This document shows, one piece after another, positions 1 through 64,000 of a stretch of DNA of 64,000 nucleotides (positions within the stretch are counted from its first letter, which is position 1; every line of letters begins with the position of its first letter). The position numbers and the translations under genes were made by a program. The notes under the pieces were generated by a model. That model ran no database searches and was not told the origin of the DNA. It saw only the letters and a list, made by a program, of their open reading frames with translations. The stretch is from Alphaproteobacteria bacterium (GTDB lineage: Bacteria > Pseudomonadota > Alphaproteobacteria > JBFXJJ01). Location: contig JBFXJJ010000004.1 in assembly GCA_050175015.1 (NCBI GenBank), forward strand, positions 1-64,000, read 5' to 3'.

Positions 1-75
1 GGCGATTTAAATAAAAAGGAGGTGATAAATAGAAATTTAAAAAAACTTTGCAAGAACAAACCCTGATTTAAAAAA

Positions 76-127
76 CGAGGGATTCCTTAAATGACCTAAA
101 TCTTTAAGAAATCTCTCGCTTTTTTTG
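76..127 (+). terminator. Probable intrinsic terminator of an upstream + strand gene
   Basis: Imperfect inverted repeat CGAGGGATTCCTTAAA (76-91) / TTTAAGAAATCTCTCG (103-118) followed by a T run (120-127). Confidence 0.5.
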
Positions 128-361
128 TGGTGTTTAGTGCCTTTTGCGACTAGTTGTTTGCTCTTGTTTTGCCTTGCGGCTAAGTCTTAATAAACACTTT
201 TTACTTTTGTAAGACTAAAATCAAAACTTTTTTATATTGTCATAACAGATATAATTAAACGCAAAATACTCTAAGTAAAATATGCGTTATAAGAGATTAA
301 AACCTTTACTATTTATCTCCTTAGCAAACGCGGCATCTTTGTTTACCTCCCATATAAAACA

Positions 362-393
362 AAAAAGGAGAAGCTTTAAAACTTCTCCTTTTT
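362..393 (-). terminator. Intrinsic terminator of the hydCBA operon
   Basis: Perfect inverted repeat AAAAAGGAGAAG / CTTCTCCTTTTT about 27 nt downstream of the hydA stop; the A run gives a U tail on the minus strand. Confidence 0.8.
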
Positions 394-419
394 CTTATTT
401 TTAAAAGTTATTTTAAAAA

Positions 420-2195
420 TTAACGTCTATATGTTGGACGTGCCGTATAGTGAGTATGAAGCAGTTTATGTGCTTTTCCACTAAGAGGTTTTTCCAAAAA
501 TTCGTTATAAAGTTTCTGAACTGATGGATTTTCGTGTGAACGACGCAATTCATAACCTCTATCTTCATTAAGAAGCCCTTCTGCACGCATCTGTCTAATT
601 TGATTAGTGATGCCATGAGAACCACTTTTACCAAGTGCGATTGCTCTTGGCTGACCACCACCAGAAACACAACCTCCAGGGCAAGCCATAACCTCAACAA
701 AGTGATAAGCAGGTTCTTCACCAGCTTCTTTAGCGGCTCTAATTTTGTTCATAACTTTTTCAACGTTGCCTGTTCCGTGAGCCACAGCAATACGAACTGT
801 TTTGCCTGCGACATTCACTTCCATTTCTTTAACGCCTTCAAGTCCTTGAATTTCTTTGAACTCGCCATCAACTAGTTCATCACCAGTTATTACTTTATAA
901 GCTGTTCTAAGTGCTGCGGTCATAACACCGCCCGTTGTTCCAAAGATTGTACCTGCTCCAGTATATTCGCCAAGTGGAGAATCTGCTTCTTCATCTTCAA
1001 GATCCGCAAATCTAATTCCAGCTTGTTTAATCATGCGAGCAAGTTCTCTCGTTGTTAAGGAAATGTCAACATCTTGGAAACCACTAGCATACATATCATC
1101 ATTGCGTAAAATTTCATATTTTTTAGCAATACAAGGCATAATAGAAACCACAACAATCTTAGATGGATCTACACCGATTTTTTCTGCATAGTAAGTTTTA
1201 GTTAAAACACCAACTATCTCGTGTGGAGATTTACAACTAGAGAAGTGTGGGATCATATCACTATGGAATTTTTCCATGAAATCAACCCAAGCTGGACAAC
1301 AGCTGGTAATTAATGGAAGTTCACCTTTACCGTGCATAAATCTTTCGATAAATTCTGAACCTTCTTCCATAATGGTTACATCAGCACCATAGTTAGTATC
1401 GAACACAGCCTTAAAGCCCATACGGCGTAAAGCTGCATATAATTTACCTGTTAAGTTAGTACCAGGTTCGAAACCAAAGTCTTCACCAATAGCAACCCTA
1501 ACGGCAGGAGCAATCTGAACAACACAGTATTTATCCTGATCCATAAGAGTTTTCCAAACTCTATCACCTTCATCATATTCGGTAATTGCACCAACAGGGC
1601 AATAAGCAGAACACTGTCCGCAACGAATGCAAGGTGAATCTGCCAAAGGAATCCCTCCAGCTGGTGATATTCTGGTATCAAGACCCCTCTCAAGGAAGCT
1701 TAATGCCCAAACATTTTGGCGGTTTTGACATACTTCAACACAACGGCCACAGCTGATGCATTTTTCTGGATTAAGAACTAACGCACGGGTAGATGTGTCG
1801 GTTTCTTTTTTGGTAACTAAAGAAGGAAAACTTTCTTGCCTGATACCAAAATCTTCTGCAAGATTTTGTAATTCACAACGACCATTTCTAATACAAGTTA
1901 AACATTCATTAGGGTGATTGCTTAAAATCATTTCAATAATAGTTTTGCGAACTTCAACAATTTCAGGATCAAAAGTTGCAACTTCCATACCATTTTCAAG
2001 TGGTGTACAACAGGAACGAACCAAATTAGGCCTACCCTTTATCCTAACCAAACAAATACCACAAGCAGCAGTTGGCGGAAGATCTGGGTGATGACATAAT
2101 GTCGGAATTTCAATGGTTGCCTGACGAGCAGCTTCAAGTATAGTTGTTCCTTCTGCTACTTCGACATCGATATTATCAATGCGAGCTTTTATCAT
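420..2195 (-). CDS. hydA: [FeFe]-hydrogenase catalytic subunit (group A3-type, trimeric)
   Basis: H-cluster motifs L1 TSCCPAW, L2 MPCIAKKYE and L3 EVMACPGGCVSGGGQP. N-terminal 2Fe-2S (IPTLC...ACGIC...SC), His-ligated 4Fe-4S (HPNECLTC...C) and two CxxCxxCxxxC ferredoxin motifs. Confidence 0.97.
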   Translation of the reverse strand: MIKARIDNIDVEVAEGTTILEAARQATIEIPTLCHHPDLPPTAACGICLVRIKGRPNLVRSCCTPLENGMEVATFDPEIVEVRKTIIEMILSNHPNECLTCIRNGRCELQNLAEDFGIRQESFPSLVTKKETDTSTRALVLNPEKCISCGRCVEVCQNRQNVWALSFLERGLDTRISPAGGIPLADSPCIRCGQCSAYCPVGAITEYDEGDRVWKTLMDQDKYCVVQIAPAVRVAIGEDFGFEPGTNLTGKLYAALRRMGFKAVFDTNYGADVTIMEEGSEFIERFMHGKGELPLITSCCPAWVDFMEKFHSDMIPHFSSCKSPHEIVGVLTKTYYAEKIGVDPSKIVVVSIMPCIAKKYEILRNDDMYASGFQDVDISLTTRELARMIKQAGIRFADLEDEEADSPLGEYTGAGTIFGTTGGVMTAALRTAYKVITGDELVDGEFKEIQGLEGVKEMEVNVAGKTVRIAVAHGTGNVEKVMNKIRAAKEAGEEPAYHFVEVMACPGGCVSGGGQPRAIALGKSGSHGITNQIRQMRAEGLLNEDRGYELRRSHENPSVQKLYNEFLEKPLSGKAHKLLHTHYTARPTYRR

Positions 2196-2224
2196 TAATT
2201 TAATCTCCTCAATATCTTCAATTT

Positions 2225-3901
2225 CTATTCTTCATTATCTACAATTCTTTCTAAATACTCATCTTCAAAGTATTGAAGTGTAGAAAGAATAGGATTTGGG
2301 GTTGTCTGTCCTAGCCCGCACAAGGAACCTTTTTTCATAGCGATAGCAAGCCTTTTTAAGGTCTCAATATCTTTTTTAGTTCCTTTTCTCTCAGAGATTC
2401 TGGTCAAAATCTTGAGCATTTGAGTACCACCTATACGGCAAGGTGCACATTTACCACAAGATTCTTCGACTGCGAAACCAAGATAAAATTTAGCAATCTC
2501 AACTAAACTATCATCTTCGTCCATAACAATCATACCGCCAGAGCCCATAATTGAGCCAACTTCTTTTAGCTTATCATAACAAACAGGCATATCGTGCAGC
2601 CTTTCAGGAATAACTCCTCCTGATGGACCACCTGTCTGAACAGCCTTAATCTTTTTATCGCCTGTACATCCGCCACCAATATTCTTAACAATATTGTTAA
2701 TTGACATACCCATTGGAACTTCAACCAAACCACCGTGCTTAACTCTACCTGTCAGAGCAAAAACTTTAGTGCCTTTGCTAGCCTGAGTTCCTATTGAAGA
2801 ATACCATTCTGAACCAAAAGAAATAATCTTTGCAACATTAGCGAACGTTTCAACATTATTAATACAAGAAGGCATATTCCACAAACCTTTATCTGTTGGA
2901 TAAGGTGGACGTGGACGTGGAGTTCCTCTTTTGCCCTCAATAGAAGCAATAAGAGCAGTTTCTTCACCACAAACGAATGCCCCAGCACCAAGTCTTACTT
3001 CACAATCAAAGTCAAAACCTGTGCCTAAAATATTCTTGCCTAAAAGGTTGAGCCTGCGAGCTTGTTTAATAGCATTATTGATACGTTCAACAGCCAAAGG
3101 ATATTCTGCTCTAATGTAAAGCCAGCCTTGAGTTGCCAACTGAGCATAACCAGCAATAATCATACCTTCTAAAACAGCATGCGGGTCTCCCTCAAGGATA
3201 CCAGAATCCATATAAGCTCCTGGATCGCCCTCATCGCCATTACAAATAACAAATTTTTCTTCGCCTTTGCTCTTACTAGCGAATTCCCATTTTAAACCAG
3301 TTGGGAAACCGCCGCCACCACGTCCTCTTAAACCACTTTTTTTGATTTCATCAACAACTTCTGATGGTTTCATTTTGGTTAGAACTTTTTTGAGTCCAGC
3401 ATAACCACCATGAGCAATATAATCATCAATGCTTTCTGGGTTTATTTTACCAACATTAGACAACACAACTTTAGTTTGTTCTGCAAAAAATGGCATTTTT
3501 AATGATAACGTATGTTCCATTAAAAAAGGAGGAACTTCAAAAACTTCGCCTTCTCCAACTTTGCTTGCAGGTATAATATGCTCTGCAACAATAAGTCTTG
3601 CGATTAAAGGTTTTACTGTTTTGTAAAGAACAGGCTCCTGCCCTTTTACCTCAACTCTTACCAATGGTCCTTCAGCACAAAGTCCCATACAACCAGCTGG
3701 GCATATATCAACTTTATCTTCAAGATTATATACTTTTAAACAATCATTGAATGCGTCAAGAACGCTGATTCCCTGAGCAGAACGACAGCTTGTGCTATTA
3801 CAGCAAAAAACACGACAAACGAAATTATCTTCTTTTGCGATTTGCTCTTTAGCTATTTCTTCTAATGTCTTGCTGGGAGCTTTTTTATTTACTTCTTCCA
3901 T
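2225..3901 (-). CDS. hydB: NuoF-like NADH/FMN-binding hydrogenase subunit, short form without the C-terminal 2x[4Fe-4S] domain
   Basis: GLRGRGGGGFPTG, NGDEGDPGAYMD, GAGAFVCGEETAL, SLBB GGPSGG and ESCGKCAPC...SLCGLG motifs; N-terminal thioredoxin-like 2Fe-2S domain (CNSTSC...GCMGLC). Confidence 0.93.
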   Translation of the reverse strand: MEEVNKKAPSKTLEEIAKEQIAKEDNFVCRVFCCNSTSCRSAQGISVLDAFNDCLKVYNLEDKVDICPAGCMGLCAEGPLVRVEVKGQEPVLYKTVKPLIARLIVAEHIIPASKVGEGEVFEVPPFLMEHTLSLKMPFFAEQTKVVLSNVGKINPESIDDYIAHGGYAGLKKVLTKMKPSEVVDEIKKSGLRGRGGGGFPTGLKWEFASKSKGEEKFVICNGDEGDPGAYMDSGILEGDPHAVLEGMIIAGYAQLATQGWLYIRAEYPLAVERINNAIKQARRLNLLGKNILGTGFDFDCEVRLGAGAFVCGEETALIASIEGKRGTPRPRPPYPTDKGLWNMPSCINNVETFANVAKIISFGSEWYSSIGTQASKGTKVFALTGRVKHGGLVEVPMGMSINNIVKNIGGGCTGDKKIKAVQTGGPSGGVIPERLHDMPVCYDKLKEVGSIMGSGGMIVMDEDDSLVEIAKFYLGFAVEESCGKCAPCRIGGTQMLKILTRISERKGTKKDIETLKRLAIAMKKGSLCGLGQTTPNPILSTLQYFEDEYLERIVDNEE

Positions 3902-3922
3902 ATCTTGTCCTAATGCTCCTTT

Positions 3923-4414
3923 TTAGTTTTGTTCATCATTGGCGAGCTTTTCGCGCCATTCATCAATTATTCCACGAACATCGCTAGGTTTAACCTTACC
4001 ATAAGTTTTACCATTGATAACAACCACTGGAGATAAACCACAGCAACCAACGCAACGTACACTTTGCAAGTGAAAAAGTTTATCTGGAGTTGATTGACCT
4101 TCTGAAACTCCGAGGTCTTTGCTAAATTCTTCTAAAATTTCTTCAGCGCCCTTTAAGTGGCAAGCCGTACCTAAACAACATGAAATAACTGCTTTTCCTG
4201 GAGCCTCAAGTTTGAAATAATTATAAAAAGTTAAAACTTCATAAATTCGTGCTAGAGGTACACCCATTTCGACTGCAACCTCTTGAGCTACCTCCCATGG
4301 AACATAGCCTCTAAGGCCTTGAATTTCATGCAGAGCCATAATAAGAGCTCCGCGTTTTTTCTTCCACTTCTTAACAGCTGTTGCTGTTCCAGAGGTTGGC
4401 GGTGTTGTATTCAT
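3923..4414 (-). CDS. hydC: NuoE-like 2Fe-2S hydrogenase subunit
   Basis: LHEIQ...GY, VLTFYNYF and CLGTAC...CVGCC motifs; first gene of the hydCBA operon. Confidence 0.93.
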   Translation of the reverse strand: MNTTPPTSGTATAVKKWKKKRGALIMALHEIQGLRGYVPWEVAQEVAVEMGVPLARIYEVLTFYNYFKLEAPGKAVISCCLGTACHLKGAEEILEEFSKDLGVSEGQSTPDKLFHLQSVRCVGCCGLSPVVVINGKTYGKVKPSDVRGIIDEWREKLANDEQN

Positions 4415-4789
4415 TGCTATTCTCTTCCTTTAATCTTTAATGTTATTAAAGCAAACTTATCTTTTTTTCGAAAATATCGACATTATATAAATCTAATTTT
4501 CTATTATCTTAAAAAAATCGAATCTATAAAAAGCGACTTAAGATAATTGGCATATTATTACAACTAAAACATATTAAGTGTAAAGCAATAACCTTATTTT
4601 AAAATGGTATTTTTGCCAATTTTTTACCTTTGATTTTTTATTTTGTATCGCTCAAAACTGTTGGCTATTCACAAAATTCTTTAGTTTTTCCTTATGAAAA
4701 TCAAGCCTTATTTTATTTTATATTTTTTGAAAATTTCGCTTTGATTTTTATCTATGGGCTGTTAAAATAAGGCGAATCTGGTAAAGAAA

Positions 4790-4831
4790 ATCGATAAAAA
4801 TATATCGATATTTTGTTATCGATAAAAATAC
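4790..4831. promoter_or_regulatory. Candidate operator: three ATCGAT palindromes at 14-bp spacing
   Basis: ATCGAT at 4790, 4804 and 4818 (ATCGATAAAAATAT ATCGATATTTTGTT ATCGATAAAAATAC) in the divergent hydC/argG intergenic region. Confidence 0.35.
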
Positions 4832-5003
4832 ATCTATTACACCCGCCCCTAGTATCTTTTTTATAAAGATAAAAACAACCTCTTTAAAAAAAGATTTTTT
4901 ATTGGCTAAAAAACACTGGTATTTACGGGAATTCGCTGATATTTAATTGAATGCTCAAATACTATTTTATAATTAACTGCATATAGATTTTTAAGGAAAA
5001 AAT

Positions 5004-6245
5004 ATGACAACGAAAGAAAAAGTAATTCTAGCATATTCTGGAGGTCTCGACACCTCTATTATTTTAAAATGGCTTGTAAATAAAAATTATGATGTTATCG
5101 CTTTCATTGCTAACGTCGGACAAAAAGATAACTTTGAAGAAGCAAAAGCTAAGGCATTAAAAATTGGCGCTTCCAAAGTTTATATTGAAGATTTGCGTCA
5201 TGAATTGGTAACTGATTATATCTTCCCAACCATTCAAGCTAACGCCATTTATGAAAACCGCTATCTGCTAGGAACGGCCGTTGCCAGACCTTTAATCGCA
5301 AAGAAGCAGATTGAAATTGCGATAAAAGAAAATGCGGCTTATGTTTCTCACGGCGCAACAGGAAAAGGCAATGACCAAGTTCGTTTTGAACTCGGATATT
5401 ATGCATTAAAACCAGACATAAAGGTTCTTGCCCCTTGGAAGATGCGTTGTTTCCTTGACGAATTCAAAGGACGCTCTGATATGTTAAAATATGCAGAGAA
5501 ATATGACATTCCTGTAACCGCTACCAAATCTAAACCTTATTCTGAAGATGAAAATCTGCTTCATATATCTCATGAAGCAGGCATCCTTGAAGACCCTTCT
5601 GCCATTTGTAAGGAAGAAATATATTGCCTAACTGTTTCACCAGAAAATGCTCCTGACAAACCAACTTTTATTGAAATCACTTTCAAAGACGGCGCTCCAA
5701 TAGAAGTTCTTAACAAAGAAGATGGAACAACAAAAACCGATCCTTTAGAACTGTTTTTATATTTAAATAAACTTGGCTCTGAAAATGGTATTGGACGTCT
5801 TGATATGGTTGAAAACCGTTTTGTTGGCATCAAGTCTAGGGGCGTTTATGAAACACCAGGCGGAGCAATTTTACACGCAGCCCATAGAGACCTTGAAGGC
5901 ATAGCTATGGATAGAGAAGTTATGAGACTTAGAGATATGCTTGCTGCCAAAATTTCGGAGCTTATCTACAACGGTTTTTGGTTTAGTCCTGAAATGGATA
6001 TGTTAATGGCAGCAATAAACCAGACTCAAGATGTTATTGACGGCACGGTCACCTTGAAACTTTATAAAGGCAATGCCTACCCTGTATGCCGCACCAGCCC
6101 GTCATCTTTATATGATGAAAAACTATCATCTATGGACGTTGAAGGTGGTTATAATCAAGAAGATGCTCAAGGTTTTATTCGAATTAACGCTATTCGTTTA
6201 AAAGCTCACAATGTTATTCTTAACCGCAGAAAAGCAAAGAAGTAA
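5004..6245 (+). CDS. argG: Argininosuccinate synthase
   Basis: [24 protein letters not shown] and [17 protein letters not shown] motifs; SD AAGGA upstream. Confidence 0.97.
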
Positions 6246-6246
6246 T

Positions 6247-7581
6247 ATGAGCGCTGAAAACAAACCAACACAGGCAATCTGGGGGGGGCGGTTTAGCACT
6301 GCTCCCTCAGATTTAATGAAAGCAATTAATGTTTCAATCGATTTTGATAAAAGATTATGCCTGCACGATTTAAAAGGCTCTAAAGCTCACTGCGAAATGT
6401 TAATCGCTCAAAATATTATCGAACAAGAAGATGGCAGTAAAATTCTTGATGGCTTAAATCAAATTGAAAAGGAACTAAACAATGGTTCTTTTCCTTTTCG
6501 AAGTGAGTTTGAAGATATTCATATGAATATTGAAGCAAGACTAAAAGAAATCATAGGTGATAGTGCTGGCAGGCTTCACACAGCCCGCTCCCGCAACGAT
6601 CAGGTTGCTACAAGTTTTAGATTATGGCTTAAAGATGCCATTATAATATTAGATGGCAAATTAAATTCTTATATCAAAAATCTTCAAAAATTAGCTAAAA
6701 AACATAAAAATACTGTTATGCCAGGTTTTACGCATCTGCAAATAGCGCAGCCTATAACTTTTGCTTGGCAGTTAGAAGCTTATATTGAAATGGCTAAAAG
6801 AGACAAATCAAGATTAAAAGATTGTCTAAACCGTCTTAACGAATGCCCTTTAGGAGCAGCAGCCTTATCTGGGACATCTTTCCCGATTAATCGTGAAATG
6901 ACAGCTAAAAGACTTGGCTTTAAACGTCCTATGCCTAACACTCTTGATGCTGTTTCTGCTAGGGACTTTGCCTTAGAATTTCTTGCAGCCTCAAGTATCC
7001 TTGGCATAAATCTTTCACGATTAGCTGAAGAAATAATATTGTTTTCATCATCTAGTTTTAACTTTATTCAATTAAGCGACAGCCTGACCACTGGCAGTTC
7101 TATAATGCCGCAGAAAAAAAATCCTGACGGAGCGGAACTTATCAGGGCAAAAACAGGCAGACTTGCAGGAAACTTTATAACCCTAGCAACGGTTATGAAA
7201 GCATTGCCTCTAGCTTATAATAAAGATATGCAAGAAGACAAACCTCCAGTATTTGAATCTTTTGACATTTTGTGTTTAAGCCTTGATGTAATGTCCGAAA
7301 TGATAAAAACCCTAAAGGTTAACAAAAAAGCTATGCGTAATATGGCAGAAAAAGGCTATTCAACGGCAACCGAGCTTGCGGACTGGCTGGTCAAGGAATT
7401 GAAACTGCCATTTAGAAAAGCTCATCATATCACAGGAGCGATTGTTAAACTGGCAGAAAGTCAGCAAAAGCAGCTGCAAGATTTATCTTTAGAGCAATTA
7501 CAAGAGATAGAACCCAAAATTCACAGTGGCATTTATGATGCTCTTAGCATTGATGGCGCCATTAAAGCTCGACGTGGTTGA
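6247..7581 (+). CDS. argH: Argininosuccinate lyase
   Basis: WGGRF, LHTARSRNDQ, MPGFTHLQ, GSSIMPQKKNPD and YNKDMQEDK motifs. Start moved to ATG 6247, just after the argG stop (ORF track gives 6211). Confidence 0.95.
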   Translation: MSAENKPTQAIWGGRFSTAPSDLMKAINVSIDFDKRLCLHDLKGSKAHCEMLIAQNIIEQEDGSKILDGLNQIEKELNNGSFPFRSEFEDIHMNIEARLKEIIGDSAGRLHTARSRNDQVATSFRLWLKDAIIILDGKLNSYIKNLQKLAKKHKNTVMPGFTHLQIAQPITFAWQLEAYIEMAKRDKSRLKDCLNRLNECPLGAAALSGTSFPINREMTAKRLGFKRPMPNTLDAVSARDFALEFLAASSILGINLSRLAEEIILFSSSSFNFIQLSDSLTTGSSIMPQKKNPDGAELIRAKTGRLAGNFITLATVMKALPLAYNKDMQEDKPPVFESFDILCLSLDVMSEMIKTLKVNKKAMRNMAEKGYSTATELADWLVKELKLPFRKAHHITGAIVKLAESQQKQLQDLSLEQLQEIEPKIHSGIYDALSIDGAIKARRG

Positions 7582-7649
7582 ATACTTTTAAGGCAAAAAC
7601 CTTTTGCTTTAAAATGATTAAATTTAAACAAACAGTGTTACAAAATAAA

Positions 7650-7676
7650 AAAAGCCCCCTTTTTATGGGGGCTTTT
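7650..7676. terminator. Bidirectional intrinsic terminator between argH and rne
   Basis: AAAAGCCCCC / GGGGGCTTTT inverted repeat between convergent genes. Confidence 0.8.
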
Positions 7677-7775
7677 CCTTTTTATATTTTATTTGTGTAG
7701 CTAAGAGGGAAACAATCCTTAAAAATGACCGAATTTGAATTTATCTAAAAGACGTATTCCCTTTAGCTATATTTT

Positions 7776-10280
7776 TTAACTCATAAGTTTCTGCCACCAA
7801 CCCTTTTTAGGTTCCAAATCGTCATTATTATTACTACCAGCACTCTCTATTGCTATACTATGAGCAGCAACCGCAGGCGTATCATTATGATGATAATTTT
7901 TCTCTACATTGTTCTTTTGATTGTGACTAAAAGAGACAACTGAAGCATCAGAATCTGCCGAAGTTTTTTCTTTGATATCATTATTATCTTTCTTGTCTTT
8001 AAATTTATGGCGCTTTCTTAAATTACGAAGCCCCCCTCTTTTTGCTTTTTTCTTATTGTCAGCATTATTGCTTTCATTCTGGGGATTTCTTTCGACGTTA
8101 TTATTATCTTTATTTTTCGAGCTAGAGACATCTTCTTTGACTACATCTCCTTCAGCTTTCACAGAAACCTGTTTTTCTAAACCAACCTCAGTTTTTACCG
8201 CATCAACTTGCCCTTCTGGATTTCTAGGCTTTTTATTTTTATTAAAATTCTTTTTCCTATTGTTTTTACGGTTTTTATTTTTTTGGTTATTACTATTATT
8301 AGCTTGAGAAACTTCTTCCTCTTTAACTTCTTTGGTTTCTTCTTTATTATTTTCCTTCTGCTTGTTATGGCTGTGCTTATTATTCTCTTGAGACTGGGGC
8401 TTAAACTGACTTTGGCTCCTATCTTGATTTTGATGAGAATATTTTTCTTTGCTCTTTTCTTGAACCAATTTTTCAAGATCCATACGATAATCTGTAGCAA
8501 AAATCAAACTAGCATCACCATTAAGTATAATTTCGATATTGTATCTTTCCTCAATCGCATTAATATTTTTACGCTTATAATTAAGAATATAAAGAGCAAC
8601 ATCGTTAGGAACGTTCATTATAATTTTGCTGGCTCTGCGCCTTAAGGCTTCTTCTTCAATAATTCTAATCATAAATATTGAAGCTGATTCAATAGATCTT
8701 ATAAGCCCTTTGCCATTACAATGAGGACAAACAGTATAACTTGTTTCCAAGAAACTGGAATGAATTCTCTGCCTTGAAATTTCCATCAAACCAAAACCGC
8801 TTATTCTTCCTATTTGAATACGGGCACGATCTCGCTTTAAAACTTCTTTCATACGACGTTCAATGGCGTGATTGTTTGCCATCTCGTCCATATCAATAAA
8901 GTCAATAACAACCAAACCAGCGAGATTGCGCAGTCTAAGCTGTCTTGCTATTTCATCTGATGCATCAAGATTTGTTTTTAATGCTGTATCTTCAATGTTT
9001 CTTTCTTTGGTTGCTCGACCAGAGTTAACATCTACTGCAACCAAAGCCTCGGTCTGGTTAATTACCAAATAGCCACCACAATCTAATTGAACAACAGGGC
9101 TATGTAAATTCTCTAACTGACTTTCAATTTGATATCTTTGAAACAAAGAAATGTCAGTTTCTTTATATTGTTTAACTTTACGAGCATGACTCGGGGTAAT
9201 TGTTTTCATAAAATCTTTAGCTACGCGATAACCATTATCACCTTCAACCAAAATTTCATCAATATCTTTAGAGTAAATATCTCTAATCGCCCTTTTTATA
9301 ATATTGCCTTCTTCATAAATTAAAGTAGGAGCCTTAGACTTTAGCGTCTCTTCTCTAATGCTGTTCCACATTTTTATTAGATAATCATAATCTCTTGTGA
9401 TTTCTGATTTATTACGGTCTTTTCCAGCCGTTCTAACTATAATTGCCATATCATCAGTTGTTGGCAATTCTCTAATAATGCTTTTTAAGCGTTTTCTATC
9501 AGTAGAACTCGTAATTTTGCGTGAAACCCCACCATCACGGCCACTATTAGGCATAAGAACACAATATCTTCCTGGCAAAGATAAGTAAGTTGTCAAAGCA
9601 ACACCTTTATTGCCTCTTTCTTCTTTAGTTACTTCAACAAGCATAATCTGATTGCGTTTAATAACTTCTTGAATTTTATATTTCTTAATAAGAGCGTGGT
9701 TATTAGGCTTGCCAGAATCAATATCTAATAAATCTTCATAATCGTCAGTAACCGTTACAACATCTGCATCTAATTCATCACTATCATCGGAAGATTTTTT
9801 TTCTTTTTTCTTTTTATCGTTATTATTATTTCTAGTTTCAACTCTTGCTTCCGCCACAACCTCTTTGCTTTCTGATGTCACAACTTGTTCATCTTCATTA
9901 CCAGAATTTTTTTGAAGATCATCACCATTATTTACATTGGTGGCACCATCATCTGGCAGATTGTCTGTCTCCGAGATACTTTCTGAAATTTCTGGCTGAA
10001 CTTCGGACTTAATCAAGGCTTCTTTATCAGCTACAGGAATTTGATAATAATCAGGGTGAATTTCATTAAACGGCAAAAAACCGTGTCTATTTCCACCATA
10101 ATCTAAAAATGCTGCCTGTAATGACGGCTCAACTCTAATAACTTTAGCTAAATATATATTTCCTTTAATTTGTTTTCTTGTTGATGTTTCTACCTCAAAA
10201 TCATCAAGTTTGTTTCCATCTAAAATAACAACTCTTGTTTCTTCGGAGTGAGAGCTGTCGATAAGCATTCTTTTCGTCAT
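7776..10280 (-). CDS. rne: Ribonuclease E
   Basis: GNIYLAKVIRVEPSLQAAF, DVNSG, IARQLRLRNLAGLVVIDFIDM and Zn-link CPHC motifs; disordered insertion in S1; disordered C-terminal tail ending KKGWWQKL (alphaproteobacterial GWW motif). Confidence 0.96.
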   Translation of the reverse strand: MTKRMLIDSSHSEETRVVILDGNKLDDFEVETSTRKQIKGNIYLAKVIRVEPSLQAAFLDYGGNRHGFLPFNEIHPDYYQIPVADKEALIKSEVQPEISESISETDNLPDDGATNVNNGDDLQKNSGNEDEQVVTSESKEVVAEARVETRNNNNDKKKKEKKSSDDSDELDADVVTVTDDYEDLLDIDSGKPNNHALIKKYKIQEVIKRNQIMLVEVTKEERGNKGVALTTYLSLPGRYCVLMPNSGRDGGVSRKITSSTDRKRLKSIIRELPTTDDMAIIVRTAGKDRNKSEITRDYDYLIKMWNSIREETLKSKAPTLIYEEGNIIKRAIRDIYSKDIDEILVEGDNGYRVAKDFMKTITPSHARKVKQYKETDISLFQRYQIESQLENLHSPVVQLDCGGYLVINQTEALVAVDVNSGRATKERNIEDTALKTNLDASDEIARQLRLRNLAGLVVIDFIDMDEMANNHAIERRMKEVLKRDRARIQIGRISGFGLMEISRQRIHSSFLETSYTVCPHCNGKGLIRSIESASIFMIRIIEEEALRRRASKIIMNVPNDVALYILNYKRKNINAIEERYNIEIILNGDASLIFATDYRMDLEKLVQEKSKEKYSHQNQDRSQSQFKPQSQENNKHSHNKQKENNKEETKEVKEEEVSQANNSNNQKNKNRKNNRKKNFNKNKKPRNPEGQVDAVKTEVGLEKQVSVKAEGDVVKEDVSSSKNKDNNNVERNPQNESNNADNKKKAKRGGLRNLRKRHKFKDKKDNNDIKEKTSADSDASVVSFSHNQKNNVEKNYHHNDTPAVAAHSIAIESAGSNNNDDLEPKKGWWQKLMS

Positions 10281-10728
10281 TAAAATTATTTCTCCATGTC
10301 TTCCTGTTAAACGCTTTGTTTAAAATGTGCGTAAGGAAGATCTTGTTGTGTAATAAACCAGAAAAGCTCCTTGTAATATGAGCTGCGTAAATCAAAATTG
10401 TGTATCTTTTTAAAAATATTTTCATAGATCTAATAACGCTATTTAATTCTGGTTACATATTGTGTTTTAAGAATTTTTTTCAGGGTTATTTATTCGGGGC
10501 GATTTAATTTTATAAAAAACTAAAATTAATTGAAAAACTAAACCGTCCTTGTTTTTGAACAATCAAAAACGCATAAACAACAGCGGAGTATGATAAACAA
10601 AGCTTTAATAAATAACAATCATAAATATCTATGATTTAATATTTTTTTTACTATAATTATGGTTAAATTAGATTCTAATGTTATTTTTTGTTGAATTTTG
10701 CTCATATTTCTTTAAAACAATATATAGA

Positions 10729-12012
10729 ATGACTGATAAAAAAACACTTTTGGAAACAATAATAAAAAGACGCTCGTTTATATCTCATACAGCGCTGCTA
10801 GCTGCTTGCGGAATTATTATGCCTTTTTATCCTTCTTTCGCAGCAACAAGTGCCAAAAGTTTAAGATTGGGCAAGAATGGAGATGGCACAAGATTTGTTT
10901 TAGATGTCTCCAGTGAAATATCATATAAAATGTTTTTTCTAAGCGAACCCAAACGTTTAGTTATTGATATTCCTTCTCTGTCACTTGCTAACATTCCAAG
11001 CGATGTTGCTGATAATGACTGTTTAATTTCTAAGATTCGCTTTGGTGAAGTGGAAAGCGGTGTTTCTAGAATCGTTTTAGATTTAGCTGATGCCACCAAA
11101 ATATCAAGAGCTTTTATTTTGCCGCCTCAAAGCGGTTTTGACTGGCGTTTTGTTGTCGACCTTGAAAAAACTACGGAAAATGATTTTGCCGAAATGATTA
11201 ATGCTAAAACAGTTATAGCAAGCTCAGGCTCGAACTTAACCGCAGATAACAAAAATCACGTCTCAAATGAAACAAAAACATCAAACGATAATGCCATCAA
11301 TGAAGTCAGTAATTCTAATAAAAAGACCATTATTTTAGATCCAGGTCATGGAGGCAGAGACCCTGGTGCTATTGGAATATCTGGTGTGTTTGAAAAAGAA
11401 ATAACTTTAGCAACAGGATTAGAATTAAAAAAACGCCTTGAAAAAACAGGCAAATACAAAGTTATAATGACAAGAAGTAAAGATCAAACTTTAAGTTTGC
11501 GCAAAAGAGTTGAAATTGGAAGACAAGCACGTGGGGACTTGTTTATTTCTCTCCACGCCGACAGCATCGGCAAAAGAGATGTTAAAGGCCTTTCTATATA
11601 CACATTGTCAGAAAAAGCATCTGATAACGAAGCCGCCGCTCTTGCTGTTAGAGAAAACAAAGCTGATATTATTGCTGGCATTGACTTGTATAATGAACTG
11701 CCTGAAGTTGCCAACTTCTTAATTGATTTGACCCGTAGAGAAACTATGAATCTTTCCGCAGAATATGCAACTATTATGGTTAATGAGATGGTTAAATCAT
11801 TTGATTTACTGCGCAACACTCATCGCTTTGCAGGTTTTGCGGTTTTAAAATCACCAGATGTTCCCTCTGTCCTAGTAGAAATGGGATATTTATCAAATCC
11901 AACCGAAGAAAAGCTCTTAAGGCAAAACGCTTATCGTGGCAAAATTGCAGAATCAACCGTTGCTTCTGTTAATAAATTTTTCAACTCTGTAAAAAGTGCA
12001 AGTTTATTTTAA
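10729..12012 (+). CDS. amiC: N-acetylmuramoyl-L-alanine amidase (AMIN + Amidase_3), Tat-exported
   Basis: Twin-arginine KRRSFI signal, AMIN-like RFVLD/RLVID repeats, and LDPGHGGRDPGA, EK, SLHAD, SVLVEMGYLSN motifs. Start placed at ATG 10729 (ORF track gives 10678). Confidence 0.92.
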   Translation: MTDKKTLLETIIKRRSFISHTALLAACGIIMPFYPSFAATSAKSLRLGKNGDGTRFVLDVSSEISYKMFFLSEPKRLVIDIPSLSLANIPSDVADNDCLISKIRFGEVESGVSRIVLDLADATKISRAFILPPQSGFDWRFVVDLEKTTENDFAEMINAKTVIASSGSNLTADNKNHVSNETKTSNDNAINEVSNSNKKTIILDPGHGGRDPGAIGISGVFEKEITLATGLELKKRLEKTGKYKVIMTRSKDQTLSLRKRVEIGRQARGDLFISLHADSIGKRDVKGLSIYTLSEKASDNEAAALAVRENKADIIAGIDLYNELPEVANFLIDLTRRETMNLSAEYATIMVNEMVKSFDLLRNTHRFAGFAVLKSPDVPSVLVEMGYLSNPTEEKLLRQNAYRGKIAESTVASVNKFFNSVKSASLF

Positions 12013-12101
12013 ATAATTTAGCCTTAAAGGGTTGTGATATTCTAAATTTTGTGTGATAAATACCAACAATCATTATATCTTAAAATAGCTAGTAAAAAAG
12101 T

Positions 12102-14495
12102 ATGAAAATATTATCGTCATTTTTTAGTTTTATGTTTGTAGCAATTATAGTCGGAACTATTTTTGCTCTTTATATTGTCGGACATTACAGCAAAGATTTA
12201 CCAGATTATCGCCAATTAGCTAATTATGAACCACCTATAACCAGCCGCTTTTATGCTGGTGATGGTAGTTTCTTATCCGAATTCGCAATTGAAAAACGCT
12301 TATTTGTTCCTTTCGATGTTTTTCCCAAACGTTTAATCGAAGCTTTTTTATCCGCCGAAGACAAAAACTTTATGACCCACCCTGGAATTGACATAACAGG
12401 TATTTTACGAGCAATCGTAAGCAATGTTAAAGCTATTGGATCACACCGCAGAATGATGGGCGGCTCTACAATTACCCAACAGGTTGCCAAAAACTTTCTT
12501 TTGACTAGTGCTCATACTTTTGAAAGAAAAATAAAAGAAGCTATTTTAGCATTTCGAATAGAGCGAGCTTTTTCTAAAGAACATATTTTAGAACTTTATC
12601 TAAATGAGATTTATTTAGGATATGGTTCCTATGGCGTAGCCGCGGCAGCGATAAACTATTTTAATAAATCGCTTGATGAGCTTACTTTAGAAGAATGTGC
12701 TTTTCTTGCCGCTTTGCCCAAAGCCCCTAACAACTATAATCCGGCTACCCATTATGATGAAGCATTAGCACGCCGCAACTGGGTTATCAACCGTATGTTA
12801 GACGACGGCAAAATAACCAAAGAGGAAGCTGATGCAGCTCAAACAGTAGAACTAAAAACGCTTCCGCCTAAAGATAAAAAATTCATAGATAATAGTGAAT
12901 ATTTTACTGAGGAAGTTCGCAGAGAACTCCAAGATATATATGGAGAAAAAGCTTTATATGAAGGTGGTCTAGCCGTTAGAACAACGCTTGACCCATTTTT
13001 GCAAGAGACGGCGTATAATGTGTTACAAAAAGGTTTAGAAAACTATGACCGTAGACGTGGTTATAGAGGAGCTTTAGCTGATATTGAAACTGGAGATAAT
13101 TGGTTAGATAATTTAAAAACTGCCGATAGTCCTGTTGGTATAAAACCTTCTTGGGAAAAAGCTGTTGTCATAAAACTAAACAATAATGATGTCGAAATTG
13201 GATTAGAAAGCGGAGAAAAAGGAACAATATCTCTTGATGAACTCAAATGGGCAAGAAGAATTCATAAAGATGATACTGTAGATCCTCCAATTACCAAACC
13301 ATCAGAAGTTTTAAAAACAGGGAATGTTGTTTTAGTTGAAAAATTAAAAGATAATGCTTATGGATTAAGGCAGATTCCAGAGGTCAACGGTGCCATAGTT
13401 GCGATGGATCCACATACGGGAAGAGTTTTAGCTATGGTGGGAGGCTATTCTTATAAACGCTCCCAATTTAATCGTGTAATTCAAGCTAAACGCCAGCCAG
13501 GTTCATCTTTTAAACCCTTTATTTATTTAGCAGCTTTAGATTCAGGTTATACTCCAGCGGATTTGATTCTTGATGCCCCTTATGTTGTCGAGCAAGGTGA
13601 AGGTATGCCCGTATGGAAACCTGTTAATTACGGCTCTGTTTTCTATGGTCCGACAACGCTTCGTATGGGTGTTGAAAAATCTCGTAACTTGATGACGGTA
13701 AGATTAGCTGAAGCTATCGGAATGCCAAAAGTTTCAGAATATGCTAAAAAATTTGGTATTTATGACAATCTTCCTCCTTTAATGTCAATGTCATTAGGAG
13801 CAGGAGAAACAAGCCTGATGCGCTTAGCTTCGGCTTATGCTATTCTTGTTAATGGCGGCAAAAGAGTCATTCCTACTTTAGTTGACAGAGTTCAAGACCG
13901 CAAAGGACGCACCATTTTCCGCCACGATGCTAGAATTTGCGATGCTTGCAGTTCAGATGAATGGAACGGCGATGTTCCTCCCCCTCTTCCTGATGATAGA
14001 GAAGAAGTTGTAAATCCTTTAAGCGCTTATCAAATGGTTAGTATTCTTCAAGGTGTTGTTGAGAGAGGAACAGGCATTTCTATTAGTTATCTTCACAAAC
14101 CACTAGCAGGAAAAACAGGAACAACCAACGATAACTATGATGCTTGGTTTATGGGCTTTTCTCCTGACTTGGTTGCTGGCGTTTTTGTTGGCTATGACAA
14201 CCCTAAATCCTTAGGAAAGAAAGAAACAGGAAGCCGTGTTGCTGCTCCAATATTTAAAGATTTTATGAAAAAAGCTCTTGAAAATGTTCCCAACATTCCG
14301 TTCCGAATACCATCTGGCATAAAACTGGTTCGAATTAATTATTTAACAGGAAAACCAGCCAAAACAGGTGATGAAAAAGTAATATGGGAAGCATTTAAGC
14401 CTGATACTATTATTGGCGAAGATCGTAAGATTATTGGTGGCAATACTGCAATTAACGAAACTGAAGGCGATTTTAGTTTCAGTGGTCAATATTAA
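12102..14495 (+). CDS. mrcA: Penicillin-binding protein 1A
   Basis: Transglycosylase motifs EDKNF, GGSTITQQVAKN, RKIKE and ILELYLN; OB-like insertion; transpeptidase motifs SSFK, SRN and KTG. Confidence 0.95.
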   Translation: MKILSSFFSFMFVAIIVGTIFALYIVGHYSKDLPDYRQLANYEPPITSRFYAGDGSFLSEFAIEKRLFVPFDVFPKRLIEAFLSAEDKNFMTHPGIDITGILRAIVSNVKAIGSHRRMMGGSTITQQVAKNFLLTSAHTFERKIKEAILAFRIERAFSKEHILELYLNEIYLGYGSYGVAAAAINYFNKSLDELTLEECAFLAALPKAPNNYNPATHYDEALARRNWVINRMLDDGKITKEEADAAQTVELKTLPPKDKKFIDNSEYFTEEVRRELQDIYGEKALYEGGLAVRTTLDPFLQETAYNVLQKGLENYDRRRGYRGALADIETGDNWLDNLKTADSPVGIKPSWEKAVVIKLNNNDVEIGLESGEKGTISLDELKWARRIHKDDTVDPPITKPSEVLKTGNVVLVEKLKDNAYGLRQIPEVNGAIVAMDPHTGRVLAMVGGYSYKRSQFNRVIQAKRQPGSSFKPFIYLAALDSGYTPADLILDAPYVVEQGEGMPVWKPVNYGSVFYGPTTLRMGVEKSRNLMTVRLAEAIGMPKVSEYAKKFGIYDNLPPLMSMSLGAGETSLMRLASAYAILVNGGKRVIPTLVDRVQDRKGRTIFRHDARICDACSSDEWNGDVPPPLPDDREEVVNPLSAYQMVSILQGVVERGTGISISYLHKPLAGKTGTTNDNYDAWFMGFSPDLVAGVFVGYDNPKSLGKKETGSRVAAPIFKDFMKKALENVPNIPFRIPSGIKLVRINYLTGKPAKTGDEKVIWEAFKPDTIIGEDRKIIGGNTAINETEGDFSFSGQY

Positions 14496-14519
14496 ATTTA
14501 AGCTTTGTAGGATATAATT

Positions 14520-15615
14520 ATGAAAGCAGAAACTGAAACAACAATAGAAGAGATTAAACAGTCTTTAGAACTTTTACGGAGGCGTCTTTGACTGGGAAAA
14601 CGCCCTGATAAGACTTGATGAACTTAATGCTTTAACTGAAGATCCTAATCTTTGGGATAATCCCAAAAAAGCTCAAACTTTAATGAAAGAAAAAAACAAT
14701 CTTGAGGCAGGCATCAATGATTGTTTAAAACTTGAAAAAGAAACGAAAGACACGATTGAATTAATTGAGCTCGCCGAACTTGAAGATGATGAAGCCATAA
14801 TAACAGAAGCCGAAAATAATCTTTTAAAAATAAAGAAAGAAGCCGCAGTTAGAGAACTTGAAGCTCTACTTTCTGGTGAAGCAGACAGCAATGATTGCTA
14901 TTTAGAAATTCATGCAGGTTCAGGTGGAACCGAAGCTCAAGACTGGGCAGAAATGCTTATCAGAATGTATACCAGATGGGCAGAAAAACATAACTATAAA
15001 GTAGAATATGTTGAAGAACAGGCTGGTGATGTCGCAGGAATCAAATCCGTTACGATAAAGATTATCGGCAACAATGCTTATGGCTGGCTCAAGACCGAAA
15101 GCGGCGTTCATAGGCTTGTTAGGATATCTCCTTTTGACTCTTCGGCAAGAAGACACACAAGCTTTGCATCGGCTTGGGTTTATCCTGTAATTGATGACAG
15201 CATAAACATTGTAATTGATGAAAAAGATTGCCGAATTGACACTTATCGTTCATCTGGTGCCGGCGGCCAACACGTTAACAAAACAGATAGTGCTGTTCGT
15301 ATAACTCATAATCCAACAGGAATAGTTGTGCAGTGCCAACAAGAACGATCTCAAATACAAAACAGAGCGGCTGCTTGGAATATGCTTAAAGCTAAGCTTT
15401 ATGAGTTGGAACTTAAAAAACGCGAAGAACAAGCCAATGCTATTGAAGAAACCAAAACCGATATTGGCTGGGGACATCAAATTAGATCTTATGTTTTGCA
15501 GCCTTATCAAATGATTAAAGACTTAAGAACTGAAGTAGAAACATCAGATACTAGGGGCGTGCTTGATGGTGATTTGGATATTTTCTTATCAGCATCTTTA
15601 GCTGCAAAGGTTTAA
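14520..15615 (+). CDS. prfB: Peptide chain release factor 2, decoded by a programmed +1 frameshift
   Basis: ATG 14520 frame reads [23 protein letters not shown] then CTT TGA C (14586-14592). The +1 frame (DWENAL...) joins the 14683 ORF, which has the SPF and GGQ motifs. Confidence 0.96.
14578..14592 (+). promoter_or_regulatory. RF2 autoregulatory +1 frameshift cassette
   Basis: Internal SD GGAGG (14578-14582), 3-nt spacer, then CTT TGA C. Confidence 0.93.
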
Positions 15616-15619
15616 AAGC

Positions 15620-16396
15620 ATGAATAAAACAAGTTTTTTTTGGTGTTTTATGATTACTTTTGGAATTGCGGCCTGCACCCAAAACATACCTGCTTTAGTT
15701 AATGATATTCCTGAAAATAATGCTCTTAACGATTTGCAACTAGTTGATAACGAAACCTACAAATTAGGGATTAAAAACTTTTTACAAAACAATGGTGAAG
15801 GTTTCATAACCGTTTTTAGCAAGAATACACTTGGAGTTAAGTTTGCAGAAGATGACTGGCATATCATCGCAGCAACCGCAGAAGATATTATCGCTCAAAC
15901 CTGCTATGGCGATTATACCATTAAAGGACATCACCAAATATCTGACAGTACTATATTTAAACTCTATGATAATATGTATAACAATGGTTTTGAGTTTGCC
16001 TATAATTGCAATATCCGCAATGTACCTTATGATAAATCCAATATCCGCAAAATTTACGAAAAATGGGAAAATGCTGAACACAATGTTTTTAATTATAAGA
16101 CATACACCATAAAATACGATTTGCTTAAACCCAAGGATGATGAGTTTAATTTCCGCTTAAGAATGCTGCGCACAGGCAATGAACTATCAAGCAGTCAAGC
16201 CAAAAGAATCATTAATGAAGTTGCGGCCAAACAAATGAAAACTTTGTGCGGAGATGATTACAATATTGCCAATATCAGGCAAAAACCAACTATTGATGTT
16301 ATTTTTAAAAATCCATATTATCAAGTAATCGATAGCGTATATGTTTATGAATATACCAATAACTGCACTCCTACTTTTAAAACCAATAAGGAGTAG
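15620..16396 (+). CDS. Hypothetical lipoprotein with an internal two-domain duplication
   Basis: Lipobox-like IAAC after a hydrophobic stretch; two related segments (IIAATAEDIIAQTCYGDYTI...FEFAYNC and IINEVAAKQMKTLCGDDYNI...YEYTNNC). Confidence 0.7.
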   Translation: MNKTSFFWCFMITFGIAACTQNIPALVNDIPENNALNDLQLVDNETYKLGIKNFLQNNGEGFITVFSKNTLGVKFAEDDWHIIAATAEDIIAQTCYGDYTIKGHHQISDSTIFKLYDNMYNNGFEFAYNCNIRNVPYDKSNIRKIYEKWENAEHNVFNYKTYTIKYDLLKPKDDEFNFRLRMLRTGNELSSSQAKRIINEVAAKQMKTLCGDDYNIANIRQKPTIDVIFKNPYYQVIDSVYVYEYTNNCTPTFKTNKE

Positions 16397-16417
16397 GTTC
16401 TCAAACGGACACCCTAA

Positions 16418-17230
16418 ATGATACAAAAAATGATAATTAATACCCTTGCAATTTTACTTGTTTTTTATGTCTTAGTCGTTTTAGCGGTATATATCATACA
16501 GCGTGATTTACTGTATTTTCCACCATCGGAACCACCTTCAAAAGAACATATTTTTATTCCTTATATATCAGAAATCACGATTGAAACGTATGACAAATTA
16601 AAACTGACAGCGTGGTTTGTGCCGCCTCGAGAAGGAATGCCTATTATCATTCATTTTCACGGCAATGCTGGCTGCATTTCTGGTTCAGCTTATAAAATGC
16701 AGCAATTAGCTGCGAGAGGATACGGTTTTTTATTTCCTGAATATCGAGGCTATTGCGGCAATGCAGGAAAACCCAAAGAAAAAGATTTAATCAATGACGG
16801 ACTATCAGCTATTAACTACTTAAAAGCTAAAAACTATAACGAAAATCAAATTATCGTTTATGGAGAATCTTTAGGCAGCGGAATAGCTATTGCTTCAGCA
16901 AAGGACTTAAACTTAAAAGCGGTAATTATCGAATCAGGATTTAGCTCAATTACCGAAACAGCCCAAGAGATTTATTGGTATTTTCCCGCATCTTTAATGG
17001 TCAAAGACAGCTTTAGAAATGATTTGCGGATAAAAAATGTTAAAGCGCCGTTATTAATAATCCATGGCAGCAACGACAATACCGTTAATGTTAAACAAAG
17101 CCAAAAATTGTTTAATCTTGCAAATGATAACCCAAAAACTTTAAAAATAGTTGATGGTGGTGAACATAACAAACTCTTCAATTTTGGGCTTATTGACATT
17201 GTTGATAATTGGATAAAAACACTATCGTAA
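16418..17230 (+). CDS. Membrane-anchored alpha/beta hydrolase (BEM46/ABHD13-like)
   Basis: N-terminal TM and QRDLLYFP, FHGNAG, EYRGY, nucleophile GESLG, HGSND and GGEHN motifs. Confidence 0.88.
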   Translation: MIQKMIINTLAILLVFYVLVVLAVYIIQRDLLYFPPSEPPSKEHIFIPYISEITIETYDKLKLTAWFVPPREGMPIIIHFHGNAGCISGSAYKMQQLAARGYGFLFPEYRGYCGNAGKPKEKDLINDGLSAINYLKAKNYNENQIIVYGESLGSGIAIASAKDLNLKAVIIESGFSSITETAQEIYWYFPASLMVKDSFRNDLRIKNVKAPLLIIHGSNDNTVNVKQSQKLFNLANDNPKTLKIVDGGEHNKLFNFGLIDIVDNWIKTLS

Positions 17231-17366
17231 GAATAAACAATATTTCATTCCGCATCAGAAACAGAAAACTTCTTTTGTAGTTTTTATAGTTTTGAACTAA
17301 TGGCGTTGTTTACAAACGCAACTAAGCCAGCGTGAAACGATTTTATCACCTCAATTTTATAATTTT

Positions 17367-17395
17367 AGGGGGCAGCTTATTTTGAGCTGCACTCT
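17367..17395. terminator. Hairpin between the convergent hydrolase and pepA genes
   Basis: AGGGGGCAGCTTA / TGAGCTGCACTCT imperfect stem with weak T tails. Confidence 0.4.
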
Positions 17396-17511
17396 AATTA
17401 TTATTAAACCTAAGGACTAAATCTTTTGAACGCAACTCAAACTATTCTACAATTTCCATAGTAGACGAATAACAACTATAATTTAAGCAAACACGGCTAC
17501 AATAATAAAAA

Positions 17512-18999
17512 CTATTCTAAATTATCTTTAATAAAACTATCTAAAAGACGCACACCAAATCCTGTTGCTCCTTTAGGATATAAAGGTTTATCTTTTTTTA
17601 TCCAAGCTGTGCCTGCAATATCAAGATGCGCCCACTTCGTTTCTTCTTTTACAAATCTTTTTAAGAATTGGGCTGCAGTAATACTGCCGCCTGCTTTCCC
17701 GCCAACGTTTTTCATATCGGCAATATCAGAATTGATTAATTCATCATAAGCCTCGCCCAAAGGAAGACGCCATACATATTCACCAGTTTTTTCACCAGAC
17801 TTAAAAATTTTATCGGCTAGTCCATCATCATTAGAAAAGAGGCCGGCTCTTTCATTTGCCAAAGAAATAATAATTGCTCCTGTAAGAGTTGCTAAATCAA
17901 CCATTATTTCTGGTCTAAACTTTTCTTGAGCATACCACATAGCATCGCCTAAAACCATACGACCTTCAGCATCGGTTGAGATTATTTCAACCGTTTGTCC
18001 CGAAAGCGACTGTACAATATCACCTGGTCTTGATGCTTTTCCTGAGGGCATATTTTCAACAAGTCCTGCTACGGCAACGACATTGGCTTTGGCTTTTCTT
18101 AGAGCAAGCGTTTTCATTAAGGCCGTTGCGACAGCAGCTCCAGCCATATCCATTTTCATTTCTTCCATACCGTCAGGAGATTTTAAGCTGATGCCACCAG
18201 TATCGAATGTTACACCTTTACCGATAACAGCTAATTGCACCCTATCATTTTTAGGATTGCCATTAAAGCGCATTACAGCAAGCTTTGAGGAAATATCTGA
18301 TCCCTGTCCTACTGACAACATCATATTTAAGCCAAGATTTTTCAATTCTTCTTGCTCAATAACCTCAACCTCAACACCTAAGTTTCTTAACTCTAGTGCT
18401 TCTTTAGCAAAGCTTTCAGGATTAACAACGTTTCCTGGTTCAGATACTAAATTTCTAACCATCGTCATACCTTGAAGCAGGCTGTCTAAATCTTCATATT
18501 TCTGTCTTGCTTCCTCAGGATTTTCACAAAGTATGAAAAGATTATCGATAGAAGATTTTTCTTCAATTTTGGCAGTTGTCTTGTATTTATCAAAACTATA
18601 ATTACCGCAAATAGCTCCAAAACAAGCTTGAGAAGCACAATCCGCACCATCAGAAAAATCAACGGTCAAATAGACATCTTTAACACCGCTTTTTAATACC
18701 GCTCCCACAGCTTTAGCTGCGGTTTCTTCTAAAATAAGAGGCGTCATTTCGCTTTTTTTGCCAACGCTTGCAATCACAATTCTATCAAAATCGGTGCCAG
18801 CAGGAGTTGTAATCACAGCGGTTTGATATTTCTTGCCTTCAAAACGCAAATTGTTTAACGCTTTTCTAATTGTTCCTTTGGTTTCATTGTCAATTTTAGA
18901 AAACAAAGGGGTTGCCATTTCACTGTTAGTTATAATTATAAGGGTTCCACTATTGGGAAAATTTTTAGTAAATACAGCTTTCATAACCTGCTTCTCCAT
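17512..18999 (-). CDS. pepA: Leucyl aminopeptidase (M17)
   Basis: GKGVTFDTGGISLK, MKMDMAGAA, STDAEGR, DLATLTGA and WAHLDIAG motifs. Confidence 0.96.
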   Translation of the reverse strand: MEKQVMKAVFTKNFPNSGTLIIITNSEMATPLFSKIDNETKGTIRKALNNLRFEGKKYQTAVITTPAGTDFDRIVIASVGKKSEMTPLILEETAAKAVGAVLKSGVKDVYLTVDFSDGADCASQACFGAICGNYSFDKYKTTAKIEEKSSIDNLFILCENPEEARQKYEDLDSLLQGMTMVRNLVSEPGNVVNPESFAKEALELRNLGVEVEVIEQEELKNLGLNMMLSVGQGSDISSKLAVMRFNGNPKNDRVQLAVIGKGVTFDTGGISLKSPDGMEEMKMDMAGAAVATALMKTLALRKAKANVVAVAGLVENMPSGKASRPGDIVQSLSGQTVEIISTDAEGRMVLGDAMWYAQEKFRPEIMVDLATLTGAIIISLANERAGLFSNDDGLADKIFKSGEKTGEYVWRLPLGEAYDELINSDIADMKNVGGKAGGSITAAQFLKRFVKEETKWAHLDIAGTAWIKKDKPLYPKGATGFGVRLLDSFIKDNLE

Positions 19000-19002
19000 T
19001 AA

Positions 19003-20025
19003 TTAAAATATTCCGTGCAATCTTGTTTTACATTTTAGGCACTTAGCATCGGCATCAAGATTAATTTTTTCAATATTATAACCATCTCGCTCAATTAGCA
19101 ATGCTCCACAATTATGGCAGAAAGTAGAAGAATATTCTTTGCTTCTAATGTTTCCTGTGTAGACATAATATAATCCATTCTTCAGCGCAATATCTCTTGC
19201 TTTAACTAGCGTTTCCAGTGATGTCGGTGCTTCCTTTAAAAAGCGATGGGCTGGGTGATATGCTGTGAAATGAAGCGGGATATTTTTACCTAAATTTTTT
19301 ATAATCCAATTCGTCATAGCGTCAATTTCTTCATCACTATCGTTCTGATTCGGAATCAAAAGAGTTGTAATTTCCAAATGACATTTGGTTTCTTTAGCAA
19401 TATACACTAAAGTTTCAAGAACTGGATTAAGACTGGCAGCACAAAATTTGTGATAAAATTTATCAGAAAACGCTTTTAAGTCGACATTAGCTGCGTCCAT
19501 TTTGGAAAAAAAATCTTCTCTCGCCTGTTTTTCTGCAAAACCAGCACTTACCGCAACATTTTTTATCCCTAATTTGCAGCATTCTTTGGCAATATCAAGA
19601 GCATATTCCAAAAAAATCAGAGGTTCGTTATAGGTATAGGCAACACTTGGACAACCAAGCTCTTTTGCCTTGGCAGCAATGGCACAAGGTGAGGCTGTCT
19701 GGTTTAATCTATCTACGTTTTTTACATGTGATATACTTGAGTTCTGGCAGAATTTACAAGCCAAGTTACAGCCCGCCGTCCCCAAAGAAAATACCGTAGT
19801 CCCCGGCAAAAAATGATTAAGCGGCTTTTTTTCTATCGGGTCTATCGCAAACCCTGAAGATCTGCCATAAGTGTCAAGAACGAATTGGCCTTTATGATTG
19901 ATTCTTACAAAACAAAAACCTCGCTGCCCGTCTCTAATTTTACAATGTCTTGGACAAAGATGGCATTCTATTGTGTCATCCTTTAGTTGTATTCCATATT
20001 TTGCAGAATAATGAATATTATCCAT
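19003..20025 (-). CDS. amrS: AmmeMemoRadiSam system radical SAM enzyme
   Basis: N-terminal CHLCPRHC...GFCFVR, IDPIEKKPLNHF, radical SAM CNLACKFC, YTYNEP and C-terminal CxxC pairs. Confidence 0.92.
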   Translation of the reverse strand: MDNIHYSAKYGIQLKDDTIECHLCPRHCKIRDGQRGFCFVRINHKGQFVLDTYGRSSGFAIDPIEKKPLNHFLPGTTVFSLGTAGCNLACKFCQNSSISHVKNVDRLNQTASPCAIAAKAKELGCPSVAYTYNEPLIFLEYALDIAKECCKLGIKNVAVSAGFAEKQAREDFFSKMDAANVDLKAFSDKFYHKFCAASLNPVLETLVYIAKETKCHLEITTLLIPNQNDSDEEIDAMTNWIIKNLGKNIPLHFTAYHPAHRFLKEAPTSLETLVKARDIALKNGLYYVYTGNIRSKEYSSTFCHNCGALLIERDGYNIEKINLDADAKCLKCKTRLHGIF

Positions 20026-20108
20026 AATATACTAAAACCTTTTTCAAAAGATTTTTTTTTATAATATAATACAATTAATAAAAGTAATTATAATTAAAAG
20101 GACGTTAA

Positions 20109-20903
20109 ATGAAAATAAGAAAAGAAGCTGTGGCTGGAGCTTTTTATCCCTACGGCCCAACTGAATTAGATGCTCTTCTTGAAGCTCTTCTTTACCAAAA
20201 AGAACTTCCTGATATTCCGCCGCCTAAAGCCGTTATTGTTCCTCATGCCGGCTATGTTTTTTCTGGGCAGACCGCAGCCGTTGCTTATCGCAGACTTTCT
20301 TCGTCTGACAGCATCACAAAGCGGGTTGTTATATTTGGTCCTTGCCATAGAGTCCCATTCAACGGACTCGCTTTATCAAGTGCCGATAAATGGGAAACGC
20401 CCATCGGCGAAATTAATGTTGATACCAAAACTTGCCAAGAATTGAACGAACTCGAGTTCGTAAATTATAACGATGATGCTCATAATGAAGAACATTCTAT
20501 TGAAGCTCAGATTCCTTTTATAAAAAAGGTTTTCAATAATGTCGAAATTGTTCCGATTCTAACTTGTATGACGAGTTTAAAAGAAGCTGTAGCCGTTATG
20601 GAAAAAGTCTGGGGCGATGAAGAAACCCTTATTATTATAAGCGCTGATTTATCCCATTTTTTAGATTATGATGCCTGCAAACAAAAAGATGCCGAAACAG
20701 TAAAAGCAATTGAAAATCTTGATTACAGCGACCTTGATAATGATAACACTTGCGGATTTATACCGATATGCGCCTTAATTGATATTGCGAGAAGAAAGAA
20801 AATGAAAGTTGAGACTTTCGATGTTAGAAATTCTGGAGATACAGCAGGCAAAAAAGACAGCGTGGTAGGTTATGCTTCTATAGGTTTCTGGGAAATTATA
20901 TAA
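20109..20903 (+). CDS. amrB: AmmeMemoRadiSam system protein B (MEMO1 family)
   Basis: AVAGAFYP, PHAGYVFSG, GPCH, EHSIE, SADLSH and NSGD...VVGY motifs. Confidence 0.93.
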   Translation: MKIRKEAVAGAFYPYGPTELDALLEALLYQKELPDIPPPKAVIVPHAGYVFSGQTAAVAYRRLSSSDSITKRVVIFGPCHRVPFNGLALSSADKWETPIGEINVDTKTCQELNELEFVNYNDDAHNEEHSIEAQIPFIKKVFNNVEIVPILTCMTSLKEAVAVMEKVWGDEETLIIISADLSHFLDYDACKQKDAETVKAIENLDYSDLDNDNTCGFIPICALIDIARRKKMKVETFDVRNSGDTAGKKDSVVGYASIGFWEII

Positions 20904-20904
20904 A

Positions 20905-21498
20905 ATGTCAGCTGATATTGAATTAAAATATCAAGAACTTGCCAAACAATACAACCGCTTTATTATCGATTTGGCTAGAAAATCGATTGATTACAGTTTA
21001 GAAAAAGGGGGGGCTTTTCGAGCTGATTTAAAAAATATGCCTCCAGAACTTCAAGAAAAAGGATCTTGTTTTGTAACTTTAGAACAAGACAATAATTTAA
21101 GAGGCTGTATTGGCAGCATTATAGCTTATCGACCTTTAGCAGAAGATATTGTTGATAACGCTTATGCTGCGGCTTTTCGTGACACAAGATTTTCTAAAAT
21201 AACAAAAAATGAGTTTCAAAACACTGAATTAAGTGTATCTTTGCTAACGCCTTTTCAAGAAATGACCTTTAGTGATGAAGATGACTTGCTTGAGCAATTA
21301 AGACCAGGCATTGACGGGGTTATTATTGAAGATATGGGACGTCGTGCCGTCTTTTTGCCCGTTGTTTGGGAATATTTTGATAAAAAAGAAGATTTTATGA
21401 TGCATTTAAAAGTTAAAGCTGGGCTTTCTGCTAAACATTTTTCAAATAGCTTTAGAGCAAGCCGTTTTCTTTCGGTATGTGTCAAACAGGAACACTAA
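20905..21498 (+). CDS. amrA: AmmeMemoRadiSam system protein A (AMMECR1 family)
   Basis: FVTL...LRGCIG, AAFRDTRF, FLPVVW and LKVKAG motifs. Confidence 0.93.
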   Translation: MSADIELKYQELAKQYNRFIIDLARKSIDYSLEKGGAFRADLKNMPPELQEKGSCFVTLEQDNNLRGCIGSIIAYRPLAEDIVDNAYAAAFRDTRFSKITKNEFQNTELSVSLLTPFQEMTFSDEDDLLEQLRPGIDGVIIEDMGRRAVFLPVVWEYFDKKEDFMMHLKVKAGLSAKHFSNSFRASRFLSVCVKQEH

Positions 21499-21501
21499 TT
21501 A

Positions 21502-22425
21502 ATGAATAATAATATAAAACAAGCTGTTTCTCTTTTAAATGAAGGAAAATTGGTCGCATTTCCCACAGAGACCGTTTATGGACTAGGCGCCGATGCCGAA
21601 AATGATTTAGCCGTGGCATCCATTTTTGAGGCTAAAGGCAGACCGTCTTTCAACCCTTTAATTGTACACGTTTCAGATATTGAAATGGCTGAAAAATATG
21701 CCTTATTTAACGATAATGCCAGACTTGCATATTCAAAGTTCTGTCCTGGAGCTTTTACAATGGTTTTACCAAGAAATAAGTCTTCTAAATTATCATATTT
21801 AGTTACTGCGGGCCTCGATACCGTTGCTATAAGGATACCTAAGCACCCTTTGATTCAAGACATTCTAAAAAGCTTTAAAAAAGGAATAGCAGCCCCATCG
21901 GCAAACGCCTCGGGGACAGTAAGCCCAACAACCGCAGAACACGTTTTTTCATCGCTTGGAAGCAGAGTTGATTTAATTCTAGATGGTGGCAGCTGTGAAG
22001 TAGGTTTAGAATCAACGATTGTTGATTTTTCGGAAGAAAGGCCAGCTATCCTAAGACACGGTTTTGTTACTAAAGAGGATTTAGAACAAGTTTTTTCTAC
22101 GGTTGATATTAATGATAAAATAACTAAAAACCCTAAAGCTCCAGGTATGCTTGCCAGCCATTACGCACCATCCCTTAAACTGCGTATAAATGTTGAAACT
22201 CCCGATAAAGGAGAAGCCTTTTTAGGCTTTGGTGATGTAGTGTGCGATGCTAATTTAAGTGAAAAATCAGATTTAAGAGAAGCCGCGTCTAACTTATTTG
22301 CTTATATTAGAATGCTTGATGATAATAATAAGTATTCTGGAATAGCTGTTGCCCCAATTCCAGAGTATGGCTTAGGTCTTGCCATTAACGATCGGTTAAA
22401 AAGAGCAGCCGCTCCCAAAAACTAA
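21502..22425 (+). CDS. sua5: Threonylcarbamoyl-AMP synthase (Sua5-type, YrdC + SUA5 domains)
   Basis: AFPTETVYGLGADA, KGRPSFNPLIVH, APSAN, APGMLASHYAP and AINDRLKRAA motifs. Confidence 0.94.
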   Translation: MNNNIKQAVSLLNEGKLVAFPTETVYGLGADAENDLAVASIFEAKGRPSFNPLIVHVSDIEMAEKYALFNDNARLAYSKFCPGAFTMVLPRNKSSKLSYLVTAGLDTVAIRIPKHPLIQDILKSFKKGIAAPSANASGTVSPTTAEHVFSSLGSRVDLILDGGSCEVGLESTIVDFSEERPAILRHGFVTKEDLEQVFSTVDINDKITKNPKAPGMLASHYAPSLKLRINVETPDKGEAFLGFGDVVCDANLSEKSDLREAASNLFAYIRMLDDNNKYSGIAVAPIPEYGLGLAINDRLKRAAAPKN

Positions 22426-22709
22426 TCATAATAATAATACTAAAAAAACAAAATCTTTGTTTAATATTACGATATCTCTTCATTTGTGGTCTTATTTTTT
22501 TCCAAAAATTTGGAACATTTTTTCACTTAACTATATCTAAAACAAAAACAATCCAGTTATACCTAGTTGCAAAAACCTCTAGCAAAACCGCTTAAGCTGA
22601 TACAAAAACCAATGCTAAAAATTGCCTGTTCAAAGCATTCTTTGCTGATTTTCATACTTAATTTTATTTCGATATAAATATAATAAAATTACTTACAACC
22701 AACATAAAA

Positions 22710-22738
22710 ATTAAGCCCGCTTTTTAAGCAGGCTTAAT
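22710..22738. terminator. Intrinsic terminator downstream of pepN
   Basis: ATTAAGCCCGCTT / AAGCAGGCTTAAT stem, preceded by an A run. Confidence 0.7.
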
Positions 22739-22772
22739 CAATTTCAGTTTGTGTAGCTTCTTAAAACTATCT

Positions 22773-25604
22773 TTATCTTTCAAAACTTTTCTTTGCAAGC
22801 TTTAAGTTAAATGCACTTTTAGCCTTAGCCGCAGTGTTTTTCTTAATTACAGCTTTTGAACCGCTTTGAAAGGTTTTAACGCTGTCTTTACTGAAAAAAC
22901 TGCTGGCTCTCTTTTTGGTTTCGGCAGATTTGTCATCTTCCATAGCAAGAGATTTGGCAACAACTTCATAAGTGTTGCTTGAGAGCCCTTCTGTGTCCAT
23001 AACTTTGCGCAGCTCTTTTTTCATAAGCTCTTGACGACCCTCGTCAAACTGTTTCCAATTTCCTAACGGTTTCAAAAGATTCGCTGCAATCTGAGGATTG
23101 ATAACATCATATTTCTTAACAAAATCTGCTAAAAATTCATAACCAGAACCATCTGCGGCGTGGAACTGAGTTTGATTGCTTGTAAACGCTCCCACTAAAG
23201 ATCTTACCTTATTAGGATTCTTAATATCAAAAGCTTCGTGATCCAAAAGCTTCTTAACATTATCTAAGCAATCACTTTGAGGTGCGGTTGCCTGCAATCT
23301 AAACCATTTATCAACCACCAAGCCTTCTTTTTTAAAATCTTGATAGAAATCATTCATAACTTCATCACGTTTATCAAGAGAACTATGAGCAATAATTCCG
23401 ATTGCTGTCCCTTTATCCGTCATATTGTCTGACTGATAATATTGTTCTACCAGCATCTTATTGACAGACACGTCATCTAATTTAGCTAAATAACGTAAAG
23501 CGGTGTTTTTTATAGCTCTTTGCCCCATATCTTCTGGTTCTGGAGAATAAGCACCTTTTACGTCATTATCTTTATATGCTTCAAAAAACTTATCTTTAAG
23601 CTCAGAAGCAATCGATGTTGTCATAACCTGACGAGCTTTGCTGATAGCATCAGGATTTACAACTTCACTGTTGTCGGCAATAAATTTTTCAGTAGGAAGT
23701 TCAAACATCTTAGCAACGAATGACTTATCAAGAGACTTATCACTTAATAGTTCTCCCAATGTTGTAACAAGCTGCTTATCAACCTCAGGCTTTTTGCCTT
23801 GCTCAATATCAGACGTCATTTGCAGCATATTGCTTAAAGCGTATTTTTGGCAAATATCCCAACGATTAAAGAGATCTTTATCATTTTTAATCAAATGAAT
23901 TTTCTCATCATTAGTATAAGCGATGTCGGTATTAATAGGAGATGTAAAACCTCTGTTAATAGAAATCACAGGCTTTTCATTCACATCTTTGAACACAAAT
24001 TTTTGAGTGTCATTTTCTAAAACAACGACATTAGGATTATTGGGATCAACCTTATAATTTTCTGGCTTTAGCGGAATATCATTGCCTTTAGCATCAACTA
24101 ATCCCATTTCCAAAGGAATAACAAATGGTTTCTTTATTGGCTGCCCTGGGGTTGGTTTTGTTTTTTGTGACAAAGTCAACTCATAGGTTTTGGTTTCAGG
24201 ATTATAGACTCCTTCGGCTTTCACCGTTGGCGTTCCAGCTTGCGTATACCATCTATCTTTAAATTTCTTTAAATCCTTACCGCTAGATTCTTCCAAAGCT
24301 TTAACAAAGTCATCACAAGTAACAGCTTTGCCTTCATTTTTGTTAAAGTAATGAATAGCTGCTTTCCGAAAAGCTTCCGTTCCCAAGATTTTTTCCTGCA
24401 TTCGGATAACTTCAGCGCCTTTGTTATAAACCGTTCCTGTGTACACATTTCTAACTGAAATATAAGAATCTGGTCTTACAGGGTGAGCCATAGGTCCTGC
24501 ATCTTCAACAAACTGCCCTGCTCTAAGCTCTTGGACATCATTTATACGTTTGATAACATCGGAACGCATATCTGATGAAAATTCTTGATCACGATAAACC
24601 GTAAAACCTTCTTTTAAAGTTAAATCAAACCACGTTGCAAGCGTTACTAGATTGCCGCTCCAATGATGGAAAAATTCGTGTCCGATAACGCCTTCAATAT
24701 CTTCATAATCGCTATCTGTTGCCGTTCTAGGATTTGCTAAAACATATTTATCATTAAAGATATTTAAGCTGGTGTTTTCACAAGCCCCTGAATTAAAATT
24801 GCTAACAGCAACTATCTTGAAATTGTTAAGATTGTATTCTCTATCAAAATTTTCTTCGTCCCATTTCATAGCTTTTTTAATTGAAGCCAAGGCGAAATCG
24901 GCTTTATCAGCTTTACCTTTTTCCACAAAAACGAAAACGTCAACGTCATTACCTGATTTAGTTGTGAACTTATCAGAAACCTGATCTAAGTCGCCAGCAA
25001 CTAGAGCAAAAAGATATGATGGTTTAGGGTGCGGATCGTGCCACTTTACAAAATGACGTCCGTCTTTAGTTTCGCCTTCATCAACCTTGTTACCATTGGA
25101 CAATAAAACTGGAAGCTTCTCCTTATCCGCAATAATCGTTGTGGTATATTTTGCCATAACATCGGGACGATCAGGAAAGAAGGTTATTCTTCTAAAACCT
25201 TCGGTTTCACACTTAGTACAAAGCACACCATTCGATTCATAAAGCCCTTGAAGCTTCATATTTTCCTTTGGTTTTAAGTCTGTTATGACTTCCAAAGTAA
25301 ATTTATCAGGAACATTTGTTAGAGTAATGCCTGTTTCATCAATTTTATATTCGCCTTCTTTCAGCTTTTTGCCATTAATTGCGATAGAAGACAAATTAAG
25401 CTCATCGCCATCAAGAAAAACGGTATTGTCAGAGGCTGCTTTATCAGGGCTAGCTCTAAATTCCATAACAGCACGGCATTTAGTAATATCTTCACCGACA
25501 TCAAAAGTTAAATCGAGATCATCAACAAGATAGTCTGGTTTTTTATAATCTTTACGATATACTGTTTTAGGGGTTTTTTTAATAGCTGTCTGATTATCTT
25601 TCAT
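22773..25604 (-). CDS. pepN: Aminopeptidase N (M1) with a Lys-rich C-terminal extension
   Basis: YRKDY, CETEGFRRITFFPDRPD, GACEN (GAMEN variant), HEFFH...LKEG and YNKGAEV motifs; C-terminal NPNKVRSL domain; about 56 extra C-terminal residues. Confidence 0.93.
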   Translation of the reverse strand: MKDNQTAIKKTPKTVYRKDYKKPDYLVDDLDLTFDVGEDITKCRAVMEFRASPDKAASDNTVFLDGDELNLSSIAINGKKLKEGEYKIDETGITLTNVPDKFTLEVITDLKPKENMKLQGLYESNGVLCTKCETEGFRRITFFPDRPDVMAKYTTTIIADKEKLPVLLSNGNKVDEGETKDGRHFVKWHDPHPKPSYLFALVAGDLDQVSDKFTTKSGNDVDVFVFVEKGKADKADFALASIKKAMKWDEENFDREYNLNNFKIVAVSNFNSGACENTSLNIFNDKYVLANPRTATDSDYEDIEGVIGHEFFHHWSGNLVTLATWFDLTLKEGFTVYRDQEFSSDMRSDVIKRINDVQELRAGQFVEDAGPMAHPVRPDSYISVRNVYTGTVYNKGAEVIRMQEKILGTEAFRKAAIHYFNKNEGKAVTCDDFVKALEESSGKDLKKFKDRWYTQAGTPTVKAEGVYNPETKTYELTLSQKTKPTPGQPIKKPFVIPLEMGLVDAKGNDIPLKPENYKVDPNNPNVVVLENDTQKFVFKDVNEKPVISINRGFTSPINTDIAYTNDEKIHLIKNDKDLFNRWDICQKYALSNMLQMTSDIEQGKKPEVDKQLVTTLGELLSDKSLDKSFVAKMFELPTEKFIADNSEVVNPDAISKARQVMTTSIASELKDKFFEAYKDNDVKGAYSPEPEDMGQRAIKNTALRYLAKLDDVSVNKMLVEQYYQSDNMTDKGTAIGIIAHSSLDKRDEVMNDFYQDFKKEGLVVDKWFRLQATAPQSDCLDNVKKLLDHEAFDIKNPNKVRSLVGAFTSNQTQFHAADGSGYEFLADFVKKYDVINPQIAANLLKPLGNWKQFDEGRQELMKKELRKVMDTEGLSSNTYEVVAKSLAMEDDKSAETKKRASSFFSKDSVKTFQSGSKAVIKKNTAAKAKSAFNLKLAKKSFER

Positions 25605-25712
25605 TAGAACCTCATTTTTTGCAAAATTTTGTCTAGTATGTTATACCTGTAAGATATTTTTTTCAAGTTTATAATGCTAATTTATTTAAAAAAATGTAAG
25701 GAGAAAGTCTAA

Positions 25713-26870
25713 ATGCTTAATTTCGAATTCCATAATCCAACTAAAATAGTTTTTGGCAAAAAAACTATTTCTAAGTTGCCAAAACTTATTCCAGCTGGGG
25801 CTAAAGTTATGATTGTATATGGTGGCGGCTCTATTAAAAAAAATGGCATTTATGAACAAGTAACAGCAGCTTTAAAAGATTATGATTTCATTGAATTTGG
25901 CGGAATTGAGCCTAATCCTGAATATGAAACCTGCTTAAAAGCCATAAATCTTGCCAAAGAAAATAATATAAGCTTTCTTTTGGCTGTTGGCGGCGGCTCC
26001 GTTATTGATGCAACAAAATTCATTGCTTCAGGCTTTTTCTTCGAAGATGGAGAACCTTGGGACATTATAGCTAAAGCATCTCCATTAGAAAAAGCTCTTC
26101 CACTTGGCTGCGTTTTAACCCTCCCAGCGACGGGTTCTGAAATGAATCGCAATTCTGTTATATCAAGAAGAGCTAAGAATGAAAAAATGGCTTTCCGCAA
26201 TGATATATCTTTTCCTAAATTCTCTATTCTTGACCCTGAAGCAACCTTCTCTCTTCCTGAAACTCAGACTGTAAATGGTATTGTTGACGCTTTCATTCAC
26301 GTGGTAGAACAATATATTACATATGACGTTAACTCTCCTCTTCAAGACAGGCAAGCTGAAGCAGTTTTAGCAACTCTCATTGAAGAAGCTCCCAAAGTTA
26401 TTAACAACCCCAAAGATTATGATGCGAGAGCAAATATTATGTGGTGCGCCACAACTGCCCTTAATCATAGCCTTGCTTGCGGTAACGTTGGCGATTGGGC
26501 AACTCACGGCATAGGACACGGACTTACCATAACTTTTGGATTAGACCATGGAAAAGCGCTGGCTGTTATTCTCCCTTCTTTGTGGCGTTATCAGTTTGAA
26601 TGCAAAAAGCAGAAACTCGCTCAAATGGGGCGCCGTGTTTACGGCATAACTTCAAGCGATGACGAGTATACTGCAAGAGAAACCATTAGAAAAACTGAAG
26701 AATTTTTTAATTCTATTGGAATGCCAACCAAGCTTAAACATTATGGCATTACTTTTGAACAATGTAAGCATATTCCCGAAACGTTTACTGAAAAGAAAAT
26801 CTTTTTAGGCGAAAAACAAAATCTTGGAGAAAAGGAAATTGCCGAAATTATTCAAGGTGCTATTGAATAA
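25713..26870 (+). CDS. Iron-containing alcohol/aldehyde dehydrogenase (YqhD/BdhA-like)
   Basis: NPTKIVFG, YGGGS, VGGGSVID, TLPATGSE and DAFIH...WATHGIGH...DHG motifs. Confidence 0.92.
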   Translation: MLNFEFHNPTKIVFGKKTISKLPKLIPAGAKVMIVYGGGSIKKNGIYEQVTAALKDYDFIEFGGIEPNPEYETCLKAINLAKENNISFLLAVGGGSVIDATKFIASGFFFEDGEPWDIIAKASPLEKALPLGCVLTLPATGSEMNRNSVISRRAKNEKMAFRNDISFPKFSILDPEATFSLPETQTVNGIVDAFIHVVEQYITYDVNSPLQDRQAEAVLATLIEEAPKVINNPKDYDARANIMWCATTALNHSLACGNVGDWATHGIGHGLTITFGLDHGKALAVILPSLWRYQFECKKQKLAQMGRRVYGITSSDDEYTARETIRKTEEFFNSIGMPTKLKHYGITFEQCKHIPETFTEKKIFLGEKQNLGEKEIAEIIQGAIE

Positions 26871-27005
26871 GCTCTTGTTTGCATTAGTTATTTCAAAAAC
26901 ATAATACTGCTTGTTATGAAATAAATTATATTCTAGTTATCTATTTTAAGAGCAAATTATCTTTAAAATGTTTTTTGAATAACTAGTTTTCCATATCTTA
27001 AATAT

Positions 27006-27045
27006 AAAAAAACCACCTTTTTCTAGTAACATAAGGTGGTTTTTT
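27006..27045. terminator. Bidirectional intrinsic terminator
   Basis: AAAAAACCACCTT / AAGGTGGTTTTTT inverted repeat between the convergent ADH and MIF genes. Confidence 0.75.
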
Positions 27046-27182
27046 AACTTATTCGTTTTACAATTTCTTAATTTTGGATAAATTCATATCCATAGTTTCT
27101 AAAGCAGTTCGAACATTTGTTTGGTTTAATATTTTCTAAATCAAAAAAGGATTAATAAAAAATCTAACTTAACATATAATAT

Positions 27183-27527
27183 TTAGAATGTTGAACTGTT
27201 CCAGCCCCAGAAAGAGCCCTTAGCATCAGCAAACTCAATGTAAATTCTGGCGGGATCGACATTAAATTCCTCTTTAACCAAACCGCAAATAGCCGCAGAT
27301 AATTTGCGGGTCTGAGATTCTGGAAGCCCAATGCTTTTCATTTCACAAAAAGCCAAAGGTTCATCACTACCCCCAAAAAGCATATCTGCCCCATTTTTAA
27401 CTAGAACCATAACATAGCTTTCTGGTTTTCCTGTTTCAGCCGCAATCAGCTTAGATGCCTTTCTGGCAATATCTTTTTTTTCATTTGTGGTTTTTTCTGT
27501 ATTGGTAATTATCTTTAAAAGTGGCAT
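27183..27527 (-). CDS. Macrophage migration inhibitory factor (MIF)-family tautomerase
   Basis: Start at ATG 27527 with SD GAGGAG gives the catalytic Pro1 (MPLLKIITN); GKPESYVMV, FGGSDEP, SIG, RIYIEF and WGWNSSTF match MIF. Confidence 0.9.
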   Translation of the reverse strand: MPLLKIITNTEKTTNEKKDIARKASKLIAAETGKPESYVMVLVKNGADMLFGGSDEPLAFCEMKSIGLPESQTRKLSAAICGLVKEEFNVDPARIYIEFADAKGSFWGWNSSTF

Positions 27528-27563
27528 AGTTAACTCCTCGTTCAAATTAAATAAGGTTACAAG

Positions 27564-27848
27564 ATGAAATTTTGTTTATTAGTTTTATGCCCAATTTTAA
27601 TGATTGCTTCCTGTAAGAGTCAAAATATTTTAGAAAAAAATTATCTTCTTCAGTCAGAAGCCGATAAATGGGCAAAAAAAGCTGACATCAAAGATTTATG
27701 CCGAGGACTAAAATCTTGGCGCAATGAAGAGATTAGAAATGCATCTATGCTAGAAATGCAAAAGCGCAACATAGATACAACATCTTGTTACGCTTTTGAA
27801 GGCTATGAACTATCAACGACCTTTAGTGATCCCAAAGATCTGCAATAG
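27564..27848 (+). CDS. Small hypothetical lipoprotein
   Basis: Hydrophobic N-terminus with IASC lipobox and one further Cys pair; AAGG upstream. Confidence 0.6.
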   Translation: MKFCLLVLCPILMIASCKSQNILEKNYLLQSEADKWAKKADIKDLCRGLKSWRNEEIRNASMLEMQKRNIDTTSCYAFEGYELSTTFSDPKDLQ

Positions 27849-27855
27849 TATCTAA

Positions 27856-29355
27856 TTATTTGGCTAAAGCCCAGTCAGGAACAACACCAAAGACAACGCC
27901 AAAAGCCGTACCTAACATTGTGTAAGCAACAACTACTGTTAAAACTAGAGCCAAAATGTTAATCAAGAACCCTGCTCTTACCATTTGAGGCACAGTAATC
28001 ATTCCACTGGCAAAGACAATCGCATTTGGCGGCGTTGCAACAGGCATCATAAACACACAACTTGCAGCTATAACCGTTGGAATGGCTAAAAGCATTGGGT
28101 TTTGACCTAAAACCAAGGCAATTCCAGCAACAAGAGGTAAAAAAGCGGCGGCAGTTGCCGTGTTGCTCGTTAAATGGCTAACTACCATAACAACTACAGA
28201 TATAATAGAAATAAGAGCAAACACCGGAACTTTATCTAATGAGGTCAAGGCTCCAGCTATCGCATCTGATAGACCTGAAGACGTAATAATATTTCCTAAG
28301 CTTAAGCCGCCTCCAACTAAAACAAGCACACCCCAAGGAATTTTTTTGGCGGTATCCCAATCCATAAGGTTAATCCCTTTGCCCATTCCCGATGGGGTTA
28401 AAAATAAAAGAAGAGCTGCGGCAATAGCAATTCCAGCATCAGAAATATTCATCTCAGGATACATTTTCTTAAGCTGCGAACTAAAAATCCACGTAACAGC
28501 TGTTAAAGTAAAAATAATGGCAACCCTTGCTTCACCATTAGACATTTTGCCCAAGCTCGCGATTTCTTTTTTAACGATGTTTTCTGCCCCAGAAAGATCA
28601 ATATTCTTCAAAGGAAAAGAAATCTGGGTTAAAAAGAACCACGTGATAAAAAGCATAATTATTGAAATTGGAAGCCCAATCATCATCCATTGTCCAAAAC
28701 CAATCTGGATATTATAATGCTGCGACATAAAACCTGCAAAAAGAGCATTTGGAGGAGTTCCAACTAAAGTTGCCAAACCGCCGATAGAAGCACTAAAAGC
28801 AATAGAAAGTAATAAAGCTATCGCAAAATTATTAGGCTTACCTTCATCTTTGCCATCATTAATTAACGAAATAACAGAAAGTGCGATTGGAAGCATCATT
28901 GTTGCCGTTGCAGTATTGCTTATCCACATCGAAAGAAACGCTGTAGCTGCCATAAAACCTGCCACTAATGCCGCAGGTCTTACCCCTGATAATTTAATAA
29001 TCGAAAGAGCTAATCTTTTGTGCAATCCCCATTTTTCCATCGCAACCGCAATAATAAAACCGCCCATAAAAAGATAAACGGTAGGCTCGGAATATGGCGC
29101 TGCCACGGTTTTAAGATTAGAAACGCCAAGCATCGGAGCCAAAACTAAAGGAACAAGTGCAGTCGCTGCAATAGGAATAGATTCAAACACCCACCATATA
29201 GCCATAAGTAAGCCAATAGCTGCGGCAACCCAAGCTTTATATGTTAAACCCTCTGGAGCTTTAAAAAACAGCATCACGCATAAAACGATAATACCAGCCC
29301 ACAGCCCAAAATACCTTCTTATTAGTTCTTTTTGAGTTTCATCTTTATTAGTCAT
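27856..29355 (-). CDS. DASS/SLC13 family sodium:dicarboxylate or sulfate symporter
   Basis: Two SNT motifs (SMWISNTAT, TSNTAT), GTPPN, PVATPPNA and many TM helices. Confidence 0.92.
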   Translation of the reverse strand: MTNKDETQKELIRRYFGLWAGIIVLCVMLFFKAPEGLTYKAWVAAAIGLLMAIWWVFESIPIAATALVPLVLAPMLGVSNLKTVAAPYSEPTVYLFMGGFIIAVAMEKWGLHKRLALSIIKLSGVRPAALVAGFMAATAFLSMWISNTATATMMLPIALSVISLINDGKDEGKPNNFAIALLLSIAFSASIGGLATLVGTPPNALFAGFMSQHYNIQIGFGQWMMIGLPISIIMLFITWFFLTQISFPLKNIDLSGAENIVKKEIASLGKMSNGEARVAIIFTLTAVTWIFSSQLKKMYPEMNISDAGIAIAAALLLFLTPSGMGKGINLMDWDTAKKIPWGVLVLVGGGLSLGNIITSSGLSDAIAGALTSLDKVPVFALISIISVVVMVVSHLTSNTATAAAFLPLVAGIALVLGQNPMLLAIPTVIAASCVFMMPVATPPNAIVFASGMITVPQMVRAGFLINILALVLTVVVAYTMLGTAFGVVFGVVPDWALAK

Positions 29356-29392
29356 TTTCTACCTTATTTATAGTTATAACGATTGTTATATT

Positions 29393-30103
29393 TTAAGACT
29401 CTCTAACTGAAAAAAATTCAAACAAACCAGACATTTCATCTAAAAATGCTTTGTTTTTAAAAAGATTGGATTTTTTTTCTAGATTATCTTCATTATTAGA
29501 AAGAGGACGGTATTCTTGCAAGACATATTTTTTTACGCCCCGAGAATAAAGTTCTTTGGCAATTTCTCTAATTTCATTTTCGCCTAAATATTTAGGATAA
29601 ACAGTTGTTCTTGTTTCAAAGTCAATGCCAGATTTAAGAAGCATATCAAGACTCTGCATAACTTTATCAAAATCACCAAAACCACCAGTCATCGTTTTAT
29701 ACAAGTGTTCGGGCGACTTAATGTCCAGCCCAACCCAATCAACAAAAGGGAGAATCTTTGCAAGAGCTTCAGGATTTCCTCCTCCTGTATGAAGAGCAAC
29801 CTTAAATCCTAGATTTTTAACTTCCTGAACTGCCATAAAAATTGCGGGCTGAACTAGTGGTTCACCACCACTAAAAACCAGCCCATCAATTCTATTCTTT
29901 CTCTTAACAAGAAAATCAGTAATATCTTGCCAAGTTATCTTTTCATCGCCTTCTTGCTTATGGCATCTTTGCAAATGACCATTATGGCAAAAAGGACAGC
30001 GCCATAAACAACCTTGCATAAAGACAACTGCGGCAAAATGATCAGGAAAATCTATCGTTGTAAAAGGTGTGAACCCTCCAATTAGAATTTCTGATTCTAC
30101 CAT
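29393..30103 (-). CDS. nrdG: Anaerobic ribonucleotide reductase activase (radical SAM)
   Basis: GCLWRCPFCHN and FSGGEP motifs; in an operon with nrdD. Confidence 0.92.
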   Translation of the reverse strand: MVESEILIGGFTPFTTIDFPDHFAAVVFMQGCLWRCPFCHNGHLQRCHKQEGDEKITWQDITDFLVKRKNRIDGLVFSGGEPLVQPAIFMAVQEVKNLGFKVALHTGGGNPEALAKILPFVDWVGLDIKSPEHLYKTMTGGFGDFDKVMQSLDMLLKSGIDFETRTTVYPKYLGENEIREIAKELYSRGVKKYVLQEYRPLSNNEDNLEKKSNLFKNKAFLDEMSGLFEFFSVRES

Positions 30104-30110
30104 AATCTCT

Positions 30111-30320
30111 TTATTTTAAAATTGTTTGTTTAACATCTTCTTGGCAATTCTCAGCAAACCAAGCACGTTCAACGAAAGCTTTTCTTGAAGCAAATTCGCT
30201 TTTTTTACCTTTATTAAATTCTGAAACTGGGCGGTGATAACCCATAACTCTTGTCCAAATTTCGCAAGGTTGTCTTTCTTCATCTGATAACATTTCATTA
30301 GAATTCATATTTGTATTCAT
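30111..30320 (-). CDS. Stand-alone NrdD glycyl-radical domain
   Basis: CEIWTRVMGYHRPV...FNKGK motif normally found at the NrdD C-terminus; own SD (AGAGG). The actual start could be the second Met. Confidence 0.85.
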   Translation of the reverse strand: MNTNMNSNEMLSDEERQPCEIWTRVMGYHRPVSEFNKGKKSEFASRKAFVERAWFAENCQEDVKQTILK

Positions 30321-30366
30321 ATCTATATATCCTCTTTTTTAAGTTAAACCTTATATTTATACAATC

Positions 30367-32478
30367 TTAGGCTGCGGAACTTGCTTCTTTTTGCCTAGCT
30401 GCTTCTAAATCATCTTCTGCCTTTTTTTTAGCGTTTAAAATTTCTTCATCGCATATCGGGCAGAACTTATGTTCACCAGCAAGATATCCATGTTTGGGAC
30501 ATATTGAAAATGTTGGTGTAATCGTTATATATGGTAACCTGTAGTTGGTTAAAACGGTCTTAATGAGTTTTCCGCAAACTTTAGAACTAGAAATACGCTC
30601 ACTCATATAAAGGTGCAAAACGGTACCGCCGGTATATTTGCTTTGTAAGATATTTTGCTTATCTAAAGCTTCGAATGGATCATCGGTATACCCAACAGGA
30701 AGCTGGGAAGAATTGGTATAATAAGGAGCATCTTCGGTTCCTGCCTGAACAATATTTTCAAAGCGCTTTTTATCTTCTCTTGCAAAACGGTAAGTTGCAC
30801 CTTCGGCTGGCGTAGCTTCCAGATTATACATATGACCTGTTTCTTTCTGGAAAATAACCATTTTTTCTCTGATATGATCTAAAACTTTTAACGCAAACTG
30901 GTTACCAAAATCATCAGCAATATCATATTCATCATTAGTAAAATTGCGAATCATTTCATTGATACCGTTTACACCAATCGTAGAGAAGTGATTACGCAGT
31001 GTTCCTAGATATCTCTTAGTATAAGGGAACAAACCTGAATCCATATGTCTCTGAATCACTTTGCGTTTGATTTCTAAACTAGTTCTAGCAACATCTAGTA
31101 ATTCATCAATTTTTCTAAATAAGCCTTCTTCATCATTTTTGTAAACATAGCCTATTCTAGCACAGTTAATTGTAACCACGCCGACTGAACCTGTCTGCTC
31201 AGCAGAACCAAATAAACCGTTACCTTTTGCTAAAAGCTCTCTTAAATCGAGCTGCAAACGGCAACACATTGAGCGAACCTGTCCTGGATTTAAGCTAGAA
31301 TTAATAAAGTTTTGGAAATAAGGAAGTCCATATTTAGCCGTCATTTCAAAAAGAATTTCGGCATTCTTATCTTCCCAAGGAAAATCTTCAGTAATATTAT
31401 ATGTAGGAATTGGAAATGTGAAAGGTCTGCCCTTGCTATCGCCTGCCATCATTACTTCAATGTAGGCTCTATTAATCATATCCATTTCTTCTTTCAAATC
31501 ACCATAGGTGAAGTCCATTTCTTTTCCGCAGATTACAGGAACCTGTTTTTTAAGGTCTTCTGGGCATACCCAATCAAAGGTAAGATTTGTAAAAGGAGTT
31601 TGGGTTCCCCATCTTGAAGGAACATTAAGATTATAAACAAATTCCTGCATATCTTGACGAACTTGATCATAGCTCAAATTGTCTTTGCGAACATACGGTG
31701 CTAAGTAAGTGTCAACCGAACTAAAGGCCTGAGCACCGGCCCATTCATTTTGCAATGTTCCTAAGAAATTAACCATTTGTCCCAAAGCACTTGATAAATG
31801 TTTAGGTGGAGAAGATTCTATTTTGCCGTGAACACCATTTAAGCCTTCGTTTAAAAGGTTGCGTAAAGACCAACCAGCACAATAGCCTGCAAGCATATCT
31901 AAATCGTGAATATGAACATCACCAGATCTATGGGCTTCCCCAACTTCACTAGGATAAACGTGATTCAGCCAGAAATTAGCAATAACTTTGCCCGAAACAT
32001 TTAAAATTAGACCACCCAAAGAATAGCCCTGATTAGCATTAGCATTTACACGCCAATCTGCCTTATCCAAATATTCATTAACAGATGAAGCAACATCAAC
32101 AAGGGTTTTACAATCTTGACGCAGTTTGCTGCGTTTTTCACGATACACAATATAAGCACGTGCGGTCTCAAAAAAGTTAGATGAGATCAAAACCTGCTCG
32201 ACTACATCTTGAATATTTTCAATCGTAGGAGCGTTTTTTTCAAAACGATGGCGCAAAACTTTCAAAACCTGTGCGGTTAAAAGCTTTGCTTCTTCTTCTT
32301 CAAATTCTTCAGTTGCCACCCCAGCACGTTTAATCGCTGAAAAGATTTTTGTTTTATCAAAGGGAACTTCAATTCCGTCACGTTTCATAACACTAACAAT
32401 AGCGTTATTTTCAACTGTGGTTGGCAAACTATCGTTTCCAAAAGAAGAAGGGGTTATATCCACTTTTAAATTCTCCAT
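30367..32478 (-). CDS. nrdD: Class III (anaerobic) ribonucleotide reductase large subunit with ATP cone
   Basis: ATP cone (VMKRDG...FDKTKI...IQDVVE), HIHDL, YCAGW, SMCCRL, EATPAE, YTGGT and ICPKHG...CPIC motifs; lacks the RVxGY glycyl motif. Confidence 0.94.
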   Translation of the reverse strand: MENLKVDITPSSFGNDSLPTTVENNAIVSVMKRDGIEVPFDKTKIFSAIKRAGVATEEFEEEEAKLLTAQVLKVLRHRFEKNAPTIENIQDVVEQVLISSNFFETARAYIVYREKRSKLRQDCKTLVDVASSVNEYLDKADWRVNANANQGYSLGGLILNVSGKVIANFWLNHVYPSEVGEAHRSGDVHIHDLDMLAGYCAGWSLRNLLNEGLNGVHGKIESSPPKHLSSALGQMVNFLGTLQNEWAGAQAFSSVDTYLAPYVRKDNLSYDQVRQDMQEFVYNLNVPSRWGTQTPFTNLTFDWVCPEDLKKQVPVICGKEMDFTYGDLKEEMDMINRAYIEVMMAGDSKGRPFTFPIPTYNITEDFPWEDKNAEILFEMTAKYGLPYFQNFINSSLNPGQVRSMCCRLQLDLRELLAKGNGLFGSAEQTGSVGVVTINCARIGYVYKNDEEGLFRKIDELLDVARTSLEIKRKVIQRHMDSGLFPYTKRYLGTLRNHFSTIGVNGINEMIRNFTNDEYDIADDFGNQFALKVLDHIREKMVIFQKETGHMYNLEATPAEGATYRFAREDKKRFENIVQAGTEDAPYYTNSSQLPVGYTDDPFEALDKQNILQSKYTGGTVLHLYMSERISSSKVCGKLIKTVLTNYRLPYITITPTFSICPKHGYLAGEHKFCPICDEEILNAKKKAEDDLEAARQKEASSAA

Positions 32479-32506
32479 ACTAAATAATGATTTATTATTA
32501 AAAACA

Positions 32507-32577
32507 GAACTACATCTAGAACTGCTCAGAACTACTTATTGTGTCTCCAATCAATTTTTAGCCACAATATATTGTGA
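32507..32577. promoter_or_regulatory. Three NrdR boxes upstream of nrdD
   Basis: gaaCTACATCTAGaac (32507-32522), gaaCTACTTATTGtgt (32529-32544) and ccaCAATATATTGtga (32562-32577) match acaCwAtATaTwGtgt; spacing 22 and 33 bp. Confidence 0.85.
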
Positions 32578-32769
32578 TTTTATGATATGCAACCCTAAAA
32601 AAACACTTGACAGTCCTTATTTAAACTAAGCTTTTGTTTTTTATAATAAATATTTTTTTTTACGAATTAACCATTTTTATCTTGCAGGTGGAATCAAGTC
32701 CTATTCAGCATCTTAAAATATAAATTTTTGATAACGACAACACGAATAAAACCTTTAGAAACCAACAAA

Positions 32770-32803
32770 AAAAGAGACTAAAACGAATCTTTTAGTCTCT
32801 TTT
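32770..32803 (-). terminator. Intrinsic terminator downstream of the glycosyltransferase
   Basis: Perfect inverted repeat AAAAGAGACTAAAA / TTTTAGTCTCTTTT. Confidence 0.8.
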
Positions 32804-32881
32804 AAAATGCGGCATAAAAAACTTTATACTAAATATGCTATTTTAATCTTACCAATTGAATTATGGGGATTATAAGCATAA

Positions 32882-34111
32882 TTACTTCTTATCTTTGATA
32901 ATTGAGTCATATAAATCAAAGGTTTTTCTAGCGATTCCTGACCAGCTAAAAATTTCTTCAACCCTTTTCCTACCATTCTCACCTAGAGTTTTTGCTAAGT
33001 TCTTATCCGAAGCTACTTTATTAATAGCTTCAGCCATTTGCATAGCAAATTTTTCAGGATTTCTAGGATCGTGCGGCGGCTCATCAGAAAGCTCAGGATC
33101 AACCAGATAGCCAGTCTGACCGTCAACAACAACCTCCTTAATGCCGCCAACAGCGCTTCCGACAACGGGAGTCCCGCAGGACATAGCTTCAAGATTGATA
33201 ATCCCGAATGGCTCGTATATTGAAGGACAGCAGAATACTGTTGCTCCTGAATAAAAACGAATAGCGGTCTGTCTTGAAACCATTTCAGGAATCCATATAA
33301 CGCCTTCTCTTTCTTTTTTTAAATCGGCAACCATAGCTTCTAGTTCTTTCTGCATTTCAGGTGTGTCAGCATCACCTGCACATAGAACTAACTGCAAATC
33401 TTTATTAAGATGGCGAGCCGCTTTCAAAAGATAATAAAAGCCTTTCTGCCTAGTCATTCTTCCGACAAAAAGAACATAGGGTTTATCTGGATTTATTCCA
33501 TATTTAATAAGCGTTTCATTATCATAAGTTGGTTTGTATTCATTAATGTCAATACCATTATAAATAATAGCTATTTTTGATTCATCTATATCAGGAAAAC
33601 ATTTTATAATGTCAGCTTTAGTGCTTTGAGAAACCGCAATGATAGCATCTGCATTTTCTAAAGCCATTTTTTCAATCCAGCTAGACAAGTCATATCCTCT
33701 GCCTAGCTGCTCCCTCTTCCAAGGACGCAGTGGCTCCAAAGAATGAACCGTAACAACCAAGGGCGTACCATATAAAATTTTTGATATTACGCCGCCAAAA
33801 TCGGCATACCAAGTATGACAATGGACAACATCGGCATCGATTCCCTGCCCATTAAAAACCAATCCTGTAAAAAATGCCTTAAGTGGTGAGACAAATTCTT
33901 TTGGACAACCCGAAAAAATTGAAGCATCAACTTTTGTACCTTTTACAATCAGTTTCCCGTTTTCCAACAGATCATTTTGGTTATGAAAAGACCTAACTTC
34001 TACATTGGCCTCTTTTATTTTTGCCATTTCCTTAGAAAGATATTCGACATGCACGCCTGCTCCACCATAAATGTTAGGTGGAAATTCATTCGTCATATAT
34101 AATACGCGCAT
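32882..34111 (-). CDS. glgA: GT4 glycosyltransferase of the actinobacterial-type GlgA/GlgM (maltose-1-phosphate synthase) family
   Basis: TNEFPPNIYGGAGVHVEYL, HCHTWYA, HSLEPLRPWKREQLG, VGRMTRQKG and CPSIYEPFGIINLEAM motifs. Confidence 0.85.
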   Translation of the reverse strand: MRVLYMTNEFPPNIYGGAGVHVEYLSKEMAKIKEANVEVRSFHNQNDLLENGKLIVKGTKVDASIFSGCPKEFVSPLKAFFTGLVFNGQGIDADVVHCHTWYADFGGVISKILYGTPLVVTVHSLEPLRPWKREQLGRGYDLSSWIEKMALENADAIIAVSQSTKADIIKCFPDIDESKIAIIYNGIDINEYKPTYDNETLIKYGINPDKPYVLFVGRMTRQKGFYYLLKAARHLNKDLQLVLCAGDADTPEMQKELEAMVADLKKEREGVIWIPEMVSRQTAIRFYSGATVFCCPSIYEPFGIINLEAMSCGTPVVGSAVGGIKEVVVDGQTGYLVDPELSDEPPHDPRNPEKFAMQMAEAINKVASDKNLAKTLGENGRKRVEEIFSWSGIARKTFDLYDSIIKDKK

Positions 34112-34231
34112 AAAAAAACTCCTTAATTATTAATTTTATTTACAAATGATGCTCATAGATTTTATAACAAATAGAAAAGTCTTGATAGGTTATTATCATA
34201 TTACCTCTTATTAAATTTTAATGGAAATAAA

Positions 34232-35611
34232 ATGAATTATCAAACATCATCAGACTATCAATTTCTCATAAGAATGGCTGATGGAACCTTAAAACAAATC
34301 AATCCATTCAGTGGAACTCAAGTTTGGACCGTTCCTGGAAGAGGGAATCGTCCAATTTCATCTGATAGAACTGCGAATCTATTAGCCCATGAAACGCCAG
34401 AAAGTTACTGTGCTTTTTGCGAAAGTCGTTATTTTGAAACACCGCCAGAAAAAGAACGCCTTGTTTTAGAAAACGGCGAATATAATAAGATTTCAAACAT
34501 CAGTGGTTCTGAACTTTTAAAAACTAAAGCTGAGTTTCGCAGAGTATCAAACCTTTTTGAAATCATATCTTTTGATTATTGGCAGCAGAACTATGGTTTT
34601 AATGTCAGTGATAGCGCAGAAAGAGCAAGAAAAAATTATATGTCAACACCAGAAGGTAAAAAGCATGTAATGGATATTATAGATTTCAAGTTAAGAAGCT
34701 CTGGTCTTACAGAACAACAAATAGATGCCATTGACGATGATGATAAAATGCAGATATCAAATGGCTTCTTTGCAGGGTGTCACGAATTAATTATAGGCCG
34801 CAAACACTTCTTTGAAGGTGCCACCCACGATAATGACAACTGTTCGTCTGGTTGCCTAACCCCCGAGGAACATTATCAATATATTAATTTTACGGTTGAT
34901 GCTCTTAAAGATATTTATTTAAAAAACCGCTATGCTAGATTCGTAACCGTCTTCCAAAACTGGCTGAAACCAGCGGGAGCTTCATTTGATCACCTCCACA
35001 AACAATTAGTCGCAATAGACGGGAGAAGCGCTGCCAATGATTATGAATTCCAATTAGCAAGGAGCAACCCTAACCTTTACAACGACTATGCCGCCAATTA
35101 TGCTGGATATAATAATCTTGTTGTAGCAGAAAATGACTATGCGATTGCTTTTGCCGACTTCGGTCATAGATATCCAACCCTTGCCGTCTACTCTAAAGCA
35201 AAACGCAATCAACCTTGGAATCAAAATCCAGAGGAAATCAGAGGAATGTCTGATTTAGTTCACGCCTGCCATGCGGCTATGGGCAATCAAATTCCCTGCA
35301 ATGAAGAATGGTATTATCGCCCACCTGATGTTGACATTGCTATGCCTTGGCACATTCTTATTAAATGGCGTATTAGCAACCCTGCGGGCTTTGAAGCCGT
35401 AACCAAAATATTTGTTAATACTATTGAGCCTTGGACACTTAGAGATAAAGTTGTTCCTAAACTTTTCAGTTTGAGAAAAGCTGGCAAAATTGCTCGAATG
35501 AAAATCGCGATGGAATGCGACTGTGTCCCTAACTGTTTAATGTATAACCCATACTTAAACATTAACAATACCTACAGCCACCCTGGCCGTGAAAAAAATA
35601 TGAATTTATAA
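34232..35611 (+). CDS. GalT-like HIT-superfamily nucleotidyltransferase (DUF4921-like)
   Basis: DGTLKQINPFSGTQVWTVPGRGNRP, CAFC Zn motif, and FQNWLKPAGASFDHLHKQL with the GalT HxHxQ motif. Confidence 0.75.
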   Translation: MNYQTSSDYQFLIRMADGTLKQINPFSGTQVWTVPGRGNRPISSDRTANLLAHETPESYCAFCESRYFETPPEKERLVLENGEYNKISNISGSELLKTKAEFRRVSNLFEIISFDYWQQNYGFNVSDSAERARKNYMSTPEGKKHVMDIIDFKLRSSGLTEQQIDAIDDDDKMQISNGFFAGCHELIIGRKHFFEGATHDNDNCSSGCLTPEEHYQYINFTVDALKDIYLKNRYARFVTVFQNWLKPAGASFDHLHKQLVAIDGRSAANDYEFQLARSNPNLYNDYAANYAGYNNLVVAENDYAIAFADFGHRYPTLAVYSKAKRNQPWNQNPEEIRGMSDLVHACHAAMGNQIPCNEEWYYRPPDVDIAMPWHILIKWRISNPAGFEAVTKIFVNTIEPWTLRDKVVPKLFSLRKAGKIARMKIAMECDCVPNCLMYNPYLNINNTYSHPGREKNMNL

Positions 35612-35617
35612 AACAAA

Positions 35618-35662
35618 TGCAGAAGAAACTAAAAATTGCTCAAAAATCAAGTTTCTTCTGCA
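35618..35662 (+). terminator. Hairpin downstream of the GalT-like gene
   Basis: 13-bp perfect inverted repeat TGCAGAAGAAACT / AGTTTCTTCTGCA followed by ATTTTCTT. Confidence 0.65.
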
Positions 35663-35811
35663 ATTTTCTTGTTAATAAATGACAACAACCGTTGCAAAAA
35701 AGACACATTATATTATATAAATATAAAAATATTGTATAAAGAAACTTGGCGAAACACTCTTTTTTATGTTATCAATTTTAATTGATAAATAATTAGAATT
35801 AGGCTCACTAT

Positions 35812-36657
35812 ATGAACATAGATTTTAAATTAAAGCACTTGCTATCAACCAAAACCAACAGCTTTTTGGTCGTTCTATTAATGGCTTGCACCCTAACTTC
35901 AGGTTGTGCCATCAAAAATCAAGAACATCTATCTGATAGTATGTCTATGGAAGTTGCTAAACCTTTTGATGTTAATGATCCTATTGAGCCTTTTAATCGG
36001 TTTATGTTTGGCTTTAATATGTTTGTTGACCGAATTGCAATCGAACCGATAGCAAGGGGCTACCGCTTTGCTGTACCTAAACCTGCAAGAAATTCTATCG
36101 GAAACGCTTTAGACAATTTAAAATCTCCAGTATATTTTGCTAATACTCTTCTTGAAGGTGACGTCAAGGGATCAGGCAAAACGCTTGCAAGATTCACAAT
36201 CAATTCAACTATCGGTATTGTTGGTTTATTTGACGTTGCAAGCAAATTAGGTCTTCCTCTTATAAAACGTGACTTTGGTGAAACTTTGGCCTCTTGGGGA
36301 TCTAATGAAGGTTATTATGTTGTTCTTCCTCTTCTTGGACCATCTAATGTCAGGGATACAGCTGGTTTAGTAGCTGATAATCTTATGGATCCGTTTATGT
36401 GGATTGCGGCTAACAGCAGTGATGCAAACGCTAAAGCCTATGGCTACGTAAGAACTGGTCTTAAAGCTATAGATTCTAGAGAAAAGATGCTTGATACTAT
36501 GGACGATATAAAACGTAATTCTTTAGACTTATATACCGCTACCAAAACAATGTATCGCCAAAACAGAAAGAAACAAGTTAATCAAACTTTGAAAGATTTA
36601 GGCAGAGAAGAAGCTTCTCAAAAAGCACTTTATGATTTTGATTACAACGTTGAATAA
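35812..36657 (+). CDS. mlaA: VacJ/MlaA lipoprotein
   Basis: Lipobox TSGC; DPIEPFNR, RFTINSTIG, DFGETL and LPLLGPSNVRD motifs. Confidence 0.92.
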   Translation: MNIDFKLKHLLSTKTNSFLVVLLMACTLTSGCAIKNQEHLSDSMSMEVAKPFDVNDPIEPFNRFMFGFNMFVDRIAIEPIARGYRFAVPKPARNSIGNALDNLKSPVYFANTLLEGDVKGSGKTLARFTINSTIGIVGLFDVASKLGLPLIKRDFGETLASWGSNEGYYVVLPLLGPSNVRDTAGLVADNLMDPFMWIAANSSDANAKAYGYVRTGLKAIDSREKMLDTMDDIKRNSLDLYTATKTMYRQNRKKQVNQTLKDLGREEASQKALYDFDYNVE

Positions 36658-36681
36658 AAATTAAAATTGGAGCCATCAAAT

Positions 36682-37296
36682 ATGAATAAACTAACCGCAA
36701 AATTAGTTTTACCGTTGTTATTCTTGTCTTTCGCTTTTATGTTCTGCAATACAGAAGCAAAAGCTGCTGATATGCCTAAAGAATACATTGAAAAATTAGC
36801 CGATGTAATGATAACTAATATCACCTCTAAAAATGGTGACAAAGTAGAAAACTTTAGAAAACTTTTTATCAATAATGTCGATGTTGAGTCTATCGCCAGA
36901 TTTGTCTTAGGAGCCCAGTGGCGCTCTCTTGATAAAGCTAAGCAAAAAGATTTTATGAAAGCCTTTACGGAAGTAAATGTTCTAACTTGGTCAAAAAGAT
37001 TTGATGAATATAAAGGGGAAAAAATCACTTTCCAAGACAGTACTCCTGCTCAATCCCCTAAACAATTTTTTGTTAGGAGCTCTGTTGACTTAGGAGAAGG
37101 TCAAAAAGCTGAAGTTGTTTGGAGATTAAAACAAATAGATAAAAGCTTCAAAATCATAGATATCGTAGTTGAAGGTGTGAGTATGTCTATTACCTATCGT
37201 AATGATTACAATTCAGTTATCCAGAACTCTCCTGATGGTATTGACGGATTAATTCATACTCTTAATGTAAAAATTGAAGAATTAAGCGCCAAGTAA
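36682..37296 (+). CDS. mlaC: MlaC/Ttg2D phospholipid-binding periplasmic protein
   Basis: Signal peptide ending AKA; ARFVLG..W and KIIDIVVEGVSMSITYRNDY motifs. Start placed at ATG 36682 after SD GGAG. Confidence 0.9.
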   Translation: MNKLTAKLVLPLLFLSFAFMFCNTEAKAADMPKEYIEKLADVMITNITSKNGDKVENFRKLFINNVDVESIARFVLGAQWRSLDKAKQKDFMKAFTEVNVLTWSKRFDEYKGEKITFQDSTPAQSPKQFFVRSSVDLGEGQKAEVVWRLKQIDKSFKIIDIVVEGVSMSITYRNDYNSVIQNSPDGIDGLIHTLNVKIEELSAK

Positions 37297-37327
37297 TTTT
37301 TTATAGTTTTAACACATAATAACACTT

Positions 37328-37368
37328 AGCTTTTTCTATACTTTACCGTCTAGAAAAAGCTTTTTTTT
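37328..37368 (+). terminator. Terminator after mlaC
   Basis: AGCTTTTTCTA / TAGAAAAAGCT stem followed by a T run. Confidence 0.7.
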
Positions 37369-37496
37369 GATTATAGAACGTTGCAAACTGGTGAAATATT
37401 ATTTCCTTACATATAGAAACACTGAATATGAATATAAGATTTTGCTTTTAATATAACCTCAATGTTTGCCGTAAGACGGTTAAAAAACACGCAAAG

Positions 37497-37527
37497 AAAA
37501 GAGCATCTCGTAAGAAGATGCTCTTTT
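37497..37527 (-). terminator. Terminator after the ABC permease
   Basis: Perfect inverted repeat AAAAGAGCATCT / AGATGCTCTTTT. Confidence 0.75.
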
Positions 37528-37552
37528 GCTCAAAAATACGCTCTTAAATTTT

Positions 37553-38962
37553 TTAAGCCTTACTTTTTATGCCCCAATCCTGTTTTTTGATAACCCACTC
37601 GTGAACAACCTGTCCAATTACAATAAAGGCTTGTATAAACGGCAAAAGAACCGTTACCCAAATCATATCTTGAGGCCAAGGGAAAAATAGACCCGCCATA
37701 AAATCAAAATCATTTTTAACAAAGAAAACAGGCAATAGGGTATAGGAAGCCAAAATAAACAATATCGGCGACAGCGTATCACTATTTTTGCCCTTATTTT
37801 TTATCGCAAAAAGATAAATGATACCGACATCTCTTATCATAAAAAAGACTGCTGCAAAAATGCAGTAAGGCACTACAATCATCAGCTCTTCAGCCCTTCC
37901 CGATGGCAACCTAACATTATATACCGCTAAAGCAGCGACAAAAATAACCACAGGCAAAGTAACAATCGTTCTTGGAAGAATTGCCAAAAATCTACCCCAC
38001 TGCTTTGAAGCTATAAAATATTTTAAAAGGTGCAGCCTTAATGCATCTTTAGATTCACCGCAAGCAATAATATACATTATGGTCAAAACGACATTAAAAG
38101 CTATCGCATATCCTATGGGCATCGGAAATCTATCGTTATAACTACTAAATATTGACATAGGCTTATCAAATCCTGATATTACCAACACAAGAGATAAGAC
38201 GAATAAAAACCAAACAATCGGATTGTTATCAATTAAAAACTCAGATTTCATTGAAAAATATATTCCAATTAAGACCCAAAAGATTGCAAATAACGTTAGA
38301 GTTAAAACGAACGGTGCAACAAGATACAAATTACCATACCATAACAATCTGCCATCTTGAAAAAATTCATTGCCTACCCTGTCAAATCCAAACAATCCTC
38401 CCCAAAGGTCTTCGCTTAACATAGGAATAGCAGAGGCAATTCCGACAACTTGGAAAAACATTATTTCAAATTTTTCAAAGCTATTACGATAGCGCATAGA
38501 ATAAAGGCTAATTAACATTGAAACGGATTGCGCAAGAACACCAAAGGTTATCAGCAGCCCTAAATAATACCAGAAGAACTTAGCTGGTACTTTATCTCTT
38601 AACGTATACCCCAAAAACAAGAAACAAAAGATATTGCCATACCAAACAAAAGCCGTAGAACCAACAAGTTTCCCCCATACCATTTGCCAGGGATTGATAT
38701 TTGACATCTTTTGTTGCGCCCAAGTTCCGAGGTTGACTTCTCTGATTATGGTTTCTGATGATTGCCTTGTCCCCCATAAAAACGTAAGAATGCCATACAT
38801 AACCAGTCCAACCCAAGATATTTTATAATCTATATCGTTATTGTTTTGAAGATATGCCACTAAAAACACCGCCAGTAAGCCAAGAGGCATAGCTATGACT
38901 CTTCTTTTGTTAAATTCTAGCCATAAATTACGACGCAACTCTGGATTATTAAAAAGTTTCAT
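37553..38962 (-). CDS. ABC-2-type exporter permease (about 12 TM)
   Basis: NPELRRNLWLE start, IIREVNLGTW...VWGKL ABC-2 signature, many TM helices; directly downstream of the ATPase. Confidence 0.75.
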   Translation of the reverse strand: MKLFNNPELRRNLWLEFNKRRVIAMPLGLLAVFLVAYLQNNNDIDYKISWVGLVMYGILTFLWGTRQSSETIIREVNLGTWAQQKMSNINPWQMVWGKLVGSTAFVWYGNIFCFLFLGYTLRDKVPAKFFWYYLGLLITFGVLAQSVSMLISLYSMRYRNSFEKFEIMFFQVVGIASAIPMLSEDLWGGLFGFDRVGNEFFQDGRLLWYGNLYLVAPFVLTLTLFAIFWVLIGIYFSMKSEFLIDNNPIVWFLFVLSLVLVISGFDKPMSIFSSYNDRFPMPIGYAIAFNVVLTIMYIIACGESKDALRLHLLKYFIASKQWGRFLAILPRTIVTLPVVIFVAALAVYNVRLPSGRAEELMIVVPYCIFAAVFFMIRDVGIIYLFAIKNKGKNSDTLSPILFILASYTLLPVFFVKNDFDFMAGLFFPWPQDMIWVTVLLPFIQAFIVIGQVVHEWVIKKQDWGIKSKA

Positions 38963-38974
38963 AAGAACATCTCC

Positions 38975-39886
38975 CTAGCTGTTAATTGAAGCAATGTAGG
39001 CATCGTGAAGCTTGAAATTGCTCTCCTTAAATTCTGTAACGACCAAATCATTTTTGACTAACTTTGCTAAAACATCTGATTGCTCATTAATATCGCCTAA
39101 AAAAGAAAAAGATATGCCATCTTCATCTTTTATAATATCTGAAACATTGCTGATATTTTGAAGAATCCCGCAAGCTTTATCGAAATCAGAAACAAGCTTT
39201 AGCATTAATCTTTTAGAAGAAATCGAAGCTTGATTAGTTACATCTTTTTTAACAACAATTTCACCATTTTTAATAACAATCATATCTGTTGCATAATCGT
39301 CTAGTTCCGCAAGAATATGTGAGGATACGACCAAGGTCATACCTTCAGACTTTAATTGCTTAAACAATTTAGAAAGCTCTAGTCTAGCATCAGGATCAAG
39401 CCCCGATGCGGGTTCATCAAGCACTAAGAAATCAGGCTTATGAATAATCGCCTGACCTATGGCTAGTTTCTGCCTTAATCCTCGAGATAAATCACCAGCA
39501 AGATCTTTAATTCTATCAGTTAAACCCAGTCTTTCTGCGGTTATGGCAACGGCTTCATTAATTTTTTCTTCAGGAACATTTTGTGAAAGAGCGGCATAAT
39601 ATAAGCACTTTTCTACAGAAAGAGCGTCATAAAGACCAAAAAAATCTGGTAAATATCCCATATTCTTATGAACTTTTACAGGATTGAGATGAACATCATC
39701 ACCATTAAACCAAACGTTGCCCGCAAAAGGCAGAGTTAGTCCCGTGATACATCTTATTAAAGTTGTTTTCCCTGCTCCATTAGGACCAATTAAAACTGTA
39801 ATACTTCCTTTTTCAATCACAAAATTTAAGCCGTGAAGAACACGTTTATTTGGATATTCATAAATAAGATTTTCAACTTTTAACAT
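38975..39886 (-). CDS. ABC transporter ATP-binding protein (exporter type)
   Basis: Walker A GPNGAGKTT, signature LSRGLRQ, Walker B LVLDEP and SSH switch. Confidence 0.93.
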   Translation of the reverse strand: MLKVENLIYEYPNKRVLHGLNFVIEKGSITVLIGPNGAGKTTLIRCITGLTLPFAGNVWFNGDDVHLNPVKVHKNMGYLPDFFGLYDALSVEKCLYYAALSQNVPEEKINEAVAITAERLGLTDRIKDLAGDLSRGLRQKLAIGQAIIHKPDFLVLDEPASGLDPDARLELSKLFKQLKSEGMTLVVSSHILAELDDYATDMIVIKNGEIVVKKDVTNQASISSKRLMLKLVSDFDKACGILQNISNVSDIIKDEDGISFSFLGDINEQSDVLAKLVKNDLVVTEFKESNFKLHDAYIASINS

Positions 39887-39968
39887 TTATTTACTCCCAA
39901 TATTGCAGAATATCTCTTATAATATTTTTAAATCATTATCTTGTTTTTCTAGAAAGATTATAAACTAT

Positions 39969-41288
39969 ATGACAGCTTCGCCAATAATATTGTGGTTTAA
40001 AGATGATTTTAGATTTGTCGACAATGCGGCTTTAAATGCCGCAGCTAAAACAAAACGGACTATAATTCCCATTATTATAAGCGACAAAAAATTAAACCCC
40101 AAGGCTAAAGAATGGCGTCTATCATCAGTAAGCAGTTTAGCAAAAAAAATTAATACCTTGCAAGGAAACTTATATTACTTTGATGATGAGAACAAAAGCT
40201 TACAAGAAACAATAATTCTAATCTGCCGCCTTACCAGCGCATCAGAAATATATACTTCAGAAAGTGCTTCTTTTAACAAGTCGGAAAAAGAATTTGAACT
40301 GCAAAAAGAACTTAGCAAAAACAATCTTTTGCTGCATATCAGTCCACCTAATCTTTTAGTAGCTAGAGATGCTGTACGCAATAAAACAGGCAATCCATAT
40401 CAAAAATTTGCAGGCTTTTATAATCGATTACTAGAATTAGACATAGAAACGCCTGTTTCAGCACCAAAGGATATTAACTTTTATAACTCCTCTGATTTAG
40501 AAAAATATATTTTCAAGCAATATACCAAGCCAAATAATTTTTATGCTCAGCCTGGGGAAGAAGGCGCTTTTTCTGTTTTAGAATATTTTATAAAAAATAG
40601 GCTTAAAGATTATAGTGTTAATCGGGAATTTCCAGCCATCACGGGAACCTCTATGCTCTCGCCATACATCGCTTTAGGTGAGATTTCAGTAAAAACTATC
40701 TGGCATACTGTAAAACAAAGCTTTTTAGAACAAGATAAAATTTCATTTTTGCGGCAAGTCGTATGGAGAGAATTCTGTTATGATTTACTCAAGAGATATC
40801 CCAATATGGCAGAAAAACCAATTCGAGACAATTTTGCAAGTTTTCCTTGGACTTTTGATAAAGAGCTTTTTGAAAAATGGCAAAATGGAATTACAGGATA
40901 CCCTCTAGTCGATGCAGGTATAAGAGAGTTAAATCAAACAGGATATATGCATAACAGAGTGCGAATGATAACCGCATCATTTTTAACAAAGCACTTATTA
41001 ATACCGTGGCAATTCGGTGAAAAATATTTTAAAGAGAAACTATTAGATTATGATGAAGCCAACAACGCTGGCAACTGGCAGTGGGTAGCTGGCTGTGGAA
41101 TGGATTCTGCACCTTTTTTCCGTATATTTAACCCCGAATTACAAGCACAGAAATTTGATTCCAAACAAGAATATATTTTAAAATATATCCCTGAATTTTT
41201 TACCAGCTATCCTAAGCCAATTGTTAATCACCAAAAAGCTAGAGAAGCTGCTCTTACAGCTTATCATACCAATCTGGGTCGAATTTAA
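39969..41288 (+). CDS. phrB: Deoxyribodipyrimidine (CPD) photolyase
   Basis: ILWFKDDFRFVDN, TSMLSPY, WREF, TGYPLVDAGIREL...MHNRVRM and NWQW...APFFRIFNP motifs. Start placed at ATG 39969. Confidence 0.9.
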   Translation: MTASPIILWFKDDFRFVDNAALNAAAKTKRTIIPIIISDKKLNPKAKEWRLSSVSSLAKKINTLQGNLYYFDDENKSLQETIILICRLTSASEIYTSESASFNKSEKEFELQKELSKNNLLLHISPPNLLVARDAVRNKTGNPYQKFAGFYNRLLELDIETPVSAPKDINFYNSSDLEKYIFKQYTKPNNFYAQPGEEGAFSVLEYFIKNRLKDYSVNREFPAITGTSMLSPYIALGEISVKTIWHTVKQSFLEQDKISFLRQVVWREFCYDLLKRYPNMAEKPIRDNFASFPWTFDKELFEKWQNGITGYPLVDAGIRELNQTGYMHNRVRMITASFLTKHLLIPWQFGEKYFKEKLLDYDEANNAGNWQWVAGCGMDSAPFFRIFNPELQAQKFDSKQEYILKYIPEFFTSYPKPIVNHQKAREAALTAYHTNLGRI

Positions 41289-42324
41289 CCTTAGAACGAA
41301 TTTCTTTTAGACTTTCAAGCCATTCTTTATTAGCTCTAGTTCCGCCAACGACTTCCTGACGAGCATTATAAATATCTGGCGACATAAATCTCTTAAGTTT
41401 TGCTCTCTGATCGTCGTCCATCAAACCAAAAGCAAAGTCAATGATATGGCACATAGCACATTCTTTAGCAAAAGTAAGACCATCTTCAAGTTTAATAGCA
41501 ACGCCAAGACCAAGAGCTGGAACCATCGCTATTTCGGTTCCTCTATTTCCTTGTTTGCAAACAACGCCTTTTAAAACCGCCGTAGAGGTAGAGTCAAAGC
41601 ATTTATTACCGCCATAATAATCAGGATATTTCATCATAGCTTTTATAATTTTGCGGCAGGCAGCAGCTTTTTTATCATCTAAGACTTCAGGTTTAGCAAA
41701 TTTGGCATAAGCTCTAGCAACTTCTCTTCTAGTAAAAGCAAAGGCAGGAACACCGCAGCCTTCAGTTGCTACTTCAGCTTTGTCCATATCGGCTTCAGTC
41801 ATTTCACCTAAAGTTTTTTTGACGAGCTGTTGAATTGGGTGATCTAACTCAATATAATTTTTTAAAGGAAATCCTAAAAATTTAGATACCGTTAAAAAGT
41901 TGGTATGTTTTCCTGAACAATTATTGTGAATTGGACGATATTCGGTTATCCCTCTTCTGATTAAAACATCAAAATTAGTATCATAGTTAGGAGGACCACA
42001 TTCTAACAAGTCCTCTGACAAACCAACGCGAGTAAGCCAATTAGCAATCGTTTCTTCTTGAAAATCTTCCCCGTAATGTGAAGAACAGCCAACCGCCAAC
42101 TCTTTTTCTGTTATATTAAAAAAATCGGCAGCACCTGATACAATTAATGGAATCTCCTGCATAGGTTTTGCGGCTGACCTAATAAATACAGCTTCATCAA
42201 TATCACCATAAGAAGCAAGGACTTCTCCTTCTGAACTAATTATAGCAACACTTCCTCTGTGCCTCGTTTCAACAACATTCCCCCTTACAACTTCAACTAA
42301 GACAGGGTTTGCTTTTTTTTCCAT
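41254..42324 (-). CDS. L-asparaginase, Rhizobium etli AnsA-type (class 3)
   Basis: RSAAKP, CSSH and HNNCSGKH motifs plus GCGVP; overlaps the photolyase 3' end by 35 nt. Confidence 0.85.
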   Translation of the reverse strand: MEKKANPVLVEVVRGNVVETRHRGSVAIISSEGEVLASYGDIDEAVFIRSAAKPMQEIPLIVSGAADFFNITEKELAVGCSSHYGEDFQEETIANWLTRVGLSEDLLECGPPNYDTNFDVLIRRGITEYRPIHNNCSGKHTNFLTVSKFLGFPLKNYIELDHPIQQLVKKTLGEMTEADMDKAEVATEGCGVPAFAFTRREVARAYAKFAKPEVLDDKKAAACRKIIKAMMKYPDYYGGNKCFDSTSTAVLKGVVCKQGNRGTEIAMVPALGLGVAIKLEDGLTFAKECAMCHIIDFAFGLMDDDQRAKLKRFMSPDIYNARQEVVGGTRANKEWLESLKEIRSKVKFDPDWYDKL

Positions 42325-42428
42325 TATAAAAACTCCTAAGTTTTAAAAAATACTTACTTATAAAAAAGAAACGGCTTTGCTTCTTTTTATTTAATATGAT
42401 TATTAAGAATCAATATCAGGGCTAAATA

Positions 42429-43397
42429 TTAGGTTACTTCGGTAACAGCCCTTAGGTTACCTTCGCGGTTAATCTGCACAACTCTGAGTTTTTCTCTCAT
42501 TTCAGCAATAGTTTTTACTCTATCAATCGTAGGGTACGTGTGCAAAATACGATCACAAAAAGCCTTATAGGCCTGCTCTGAACTTTCGGCGTGGATAGTT
42601 GCAAAACAGTTATCGTGACCAGAACCCATAAGTTCCCATAGCGCTCCGGCGTTAGCCGTTGAAATTTCACCGCCGATAATAGCATCAGGAGTAAAACGCA
42701 CTATAAGGTCAATAACTTTAGCATAGTTTAAGTTGTTTGTCTGCTCTGTTCTGGAAAGAACAACGTGAACTCTATTTGGATGGGGAACAATAAGTTCCCT
42801 TGTATCTTCAACTGTTATAACCCGTTTATGAATATCAAGTATCTTCAAAAGATTGTTTAAGAATGTGGTTTTACCTGTTGCCGTAGCACCACTGACTAAA
42901 ATGTGATCGCCACGCTTAATAGATAAGAGCAGTCTTTCATAAGGATCGTCTGGCATTTCTATTTCTTTAAGAGCATTAATACGGTGAAGTCTTTCGCCTT
43001 GTCTTAAACCATAATCCTGCAAACCAAATGCAACATCGTCGGCGTGAACACGAATAGCTAAAGAAACACCGCCTGTTAAATCCTTATTATCATACATTAC
43101 GTTACGGCCGCATATCGCAGAAAAACGGTGATCTCCAGGCAATGTCGCATACAGCACAGGAGTTCCTCTTTCTGGATCAAAATCAAGCTCATATGTATTA
43201 GCAATAATATGGAGTAAATCATTTAAATAGGTACGAGATAGTTTGGGGTCTTTCTGACAAGCCCAAGGATGCGCTCTTTTACCTCTAAGTCTAAGCCAAA
43301 TCTCTCCAGGACAATTAATTGCGACTTCTTCAACATTATCTTGGTTATACCAATATGAAAGATTACGTAGAACAGATTCTAAAACAAAAAAAGACAT
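42429..43397 (-). CDS. virB11: VirB11-family type IV secretion ATPase
   Basis: EEVAIN.PG, Walker A GATATGKTT, Asp box TVEDTRE, Walker B RFTPDAIIGGE and His box SGH...TIHAES; follows the VirB10-domain gene. Confidence 0.88.
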   Translation of the reverse strand: MSFFVLESVLRNLSYWYNQDNVEEVAINCPGEIWLRLRGKRAHPWACQKDPKLSRTYLNDLLHIIANTYELDFDPERGTPVLYATLPGDHRFSAICGRNVMYDNKDLTGGVSLAIRVHADDVAFGLQDYGLRQGERLHRINALKEIEMPDDPYERLLLSIKRGDHILVSGATATGKTTFLNNLLKILDIHKRVITVEDTRELIVPHPNRVHVVLSRTEQTNNLNYAKVIDLIVRFTPDAIIGGEISTANAGALWELMGSGHDNCFATIHAESSEQAYKAFCDRILHTYPTIDRVKTIAEMREKLRVVQINREGNLRAVTEVT

Positions 43398-43416
43398 TTT
43401 TAACCTCCATTAAACG

Positions 43417-46400
43417 CTAAAATAATTCAACGCTTTGACTTGCTGACGGAGCTGGCGCTGTTGTTTTGCTACCAGCTGTAGTTCCCTGTTGCCCTGTGGC
43501 CTGAGGAGTTGTCGTGGTTGTCGACGACGAAGGCCCTGGAGGCGGAATATAAGGCGTTACAACTTGCTGCTGAGTACCATCTTGGGCTCGTGGCTGAACG
43601 TCCATATCAAGCGTTCTTCTATCAAGTCTTTCTTCTTCTTCCTGCTTATCTCCAAAGAGACGGCTCTTACCATCATCAGTAACTCTAGATTCATTATATT
43701 TTGTAATAAGTTCTGTTGCAGCTGTTGCCGCATCCTTAAGCCATAAATCTGTTCCTGGGAATACCGTAAGTCTTGTACCTGCTGGGATAAACATAACAAT
43801 ATCCAAATTGCCAACATCTTCCAGAATATCGGTAAAAATTTCGTTGAATTTTTCTTTAAAGTCATCACGAGCATCATTCGCGGCTTCAGCTTTAGCCGAT
43901 AACGTTGTTACACCATCTGAAGTTGACGTTTCATCATCTGTAGTTAACAAATAAAGAACAGCACCACTGCCAATAGATGATAACAAAGGCAAACCATAGC
44001 GTCTAACAATCTGTAAATCCACATATCCTACAACACCACCGCGTCCTTGAGCATCACCCGATACCGAACCTTCTAAATCAAACGCAGCCCCATCTGGCCT
44101 TATAAGTCTTGACCACGTAATTTGGACTTTAGGTGAAGCCTTAGAGTTAGTGTCAGCACCAGAGACCTGCCCCATTAAACGGCTTCCAGATGGTATGACA
44201 ATATTGCGGCCATCATCACCATAGATATTTCTCTCAACTACAGCGGTTACAGGCACAGGATTTCGAGAATCATACGCTCTTACAAGAACGGCTGGAATAG
44301 GTTTATCGGCAGCAATCATATTGCTTCGGTCAACAGGAAGTGTAGACATAGCCTTGCTCCACTGCAAATCAGACCAATCTATACCTTTTCCCTGTTTTAT
44401 TGCTTCTAAGCGTTTTATAAGTTCTTCATTCCCTCTGTCAAAGCTTGACGGAATATTTGCAGGAATAGCCTTTGCCATTCTTGCTTGCTGCATTCTTCTA
44501 AGAAGCGCTAAATTGTCATTACTATATCTTTCTCCTGGTCCAAAACCGCCGCCTGGACCAAGATAGCCTCCAGGTCCCTCGCCTGTACCGTAAAGTCCCC
44601 CATTGCCAGTTGTTCCTTTAGGAACAAAGAAACCATCTGTTTTTTCTTCCTCGTCTTCAACAACTATGGCTTCTTTATCTTTAAATTTTTTACGGTCTTC
44701 TTCCAAAGCTTCTTCGACATCAATTTTTTCTTTATAGCCATACATCAGTTCTTCAGGAATAACTTCTGGAAGAGGAAGATTGCGCCAGTCTCTTCTGATA
44801 TAGCCCATAAGATTATTATCCTTATCGAAAGCCTTACCTTCCTGATTGACACTACCTATAATCATATTGTTAACATCAAAAACTGCATTCTTAGCATTCA
44901 TAATACCAACATAACGATTTTGTAAGTCTCTAACAAAATTATCGGGATCGGCGAAACCTTGAACCACATTATCATTATCGCCAAAAAGACCATTAGGATA
45001 AACCCTGCCAATTACGCCACCATTATAACCTATAACTTGGCTATCAGATCTCATAATACCTGCAATTCTTCCTGATTTATCAAATATAAATAGACCTTTA
45101 TCCAAAGAACCTGCGATTTTTTGGTCTTTATCTAGAATTAAATCATCTTGAGGTTCACCCAAAACATCACCTGCTTGATTTTCTGGCTTATTATCAAAAG
45201 AATAACGTCCAACTATAGTACCAGCAGCGTTTCTTATAACTCTATCGTTATAAACTGCGCCGATGGTTTTGCCAGACACATCTATTACTAAACCGTCAGG
45301 AAGAGCTGTTCCAACAAACTCATCTTTATCATTAACCGTTCTTCTATCAGGCAAAGCCTTTGCTACCCAATCGCCTCGAGCATCAAGAACCCTCCAGTAG
45401 TTACCCTCTTTTACTGGCGGTTTTGTGCCTGAGAAATAACCAATAATACTTCCTTCAAGATCGATAGCAACACCATCATAATTCAACTTGCCGATAATCT
45501 TGCCAAAGTCATCTCTAACCCACCGGTCTCCACCAGCTAAAACTTCACCAACAACCTCTTGTTTGCTGTTAATGACAACTTTATCTGCCCTTGCCTGTCC
45601 TATAATAATATTAGTTTTAGGTTCAATAACAGTACCATCAAGCAAATGCACACCGATTACTTTTCCCGTTGGGTCTAAAACAAAGTTAGTATCTGCAAGC
45701 TTTTGTTCATCAACAAACAAGTTTGATTTATAAATAACGTTTTCTACTTTATTATAAGCAATATTATCTTTCTTGCTTATAAGATGTCCTATTATGTTCT
45801 GCTCAAAATCTAGAACAGTACCGTCATTTTTAATCCGTCCTATTTCTTTATTATTCAAATTAACCACAGTGCCATCAACATTGGCTATTCCAATAATTTT
45901 CTTATCTTGATTAATGATATACCCATTAAAAGCAGTTGTTCCGATAATCTTTTTATTATGATCTACAATATCGCCACTGAGCCTTACATGACCCATATTT
46001 TTGCCATGTTCATCAAAAACATAGCCATCTTTCTTGATTTCACCTATAGTTTGGCCTAATTTATCAATAGCAAGACCACTTGGAAGAAGCTGACCAACAA
46101 TATTATTCTCGGCATTTCTAATGTTCTTCTTATCATAAACAGCGCCAATAATACGACCGTCAGAATCTAATACTGTACCATCATATTGAACCTGTCCTAT
46201 CTGCTTCTTGTCAAGATCATAGGCTTTCCCATCAGCGGTTATTCTTCCAAGAATTTCATCATCTCGGTCTCTAATTAAGTCATCAGATATAATCTCGCCC
46301 AACAGAAAATTATCATTATCAACAACACGATTATCGGGCATAATTTTACCAATATCTCTTAGATTATTATCTAGAACTAAGCCGTTAGAAAGCATTCGTC

Positions 46401-48699
46401 CAATCAAGTGCCCTTCAAATCCTAAGGCTAAAGCGCTTTGAATAACCCTGCCAATTACTTTTTTTTGCCCATCTATAACCGTTTTATTGGGAAGCGTTCT
46501 TCCTATAATGCGGCTTTTATCATCAACGACATCACCATTATAAAGAACCCGTCCTAAATATTCCGTATCAAGACCGATAACATCACCTAATGGCACAATA
46601 GAACCGACAGGTTCAGTCCTAGAATCAAGAACAACACCGTTTTTAACAACACAGCCAACCACTTCGTTTTTAGCTATGTTAATAACTTTGCCCGAAGGAT
46701 TAGCTACACCAATAACTTCACCATTATCATCAATAGCTATGCCCTTTTCTAAATAAGAGCCTATTACCAACCCCTTATTATTAACGACTTCCTTATTCTG
46801 CAAAACCCGTCCAATGTTGATTCCTCTACGGTTTTTTACACCGCCATCAGTCTCAATAACACCAAGTAAATCGCATTGATCACTTACCGCTTGTCCAAAG
46901 GGAATGACACTTGCAATTAATTCACCATTGTTATCAATAACATTGTTATCGTCGATTACACGCCCAATAGAATATCCTGAGGGATCTACTACAGAGCCAT
47001 CTAACCTTAGACGACCGATAACTTTTCCACCTTGGACAACAATTCCATCTTGGATAACTCGCCCAAGTACAGGCATAAAATAATCTGATTTTCCTTCTTT
47101 GTATGCCACGACCGAATTATCTGCCAATATTTTAGCGCTTATTTCGCGCTGATTATTTAAAATATTGCCGTCAGGCATAACAGAACCAATTGTGTAGCCT
47201 TTGTTATCAACCGCGAGCCCGTTTTCTACCACCTTGCCAATAAATTGTCCCTTGGAATCAAAAACGTTGCCATACCATAACGCTTTTCCTAATTCTTTAT
47301 TGTCATTGGTAACAACCCTGCCGTTTTCTAAGACTCTACCTATTAAAGCTCCATTAACGCCTATAACATTGTTTTCGTGGATAATACTGCCCTTAACCGC
47401 TCCCGTATCATCAAAAACTATCCCAAAAAAGCTTGTTTTACCCAATTTAGCGTTTTTCTCTATGTAACTGCCATCAGGAGCAACCTTATCAACAACACTG
47501 CCATCTAACCCAACAATAAGACCTTCATCAAGAACCCCGCCAAGCATCTTACCTGTGCTATCAACTGCCATTTTATTAGGATTAGCAACACCTATATTTT
47601 TTCCTAAATAATCAGAAACACTACTATTGGCCATAACATGGCCTTTAATATTCCCGACAGAATCAAAAACAATACCTTTCGGCGCAACACCACCTTTAAT
47701 TGCTCCTTGGGTATCCATCATCAAACCATTAGGCAAAACACTTCCTACAATTTTTTTATTGGAATCAGCCACATTGCCATCAGGCATAACTTGCCCTATG
47801 AATTCACCGTCAATATTAACAACTACAGCTCCTTCTCTAACCAAAGTTCCTAAATAGTTGCCTCTTTCATTAATAACGTGCCCCCTAGGAAGCACACGTC
47901 CAATGCTTATTTCTTCATTACTTATTACTTGGCCATCTATCCTAGCTCTGCCTAGGTATTCTCCTCTGCTTGACAGAGCAAAACCTAACGGCATAAGCTC
48001 ACCAAAGACCTTGTCTTCAATCGATTTAGCAGTGTTAGCAAAAACCATTTTACCAACGATCTTGTTATCTGATGATGTAATAGAACCGTCAGGCATAATC
48101 GAACCTATAACATCTCCGTTATAAGATGCGACAGTTCCTTGATAAAGAATGCTTCCTATGGGCAAATCAGCTTCAACCTCAACAGGTGACTTACGATAGA
48201 CAGTACCATCAGGCATAACATAACCAGTTTTAATACCTCGATTGTCAACGAAATCACCCTCAGAAATAACTCTGCCAATAACTTCACCAAAACTATCAAT
48301 TACTGGAGCTGGTTTTATAACCCTTCCTATAATATTGTTAGCCTTGTTAAAGACCGTACCATCAGGAGCAGCTTTTCCAATATTTTTGCTGGTTTTAGAA
48401 CTAACCGTGCCATCAGGCATAACTCTTCCTAAAACTTTTCTATCATTAGCAATAACAACACCTTGAGAAAGCAGCCCGCCTATAATTTTTTTGCTTTTAT
48501 CGATAACATATCCATCAGAAAGGAGCATACCTATAACGTCTTCATTATTATCAATGACAACACCATCAGGCATAACATAACCAAGAAAACTACCATCTAA
48601 AGCAACAACGGAATCTTGATTAGCGCAGGCAATATTAGAGCGCAAGGTTAGCATCAAGCCAACCATCAAAAGCACCAATTTTGCCCTTAGTATCCTCAA
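43417..48699 (-). CDS. virB10: Giant VirB10/TrbI-domain protein with about 1270 aa of N-terminal beta-repeats
   Basis: TTG start with SD GGAG; signal-like N-terminus ending ACA; ~17-aa DGxVxDxxGxxIGxV repeats. C-terminal VirB10 motifs IPAVL, VERNIYGDDGRNIVIPSGSRLMG, ITWSRLIRPDG, DAQGRGGVVGYVD, antenna helix and IPAGTRLTVF. Confidence 0.85.
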   Translation of the reverse strand: MRILRAKLVLLMVGLMLTLRSNIACANQDSVVALDGSFLGYVMPDGVVIDNNEDVIGMLLSDGYVIDKSKKIIGGLLSQGVVIANDRKVLGRVMPDGTVSSKTSKNIGKAAPDGTVFNKANNIIGRVIKPAPVIDSFGEVIGRVISEGDFVDNRGIKTGYVMPDGTVYRKSPVEVEADLPIGSILYQGTVASYNGDVIGSIMPDGSITSSDNKIVGKMVFANTAKSIEDKVFGELMPLGFALSSRGEYLGRARIDGQVISNEEISIGRVLPRGHVINERGNYLGTLVREGAVVVNIDGEFIGQVMPDGNVADSNKKIVGSVLPNGLMMDTQGAIKGGVAPKGIVFDSVGNIKGHVMANSSVSDYLGKNIGVANPNKMAVDSTGKMLGGVLDEGLIVGLDGSVVDKVAPDGSYIEKNAKLGKTSFFGIVFDDTGAVKGSIIHENNVIGVNGALIGRVLENGRVVTNDNKELGKALWYGNVFDSKGQFIGKVVENGLAVDNKGYTIGSVMPDGNILNNQREISAKILADNSVVAYKEGKSDYFMPVLGRVIQDGIVVQGGKVIGRLRLDGSVVDPSGYSIGRVIDDNNVIDNNGELIASVIPFGQAVSDQCDLLGVIETDGGVKNRRGINIGRVLQNKEVVNNKGLVIGSYLEKGIAIDDNGEVIGVANPSGKVINIAKNEVVGCVVKNGVVLDSRTEPVGSIVPLGDVIGLDTEYLGRVLYNGDVVDDKSRIIGRTLPNKTVIDGQKKVIGRVIQSALALGFEGHLIGRMLSNGLVLDNNLRDIGKIMPDNRVVDNDNFLLGEIISDDLIRDRDDEILGRITADGKAYDLDKKQIGQVQYDGTVLDSDGRIIGAVYDKKNIRNAENNIVGQLLPSGLAIDKLGQTIGEIKKDGYVFDEHGKNMGHVRLSGDIVDHNKKIIGTTAFNGYIINQDKKIIGIANVDGTVVNLNNKEIGRIKNDGTVLDFEQNIIGHLISKKDNIAYNKVENVIYKSNLFVDEQKLADTNFVLDPTGKVIGVHLLDGTVIEPKTNIIIGQARADKVVINSKQEVVGEVLAGGDRWVRDDFGKIIGKLNYDGVAIDLEGSIIGYFSGTKPPVKEGNYWRVLDARGDWVAKALPDRRTVNDKDEFVGTALPDGLVIDVSGKTIGAVYNDRVIRNAAGTIVGRYSFDNKPENQAGDVLGEPQDDLILDKDQKIAGSLDKGLFIFDKSGRIAGIMRSDSQVIGYNGGVIGRVYPNGLFGDNDNVVQGFADPDNFVRDLQNRYVGIMNAKNAVFDVNNMIIGSVNQEGKAFDKDNNLMGYIRRDWRNLPLPEVIPEELMYGYKEKIDVEEALEEDRKKFKDKEAIVVEDEEEKTDGFFVPKGTTGNGGLYGTGEGPGGYLGPGGGFGPGERYSNDNLALLRRMQQARMAKAIPANIPSSFDRGNEELIKRLEAIKQGKGIDWSDLQWSKAMSTLPVDRSNMIAADKPIPAVLVRAYDSRNPVPVTAVVERNIYGDDGRNIVIPSGSRLMGQVSGADTNSKASPKVQITWSRLIRPDGAAFDLEGSVSGDAQGRGGVVGYVDLQIVRRYGLPLLSSIGSGAVLYLLTTDDETSTSDGVTTLSAKAEAANDARDDFKEKFNEIFTDILEDVGNLDIVMFIPAGTRLTVFPGTDLWLKDAATAATELITKYNESRVTDDGKSRLFGDKQEEEERLDRRTLDMDVQPRAQDGTQQQVVTPYIPPPGPSSSTTTTTPQATGQQGTTAGSKTTAPAPSASQSVELF
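44790..48620 (-). repeat. Degenerate ~17-aa (51-nt) coding repeat array in virB10
   Basis: Continuous PDGxVxDxxGxxIGxV-like units, roughly 70-75 by length estimate; boundaries approximate. Confidence 0.85.
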
Positions 48700-48702
48700 A
48701 TA

Positions 48703-51700
48703 CTATCTCCTCAATATACTTGAAAGCTGCGTAACAATTCGTCCTTCAACTTTGCCTTCTAAGTTAACAAAAGTACCATCACCTCTAATTAGTCCCACAT
48801 TCTTGCCGTCACTTCTTGCAACAGAACCATCGAGCATTACTCTTCCTATAATCTTGCCGTCTTGTCCCATAACAACGGAACCAATAGGGAGAACTCCACC
48901 AATGACGTTTCCAATAAGATTAACCACGGTATTATCAGGTAGTGCTCGACCAATTATATTATTATTAGTATCTATGATTTGTCCATTTATTCTAACAATT
49001 CCAATAACTTTTCCCTCAGCATCAATTGCCATACCTCTGTTTATAACTTTACCAATAACCATATTAGTTTCAGTCATAACCATACCATCAGATAAAACCT
49101 TTCCTATCTCTAGCCCCTTTTTATCAAGGACTGAGCCTGATGGCGTTGCAATACCTATAATCTCTCCGCCGTGGTCAACAACAACACCTCTTGGCATTTT
49201 AAAACCAAGATTATCCATAACAACCCCGTTAGGAAGCATTGTGCCTAATTTGTTGCCTATTTTGCTAACAGCATTACCATCAGACAAAATACGGCCGACA
49301 ACTTCACCATCAGTATCTATCGCTATTCCTTCTTCAACAACTTTTCCAATAATCTGCCCCCTGTTGCTTAGAACTATACCGTCAGGAGCAACAGAACCAA
49401 CAATCATACCATTAGGATTTACAACCATACCATCAGACAACGCATTACCTAAATATATGCCATCGGCTCCAATTACAACTCCCTTGCTGACGACACCGCC
49501 GATTATACTGCCATCATTTTGCAAAACCAAACCATCGGGCAGAACTCTCCCCAAGACCTCACCTTTGCGATTAACAACCTTGGCATTATAATTTGTAACA
49601 CCATATAAAGATGTATCCATTTTAATCGCTGTACCATACAACGTTGGTTTGCCTATTATACCTCTATAAAAACCCAAACCGTCGCCATAAATACTGCCTA
49701 TTTTTATTCCCTTTTTATCATAAACCGTTCCATCAGCTAAAAACTGACCCAAAACTTCGCCATTAAAGTCAGTGATATAACGGCGGCTTTCGATAAAACC
49801 TCCTAAAGCCTCACCTTTTTCATTAATAATGGTACCATCAGGCATAGTTCTCATAACACCATTGCCAGTAGCTTCACCTATCTGACCATCATCTTTAAGC
49901 CCGCCAAGCGCTCTGCCGTCAGACGTAAAACCAAAGCCATCTTTTAAAACTCGGCCTACATACGCACCATTTTTAGCAAAGACATCACCTTCAAAGTTAG
50001 CACAACCTAATTGTTCTTGTTTCTTATTTTCGACAATCCCATCTTCCCTTACTTTGCCAAGAACAACGCCATCAAGTCCTACCGCAACGGCACCTTTGTC
50101 AACGACACCACCGATTATATCATTATTATGATCAGTTACGGATCCATTAGAATTTACACAACCTATAACATCGCCTTTTTCATTGTATACCTTGCCATTA
50201 ACCCTAACATCTCCAATAACACGGCAGCCAACTGCAACAACTTTGCCCATAGGCATTAAGGAGCCAAAATAATTGCCAGACAAGTCTTCTGCTGTGCCAT
50301 CAAATAAGATGCGCCCTACAATTTTAGCTTTTTCTCCTATAATTTCGCCATTATCGTTAACAACACCTCGCATATCACAGCCCATATCAACAACAGGCCC
50401 ACCAGAAACAGCTTGTCCCACAACTTGTTCATTAGAATCTAAAATAGCGCCATCATAACGAACACGTCCGATGGTTGCATTTTCACGATCATTAACTCTT
50501 CCATCAGGCAAAATGCGGCCAACAAATTTTCCTCCTGGACCTATAGCTATACCTGTTGGAGCTAAACCTCCTATAATTTGCTTATCAAGTCCAACTATTC
50601 TGCCGTCTGGAAGCATATTGCCTATTATATTGCCTTTGCCATCAACGACATCGCCATTTTCTAGAACCTTGCCAATAATTTTACCATTATCGTCTCTTAC
50701 TATCTGTTCGTCTTTTTGAGTATGACCTATAACACTTCCATCTAAATCGACTATAAGACCATCTTTATCACGCTTGCCAATAACATTGCCATTTAAATCA
50801 ACCACATCGCCATTTGGCATAACCCTTCCTATAAGTTTGCCATTTTCATCATAAACAGGAGTTCCAAGACAAATGCCGCCAATAACTCGACCACGAGTAT
50901 CTACAATCTTGTCATCTTTTCTAACCGCTCCAATAACATTACCCTCGAAATCGACAACAGAAGAATCTGCTTTAGCTGTTCCTATAACTTGGTCGTTTAA
51001 GTCACACGCAAGCCTATCTTTCATATCGAGATATCCGATAGCATTGCCATCTAAATCAACAATGCTTCCATCAGGCAACATTTTACCTATGACATTACCA
51101 TCTAAATCGACAACAGTTCCGTCAGGAAGAACTCTGCCAATAATATTGCCATTTACATCTCTTACAAATTGGTCATCAGCACCAAGCAACCCGATTTCTT
51201 CGCCATTTAAACCGACGACTTTTCCATTAGGCAGAACTCTACCTATAATATTGCCATCAGGGTCAAAAACAAACTTCTCGTTACCATCAACTTGCCCAAT
51301 AACATTGCCATCTAAATCAACAACCGTACCATTAGGTTTCATATTGCCTATAATATTGCCATTCATATCAAGCACTTTATTATCAGGCCCCAATCTGCCA
51401 ATAATATTGCCATTTAAATCTCTGGCATAATCTTGACTTCCTATTCTGCCAATAATGTTGCCATTCGCATCAACTACCGTACCGTCAGGAAGCAATCTCC
51501 CAATAACATTGCCGTTAGCATCAACCACTGTACCATCAGGCAGCGCCCAACCTATAATGTTACCGTTCTCATCATATATTGGAATTCCTAATCGGCCAAT
51601 TTCTTTGCCATTTAAATCAACGACAGAACCATCATCATTAGCTTTTCCTATAACCTTGCCGTTTAAATCCAAGGCTGTTCCATCAGTTAAAACCCTGCCT

Positions 51701-53394
51701 ATTATGTCTCCATCAGGATTACGAATAAAATCTTCATAACCTTCGATTTGGCCAATTACATTACCATCAGGATCCAACACCCTGCCATTAGGTGCCATTT
51801 TACCAATAGACTTGCCGTTTAAATCAACGACATTGCCACCAGGTAACAATCTTCCAATAATGTTGCCCTTTAAATTTCTTGCTAATTTTTCTTTATTGCC
51901 AACTCTTGCTATGACATTACCATTAGCATCTACCACCGTACCGTCAGGCAGCAATCTTCCTATAACATTGCCATTAGCATCTACCACCGTCCCATCAGGC
52001 ATAGCCCAACCGATAAGATTGCCATTTTCATCATATATTGGAATACCGACACCACCAAGCTCCTGCCCATCAAGACCATATGCTTTGTTAGAACCTGAAC
52101 CAGTTATTCTCCCAAGCTCTGCCCCATCAATCCCAACAATGGAACCATCATCTTGCATATATCCTATAACCGAGCCATCTGGATTGATAATCGTGCCGTC
52201 AGGCATCAAAATGCCTATAGGCTTACCATCTGCTCCATAAATAACCTTACCTGCTTCACGAACACGGCCAATAACCTTACCTGCAAGGTCAACAACGGTA
52301 CCATCACAAAGCATTTTGCCCACGATTTCGCCTTGGCTGTTAATTACAGAACCGTCATCTAATACTTTACCAATAATATTGTTATTATTATCGTATGCTT
52401 GTCCTGCTTCGACAGCCTTTCCGACAATAACGCCATCATCATTAATAACAGTTCCATCAAGCTGAGCAGTTCCTAATTTTTTACCTTCGGCATCAACAGC
52501 ATCGCCATTTTCTAATATTTTACCCGCTATTTGATCATTAACATCACAAAACAACCTTCTATTTTGGGCGACACTTATTAAGTTTCCTAGTAAATCATAT
52601 ACCAGTCCGTCTTCCCCAACTTTACCTATCAAATTGCCATCTAAATCATAAACTTTGCCGTCATCGCCAATAGTTCCCATAATCTGGCCGGTTGGACTCA
52701 TTGCATATCTTGGAACTCTTGAAGAACCTCCCTTATAAGATGCTCCGACATTGAAGGTTCTATCTTTTGCATCTTTGCAAATTAATTTATCAACCGCTCT
52801 TGCCCTTATTAAAACTTTTTCAGCACGATTTTGATTGGAGCCTCCGCCCATTCCCATATCTCTTGCACGTTCACGCCAAACTATTATTATGTTGTTCTGC
52901 ATGGTTTCTGCAACAAGAGGTTCCCAAGTAAAGTCAATATTACAAGTTACCTCATCAGATAAAACTAAACCTGGCTGGCATTTATTGTCATATTTAAAAC
53001 CTTCAGCAGGAGGCTTCGCAAGCTCAATAGAAACGATTTCAACGTTAAGATTGCCATATGTACCAACAGTAAGAACGCTGTCAGCTTTTGTGCCGACAGT
53101 AACATCTCCTAAGTCGACCACCTTCGGAGTATAATTAATTGGAGATCTACGGTCAGTTAAAAGACCGAATTCAAGAGCAGGATCATTTTGTTCAACTTCT
53201 GGAACCAACGGCAAAACATCATCTGTCCCCACAATTTTAATATCTTCATATTGTTCAACCTCTTCACCCCCACCCATAATAAAGGCAAGACCAATGAGGA
53301 AAAAAATCATAGAAATAATGCCTACTATTAAAATAATAGTATTGGTCTTTTTTAAATATATATCCGATGTACTGAGATTATTATCACTACTCAT
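48703..53394 (-). CDS. Giant inner-membrane-anchored protein: TM + Ig-like domain + ~1300 aa beta-repeat array
   Basis: N-terminal TM IILIVGIISMIFFLIGLAFI; Ig-like segment (VDLGDVTVG...LTV...C...TCNIDFTWEP); then DGTVVDANGNVIGRLLP repeats to the C-terminus. Start overlaps the virB9 stop (ATGA). Confidence 0.85.
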   Translation of the reverse strand: MSSDNNLSTSDIYLKKTNTIILIVGIISMIFFLIGLAFIMGGGEEVEQYEDIKIVGTDDVLPLVPEVEQNDPALEFGLLTDRRSPINYTPKVVDLGDVTVGTKADSVLTVGTYGNLNVEIVSIELAKPPAEGFKYDNKCQPGLVLSDEVTCNIDFTWEPLVAETMQNNIIIVWRERARDMGMGGGSNQNRAEKVLIRARAVDKLICKDAKDRTFNVGASYKGGSSRVPRYAMSPTGQIMGTIGDDGKVYDLDGNLIGKVGEDGLVYDLLGNLISVAQNRRLFCDVNDQIAGKILENGDAVDAEGKKLGTAQLDGTVINDDGVIVGKAVEAGQAYDNNNNIIGKVLDDGSVINSQGEIVGKMLCDGTVVDLAGKVIGRVREAGKVIYGADGKPIGILMPDGTIINPDGSVIGYMQDDGSIVGIDGAELGRITGSGSNKAYGLDGQELGGVGIPIYDENGNLIGWAMPDGTVVDANGNVIGRLLPDGTVVDANGNVIARVGNKEKLARNLKGNIIGRLLPGGNVVDLNGKSIGKMAPNGRVLDPDGNVIGQIEGYEDFIRNPDGDIIGRVLTDGTALDLNGKVIGKANDDGSVVDLNGKEIGRLGIPIYDENGNIIGWALPDGTVVDANGNVIGRLLPDGTVVDANGNIIGRIGSQDYARDLNGNIIGRLGPDNKVLDMNGNIIGNMKPNGTVVDLDGNVIGQVDGNEKFVFDPDGNIIGRVLPNGKVVGLNGEEIGLLGADDQFVRDVNGNIIGRVLPDGTVVDLDGNVIGKMLPDGSIVDLDGNAIGYLDMKDRLACDLNDQVIGTAKADSSVVDFEGNVIGAVRKDDKIVDTRGRVIGGICLGTPVYDENGKLIGRVMPNGDVVDLNGNVIGKRDKDGLIVDLDGSVIGHTQKDEQIVRDDNGKIIGKVLENGDVVDGKGNIIGNMLPDGRIVGLDKQIIGGLAPTGIAIGPGGKFVGRILPDGRVNDRENATIGRVRYDGAILDSNEQVVGQAVSGGPVVDMGCDMRGVVNDNGEIIGEKAKIVGRILFDGTAEDLSGNYFGSLMPMGKVVAVGCRVIGDVRVNGKVYNEKGDVIGCVNSNGSVTDHNNDIIGGVVDKGAVAVGLDGVVLGKVREDGIVENKKQEQLGCANFEGDVFAKNGAYVGRVLKDGFGFTSDGRALGGLKDDGQIGEATGNGVMRTMPDGTIINEKGEALGGFIESRRYITDFNGEVLGQFLADGTVYDKKGIKIGSIYGDGLGFYRGIIGKPTLYGTAIKMDTSLYGVTNYNAKVVNRKGEVLGRVLPDGLVLQNDGSIIGGVVSKGVVIGADGIYLGNALSDGMVVNPNGMIVGSVAPDGIVLSNRGQIIGKVVEEGIAIDTDGEVVGRILSDGNAVSKIGNKLGTMLPNGVVMDNLGFKMPRGVVVDHGGEIIGIATPSGSVLDKKGLEIGKVLSDGMVMTETNMVIGKVINRGMAIDAEGKVIGIVRINGQIIDTNNNIIGRALPDNTVVNLIGNVIGGVLPIGSVVMGQDGKIIGRVMLDGSVARSDGKNVGLIRGDGTFVNLEGKVEGRIVTQLSSILRR
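48730..52710 (-). repeat. ~17-aa (51-nt) coding repeat array with recent near-identical units
   Basis: Example: acattaccattagcatctaccaccgtaccgtcaggc and acattgccattagcatctaccaccgtcccatcaggc, 51 nt apart near 51910-52000; boundaries approximate. Confidence 0.9.
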
Positions 53395-54845
53395 CGCGTT
53401 CTTACGACATTACATGAGATCCCTCTGCGAGCAAGATTTTCACAAAGAATGTCGCCTTCATTAAGGGTTTTTATCGGTCCTATTCTTAAATAAAAAGTTT
53501 CTTTTCCTGAGCCATCGGCTGGAGTATCTACAGAATAAAATGGTTCATAACCTTGAAGTAAATCCTTGTTCTGAGCTTCAATACTAGTCCACATTTTTTC
53601 TAAGTTAGCAACATTAGTATCCGATGATATTTCAATCGAAATATTGTTTCTTATCGCCATACTTTCGGTTTTTTCTCTGCTTACAAAAAATGCTGGTCCA
53701 ACATTTGAATCTCTAACTAAATCCATTCCGTTTTGAACATATTGAGCATTTGCCATATCTTGGGCAGCCGCAACCTTATGCAGCGATGACAATTCTGGTT
53801 CAGGAACGTCCCAAGCCGAAATAGCACTATTGTCATATTCAACCATATCAAGCCCAAAAGCAGGGTCTTTTCTAAGTTTTAGACATACTATTTTAGCCCC
53901 ATTCCTTAGAACCATATCGCCAACGGCTTCAACAACAATTAATCGACCGTATTTTCCTCTCGTTCTAAAGCCGACAGGAACCTCGCTTTTCTGCACAATT
54001 AAATTAACCACAGGCCTTTGCAGCATATTAAGAGCTTTAGGACCTAAATCAATGTAGGTAAAAATATCATCTCTCCATACTCTCTCTGGAGCAATATCAA
54101 CATCTGTAGGGTTGATAACGTAAACCTCTATATCAAATTTTATTTTTTCAGGGTCTACAGGAACATCACTCCACCAATTGCCTTTTTTATTATCACTCTG
54201 AGAATTTTTGCCGCCTTTAGCGCCACCAGCTCCTCCGAATGAAACTGAATTTGGAGTAGAGCCTGCAACCTGAACGCTGCCTTGCAATGGATTGTCTTCA
54301 TCCGATACTTCAATATCAACAACTAAATGTGTCAGCCTTTCCGTGTTGATACCTTCGCTTCGTACATAAAAAACATACTTATTACCTGAACGACCTATCA
54401 AAACGATATTAGAGTCAACGCCAGCTGGCATTCCTGTTGCTGGCATAACTAAAATCTGATTGTGAGAAATCTGCTGTGCTGAGAAACTGCCAGAATCACC
54501 GACCCAAGCATCTTGAATATATTCCCAATCTGGAAAATTGATTAAGGTTATCATAGACTGCCGGATTCTTATCGGCATAATCGTTCCATTGGTCCAAACA
54601 TATCTAGAATATGCAGGCTTAGTCTGACCTTCGCCCATATTGCGAAGCGGATCAAGCCAAGCTTTCTGTGTCATACCTAAGCTATAGCCCATATAGTCAA
54701 GATTCATAGGCTGATAAACCCCCTGAGATTCATTTATCTGAGTATCAACTTGATCTAAACTTTGAGAAATAGATAACGATGGTTTGATTACAAAACCAAC
54801 CAAAACTATCAAAAATAAAATTTTTAACCTTATCTTAGCCATCAT
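53391..54845 (-). CDS. virB9: VirB9/TrbG-family protein with C-terminal SPOR domain
   Basis: Signal peptide; N-domain (TLINFP..E.IQDAWVGD...SNIVLIGRSGNKYVFYV); C-domain (IAPERVWRDDIFTYID...RPVV...LRNGAKIVCL); SPOR-like tail FYLRIGPIKTLNEGDILCENLARRGISCNVV. Confidence 0.8.
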   Translation of the reverse strand: MMAKIRLKILFLIVLVGFVIKPSLSISQSLDQVDTQINESQGVYQPMNLDYMGYSLGMTQKAWLDPLRNMGEGQTKPAYSRYVWTNGTIMPIRIRQSMITLINFPDWEYIQDAWVGDSGSFSAQQISHNQILVMPATGMPAGVDSNIVLIGRSGNKYVFYVRSEGINTERLTHLVVDIEVSDEDNPLQGSVQVAGSTPNSVSFGGAGGAKGGKNSQSDNKKGNWWSDVPVDPEKIKFDIEVYVINPTDVDIAPERVWRDDIFTYIDLGPKALNMLQRPVVNLIVQKSEVPVGFRTRGKYGRLIVVEAVGDMVLRNGAKIVCLKLRKDPAFGLDMVEYDNSAISAWDVPEPELSSLHKVAAAQDMANAQYVQNGMDLVRDSNVGPAFFVSREKTESMAIRNNISIEISSDTNVANLEKMWTSIEAQNKDLLQGYEPFYSVDTPADGSGKETFYLRIGPIKTLNEGDILCENLARRGISCNVVRTR

Positions 54846-54852
54846 TATTTAC

Positions 54853-55563
54853 CTATTTAATGCTGCCGCCCATTGATGTTCCATCATTACGTCTAAAAGA
54901 AAACTCTACAACCGTAAAGCCTAAAGGATTTTTTAAACGCTCCTCAAAGGGAACTCGTTTTCTTCTAAAAATTATTCTCAACTGCGCTGTCCAATTTGTT
55001 ATTGTTGGGACTTCGGTTGTCGGCGTAATATCTGTCGTTTCATATTCCACCTGCCAAATTCCTTTGGACAGTTCATTTGAACTTAGTATTTTTACATCTC
55101 TTGTGAGTTTTTGACTACTTATTATTGCTAAAACCTTTTTCGCATTTTCTAAAAAGGATTGATAAACTGCTGGTGCTGACATTTCTTGCATTGGACCGTT
55201 ATCAAGCCATCTTGCTTTCATTTCTTCCATATCATCAACAAAAGTATTGCTGATGAGAATATACTGGCGAACAAACGCCTCAGAAACAGTTCTGTTTCCT
55301 GTCAAATCAACTGCGTGTCTAATATTTACAATCTGTCTTTCTTTGTTGCTAAACGTCACCAAAAAAGGCTCTATTCTTACAAGAGGTACTATTTGGAAAA
55401 TTGTAATAATTAAAACTATATTGCACAAAAAACTGACAACAGAAACAAGAGCGAAGGCTCTTGCTGTCCACAAATAACGTCTTTCAGCTAAACTTTCCGC
55501 AGAATAGCTGCTCAAGTATTCACTATCTTGAGAACCGTTTTCTTGTTCAATTTCTTGCATCAA
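54853..55563 (-). CDS. virB8: VirB8-family protein (copy 2)
   Basis: Single TM, PLVRIEPFLV, FVRQYI, MSAPAVYQSF, WQVEY and C-terminal RLKNPLGFTVVEF signature. Confidence 0.85.
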   Translation of the reverse strand: MMQEIEQENGSQDSEYLSSYSAESLAERRYLWTARAFALVSVVSFLCNIVLIITIFQIVPLVRIEPFLVTFSNKERQIVNIRHAVDLTGNRTVSEAFVRQYILISNTFVDDMEEMKARWLDNGPMQEMSAPAVYQSFLENAKKVLAIISSQKLTRDVKILSSNELSKGIWQVEYETTDITPTTEVPTITNWTAQLRIIFRRKRVPFEERLKNPLGFTVVEFSFRRNDGTSMGGSIK

Positions 55564-55570
55564 TAAAACC

Positions 55571-55771
55571 TTAAACTGCGGCTTCAGTTAACCATTCAGG
55601 AAGTCCTGGAAGCATCTCAACTGGCATACAAGCACAAGGAGAAACTTTTAATTCCGCAGGATCTTTACCAAAACTTACTGGCTCAGGTTCATAGATTGAA
55701 CCTGGGATACAAGAGGTACATAAAAAAACCGAAATAAGTAACAAAAATTTTTTCAACATAATTCTCACCAA
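55571..55771 (-). CDS. virB7: VirB7-like small lipoprotein
   Basis: Lipobox CTSC; short mature chain with LKVSPCAC, resembling the (K/R)SPC motif of Rickettsiales VirB7; located between two virB8 genes. Confidence 0.65.
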   Translation of the reverse strand: MVRIMLKKFLLLISVFLCTSCIPGSIYEPEPVSFGKDPAELKVSPCACMPVEMLPGLPEWLTEAAV

Positions 55772-55993
55772 AATGTTATATAACTCCCTAATAATAATTA
55801 ACTTATTTCAGAGATATTTGTCTACAAGCAGCAACGTAGCCTTTAAGCTAAACTTTATATTTTTTCTTTTTTTAGTATAGCTGCAAGGATTTAGAGGTAT
55901 TGCAGCTTTAAAAAACAAAACTTTAAACCTGTGGATAAACTTTGATTTTTAAAGAATTTTTAAGCTTTTAGCTTCGAATCTTTTCGAATCTGA

Positions 55994-56710
55994 TTAATTG
56001 TTAGTTACAACTTCAGACTGAGCATATCTTGTAACAGTAAAACCTAGCGGATTTAAAAGCAAATTAGTATAAAGCCTGCGATCTTTCCTAAAAATACATT
56101 CAACAGAAGCTGTCCAATTTCTTATAATGGGTTTCATTAAGGCTTCTTGCATATCATATGTTTTAAAATCAACCTGCCAAACAGCACTTCGACCTATCCT
56201 TTTTACTCCTACAATTTTTACTTCTCTGTTACTATGCTGCTCTAGAAATTTAATAATTCCTTTTTTATCCATTCGGTATTTTCTATAAATTTGAGGCGTA
56301 GATAAGAAGAAAACTATTCCTCCTGGAGAAAGCAGGCGAACCATTTCTCCTGGATCTTCAACAATAGTATTCAGAGATTCAACAAAAAGTCTTATAAAAT
56401 TCTCGCGGACAATTTCTTTAGATGGAATGTTAGGATTTGCATGTTCAATACGAGCAATATCCTTAGATTCTTTAAAATCAAGTAAAAACAATGGATCAAC
56501 ATCTATCTGCGGGACAATTTGAAGCAATGATAATGAAAACAAAACATTTCCAACTAACATAACCATTGCTAAAAGGGTAAATAAACGCGCCAGCCACATG
56601 TAATACATGCGGCGTGGCGGTATATTTTCTTCTCTTCCCATACCAAGAAAACTTAAAGGAAGATTTGGTTTAACGTTATTGTCAGTAACAAGTACTGAAT
56701 TTTCGGCCAT
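55994..56710 (-). CDS. virB8: VirB8-family protein (copy 1)
   Basis: Single TM, VPQIDVDPLFL, FIRLFV, LSTPQIY, WQVDF and NPLGFTVTRY signature; clear paralog of 54853-55563. Confidence 0.83.
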   Translation of the reverse strand: MAENSVLVTDNNVKPNLPLSFLGMGREENIPPRRMYYMWLARLFTLLAMVMLVGNVLFSLSLLQIVPQIDVDPLFLLDFKESKDIARIEHANPNIPSKEIVRENFIRLFVESLNTIVEDPGEMVRLLSPGGIVFFLSTPQIYRKYRMDKKGIIKFLEQHSNREVKIVGVKRIGRSAVWQVDFKTYDMQEALMKPIIRNWTASVECIFRKDRRLYTNLLLNPLGFTVTRYAQSEVVTNN

Positions 56711-56736
56711 TACTTAACTCTTTCTAAAATATTCCT

Positions 56737-58320
56737 TTAGAATGATGAACAACCTGTATCAATACCCATTCCTTCTAAAAGAGCAATTACTTGAGCGTCT
56801 AATTGAGCATCAAATTCTAAACTTTCTAAACGTTCTTGTAAATTAGTTAAAATAGCCTCTTTTATTTCGTCAGCAGAATCATCAGCAATGTTATCTGTAA
56901 TGCTGAGCATAGCTTCAGTATCAGCACCAAGTGCACTAAAGATTGATTCCACAACATTTGCCCTGCTCTCAACAACATCATCTATAGTGCTGTCAAGAAC
57001 GCCTGTAGCATTAGATGCAATTTCATCGTCAATATTTGTAAGCATATCTTCAACTGAAGCCAAGCTAGCTTCTTTATATGCCTTCAAAGCAGCAACAGCT
57101 TCTTCAAATTTAGTTGCATCAATAACTTCTAAACCACTAGAAATGTTATTATAGCCAAATTTTGAAAGTTCAGCCTTAAGTGTAACATCTAGTTCAGCAA
57201 GTGCTTTTTCGGCATTATCTCTAACTTCATGAAGCATCATTTCCTGTTTTCTAAGCTTCATCCATTTACTAATGCGATTTTCATCTAAGCAGTTATTAGA
57301 ATTATTTTCACAAACCTTATAATCATTCCTATTAGAACTTACGCTGAGTTTAACATCTTGATCAACAAGAATATCACTTGAATCATAATTCTTGCTTAAA
57401 TCATAAATTTGACCAAACTCACCCTTGTCCTCAAGCTTAGTGTACTCACCATAAAGTTTTTCACCTGTGGCAAGATTAAAATAAAGCGTCCAAGTATCAG
57501 GCATACCAGAATAAGGTGTTAAACTAGCATTGTTTTCATAAGGTTCAAAATAAACAAACTCCTTATATGGAGGCAACGGTGTTGTCAGAACTTTTTCTTG
57601 GTTAATCCCCGTAGTAGCTCCGCAACTAGCTGTCTTAGTTGGGTGACCAAACTCATCATAATCATAATAAGGGTCTTTTTTACACTTACTATATTGATCA
57701 TAAAGTTCTTGTTGATCTTCCCATAATGGGAATTTATTTTTTACATCTCCCCACTTGCTTTGATCGGCATACAAATCTACTAATAAATCTTTGCCAACAT
57801 TCCAAAACAAACGATCATGTTCTTTCATTTCTGCATCGGTAGCAGTACCTGCATCATAATCCATTTTGGCAAGTTCTTGATTGTATTTTTTTATCGCCTG
57901 CCCTGTAAGTCCGCCTCTTAATGCATATTCATTAGCTTCTGCACCGTCCATATTTTTACCATACCAAACTTCATCAGGATTAGAATAATATGTAGAAAGG
58001 CGAGCAATAGAACAAGCATCATTTAGCCTTAAGGCTTCTAGTGCAGCATTGTGTTCCTCAATGTTCTGTTGGTATCTTTCGATAAGAGCAACATCATCAT
58101 ACAATGTATTAAGCGTATTGTGAGCTTCCATTGCATCTTGAATTGTTTCTCTTGCCTCTGTGATATAATCTAAAACATTGGCTTTCTCTGGATTAGTAGC
58201 AACCTCTTTGGCTGTAACAAAAGAGAACCCGCTACTTGAGGCAGCTTCAATATTTTTAGCTGGAATAGAAATAGCTGTTATCAATGCTACTGTTAAAAAT
58301 AATCGATTTTTATACCACAT
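56737..58320 (-). CDS. Secreted acidic, largely helical hypothetical protein of the T4SS locus
   Basis: Signal peptide ending IEA, SD AAGGA, long ORF co-oriented within the locus; no recognisable family motif. Confidence 0.75.
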   Translation of the reverse strand: MWYKNRLFLTVALITAISIPAKNIEAASSSGFSFVTAKEVATNPEKANVLDYITEARETIQDAMEAHNTLNTLYDDVALIERYQQNIEEHNAALEALRLNDACSIARLSTYYSNPDEVWYGKNMDGAEANEYALRGGLTGQAIKKYNQELAKMDYDAGTATDAEMKEHDRLFWNVGKDLLVDLYADQSKWGDVKNKFPLWEDQQELYDQYSKCKKDPYYDYDEFGHPTKTASCGATTGINQEKVLTTPLPPYKEFVYFEPYENNASLTPYSGMPDTWTLYFNLATGEKLYGEYTKLEDKGEFGQIYDLSKNYDSSDILVDQDVKLSVSSNRNDYKVCENNSNNCLDENRISKWMKLRKQEMMLHEVRDNAEKALAELDVTLKAELSKFGYNNISSGLEVIDATKFEEAVAALKAYKEASLASVEDMLTNIDDEIASNATGVLDSTIDDVVESRANVVESIFSALGADTEAMLSITDNIADDSADEIKEAILTNLQERLESLEFDAQLDAQVIALLEGMGIDTGCSSF

Positions 58321-58349
58321 TTCCTTAGCTCCTTAAAAGTAATCCATAA

Positions 58350-59159
58350 TTATTGAAGCGACTGCAAAACTGGCGCATCTGACGGATTAGAATTCAACAA
58401 CATTTTCTTAAATGACTCACGACGTTGTTTTATAGCTTCCAACTCATTTTTCTGTGTTAAAACCTTGTTTAAAAGAGCTTTTGCTAAAACATTGGTTTTA
58501 GTAATCGTATTTAAATCGGCAGCTTCATCTATCTGTTCAACAAGAGCATCTATCTGATCTCTAGTATTATCCAAGTCTTTTTGAATAATAGCCAACCTAG
58601 AAAAGATACTAATAGCATCAACTTGGCTCGTTTGCTGTCTCATTAGCATTTGATGAGAAACTTCATCAAGAGTGCCAGAAATTTTTGTTGTGAAACTACC
58701 TTCAACAGCAGAACCGACACTAAGAGGATCCTCTAAATCAATGCTTGAACCACTTGATTTCAAACCGCTAATAGTAGCACTAAAAGCACTATCAGAAGAA
58801 ACACTACTCTTCAAAAGAGAAAGTTCTGGTACGCCTGTGATTTCCTCATTGTCGCCCATAACACCTTTTCTTAAATAAGTATTATAATCTGAAACTTTCT
58901 TTTCTAAATCGTTGTCTCTCTCATCAGCAAGATCTGTTCTCTTTTTGGCTGTATTTATAGCTTTTGTTTCTTTAAAGTCTAAAGGCTTATTGGCCTCCAG
59001 AGCCATACAAAACTGACAACAAATACAAGCGCATGATGTACAGGGGTATGGGCAACAGCACCATATTACTATACACAAATTACAAGCGAACGAACTTTTC
59101 AATGGTATTGATACCATCATTAAAAGTGCTGCTAAAAAACTTAACATTTTGCGACGCAT
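58350..59159 (-). CDS. Secreted VirB5-like protein with a Cys-rich N-terminal cap
   Basis: Signal ending SFA, then CNLCIVIWCCCPYPCTSCACICCQFC; C-terminal RDQIDALVEQIDEAADLNTITKTN resembles the VirB5 helix-loop-helix. Start uncertain (59195, 59159 or 59147). Confidence 0.6.
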   Translation of the reverse strand: MRRKMLSFLAALLMMVSIPLKSSFACNLCIVIWCCCPYPCTSCACICCQFCMALEANKPLDFKETKAINTAKKRTDLADERDNDLEKKVSDYNTYLRKGVMGDNEEITGVPELSLLKSSVSSDSAFSATISGLKSSGSSIDLEDPLSVGSAVEGSFTTKISGTLDEVSHQMLMRQQTSQVDAISIFSRLAIIQKDLDNTRDQIDALVEQIDEAADLNTITKTNVLAKALLNKVLTQKNELEAIKQRRESFKKMLLNSNPSDAPVLQSLQ

Positions 59160-59210
59160 GGCTTTGCTCCAATAAACTTTGTTTAACTTTTTCAAAATAA
59201 ACTTTTACTA

Positions 59211-60695
59211 CTATTTCCAGAAATTAAACGTATCTTTCTTAATCAACTTATCAGCATAACTGTCAACATCAGTATCTTTTAACGCATTTCCAGTTACATC
59301 AGAATCTTTTACACTCTGAACTTTTTCACCCAAAGCGTCACCTAATCTAAGCGGCATTTCAGATATATCCCTGAGCATTGCTGTTCTAATTTCCTGCGTT
59401 TCTAATTCAACAAGACTTAAAAGAATTTCTGTTTGAATTATAACGGCAACAGAGTTAGCTCTCCAAGCTTCGGCTAAACTTATCACAGGACCGTCGCCGC
59501 TACTTGAAGAAGATGAACCTCCTGAACTACCAGAACCTGAACTGCTATTGTTTCTATCTTCAATTTCGCTAGCATCAATCTCACCCAATGGATCAATCTT
59601 TTTACCATTTTCATGGAGTTCCAAGTGAAGGTGGGCACCAGTTGACATACCTGTATGTCCAACCTGACCGATAACCTGTCCTTTGGAGACCTTTTGACCA
59701 GGACTTACACCAACACTATTCATATGAGCGTAAAGTGTTGAATAACCATTGGCGTGCTTGATTTCAACGCGGTTACCATAACCACCACCACAACTACGAT
59801 TACCTTCAACACACCCAGTAACAACAGTTCCAACGGTTCCATCACCCGCAGCGTGAAGATCAGTACCTTTTGCTGCTGCAATATCAATACCACCATGGTT
59901 ACTTTGTTTTCCTGTTACAGGGTGAACACGAGGACCAAATTTAGATGAAATACGACCACTACAAACACCAAGAATATCTAAATCTAAATCTTTTTTCTCT
60001 TCATCAGCCTCTTCTTCTGGTTCTTCCTCTTTCTCTTCTTGTGTTTCTTGCTTAGATGCTGTCGTTACCGTAGCATCAGATGGAATTTTCAAGTATTCAT
60101 CAAGAACTTTATTAATTTTATCTGTAAAAACGCCATCAGCCACAGCCTTTTTGGCTCTAAGGGCTTCAGCATAAAGAATTGATAAATTAGTTTTATATAA
60201 ATCTTGCCTTTTTGAGAAAAGTCCCTGAACCAATTCTCCAGACATAGCACCGCTTGAGTTAATAAAGATATCACTATTACCAGTTACAAACCCCGCAACA
60301 CTATCAATCGAACCAGAACCTTCTTCTGAAAGCATACTGTTAAGTTCTTCGGTCTTAGCATCTGATAAAAATGGTTTACCGCCTATTTTACCTAAACCTT
60401 TGCCGAGTTTTTCATGATCACCCAACAAATTACGATCAGATGTCTTATCTAGGATTTCCTGCCAATTATCTCCTATTTTAGCTTTTAATAAAGCATCTAG
60501 GGATTCTATCTCGCTAGAAATCTGCTTATTTAATTCTTTATCGGCCTCAAGGTTTTCTTGTCTAGCGCTATCTCTTGCACAATCAGGACCGCTCCAAGCC
60601 TTTGCTTCTTCTGAATAGGCAAAAGCAAAAGTCAAAAGAACTAAATATATAGTTTTAATAATATACTTTGTCATAAAATTCATGTCCTTTTCCAA
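59211..60695 (-). CDS. Secreted VirB5-like protein with an inserted M23 metallopeptidase domain
   Basis: Signal ending AKA; M23 motifs ISSKFGPRVHPV, HGGID, GYGN, YAHM, STGAHLH and IDP, flanked by acidic and Ser/Gly linkers. M23 call is strong; VirB5 call is inferred. Confidence 0.75.
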   Translation of the reverse strand: MEKDMNFMTKYIIKTIYLVLLTFAFAYSEEAKAWSGPDCARDSARQENLEADKELNKQISSEIESLDALLKAKIGDNWQEILDKTSDRNLLGDHEKLGKGLGKIGGKPFLSDAKTEELNSMLSEEGSGSIDSVAGFVTGNSDIFINSSGAMSGELVQGLFSKRQDLYKTNLSILYAEALRAKKAVADGVFTDKINKVLDEYLKIPSDATVTTASKQETQEEKEEEPEEEADEEKKDLDLDILGVCSGRISSKFGPRVHPVTGKQSNHGGIDIAAAKGTDLHAAGDGTVGTVVTGCVEGNRSCGGGYGNRVEIKHANGYSTLYAHMNSVGVSPGQKVSKGQVIGQVGHTGMSTGAHLHLELHENGKKIDPLGEIDASEIEDRNNSSSGSGSSGGSSSSSSGDGPVISLAEAWRANSVAVIIQTEILLSLVELETQEIRTAMLRDISEMPLRLGDALGEKVQSVKDSDVTGNALKDTDVDSYADKLIKKDTFNFWK

Positions 60696-60710
60696 TTGTT
60701 ACCTTGAAGT

Positions 60711-61406
60711 CTATTCACTCTTTGTTGCCAAACTTTCAGGATCACTTGTAGCAACCAAAGATGAGAAGCCTGAACGTTCAGAATTGCCTGCCATCAAAAA
60801 GAGCTGAGCAACAAGCAGATTGTTATACATAAGATCTAATTTATTAGCGTGCTTTATTGTGCAATCGATTGTCTTACACTGATTAACTGCCTCGATAACC
60901 TTATCGATAGTTTCTTTCATTTTGTTATTATATTCAATAACAGAAACAACCTGACCATAAGACATCGAACTCATCAAATTTGACATTTGATTTTTCTTTT
61001 TAGAGGCTTCATTGTAATTAACTGAATTGCCTGAGTTAAAAATAACTTTAATATCGCTTATAAATTTTTCAGCTGCGGCATCTGGATCATCTGCCATCGA
61101 TGCAGCCGTGTCAGAAGTATCGCTAGGAACAATAGGTCTAAACAATTCTAACTTAAGTGTTGAAACATCATCAAAAAGACCATCTGAAGAAAATGTACCA
61201 TAAGTTTTCTCAATAAGCTTCATTTCATCAAGAGAGTTTTGTATCAAATCAGTCCTATCATATTCATACTTCTTTTCTTCATTAAGAGTATCTTGATCAT
61301 CTTGGTCGCTTATAAAGCCAAGAATTGCGGAGTGAGCCCTTGCTTCATTCGAGGCAATAGTTACCAAAGCCAAGATTGATAAAAATGAAAACAATCGTTT
61401 TAACAT
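60711..61406 (-). CDS. Secreted helical protein, VirB5-like paralog
   Basis: Signal ending ARA; C-terminal helices (KETIDKVIEAVNQCKTIDCTIKHAN) align by eye with neighbouring genes. Confidence 0.6.
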   Translation of the reverse strand: MLKRLFSFLSILALVTIASNEARAHSAILGFISDQDDQDTLNEEKKYEYDRTDLIQNSLDEMKLIEKTYGTFSSDGLFDDVSTLKLELFRPIVPSDTSDTAASMADDPDAAAEKFISDIKVIFNSGNSVNYNEASKKKNQMSNLMSSMSYGQVVSVIEYNNKMKETIDKVIEAVNQCKTIDCTIKHANKLDLMYNNLLVAQLFLMAGNSERSGFSSLVATSDPESLATKSE

Positions 61407-61442
61407 AATCGAAATCCCTTTCTTAGTAAAATTTTGCCTCTA

Positions 61443-63248
61443 TTACTTCTTATTAACTTCCCACTCTAACGCACCTTCTCTAATGATAACAGCGGTTGAA
61501 ACTTCTAAATAATTAGTATAAATTTCAAGCATCTGTTTAGCATAAAGAGTATTACTTAGCGCCAAGAGGTTACCATTAGCTAAATCATCTCTAATTGTAG
61601 ACGAAGTAGAAATTGTCTTTTTTAAGTCCTCTGATGTTTTGAGAACCTGTTTAGCCGTAGATCTAACAGCAATAGCTCCACTAAAGGCCTCACTAGTTGC
61701 ACCTTCGAGTAAAACTCTAGCATCTTCCACGTTTTCTTTATATTGTTTTGCAGTGAGATCTTCACTTCTCTTTAAGAAACTTTCCACTTTTGATTTAACG
61801 GTATCAGCATTTTCATAACTATCTTTGCTTATACCCCATTTCTTGAGCGTATCATTGTCCTTAATTGTCTTAGCTACACCTTTGAAATTGCCTTCCATTG
61901 AGTTTTTCAAATAATCAAAAGTTGACTTTCCTGGAGTGCCTATTTTGTTATAGGTGCTTTCTAACATATCATTAATTTCGACATATTTTTTAATCTGCTG
62001 CACACCATTTTTGACGATATCGGTAGTTGTCGAAACAGCTTTGGTATCGGTAACAGGATAGTTACAAGGAGCACAACCGCCACCACCGCCGCCAGCAGAA
62101 GAAAGTCCGCTGCTAACACTAGATGTAACACCAGAAGCTAAAGAACTAACATCCGCTACACTACTCAAACTATCTGTTAAGTTGCTGACATCGGCTAAAC
62201 TGCTTAAATCGGCACTTCCCATTAAATCTGACAATGAACCAAGATCAGCTATACTGCTTAAAGCTCCAGTATCAACCAAATCTTTTAAAGCTCCCATATC
62301 TGCCAAATCTTTCAACGCACCAAGATCTGCAATATCCTTAAGAGCGCTAAGATCCGTCAAATCTTTTAAAGCTCCAAGATCTGTTAAATCTTTTAAAACA
62401 CTCAAATCAGCCAAATCAGTTAGATTACCAAGATTAGCAAGATCTGTAATTGAACTTAAATCTGCCAAATCTTTTAAACTACCAATATCAACCAAATCCG
62501 TTAATGTACTTAAATCACCCAAATCTTTGAGAACACCCAAGTTGGTTAAATCAGTCAATGAACTTAAATCAACCATACTTGTTAAAGAGCTTAAATCTGT
62601 GAGTTTAGAAAGAGAATCTGTATCTAACAAACTAGTTAATGAACCAAGGGCTGCCAAATCTTTCAGACCTCCCAAGTCACCGATGTTAGCCAAAGAGCTC
62701 AAACTTGCTATTGAAGATAAATCTTTTAAAGAACTTGTTAGATTTTCAATATTAGCAATATTTTTTATTGAATCTAATCCACTAGTAAGGGCTCCAATAT
62801 CTGCCAATTTGGTTAAAGAGTCCAAACCTGCGATATCGCTCAAGGAACTTATATTTGTTAAGTCCGATAAAGAACCGACATCAACCAATTTTGTTATTGA
62901 ACTCAAATCTGACAAGTTTGATAAAGAGCTTATGCTTTCCAAGACACCGGTGTTAGTTAAGTCAGTGATGTCTTTTATAACCCCTAAATCAGCCAATTTA
63001 GATAAATCATCTAAAGAGCCTGCATCGGCAATCTTCTGCAAAGCTTCAAGATCAACGTTTGACAAAGACTTGCTATCAAGCCCCATACTTGATAATGTGC
63101 TTTCTAATTCACTGCTGACTGCTGTTTGAGCGGTGCTTTTAGCTGAACTAGCTACATTTGATAAAACACTATCTACGTTAGCTTTTGGTGATACAAAAAC
63201 TAAAAATGTAAAAAGCATTAATGTAGGAACAAAAAATTTTACTTTCAT
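61443..63248 (-). CDS. Secreted protein with a 9-aa Asp/Leu/Ser repeat stalk and C-terminal VirB5/TrbJ-like domain
   Basis: Start at ATG 63248 after AAGGG; signal peptide; DLGALKDLT-type repeats; poly-Gly linker, CAPC, PVTD and a helical C-terminus. Confidence 0.7.
   Translation of the reverse strand: MKVKFFVPTLMLFTFLVFVSPKANVDSVLSNVASSAKSTAQTAVSSELESTLSSMGLDSKSLSNVDLEALQKIADAGSLDDLSKLADLGVIKDITDLTNTGVLESISSLSNLSDLSSITKLVDVGSLSDLTNISSLSDIAGLDSLTKLADIGALTSGLDSIKNIANIENLTSSLKDLSSIASLSSLANIGDLGGLKDLAALGSLTSLLDTDSLSKLTDLSSLTSMVDLSSLTDLTNLGVLKDLGDLSTLTDLVDIGSLKDLADLSSITDLANLGNLTDLADLSVLKDLTDLGALKDLTDLSALKDIADLGALKDLADMGALKDLVDTGALSSIADLGSLSDLMGSADLSSLADVSNLTDSLSSVADVSSLASGVTSSVSSGLSSAGGGGGGCAPCNYPVTDTKAVSTTTDIVKNGVQQIKKYVEINDMLESTYNKIGTPGKSTFDYLKNSMEGNFKGVAKTIKDNDTLKKWGISKDSYENADTVKSKVESFLKRSEDLTAKQYKENVEDARVLLEGATSEAFSGAIAVRSTAKQVLKTSEDLKKTISTSSTIRDDLANGNLLALSNTLYAKQMLEIYTNYLEVSTAVIIREGALEWEVNKK
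62150..63070 (-). repeat. 27-nt / 9-aa coding tandem repeat
   Basis: DLSVLKDLT DLGALKDLT DLSALKDIA DLGALKDLA DMGALKDLV; degenerate toward both ends; boundaries approximate. Confidence 0.85.
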
Positions 63249-63564
63249 GGAAAAGCCCTTATAAAAAATTTTATACTTCAATTTAATACTTTACTTCTTA
63301 TTATATTATCAAAAAAACATATATAATGCGAATTAATTTATATTAAACTTATATTAATTTTTTAACTAAAATTTTATCTTATTATATTTAATTTTTAAAA
63401 AAATCTTTGTTAAACAGATGGTTATGGCCATAAAAAACAACAATAATACGGCTTATTTCTTTAATATAATTCACATAAAAAAACCCATTTGGAGTTCTTT
63501 AATTAAGAATCCTAATAGGCTTTTCTATGTTTTTGATTATTTTAAAAGTAAAAAATTGCTTTAA

Positions 63565-63858
63565 TTAAGCTTCTTTACGATTCGCCACTTTTTCAATTCT
63601 ACGTCTAATGCGTCTTGCTTCTTCAGTTAATTTGCTTTTTGATGTAGAAAGCAAGAAAGCATCAATTCCACCCTTGTGTTCAATGGTGCGTAAAGTGCTT
63701 GAACAAATACGCATAGAAATCGTTGTTTGCAGAGTTTCACTTAAAAGTGAAACATTTTGAAGATTTGGTAAAAATCTACGACGAGTTTTATTGTTAGCGT
63801 GGCTAACATTATTTCCTGTCATAACTCCCTTACCTGTTAATGTACAGCGCTTTGCCAT
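63565..63858 (-). CDS. rpmB: 50S ribosomal protein L28
   Basis: MAKRCTLTGKGVMTGNNVSHANNKTRRRFLPNLQ; long alphaproteobacterial form; SD AAGGA. Confidence 0.97.
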   Translation of the reverse strand: MAKRCTLTGKGVMTGNNVSHANNKTRRRFLPNLQNVSLLSETLQTTISMRICSSTLRTIEHKGGIDAFLLSTSKSKLTEEARRIRRRIEKVANRKEA

Positions 63859-64000
63859 ATCCTTGTCCTTTCGTTAATGCCTCATATTTTATTGCCGCAT
63901 AAATAATATGCCGAGAAAATCTCTCAATAAAGCGATATATTTAAGTCTTTTTGCCATATTCCGTCAAGCAAAAAAAATCTTAAATACTAACTTTATACGT

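Follow-up and report, generated by a model that had tools for sequence, protein, structure and literature searches.

An apparently split, repeat-expanded VirB10 in a predicted chromosomal type IV secretion system of uncultured Alphaproteobacteria

VirB10 is the component of type IV secretion systems (T4SSs) that spans both membranes and signals the energetic state of the ATPases in the inner membrane to the outer-membrane gate. According to the available part of one account, CagY of Helicobacter pylori and DotG of Legionella and Coxiella are repeat-expanded single chains whose repeats are varied by intragenic recombination (PMC6761968). The available part of another describes the chromosomal rvh system of the Rickettsiales, which combines a virB8-virB7-virB8-virB9-virB10-virB11 block with dispersed islets, virB6 following virB4 in the same islet (PMC2653234). 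A third line of work concerns the beta-flower (PF21784/PF21785, clan CL0395), described from proteins that each form one small barrel of about 96 residues and include some lipoproteins; the available part of its description mentions no T4SS (PMC10584680, Durairaj et al. 2023).

The locus examined here lies within a stretch of 64,000 nucleotides (C4:1-64000, hereafter the window) of a 49-contig assembly, in which location elsewhere in the genome does not convert into distance. We conclude that the locus is probably the outer-membrane/periplasmic core operon of a complete P-type T4SS, fixed and inherited, whose VirB10 was repeat-expanded and split once. The block consists of 12 co-oriented genes on the minus strand (42429-63281, Table 1), separated by gaps of 3-36 nt apart from one of 222 nt between the first virB8 and virB7; the VirB9 and giant-1 genes overlap by 4 nt, the sole overlap in the block. 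Five leader-bearing proteins come first, followed by VirB8, a VirB7-like protein, a second VirB8, VirB9 with its SPOR-like domain, two giant proteins and VirB11.

Table 1. Genes of the T4SS block, in order of transcription.
Feature	Length	Position	Strand	Evidence and remarks
sec1, leader-bearing	612 aa	61443..63281	-	N-terminal D/L/S-rich short repeats; C-terminal helical B5dom aa 404-604
sec2, leader-bearing, helical	231 aa	60711..61406	-	Position of relatives' single-B5dom gene
M23 protein, leader-bearing	494 aa	59211..60695	-	Peptidase_M23 3.2e-30; MepM/ShyA-like (NCBIfam)
sec4	281 aa	58350..59195	-	Hydrophobic leader, Cys-rich stretch (11 Cys), helical C-terminus
sec5	527 aa	56737..58320	-	Short member of conserved secreted family
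VirB8 paralogue a, bitopic	238 aa	55994..56710	-	Pfam VirB8 1.9e-11; TM aa 35-69; 30% identical to paralogue b
VirB7-like small lipoprotein candidate	66 aa	55571..55771	-	Leader ends in Cys residues
VirB8 paralogue b	236 aa	54853..55563	-	Pfam VirB8 6.7e-25
VirB9	484 aa	53391..54845	-	CagX/VirB9 3.6e-16; C-terminal SPOR-like domain ~aa 405-484
Giant-1, putative VirB10 N-terminal half	1563 aa	48703..53394	-	Bflower_2 3e-97; weak ASH
Giant-2, putative VirB10 C-terminal half	1760 aa	43417..48699	-	Bflower_2 2.5e-73; TrbI/VirB10 1.9e-31
VirB11 ATPase	322 aa	42429..43397	-	T2SSE 3.3e-21; TIGR02788 VirB11 6.6e-42 (under the NCBIfam curated cut-off)

An initial annotation, made from the sequence alone, had already named these 12 genes and their order, and both are borne out by the ORF layout and the Pfam matches, though its upper border, 63248, is an internal ATG of an ORF that starts at TTG 63281. 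Its description of the first five products as secreted also holds in that leaders are present, 'secreted' here meaning N-terminal leaders judged by eye and by a hydropathy scan. The flanks are housekeeping genes, as it had stated: asparaginase II (1.2e-89) directly follows virB11, ribosomal protein L28 (rpmB) lies on the other side, and a photolyase gene is also among the neighbours. Searches of C4:1-64000 for relaxases (PF03432, PF08751) and integrases (PF00589) returned none, in agreement with the earlier reading, and the nearest relaxase/integrase matches to the block lie at C4:200948 and C4:203621. Nor is there an obvious compositional break; GC content is 0.39-0.40 in the giant genes and 0.33-0.38 elsewhere, a slight rise that is consistent with their Gly/Asp/Val-rich repeats.

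The smaller core components could be assigned with varying ease. VirB11 matches the solved VirB11 structure 2gza (5e-16) and is 80% identical to its orthologue in the relative G018. The VirB7-like ORF matches no Pfam family, and its identification is by size, leader and conserved position; it is kept between both virB8 genes, with 81 ORFs of relatives matching at E-values down to 4e-19. The SPOR domain of VirB9 is weak when the window protein is taken alone (E 0.0045 for the whole protein, 5.3e-4 for the tail), but 40 of 42 aligned VirB9 tails match it, the best at 5e-07, and the alignment has 15 invariant columns. It was undetected in four outgroup VirB9s and in the VirB9 of a Microvirga plasmid.

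The two giant proteins appear to be the halves of one VirB10. Giant-1 opens with a short cytoplasmic tail containing a YxKKTN motif, followed by a TM helix (aa 14-44), an Ig-like domain (aa ~91-172) and an array of about 77 beta-hairpin units of the beta-flower type, 17 aa each (~aa 230-1545); Pfam finds no TrbI domain in it. Giant-2 begins with a cleavable-looking signal peptide and continues with about 76 such units (~aa 30-1330), an acidic/Gly-rich linker and a TrbI barrel (aa 1462-1654), and ends in a tail rich in Pro, Ser and Thr. The beta-flower matches reach 320.6 and 243.5 bits, with the gathering score at 38 (PF21785/PF21784), and the repeats, which show a [DNEQ]xxG hairpin-tip pattern, are 60-77% identical between copies at the DNA level. 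With their 17-aa period the two arrays together span about 2,600 aa, the figure given in the initial annotation, which had also recognized two giant repeat proteins with VirB10 in the second, but missed that both would belong to a single split VirB10.

This assignment draws on relatives in which the gene is whole. In 15 unsplit loci VirB10 is a single gene of 1,930-2,831 aa that shares its N-terminus, repeats and TrbI barrel with the split pair, and beta-flower and TrbI matches fall in one chain in the two unsplit relatives checked. Residues 7-206 of giant-1 align with the N-terminus of an unsplit VirB10 of 2445 aa (31% identity, E 4e-28); the N-terminal motif is present in 56/57 first genes of split loci and 14/15 unsplit genes, while the second genes share a motif after the leader (56/57 relatives). 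A quick IQ-TREE phylogeny of VirB9, VirB8b and VirB11 (43 of 93 rows) sets all 25 split rows apart as one clade (SH-aLRT 99) and the 13 unsplit rows as another group (95), and FastTree on all 93 rows agrees (87 and 92). The window is the second-earliest branch among the split rows in the IQ-TREE phylogeny, whose root depends on long-branched outgroups. It thus appears that VirB10 was cut once, in one sub-clade that includes the window genome; fission rather than fusion is the favored direction also because canonical VirB10 is a single chain. A literature search found no paper describing a split, repeat-expanded VirB10 layout.

The remaining components are dispersed across the genome, as had been anticipated for virB2, virB3, virB4 and virB6. 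VirB4 is present in one copy (C9:16403-18898; PF03135 7.2e-14, over the cut-off) in an islet with the order VirB3-like, VirB4 and a 241-aa protein. The VirB3-like gene is a 96-aa ORF with two TM segments that resembles the ORFs preceding virB4 in two other T4SS loci; PF05101 gave no match in it, and the VirB3 label is positional. Four tandem polytopic VirB6-like genes (414-706 aa) are found on C3, three of which score 24.2, 23.0 and 21.7 bits against TrbL in a six-frame genome search, below the cut-off of 25.9. Two VirB2 genes on C24 and three VirD4 genes (C3, C16 and C33) exceed their Pfam cut-offs, as do VirB8 and VirB11. VirB9 is single-copy by tblastn, and searches of the genome turned up no further VirB4 or AAA_10 ATPase. 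The following features of a P-type T4SS are in place: VirB4, a core of VirB7-like protein, VirB9 and VirB10 TrbI domain, VirB8, VirB11, VirD4 and VirB2.

The system is a core, inherited and chromosomal trait. A VirB9 orthologue was found in 150/151 genomes and 20/20 genera of one related order with genomes of 1.3-2.0 Mb, and 203 species-level relatives were found; on these counts we regard the system as inherited, not mobile, which upholds the earlier proposal of vertical inheritance. The proposed survey of synteny across relatives likewise found the arrangement conserved, in 80 loci. An ordinary integrative conjugative element, suggested beforehand as the counter-case, would combine a linked relaxase with patchy distribution, whereas the window has none and the distribution is near-universal in this order. 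The layout is common to many uncultured gut Alphaproteobacteria.

Several other interpretations need to be weighed against this one. In the window, the two giant ORFs share a frame and are separated by TAG and one codon, which would be expected of a VirB10 inactivated by a nonsense mutation in a decaying system. This is highly improbable, as the stop is followed by a Shine-Dalgarno sequence, with a start codon and signal peptide behind it (AGGAGA 6 nt ahead of TTG 48699, immediately after the upstream TAG), the same tight border recurs in another 57 loci, where each of the three frames is represented (the same frame in 16/57, about the one-third expected by chance), the sequence on either side of the junction is conserved, at mean column identities of 68% and 71%, and the remaining components are all intact. 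By these sequence criteria the in-frame TAG appears to be a genuine gene border, not a break. A different question is whether the system belongs by descent to the Rickettsiales rvh lineage, having inherited its virB8 duplication and islets. The initial annotation called the system rvh-like, and the layout agrees with the available part of the rvh description in its B8-B7-B8-B9-B10-B11 order, its separate B3-B4 and B2 islets and its tandem enlarged VirB6 proteins (PMC2653234); adjacent VirB8 pairs occur in 15/401 sampled genomes of the class, and the fetched pairs all fall in this T4SS clade. The likeness does not extend further. VirB4 and VirB9 are single here and duplicated in rvh, virD4 is unlinked to virB11 here and follows it in rvh, a candidate VirB5 gene, placed by position, is present here where rvh lacks VirB5, virB6 and virB4 are on different contigs (C3 and C9), VirB10 is repeat-expanded and apparently split, and VirB9 carries SPOR, again as judged from that part of the source (PMC2653234). 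The host, so far as its 2.5-Mb genome suggests, is not obligate intracellular. Of five small genomes considered as possible Rickettsiales references, none carried the ATP/ADP translocase family in a search run without a positive control. Further, the nearest solved chains to VirB8 paralogue b are ordinary VirB8 entries (4lso/4mei at 1.4e-05, and 2cc3), paralogue a matches no PDB sequence at E<=0.01, and, among named relatives of VirB4, those of Hyphomicrobiales/Sphingomonadales plasmids (34-37.5%) rank ahead of those of Candidatus Paracaedimonas plasmids (29-31%). Descent from the rvh lineage is therefore unlikely.

What the machine transports is a separate matter, on which two further readings differ from ours. 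It could be chiefly a conjugation pore, kept by the chromosome and used together with VirD4 by the genome's many small integrative mobilizable elements, which would have relaxase, oriT and integrase but lack a pore of their own. The genome has eight PF03432 relaxase matches over the cut-off and one below it, on nine contigs; six relaxases have a tyrosine recombinase at a distance of 2-7 kb, C33 alone among their contigs supplies a VirD4 of its own, and no other VirB4-type system came to light. A Microvirga plasmid operon with a MobA/MobL relaxase holds the VirB4 that is nearest among named ones (37.5% identity over 92%). The earlier label 'non-conjugative' thus goes unsupported, since the only mating-pore system found resides in a genome with 8-9 relaxases. 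Against a chiefly conjugative role, a conjugation system would not usually be present in nearly every member of an order whose genomes measure 1.3-2.0 Mb, the operon has no linked relaxase, and mobilizable elements usually borrow co-resident conjugative pores, which may be missing from the assembly; we regard this role as a conceivable but minority reading. Distinctly less probable is that the system serves as a contact weapon, epibiotic or for killing bacteria, whose toxin against the cell wall, delivered or borne at the tip, would be the M23 protein. An endopeptidase with intact-looking zinc motifs (HxxxD and HxH, in a domain at aa 266-369 between helical regions) is encoded within the operon, and the small genomes of relatives are compatible with dependence on other cells. 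The predatory or killing role suggested initially leans on this domain, yet the M23 protein has no homologue in the relatives' loci and so does not belong to the conserved architecture. Its Sec-type leader points to action in the periplasm, the adjacent genes include no evident immunity gene, and PF20410, which we take to be the XVIPCD effector-domain family, had no match in the genome, in a search run without a positive control.

For a fixed, inherited P-type T4SS, these observations lend themselves to the following model. The system would belong to the fixed chromosomal equipment of a large uncultured radiation of Alphaproteobacteria, within which the window genome would represent an early branch and an order of its own. 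VirB10 would have gained about 150 beta-hairpin units between its N-terminal Ig-like domain and its C-terminal TrbI barrel, and a single cut would then have produced two translationally coupled genes in the sub-clade with the window genome. The giant-1 product would remain anchored in the inner membrane, while giant-2, exported via its own signal peptide, would join VirB9 and VirB7 in the outer-membrane core. The two repeat arrays may meet in the periplasm as a non-covalent link between the membranes, with the SPOR tail of VirB9 tying the core to peptidoglycan. The helical proteins encoded upstream, which evolve fast and comprise the B5dom and sec5 families, may be pilus-tip or surface parts, and the M23 protein may cut peptidoglycan locally, the role of VirB1 elsewhere. 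Substrates (proteins, possibly also DNA of resident mobilizable islands) would most likely be moved into contacted cells, given a machine with VirB11, a pair of VirB2 pilins and two VirD4 coupling proteins encoded on the chromosome. A more far-reaching version, in which across a multi-order clade of Alphaproteobacteria the halves are joined only by interlocking beta-flower arrays, with the core fixed to the cell wall by SPOR, and the always-present machine serves a contact-dependent lifestyle of these small-genome bacteria as a free-living counterpart of rvh, seems doubtful to us.

Comparison with other systems places these features in context. As in CagY and DotG, to the extent covered by the available part of their description, a long, variable repeat region, which brings the protein to 1,000-1,900 aa or more, precedes a C-terminal TrbI/VirB10 domain; unlike them, the repeats here are 17-aa beta-flower hairpins, where DotG has pentapeptides, and they are divided between two genes, one with its own signal peptide (PMC6761968). 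Only the unsplit relatives resemble these proteins in having anchor, repeats and TrbI in one chain. The Microvirga sp. VF16 plasmid pMVF16-3 shares the VirB2, B3, B4, B8, B9, B10, B11 and D4 families, but in a contiguous relaxase-virB2..B11-virD4 operon with one VirB8, a 590-aa VirB10 and a VirB9 without detectable SPOR. In contrast to the beta-flowers in the available part of their description, each of the two T4SS subunits here joins about 15 flower-equivalents in series (PMC10584680). Each half would contain about 1,300 residues of a fold so far known only from predictions, and the fold would gain its first functional setting; if 14 copies assemble, the arrays would add about 4 MDa of periplasmic mass. 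A natural and widely conserved two-chain VirB10 would provide a test of the need for covalent continuity. The system belongs to the core of a large set of uncultured Alphaproteobacteria from gut, rumen and (here, by its label) landfill, and its cargo and target cells would tell how the host organisms live. It is also a candidate shared pore for the many mobilizable islands of this genome.

The proteins encoded upstream of virB8 form the remaining part of the block. The initial annotation described a VirB5-like array; one helical domain family does recur, but a VirB5 fold is not supported, and the label is positional. The C-terminus of sec1, which has no Pfam family, resembles the leader-bearing, helical 241-aa protein encoded after virB4 (25% identity, E 1e-14; AF2 pLDDT 67 for the latter), and jackhmmer extends this B5dom family to 148 ORFs. 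Foldseek returned 0 hits for the B5dom fold, a PDB profile search likewise gave no support for VirB5 identity, and one of 46 members touches Pfam VirB5 (PF07996, 1.4e-4). Neither sec2 nor sec4 has a Pfam or NCBIfam family, and hhalign against the B5dom alignment was non-significant for both (probability 1% for sec2); aa 154-185 of the M23 protein show a weak, non-significant likeness to the B5dom motif. Proteins of about 251 aa in three relatives' loci match sec4 weakly (best 3.6e-05). The sec5 family, with 65 homologous ORFs in relatives' loci (535-1855 aa), always precedes the first virB8. Foldseek of sec5 against PDB gave 0 hits at E<=1e-3, and an AF2 model from a 30-row alignment (pLDDT 71, pTM 0.70) predicts a long helical stalk with a small mixed head.

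The block of 12 co-oriented genes described in the initial annotation as a type IV secretion system (T4SS) was confirmed by Pfam/NCBIfam assignments and gene layout, and the locus does encode a T4SS, an unusual one whose set of parts appears complete. Its 12 minus-strand genes run from 63281 to 42429; the first ORF opens at a TTG (63281) and contains the start proposed earlier, 63248, as an internal ATG. Neighbouring genes are separated by 3-36 nt, except that virB9 and the first giant gene overlap by 4 nt and the first virB8 stands 222 nt from the small lipoprotein gene. Five leader-bearing proteins (sec1, sec2, an M23-domain protein, sec4 and sec5) are encoded upstream of virB8, four of them with no family in Pfam/NCBIfam. 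The flanks are housekeeping genes, as first noted (asparaginase II, photolyase and L28), and neither relaxase (PF03432, PF08751) nor tyrosine recombinase (PF00589) was found within the window. The absence of an obvious compositional break also stood, GC being about 0.35 and climbing no higher than 0.39-0.40 in the repeat genes.

Core parts that were expected elsewhere in this genome (2.53 Mb, 49 contigs, 99.4% complete) were located: VirB4, VirB2 and VirD4 without difficulty of assignment, and VirB6 and VirB3 in part, since the four VirB6-like polytopic genes score under the TrbL cut-off and the 96-aa ORF preceding virB4 is a VirB3 candidate by position only. No second copy of VirB9, VirB10 or VirB11 and no AAA_10-type ATPase was found in the genome. 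On this genome-wide inventory the T4SS appears complete, and no other system of the mating-pore type was found. A 409-aa ORF precedes the C16 VirD4 gene and ends at its start codon, and in one relative (G057, locus L112) the C6-type VirB8-domain gene occurs in two adjacent copies.

Components of the T4SS and associated features. C numbers denote contigs of this genome; C4 is the contig of the window, and positions without a contig number are those of the window.
Feature	Location	Description
Two VirB8 paralogues	operon	Pfam/NCBIfam; mutual identity 30%
VirB9/CagX	operon	Pfam/NCBIfam
First giant	48703-53394 (-)	1563 aa; beta-flower repeats, N-terminal TM helix, no TrbI domain (Pfam/NCBIfam)
Duplicated segment in first giant gene	51431-51611 and 51890-52070	181 nt
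Second giant	43417-48699 (-)	1760 aa; leader, beta-flower repeats, TrbI/VirB10 domain at aa 1462-1654 (Pfam/NCBIfam)
VirB11	operon	Pfam/NCBIfam
Third upstream gene	operon	M23 peptidase domain (Pfam/NCBIfam)
sec4	58350-59195	11 cysteines
Protein past rpmB, beyond window end	C4:64036-65004	322 aa; leader-bearing, no Pfam family
virB4 islet	C9:15578-19118	one VirB4 between a 96-aa two-TM ORF and a 241-aa leader-bearing helical protein
Four tandem polytopic VirB6-like genes	C3:194804-202395	TrbL scores just below cut-off
Two tandem VirB2 pilins	C24	among fatty-acid and cell-wall genes
Two chromosomal VirD4 paralogues	C3 and C16:23239-26280	43% identical; C16 copy 1013 aa, about 265 aa longer than C3 copy
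Third VirD4	C33, small contig	adjoins relaxase fragment
Extra VirB8-domain gene	C6:29616-30587	323 aa; beside pheT/pheS-like genes
Extra VirB8-domain gene	C1:275519-277279	586 aa; leader-bearing, two VirB8-like domains

Judged by sequence, the two giants are one VirB10 encoded in two genes. Using VirB9 as query, we gathered 203 species-level relatives, which by record title are uncultured Alphaproteobacteria save for a few odd bin labels, and fetched 80 loci. Where the region was readable, 57 loci show a pair of giant genes in succession, and in 15 one gene of 1,930-2,831 aa immediately precedes virB11; both single genes that were scanned combine Bflower repeats and TrbI in one chain. Residues 7-206 of the first giant, comprising a cytoplasmic tail, the TM helix and an Ig-like domain, align with the N-terminus of an unsplit 2445-aa VirB10 (31% identity, E 4e-28), and a YxKKTN motif precedes the TM helix in 56/57 first genes and 14/15 unsplit genes. 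In a repeat-free outgroup VirB10 of 571 aa, the TrbI domain is likewise preceded by an Ig-like domain in the corresponding place, so the repeats were inserted between these two parts. Four contigs titled as Bacillota (L036, Holdemanella biformis; L078, Lactobacillales; L099, Lactobacillaceae; L101, Lachnospiraceae) yet encode this alphaproteobacterial T4SS, and are probably mis-binned or mislabelled.

At the border between the giants, the first gene ends in RR-TAG, overlapped by AGGAGA, and the TTG start of the second lies 6 nt past this element and opens a typical leader (MRILRAKLVLLMVGLMLTLRSNIACA). The two ORFs share a frame in the window, as do only 16/57 other pairs, a share near the one-third that chance would give. 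A shared motif stands right behind the leader in 56/57 second genes, and the two flanks of the border, 200 residues each, are well conserved, with mean column identities of 68% and 71%. The Shine-Dalgarno-like AGGAGA, the leader, the varying frames and the conserved flanks exclude both read-through of the in-frame TAG and a nonsense mutation of recent date. Complex prediction with the C-terminal 200 aa of the first giant and the N-terminal 200 aa of the mature second giant, using alignments of 36/53 split relatives plus the window, gave a score of 0.00; run without controls, it is uninformative on binding.

Trees built on VirB9, VirB8b and VirB11 separate the two forms: the known split rows all lie to one side of a branch and the known unsplit rows to one side of another, with SH-aLRT values of 99 (split side) and 95 (unsplit side) in a quick IQ-TREE run on 43 rows chosen from 93, and support of 87 and 92, respectively, in FastTree on all 93. 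The window is the second branch inside the split group. This topology fits a single fission event, its direction depending on the outgroup and on the canonical VirB10 being one chain. Two loci, L113 and L114 (G077 and G245, genomes of about 0.9 Mb), represent the sister group of the clade with giant VirB10; their 835-aa VirB10 has TrbI and no beta-flower match, and they may mark the state preceding repeat expansion.

The repeats of both arrays have a period of 17 aa (harmonics 34 and 51), with about 77 and 76 units, and match Pfam Bflower_2 at 3e-97 and 2.5e-73 in the first and second giants. The beta-flower fold, known from AlphaFold models, is a shallow barrel, some 96 residues in size, whose hairpins carry a [DNEQ]xxG tip, and has no known function (PMC10584680). 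CagY and DotG are precedents for a repeat-expanded VirB10, and differ in being single chains with other repeat types (PMC6761968), whereas here VirB10 is split and its repeats are beta-flower. Recombinational resizing of the CagY kind was considered and set aside: DNA copies are 60-77% identical and the longest, at 77%, is a 181-nt segmental duplication inside the first giant gene, leaving no substrate for frequent homologous recombination, so that such resizing would be unexpected. The peptides encoded by this duplication are nearly identical over stretches of about 50 residues.

The last ~80 residues are the most strongly conserved stretch of the VirB9 tail: in an alignment of 42 sequences, the window and 41 of the 91 tails available, 15 columns are invariant. 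Pfam SPOR was matched in 40/42 of these aligned tails (best 5e-07) and weakly in VirB9 of the sister group with the 835-aa VirB10; it was not seen in four outgroup VirB9s or in a Microvirga plasmid VirB9. The tail suggests attachment to peptidoglycan. SPOR domains prefer denuded glycan strands at division sites, and septal or polar placement is therefore suggested.

Upstream of virB8, relatives conserve an order of ~500-600-aa, ~220-290-aa, ~400-aa and large (535-1855 aa) proteins. The modular VirB5-like array proposed for this region held in part. A paralogous helical domain family, B5dom, is real: jackhmmer seeded with the 241-aa protein beside virB4 gathered 148 ORFs, including the sec1 C-terminus (7e-40), and direct BLAST of sec1 against the 241-aa protein gave E 1e-14. 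Most first-position proteins carry two copies and second-position proteins one, and one member occupies the canonical virB5 operon position. The array holds for sec1 only, as hhalign against B5dom gave probabilities of 1% for sec2, 0.3% for sec4 and 5% for the M23 protein, and no VirB5 fold was recognised for the family: the AF2 model (pLDDT 67; alignment of B5like, the sec1 C-terminus and 44/51 single-domain relatives) had 0 Foldseek matches in PDB at E<=1e-3, a PDB profile search returned coiled-coil noise only, and a sequence homologue search with the 241-aa protein returned only the query. The family is a hard one to detect, since positional VirB5 candidates of other T4SS loci likewise lack a Pfam VirB5 match.

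The sec5 protein belongs to a second conserved family of 65 ORFs and AF2 models it as a small head on a long helical stalk; there was no significant structural match, as the best Foldseek match had E 0.32, enterococcal PrgA ranked 19 (E 1.1), and the ESM Atlas gave no usable match. The relatives' loci contain nothing equivalent to the M23 protein, in which the HxxxD and HxH motifs of M23 peptidases can be read by eye. Most of the sec4 cysteines lie within about 25 residues right past the leader (CNLCIVIWCCCPYPCTSCACICCQFC), a packing that is unusual in a periplasmic protein. Repeats of the 322-aa protein past rpmB are 35-37% identical to sec1 over ~180 aa, and the secreted-protein array may continue there. 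In the unsplit locus L047 (Acetobacter sp. CAG:977 scaffold), housekeeping genes directly precede virB8 (DEAD-box-helicase-like and esterase-like ORFs, from N-termini only); the upstream array is thus not always linked to the core operon.

The rvh-like label (Rickettsiales vir homologue) given initially holds as a resemblance in layout only, and the rvh layout of Gillespie et al. 2009 (PMC2653234) is partly matched and partly contradicted here. In 0/5 candidate Rickettsiales genomes was the ATP/ADP translocase family found, in a search without a positive control. The plasmid operon that holds the closest named VirB4 (37.5%) is contiguous and also encodes a relaxase and a 590-aa VirB10. Literature searches, mostly outside subscription journals and supplements, returned nothing linking beta-flower repeats, split VirB10 or SPOR to T4SS, nothing on secretion among the beta-flower titles listed, and nothing pairing SPOR with VirB9 or RF32 with type IV secretion; CAG-239/RF32/Scatocola papers are, by title, microbiome surveys with nothing on this architecture.

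The distribution of the system fits an old, vertically kept organ. A VirB9 orthologue (E<=1e-20) is present in 150/151 sampled genomes and 20/20 genera of the order of one split-type relative (genome size 1.3-2.0 Mb in that sample), from which the unsplit forms, found in other families, are missing. Adjacent VirB8 pairs occur in 15/401 sampled genomes of the class, over 8 family codes, and all those whose loci were examined trace back to this T4SS clade. Alternatively, the T4SS may have been transferred into the lineage of this genome, whose 40 nearest genomes available for comparison are all of the same class, with none from the same genus, family or order. Identity to one unsplit relative is 80% for VirB11, 70% for VirD4 and 45% for VirB9, so periplasmic/surface parts evolve much faster than the ATPases. 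The sole public run matching window 48300-49100 is labelled landfill metagenome and may be the source; relatives come from gut and rumen records.

In the proposed topology, the first half of VirB10 would be TM-anchored and the second exported by its Sec leader, ending in the TrbI barrel, and the canonical energy-sensing link would be kept only if both repeat arrays meet. The pilins, VirB11 and two VirD4 proteins appear to point to contact-dependent export and not DNA uptake. DNA mobilisation is a serious alternative or additional role, because the genome has 8-9 relaxases, of which six have an integrase beside them and just one has a coupling protein of its own. At those six (C2, C3, C4 at about 200-204 kb, C8, C10 and C21), relaxase and tyrosine recombinase lie 2-7 kb apart with no coupling protein or pore genes nearby, and the sites resemble integrative mobilisable elements. 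Three small contigs, C33, C34 and C35, also hold relaxase matches.

Follow-up and report, generated by a model that had tools for sequence, protein, structure and literature searches.

Which gene encodes VirB10 in a T4SS locus where two giant ORFs stand between virB9 and virB11? We addressed this question in a window of 64,000 nucleotides from an Alphaproteobacteria bacterium. The host genome is 99.4% complete and comes from a landfill metagenome assembly. The cluster lies on the minus strand, in the order virB8-virB8-virB9-A-B-virB11. The two virB8 paralogues encode 238 aa (55994..56710; PF04335 VirB8, 44.6 bits) and 236 aa (54853..55563; PF04335, 88.6 bits). The virB9 gene (53391..54845; 484 aa; PF03524 CagX, 60 bits) has a C-terminal SPOR-like extension (PF05036 SPOR, E 0.0045, under the cut-off), and it shares its last 4 nt with the start of gene A. 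Gene A (48703..53394; 1563 aa) and gene B (43417..48699; 1760 aa) occupy the VirB10-type position. The virB11 ATPase follows (42429..43397; 322 aa; TIGR02788 VirB11, 143.6 bits; PF00437). An earlier note on this DNA described A and B as adjacent giant ORFs 3 nt apart, and we confirm the coordinates and the gap. The same gene order is present wherever the ORFs of related loci were listed. In BLASTP, both virB8 paralogues match an ORF in 27 related loci, and the VirB9 extension is likewise kept in 27.

Canonical VirB10 has about 400 aa. A and B together reach ~3300 aa, about eight times the usual size. We consider it likely that they are the halves of one giant VirB10, split by one ancestral fission, with B exported separately. 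A ('VirB10-N') would be the inner-membrane half and B ('VirB10-C') the outer-membrane half.

The TrbI/VirB10 core domain is on gene B, at aa 1462-1654 (43738..44316; PF03743, 109.8 bits, cut-off 35), which agrees with the position proposed earlier (~43730-44320). It is the sole TrbI match in the genome. The phmmer matches of this region are ComB10 (2bhv, E 2.7e-20), CagY (E 5e-6 to 3e-7), TrwE (7o3j), Xanthomonas VirB10 (6gyb), and TraF (3jqo). In the sequence alignment, ComB10 (query 58-275) covers the stretch corresponding to the outer-membrane helical 'antenna'. B scores under the NCBIfam equivalog cut-offs for VirB10 (88.7 of 220 bits) and ComB10 (99.9 of 300 bits). An acidic, Gly-rich linker (aa ~1341-1461) precedes the core domain. 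Its end and a C-terminal tail rich in S/T/P/Q, read from the translation, occupy aa 1655-1760 (43420..43737).

Gene A shows no TrbI match in the Pfam profile search. Its first 41 aa (53272..53394) correspond to a cytoplasmic tail and a TM helix. More precisely, the protein has one strongly hydrophobic segment (aa 20-34), inside an AF2 helix that spans aa 9-40. A TM helix on the 1563-aa gene, without a VirB10 domain, was therefore correctly noticed before. The first 260 aa can be aligned with the N-terminal ends of both the fused giant VirB10s and the other A genes (alignment A1), and S10, Y13, K16, and N18 of the tail are invariant columns there. A predicted periplasmic domain follows at aa 86-201 (52792..53139), with a conserved Cys and Trp and an AF2 pLDDT of about 90. 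The model has the ASH/PapD-like (MSP) Ig fold, a seven- to eight-stranded beta-sandwich. Foldseek matches it to the CEP192 ASH domain 6fvi (E 1.2e-6), HYDIN PapD-like 2e6j, VesB 4lk4, and 1m1s, all with probability 1.0 and E values of 1e-6 to 4e-5. The sequence models for this domain stay under their cut-offs (ASH, 17.3 of 27 bits; choice_anch_D, 20.6 of 45 bits).

Both proteins carry long arrays of a beta-hairpin repeat of seventeen residues. Gene A has ~78 copies (aa ~232-1550; 48745..52701) and gene B has ~77 (aa 27-~1340; 44680..48621). At lag 17, the BLOSUM62 autocorrelation reaches 0.93 for A and 0.63 for B, whereas the background lies at -0.9 +/- 0.3. Autocorrelation gives hairpin arrays without a clear super-period in both proteins. 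A and B alike exceed the Pfam gathering cut-offs of Bflower_2 (PF21785, 38 bits) and Bflower (PF21784, 25 bits), the first by far. Gene A scores 320.6 bits with Bflower_2 (19 stretches), 114.6 with Bflower, and 95.4 with DUF3659; gene B scores 243.5 bits with Bflower_2 (10 stretches) and 53.1 with Bflower. So, the claim that the two genes share one 17-aa repeat holds. At the DNA level, the repeats are old and diverged, with a best internal repeat of 181 nt at 77% identity. AF2 models the last 260 aa of A entirely as short strands (29; pLDDT 81, pTM 0.62). VIA-align matches this model in blocks of ~50 residues (Z at most 4.3), and Foldseek finds no global match for it (TM at most 0.19).

The repeats bear the [DNEQ]xxG-type hairpin tip described for beta-flowers (Durairaj et al. 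2023). That work describes beta-flowers, of unknown function, as small domains whose 8-12 strands close into a shallow barrel of 4, 5, or 6 hairpin 'petals'. In contrast, ~75 hairpins run on in each protein here, and they are fused to a T4SS subunit. This fusion gives the beta-flower repeat a functional setting.

Gene B starts with a putative Sec-type signal peptide (aa 1-26; 48622..48699). We judged it by sequence rules: a charged n-region, an h-region of ~10-16 residues, and small residues at -3 and -1. In this genome, R2, R5, and K7 form the n-region, the h-region has 12 uncharged residues, and A-C-A precedes N27. The leader of each of the 12 orthologues inspected follows the n-h-c plan, and position -1 is always Ala while -3 is A, V, or L. 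By these rules, the leader looks like a type I Sec signal peptide, and the description of a cleavable-looking signal stands. Among the best 120 database matches to the B core region, 111 start with a leader, then the same mature N-terminal motif. If the leader were uncleaved, B alone could be the functional VirB10, held by a signal anchor, and A an accessory or relic inner-membrane repeat protein. A short tail, a hydrophobic N-terminus, a long linker, and TrbI do mimic a full VirB10, so B would look complete and membrane-anchored. Nevertheless, the short uncharged core and the small-x-Ala end of the leaders argue against it. In hydrophobicity, the B leader (2.2) also falls well below the TM of A and that of the fused proteins (3.3), and the fused VirB10s have their invariant cytoplasmic motif in common with A, not with B. 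We regard this alternative as improbable.

The junction between the two genes is compact. The TAG stop of A (48703..48705, minus strand) is followed by TAT (48700-48702) and by the TTG start of B (48697-48699). A Shine-Dalgarno sequence, AGGAGA (48706..48711, minus strand; read from the sequence), sits 6 nt upstream of this TTG and coincides with the last two Arg codons of A. A and B share one frame, so one stop codon splits a frame of 3325 codons. The earlier note mentions neither the shared frame nor the Shine-Dalgarno site and TTG. In L021, the junction reads GGAGG, stop, 1 nt, GTG; in L049, it reads stop, 3 nt, TTG. The stop and start are thus 1-3 nt apart in the three lineages inspected, which suggests that translation of A and B may be coupled.

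A single stop in one frame could also reflect faulty sequencing or assembly, or have arisen recently by nonsense mutation. In that case, the locus would be one gene of 3325 codons or a pseudogene. The sequence comes from a metagenome assembly, and the only run where it was found, a DNA run, is possibly its source. A second assembler gives the same bases: the Logan contig of run X1 (depth 15.7) has 0 differences over 47700-49700. Since X1 may be the source sample, this agreement is no independent support. However, the C-terminus of A aligns to its end with ~10-11 orthologues (alignment A2), with the stop at the homologous place. Moreover, a Shine-Dalgarno site and a start codon accompany the stop, along with a signal-like leader, and no hydrophobic segment like this leader was found inside the five fused relatives scanned. 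The gut clade has its two ORFs in different frames, with an overlap, so one gene broken by a nonsense mutation is impossible there. An error or a recent mutation is accordingly very hard to credit, and we take the TAG as real and conserved.

The relatives support the reading of A and B as separated halves of one VirB10. The same two-gene split is present in 15 of the 26 related scorable loci, this genome included, and the C-termini of their A genes are homologous. The other 11 have a fused single ORF of 1273-2831 aa, which matches A at the N-terminus and B at the C-terminus. In these, the tail, the TM helix, and the core are on one polypeptide, unlike here. Fused homologs had been named earlier as a sign that the stop is an artefact. 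They do exist, but only in a sister group of lineages, and their existence does not turn the stop into an artefact. We placed the split with quick tree searches rooted on two very long outgroup branches. With VirB11, VirB9, and the VirB10 ends, the 15 split loci form one clade (SH-aLRT 99, 1 change). Likewise, they form one clade with VirB11 and VirB9 alone (SH-aLRT 97). The fused lineages and the canonical outgroups fall outside it. One clade of split loci, which also speaks against an error, implies that a giant fused ancestor probably underwent a single fission. Besides this genome from a landfill metagenome, the clade contains two further lineages from the environment and gut MAGs of the 'Candidatus Scatocola' type. 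In the alignment, the fission point cannot be placed inside the fused proteins, owing to the ambiguity of the repeats. Two members have further breaks: B is broken into 411 + 1349 aa in G055, and A of G159 into two pieces (195 + 834 aa) that flank a masked stretch. It means that some decay or assembly error is present in the split clade.

Selection pressure was estimated in one pair of loci (L029 and L035), the sole one unsaturated in dS. The dN/dS values are 0.023 for A and 0.031 for B. Both genes thus appear to be under purifying selection, and for A it is strong. A is also retained in 15 of 15 split loci. A relic or accessory A, with B alone as VirB10, does not fit either result. In every locus examined, A lies between virB9 and B and never apart from the T4SS, so the idea that the 1563-aa protein occurs independently of it fails.

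The split could be real with no link between the halves. A would then be an independent inner-membrane-anchored periplasmic scaffold, such as a cell-wall or envelope spacer that surrounds the T4SS, and B only an outer-membrane cap. The SPOR-like tail of the neighbouring VirB9 would suit such a role. Against this, A and B are still adjacent in the three lineages with inspected junctions. On both sides of the junction, the flanking 260 aa of the arrays are conserved in position (A2 and A3); the mature N-terminal 260 aa of B can be aligned to 11 orthologues with hardly a gap (A3). In addition, all 28 Bflower_2 matches of the genome are inside these two genes. We find this scaffold-and-cap alternative unlikely. 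As a point against linked halves, A and B show no clear co-variation in length: r is 0.61 when this genome is included and -0.43 without it, in 13 related and non-independent pairs.

Returning to a split VirB10 with linked halves, the pair can be compared with known systems. Canonical VirB10/TrbI/ComB10 proteins (A. tumefaciens VirB10, pKM101 TraF, R388 TrwE, H. pylori ComB10) share with it the C-terminal TrbI core, with ComB10 2bhv as the closest solved structure. They also share the position between virB9 and virB11, the short cytoplasmic tail, and the single N-terminal TM helix. Here, however, there are two polypeptides, and the linker consists of ~155 beta-hairpin repeats and an Ig-like domain. 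VirB10 has been described as inserting in both membranes (PMC6362355). Since the TM anchor sits on one protein here and the core domain on another, no single chain can do so.

Our literature search found no paper on a giant split VirB10. Nearest to it are CagY and DotG, which are expanded by repeats but unsplit. The accessible part of PMC9371333 presents H. pylori CagY as a VirB10 homologue of an 'expanded' T4SS, enlarged several-fold by internal repeat arrays. CagY has 1927 aa and is a single gene, whereas here there are two. Its repeats are alpha-helical modules according to the title of Delahay 2008, in contrast to the beta-hairpins of A and B. CagY repeats recombine actively; those of A and B, by contrast, are old and diverged. 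L. pneumophila DotG resembles A + B in its repeat-rich middle between a membrane anchor and a TrbI domain, but it is a single gene of a type IVB system. In the accessible part of a preprint (bioRxiv 10.1101/2023.03.22.533729), the DotG repeat has 10 residues and another motif, and the repeat regions of DotG and CagY are proposed as a periplasmic 'collar'.

The T4SS itself is chromosomal and Rickettsiales-vir-homolog (rvh)-like. With the rvh layout, as given in the accessible part of Gillespie 2009 (PMC2653234), it shares a duplicated virB8, a virB8-virB9-virB10-virB11 cluster, and virB4 and tandem virB6-like genes elsewhere. The rvh type has duplicated scaffold genes (virB8, virB6, virB4, virB9) spread over several loci; this genome shows two virB8 copies, only one VirB4 match, and three weak, tandem TrbL/VirB6 matches on contig 3, all under the cut-off. 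A VirD4-like gene is also elsewhere in the genome; unlike in rvh, virD4 does not come after virB11. RvhB10 is given as a single component in that same part of the paper. The hosts differ as well: they are not Rickettsiales, and they have genomes of free-living size (1.1-2.5 Mb) from gut and landfill metagenomes.

We propose the following course. The ancestor would have had a VirB10 of 1.3-2.8 kaa, with the usual linker swapped for dozens of 17-residue 'beta-flower'-type hairpin repeats. In the common ancestor of the split clade, one fission would have cut the gene inside the repeat array. A would keep the cytoplasmic tail, the TM anchor, and the Ig-like domain, and remain in the inner membrane. 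B would have acquired its own Shine-Dalgarno site and start codon, together with a Sec signal peptide. It would be exported alone, and its TrbI domain set in the outer-membrane core with VirB9. By analogy with CagY and DotG, the two repeat arrays could form a periplasmic 'collar'-like part and join the halves non-covalently. A and B may re-associate through their repeats. The idea of an unusually wide periplasm or an envelope protrusion, raised in the earlier note, draws no support from these results. The split would also uncouple the copy numbers of the inner-membrane and the outer-membrane parts.

A bolder version is that the T4SS of the whole clade works with a covalently discontinuous VirB10. 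Its inner-membrane and Sec-exported halves would lie side by side in a multi-megadalton periplasmic collar or cage, whose two rings could differ in copy number. We offer this version tentatively and think it rather doubtful. If true, VirB10 would not need the one continuous chain across the envelope that counts as its hallmark, and the beta-flower repeat would be a self-associating building block of periplasmic architecture.

The window carries a cluster of type IV secretion system (T4SS) genes on the reverse strand. Pfam and NCBIfam matches, together with the ORF order, identify two virB8 genes (55994-56710 and 54853-55563), virB9 (53391-54845) and virB11 (42429-43397). Between virB9 and virB11 there are two giant genes. 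Gene A (48703-53394, 1563 aa) has one transmembrane segment and a repeat array. Gene B (43417-48699, 1760 aa) has a leader, a repeat array and a TrbI domain (PF03743). The earlier note took them for the separated halves of one VirB10, with the VirB10 domain of the larger gene at about 43730-44320. The Pfam search locates TrbI at aa 1462-1654 of B (43738-44316, 109.8 bits), in agreement with that position. It is the sole TrbI match of the genome (2.53 Mb, 99.4% complete), and the closest solved relative of this core is ComB10 (2bhv, E 2.7e-20). Likewise, A is membrane-anchored and lacks this domain, as the note had described it: it presents a single strongly hydrophobic segment (aa 20-34) and no TrbI match in the Pfam search. 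After the TrbI domain (43420-43737, reverse strand), B shows a tail of about 70 residues rich in S, T, P and Q, whose last residue is Phe.

Other features of this neighbourhood on the reverse strand are an extension of virB9, two ORFs and an endopeptidase gene. The last ~150 codons of virB9 form a C-terminal extension with a weak match, below the cut-off, to the peptidoglycan-binding SPOR domain (PF05036, E 0.0045). BLASTP recovers it from 27 related loci, both fused and split. Upstream of virB8, two ORFs (56737-58320, 527 aa, and 58350-59195, 281 aa) have no Pfam or NCBIfam match. The region around aa 50-210 of the first one matches ORFs of 1000-1500 aa that precede virB8 in 13 related loci, and it may be a candidate clade-specific T4SS component. 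Directly upstream of the cluster lies a gene for an M23 peptidoglycan endopeptidase (59211-60695). This putative wall-opening enzyme of the T4SS could replace VirB1. The flanking genes (L-asparaginase II, photolyase and ABC ATPase by Pfam) look chromosomal in type.

The rest of the T4SS is dispersed in the genome. One VirB4 match is on contig 9, and VirD4-type matches are on contigs 3, 16 and 33. Three tandem ORFs of contig 3 (195665-199522; 706, 415 and 699 aa) give weak, sub-threshold TrbL/VirB6 matches and recall the tandem virB6 paralogues of Rickettsiales. The scattered genes and the duplicated virB8 also resemble the layout of the Rickettsiales vir homolog (PMC2653234). Unlike in that system, virD4 does not follow virB11.

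We searched B against 41 genomes of the same class. Four single ORFs (1280-2838 codons from stop to stop) contain both the repeats and the VirB10 domain, each of them placed between virB9 and virB11. The N-termini of fused ORFs align with that of A (13 sequences, 260 aa). The alignment conserves a tail in which Ser, Tyr, Lys and Asn residues are invariant, and a transmembrane helix; a variable linker, a domain of ~115 residues marked by Cys and Trp, and the first repeats complete it. For the first 260 residues of A, AF2 predicts a helix (aa 9-40), disorder (aa 42-81) and a confident beta-sandwich (aa 86-201). With Foldseek, this sandwich resembles Ig-type domains of the ASH, PapD-like and MSP kind (6fvi, E 1.2e-6). 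Fused relatives thus join the N-terminus of A, the repeats and the VirB10 domain in one protein, and they bear out the proposal that A and B are a split VirB10.

A word-based protein search with residues 1-235 of A gave no match at E <= 0.001, because this region is too diverged to share 5-mers. The N-terminal alignment and the genome searches recovered the homology that it missed. None of five fused proteins scanned has a second hydrophobic segment inside. To place the fission point in fused proteins, BLASTP was run with 120-aa pieces from the junction, which matched many repeat positions equally well.

The array itself is a 17-residue repeat that fills both A and B. Autocorrelation at lag 17 reaches 0.93 for A and 0.63 for B (background -0.9 +/- 0.3), and the Pfam beta-flower family Bflower_2 matches both proteins far over its cut-offs (320.6 bits in A, 243.5 bits in B). 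The two genes share this repeat, as the note had stated. All 28 Bflower_2 matches of the genome are located in A and B. At the DNA level, the array copies are 60-77% identical, and the repeats are old. The largest internal duplicate (181 nt, 77% identity) pairs 51431-51611 with 51890-52070, at a distance of 459 nt or 9 repeats. It is probably the trace of an old block duplication inside A.

We modelled the last 260 residues of A with AF2 (pLDDT 81, pTM 0.62). The model has 29 short strands, two per repeat, and a short terminal helix of low confidence. Foldseek detects only local similarity to the hairpin repeats of propellers and Rhs shells (TM no higher than 0.19), and VIA-align aligns blocks of ~50 residues (Z at most 4.3). 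No solved fold was assigned to the array from these values, which is not proof of a new fold. The hairpins may close into discrete "flowers" such as those described by Durairaj et al. 2023 (PMC10584680), or they may form one continuous structure.

The junction between the two genes reads ...AGG AGA TAG TAT TTG... Gene A ends with Arg-Arg and TAG, and the TTG start of B comes 3 bases further on, after TAT, which is the spacing reported before. The two terminal Arg codons of A are also the Shine-Dalgarno sequence of B (AGGAGA). This layout of Shine-Dalgarno, stop and start is present in three lineages. In our genome (G000) and in G159 (locus L049, 6590-6670), the stop is followed by 3 nt and an in-frame TTG. 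In the gut locus L021, it consists of GGAGG, the stop, 1 nt and GTG. The TAG, which the note had wanted checked in reads, was seen again in a second assembly: a Logan contig of run X1 (depth 15.7) has 0 differences in 47700-49700, although X1 is possibly the source sample, so this is not independent. X2 and X3, runs of the same study, contain next to none of the sequence, and no RNA run with it is listed. A and B share one reading frame in G000. Nevertheless, stop-codon reassignment or programmed read-through is ruled out as a general explanation, because the gut-clade A and B ORFs overlap in different frames.

We found 953 proteins (968-3080 aa) that match the core region of B at E <= 0.001, many of them from animal-gut metagenomes. 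The best 120 of these all have beta-flower and TrbI domains, with lengths of 1158-1767 aa. Of them, 111 start with a hydrophobic leader and then E-I/V-T-A-I/V-D/N-F; a transmembrane-type N-terminus occurs in none of the 120. A scan of species-representative genomes with one B-core match gave 16 loci from gut MAGs ("Candidatus Scatocola", Alphaproteobacteria and others). The 10 examined show the order virB8-virB8-virB9, a TM-anchored repeat protein (1140-1286 aa), a leader-bearing protein with repeats and TrbI, and virB11.

Of 401 genomes of the class, 25 match the profile of the A N-terminus (E <= 1e-5). The match spans most of the profile in 19 of these and no more than the Ig-like domain or one repeat in 5, and the incomplete genome G342 has two weak repeat matches only. 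Against 1.84 billion representatives, the same profile gave 10458 hits at E <= 0.001; this number is unusable as family size, inflated because unrelated ASH-domain or hairpin-repeat proteins match. The N-terminal motif is present in 21 of the 147 proteins newly listed by that profile search.

To class the loci, we located the N-terminal and C-terminal modules on their ORFs. Eleven are fused (1273-2831 aa from the first Met), an arrangement that the note had associated with an artefactual stop. Yet 15 loci are split (G000, G055, G159, G057, G357 and the 10 gut MAG loci), so the split is not limited to our genome. G031 and G333, where contig ends cut the locus, were left out of the count, and G228, seemingly split by ORF length in the profile scan, is outside the 26 classed loci. 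In G055 (L047, 5047-10301), which lies closest to G000 in the trees, B is interrupted and appears as two overlapping ORFs (411 and 1349 aa), owing to a frameshift, decay or an assembly error. In G159, A is broken into 195 and 834 aa around a masked stretch.

We made two phylogenetic analyses of the loci. The first combined VirB11, VirB9, the VirB10 core and the N-terminal module (30 rows, IQ-TREE quick search); its outgroup was the canonical short VirB10 loci from G021 and G032. A single branch separates all 15 split loci from the rest (SH-aLRT 99, 1 change). Outside this clade are G002, which is fused but short, and 12 further rows that form a group (10 fused loci and the unscorable G031 and G333). 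The second tree used VirB11 and VirB9 alone, leaving out the VirB10 columns, with the same result (SH-aLRT 97, 1 change). A canonical VirB10 is encoded by one gene, so a giant fused ancestor and one fission is the simplest reading of these locus trees, which come from quick searches and have very long outgroup branches.

The ends created at the junction are conserved too. The C-termini of A are homologous across the clade (...G-S/T-F-I/V-D/N-L-x-x-K-V-x-G..., a short basic tail, stop). An alignment of the last 260 residues of A (11 sequences) has a single variable stretch, close to its beginning, and the alignment of the initial 260 residues of mature B (12 sequences) is nearly gap-free. The arrays beside the junction are therefore positionally conserved. 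In all 12 B proteins inspected, the leader is of the n-h-c type, and its residues are Ala at -1 and A, V or L at -3. Both halves are maintained: in the sole unsaturated pair (L029 and L035, dS ~1), dN/dS is 0.023 in A and 0.031 in B, while dS is saturated in all other genome pairs.

Judged from the sequences, A retains the cytoplasmic tail, the transmembrane helix and the Ig-like domain of the ancestral VirB10, and B, which has a translation start and a Sec-type leader of its own, retains the TrbI core. B would be exported and its leader cleaved, and its core would join VirB9 in the outer-membrane complex, while A would remain in the inner membrane. The two arrays, with ~155 hairpins per A+B pair, might build a periplasmic body between the halves, which would be kept together non-covalently. 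A complex prediction between the last 260 aa of A and the first 260 aa of mature B scored 0.00 in both runs and, having no controls, weighs neither for nor against binding. The lengths of A and B give r = 0.61 over 13 related, non-independent pairs, a value driven by G000; the 12 pairs of related gut-clade genomes (L021-L038, without G000) give a weakly negative value (r = -0.43). A plus mature B measures 2548-2728 aa in these 12 pairs and 3297 aa in G000, the largest seen. It is only a hint, among related genomes, that total array length may be constrained. More speculatively, the split could let the inner part and the outer cap vary in copy number independently. Freed copy numbers would fit the symmetry mismatches reported for expanded T4SSs, such as that of Cag, where the cap is 14-fold and the periplasmic ring 17-fold (PMC9371333). 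The periplasmic body would be analogous to the "collar" that has been proposed for the repeats of DotG and CagY (bioRxiv 10.1101/2023.03.22.533729). These two are also repeat-expanded VirB10 homologues, but single genes with other repeat types.

Full-text searches combining VirB10 with "Bflower" or "beta-flower" found no papers, and giant or split VirB10s are absent from the broader VirB10 literature results, judged on titles and abstract starts. One such protein has been named "type IV secretion system protein VirB10" by JGI. As far as these searches reach, such proteins are in databases yet undescribed. The beta-flower repeat was described in 2023 without a function, and the giant VirB10 is its first clear functional setting.

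VirB10 is widely held to relay signals from the inner-membrane ATPases to the outer-membrane channel. It is described as a T4SS subunit inserted in the inner and outer membranes (PMC6362355), whereas no single chain of A and B is able to span both; by core domain and gene position the pair is VirB10, but without one chain crossing two membranes. Because many of the 953 B-core matches come from animal-gut metagenomes, our data suggest that an uncharacterised, very large T4SS may be common in gut Alphaproteobacteria. Conserved and subject to purifying selection, this naturally split VirB10 offers a natural test of the need for covalent continuity.
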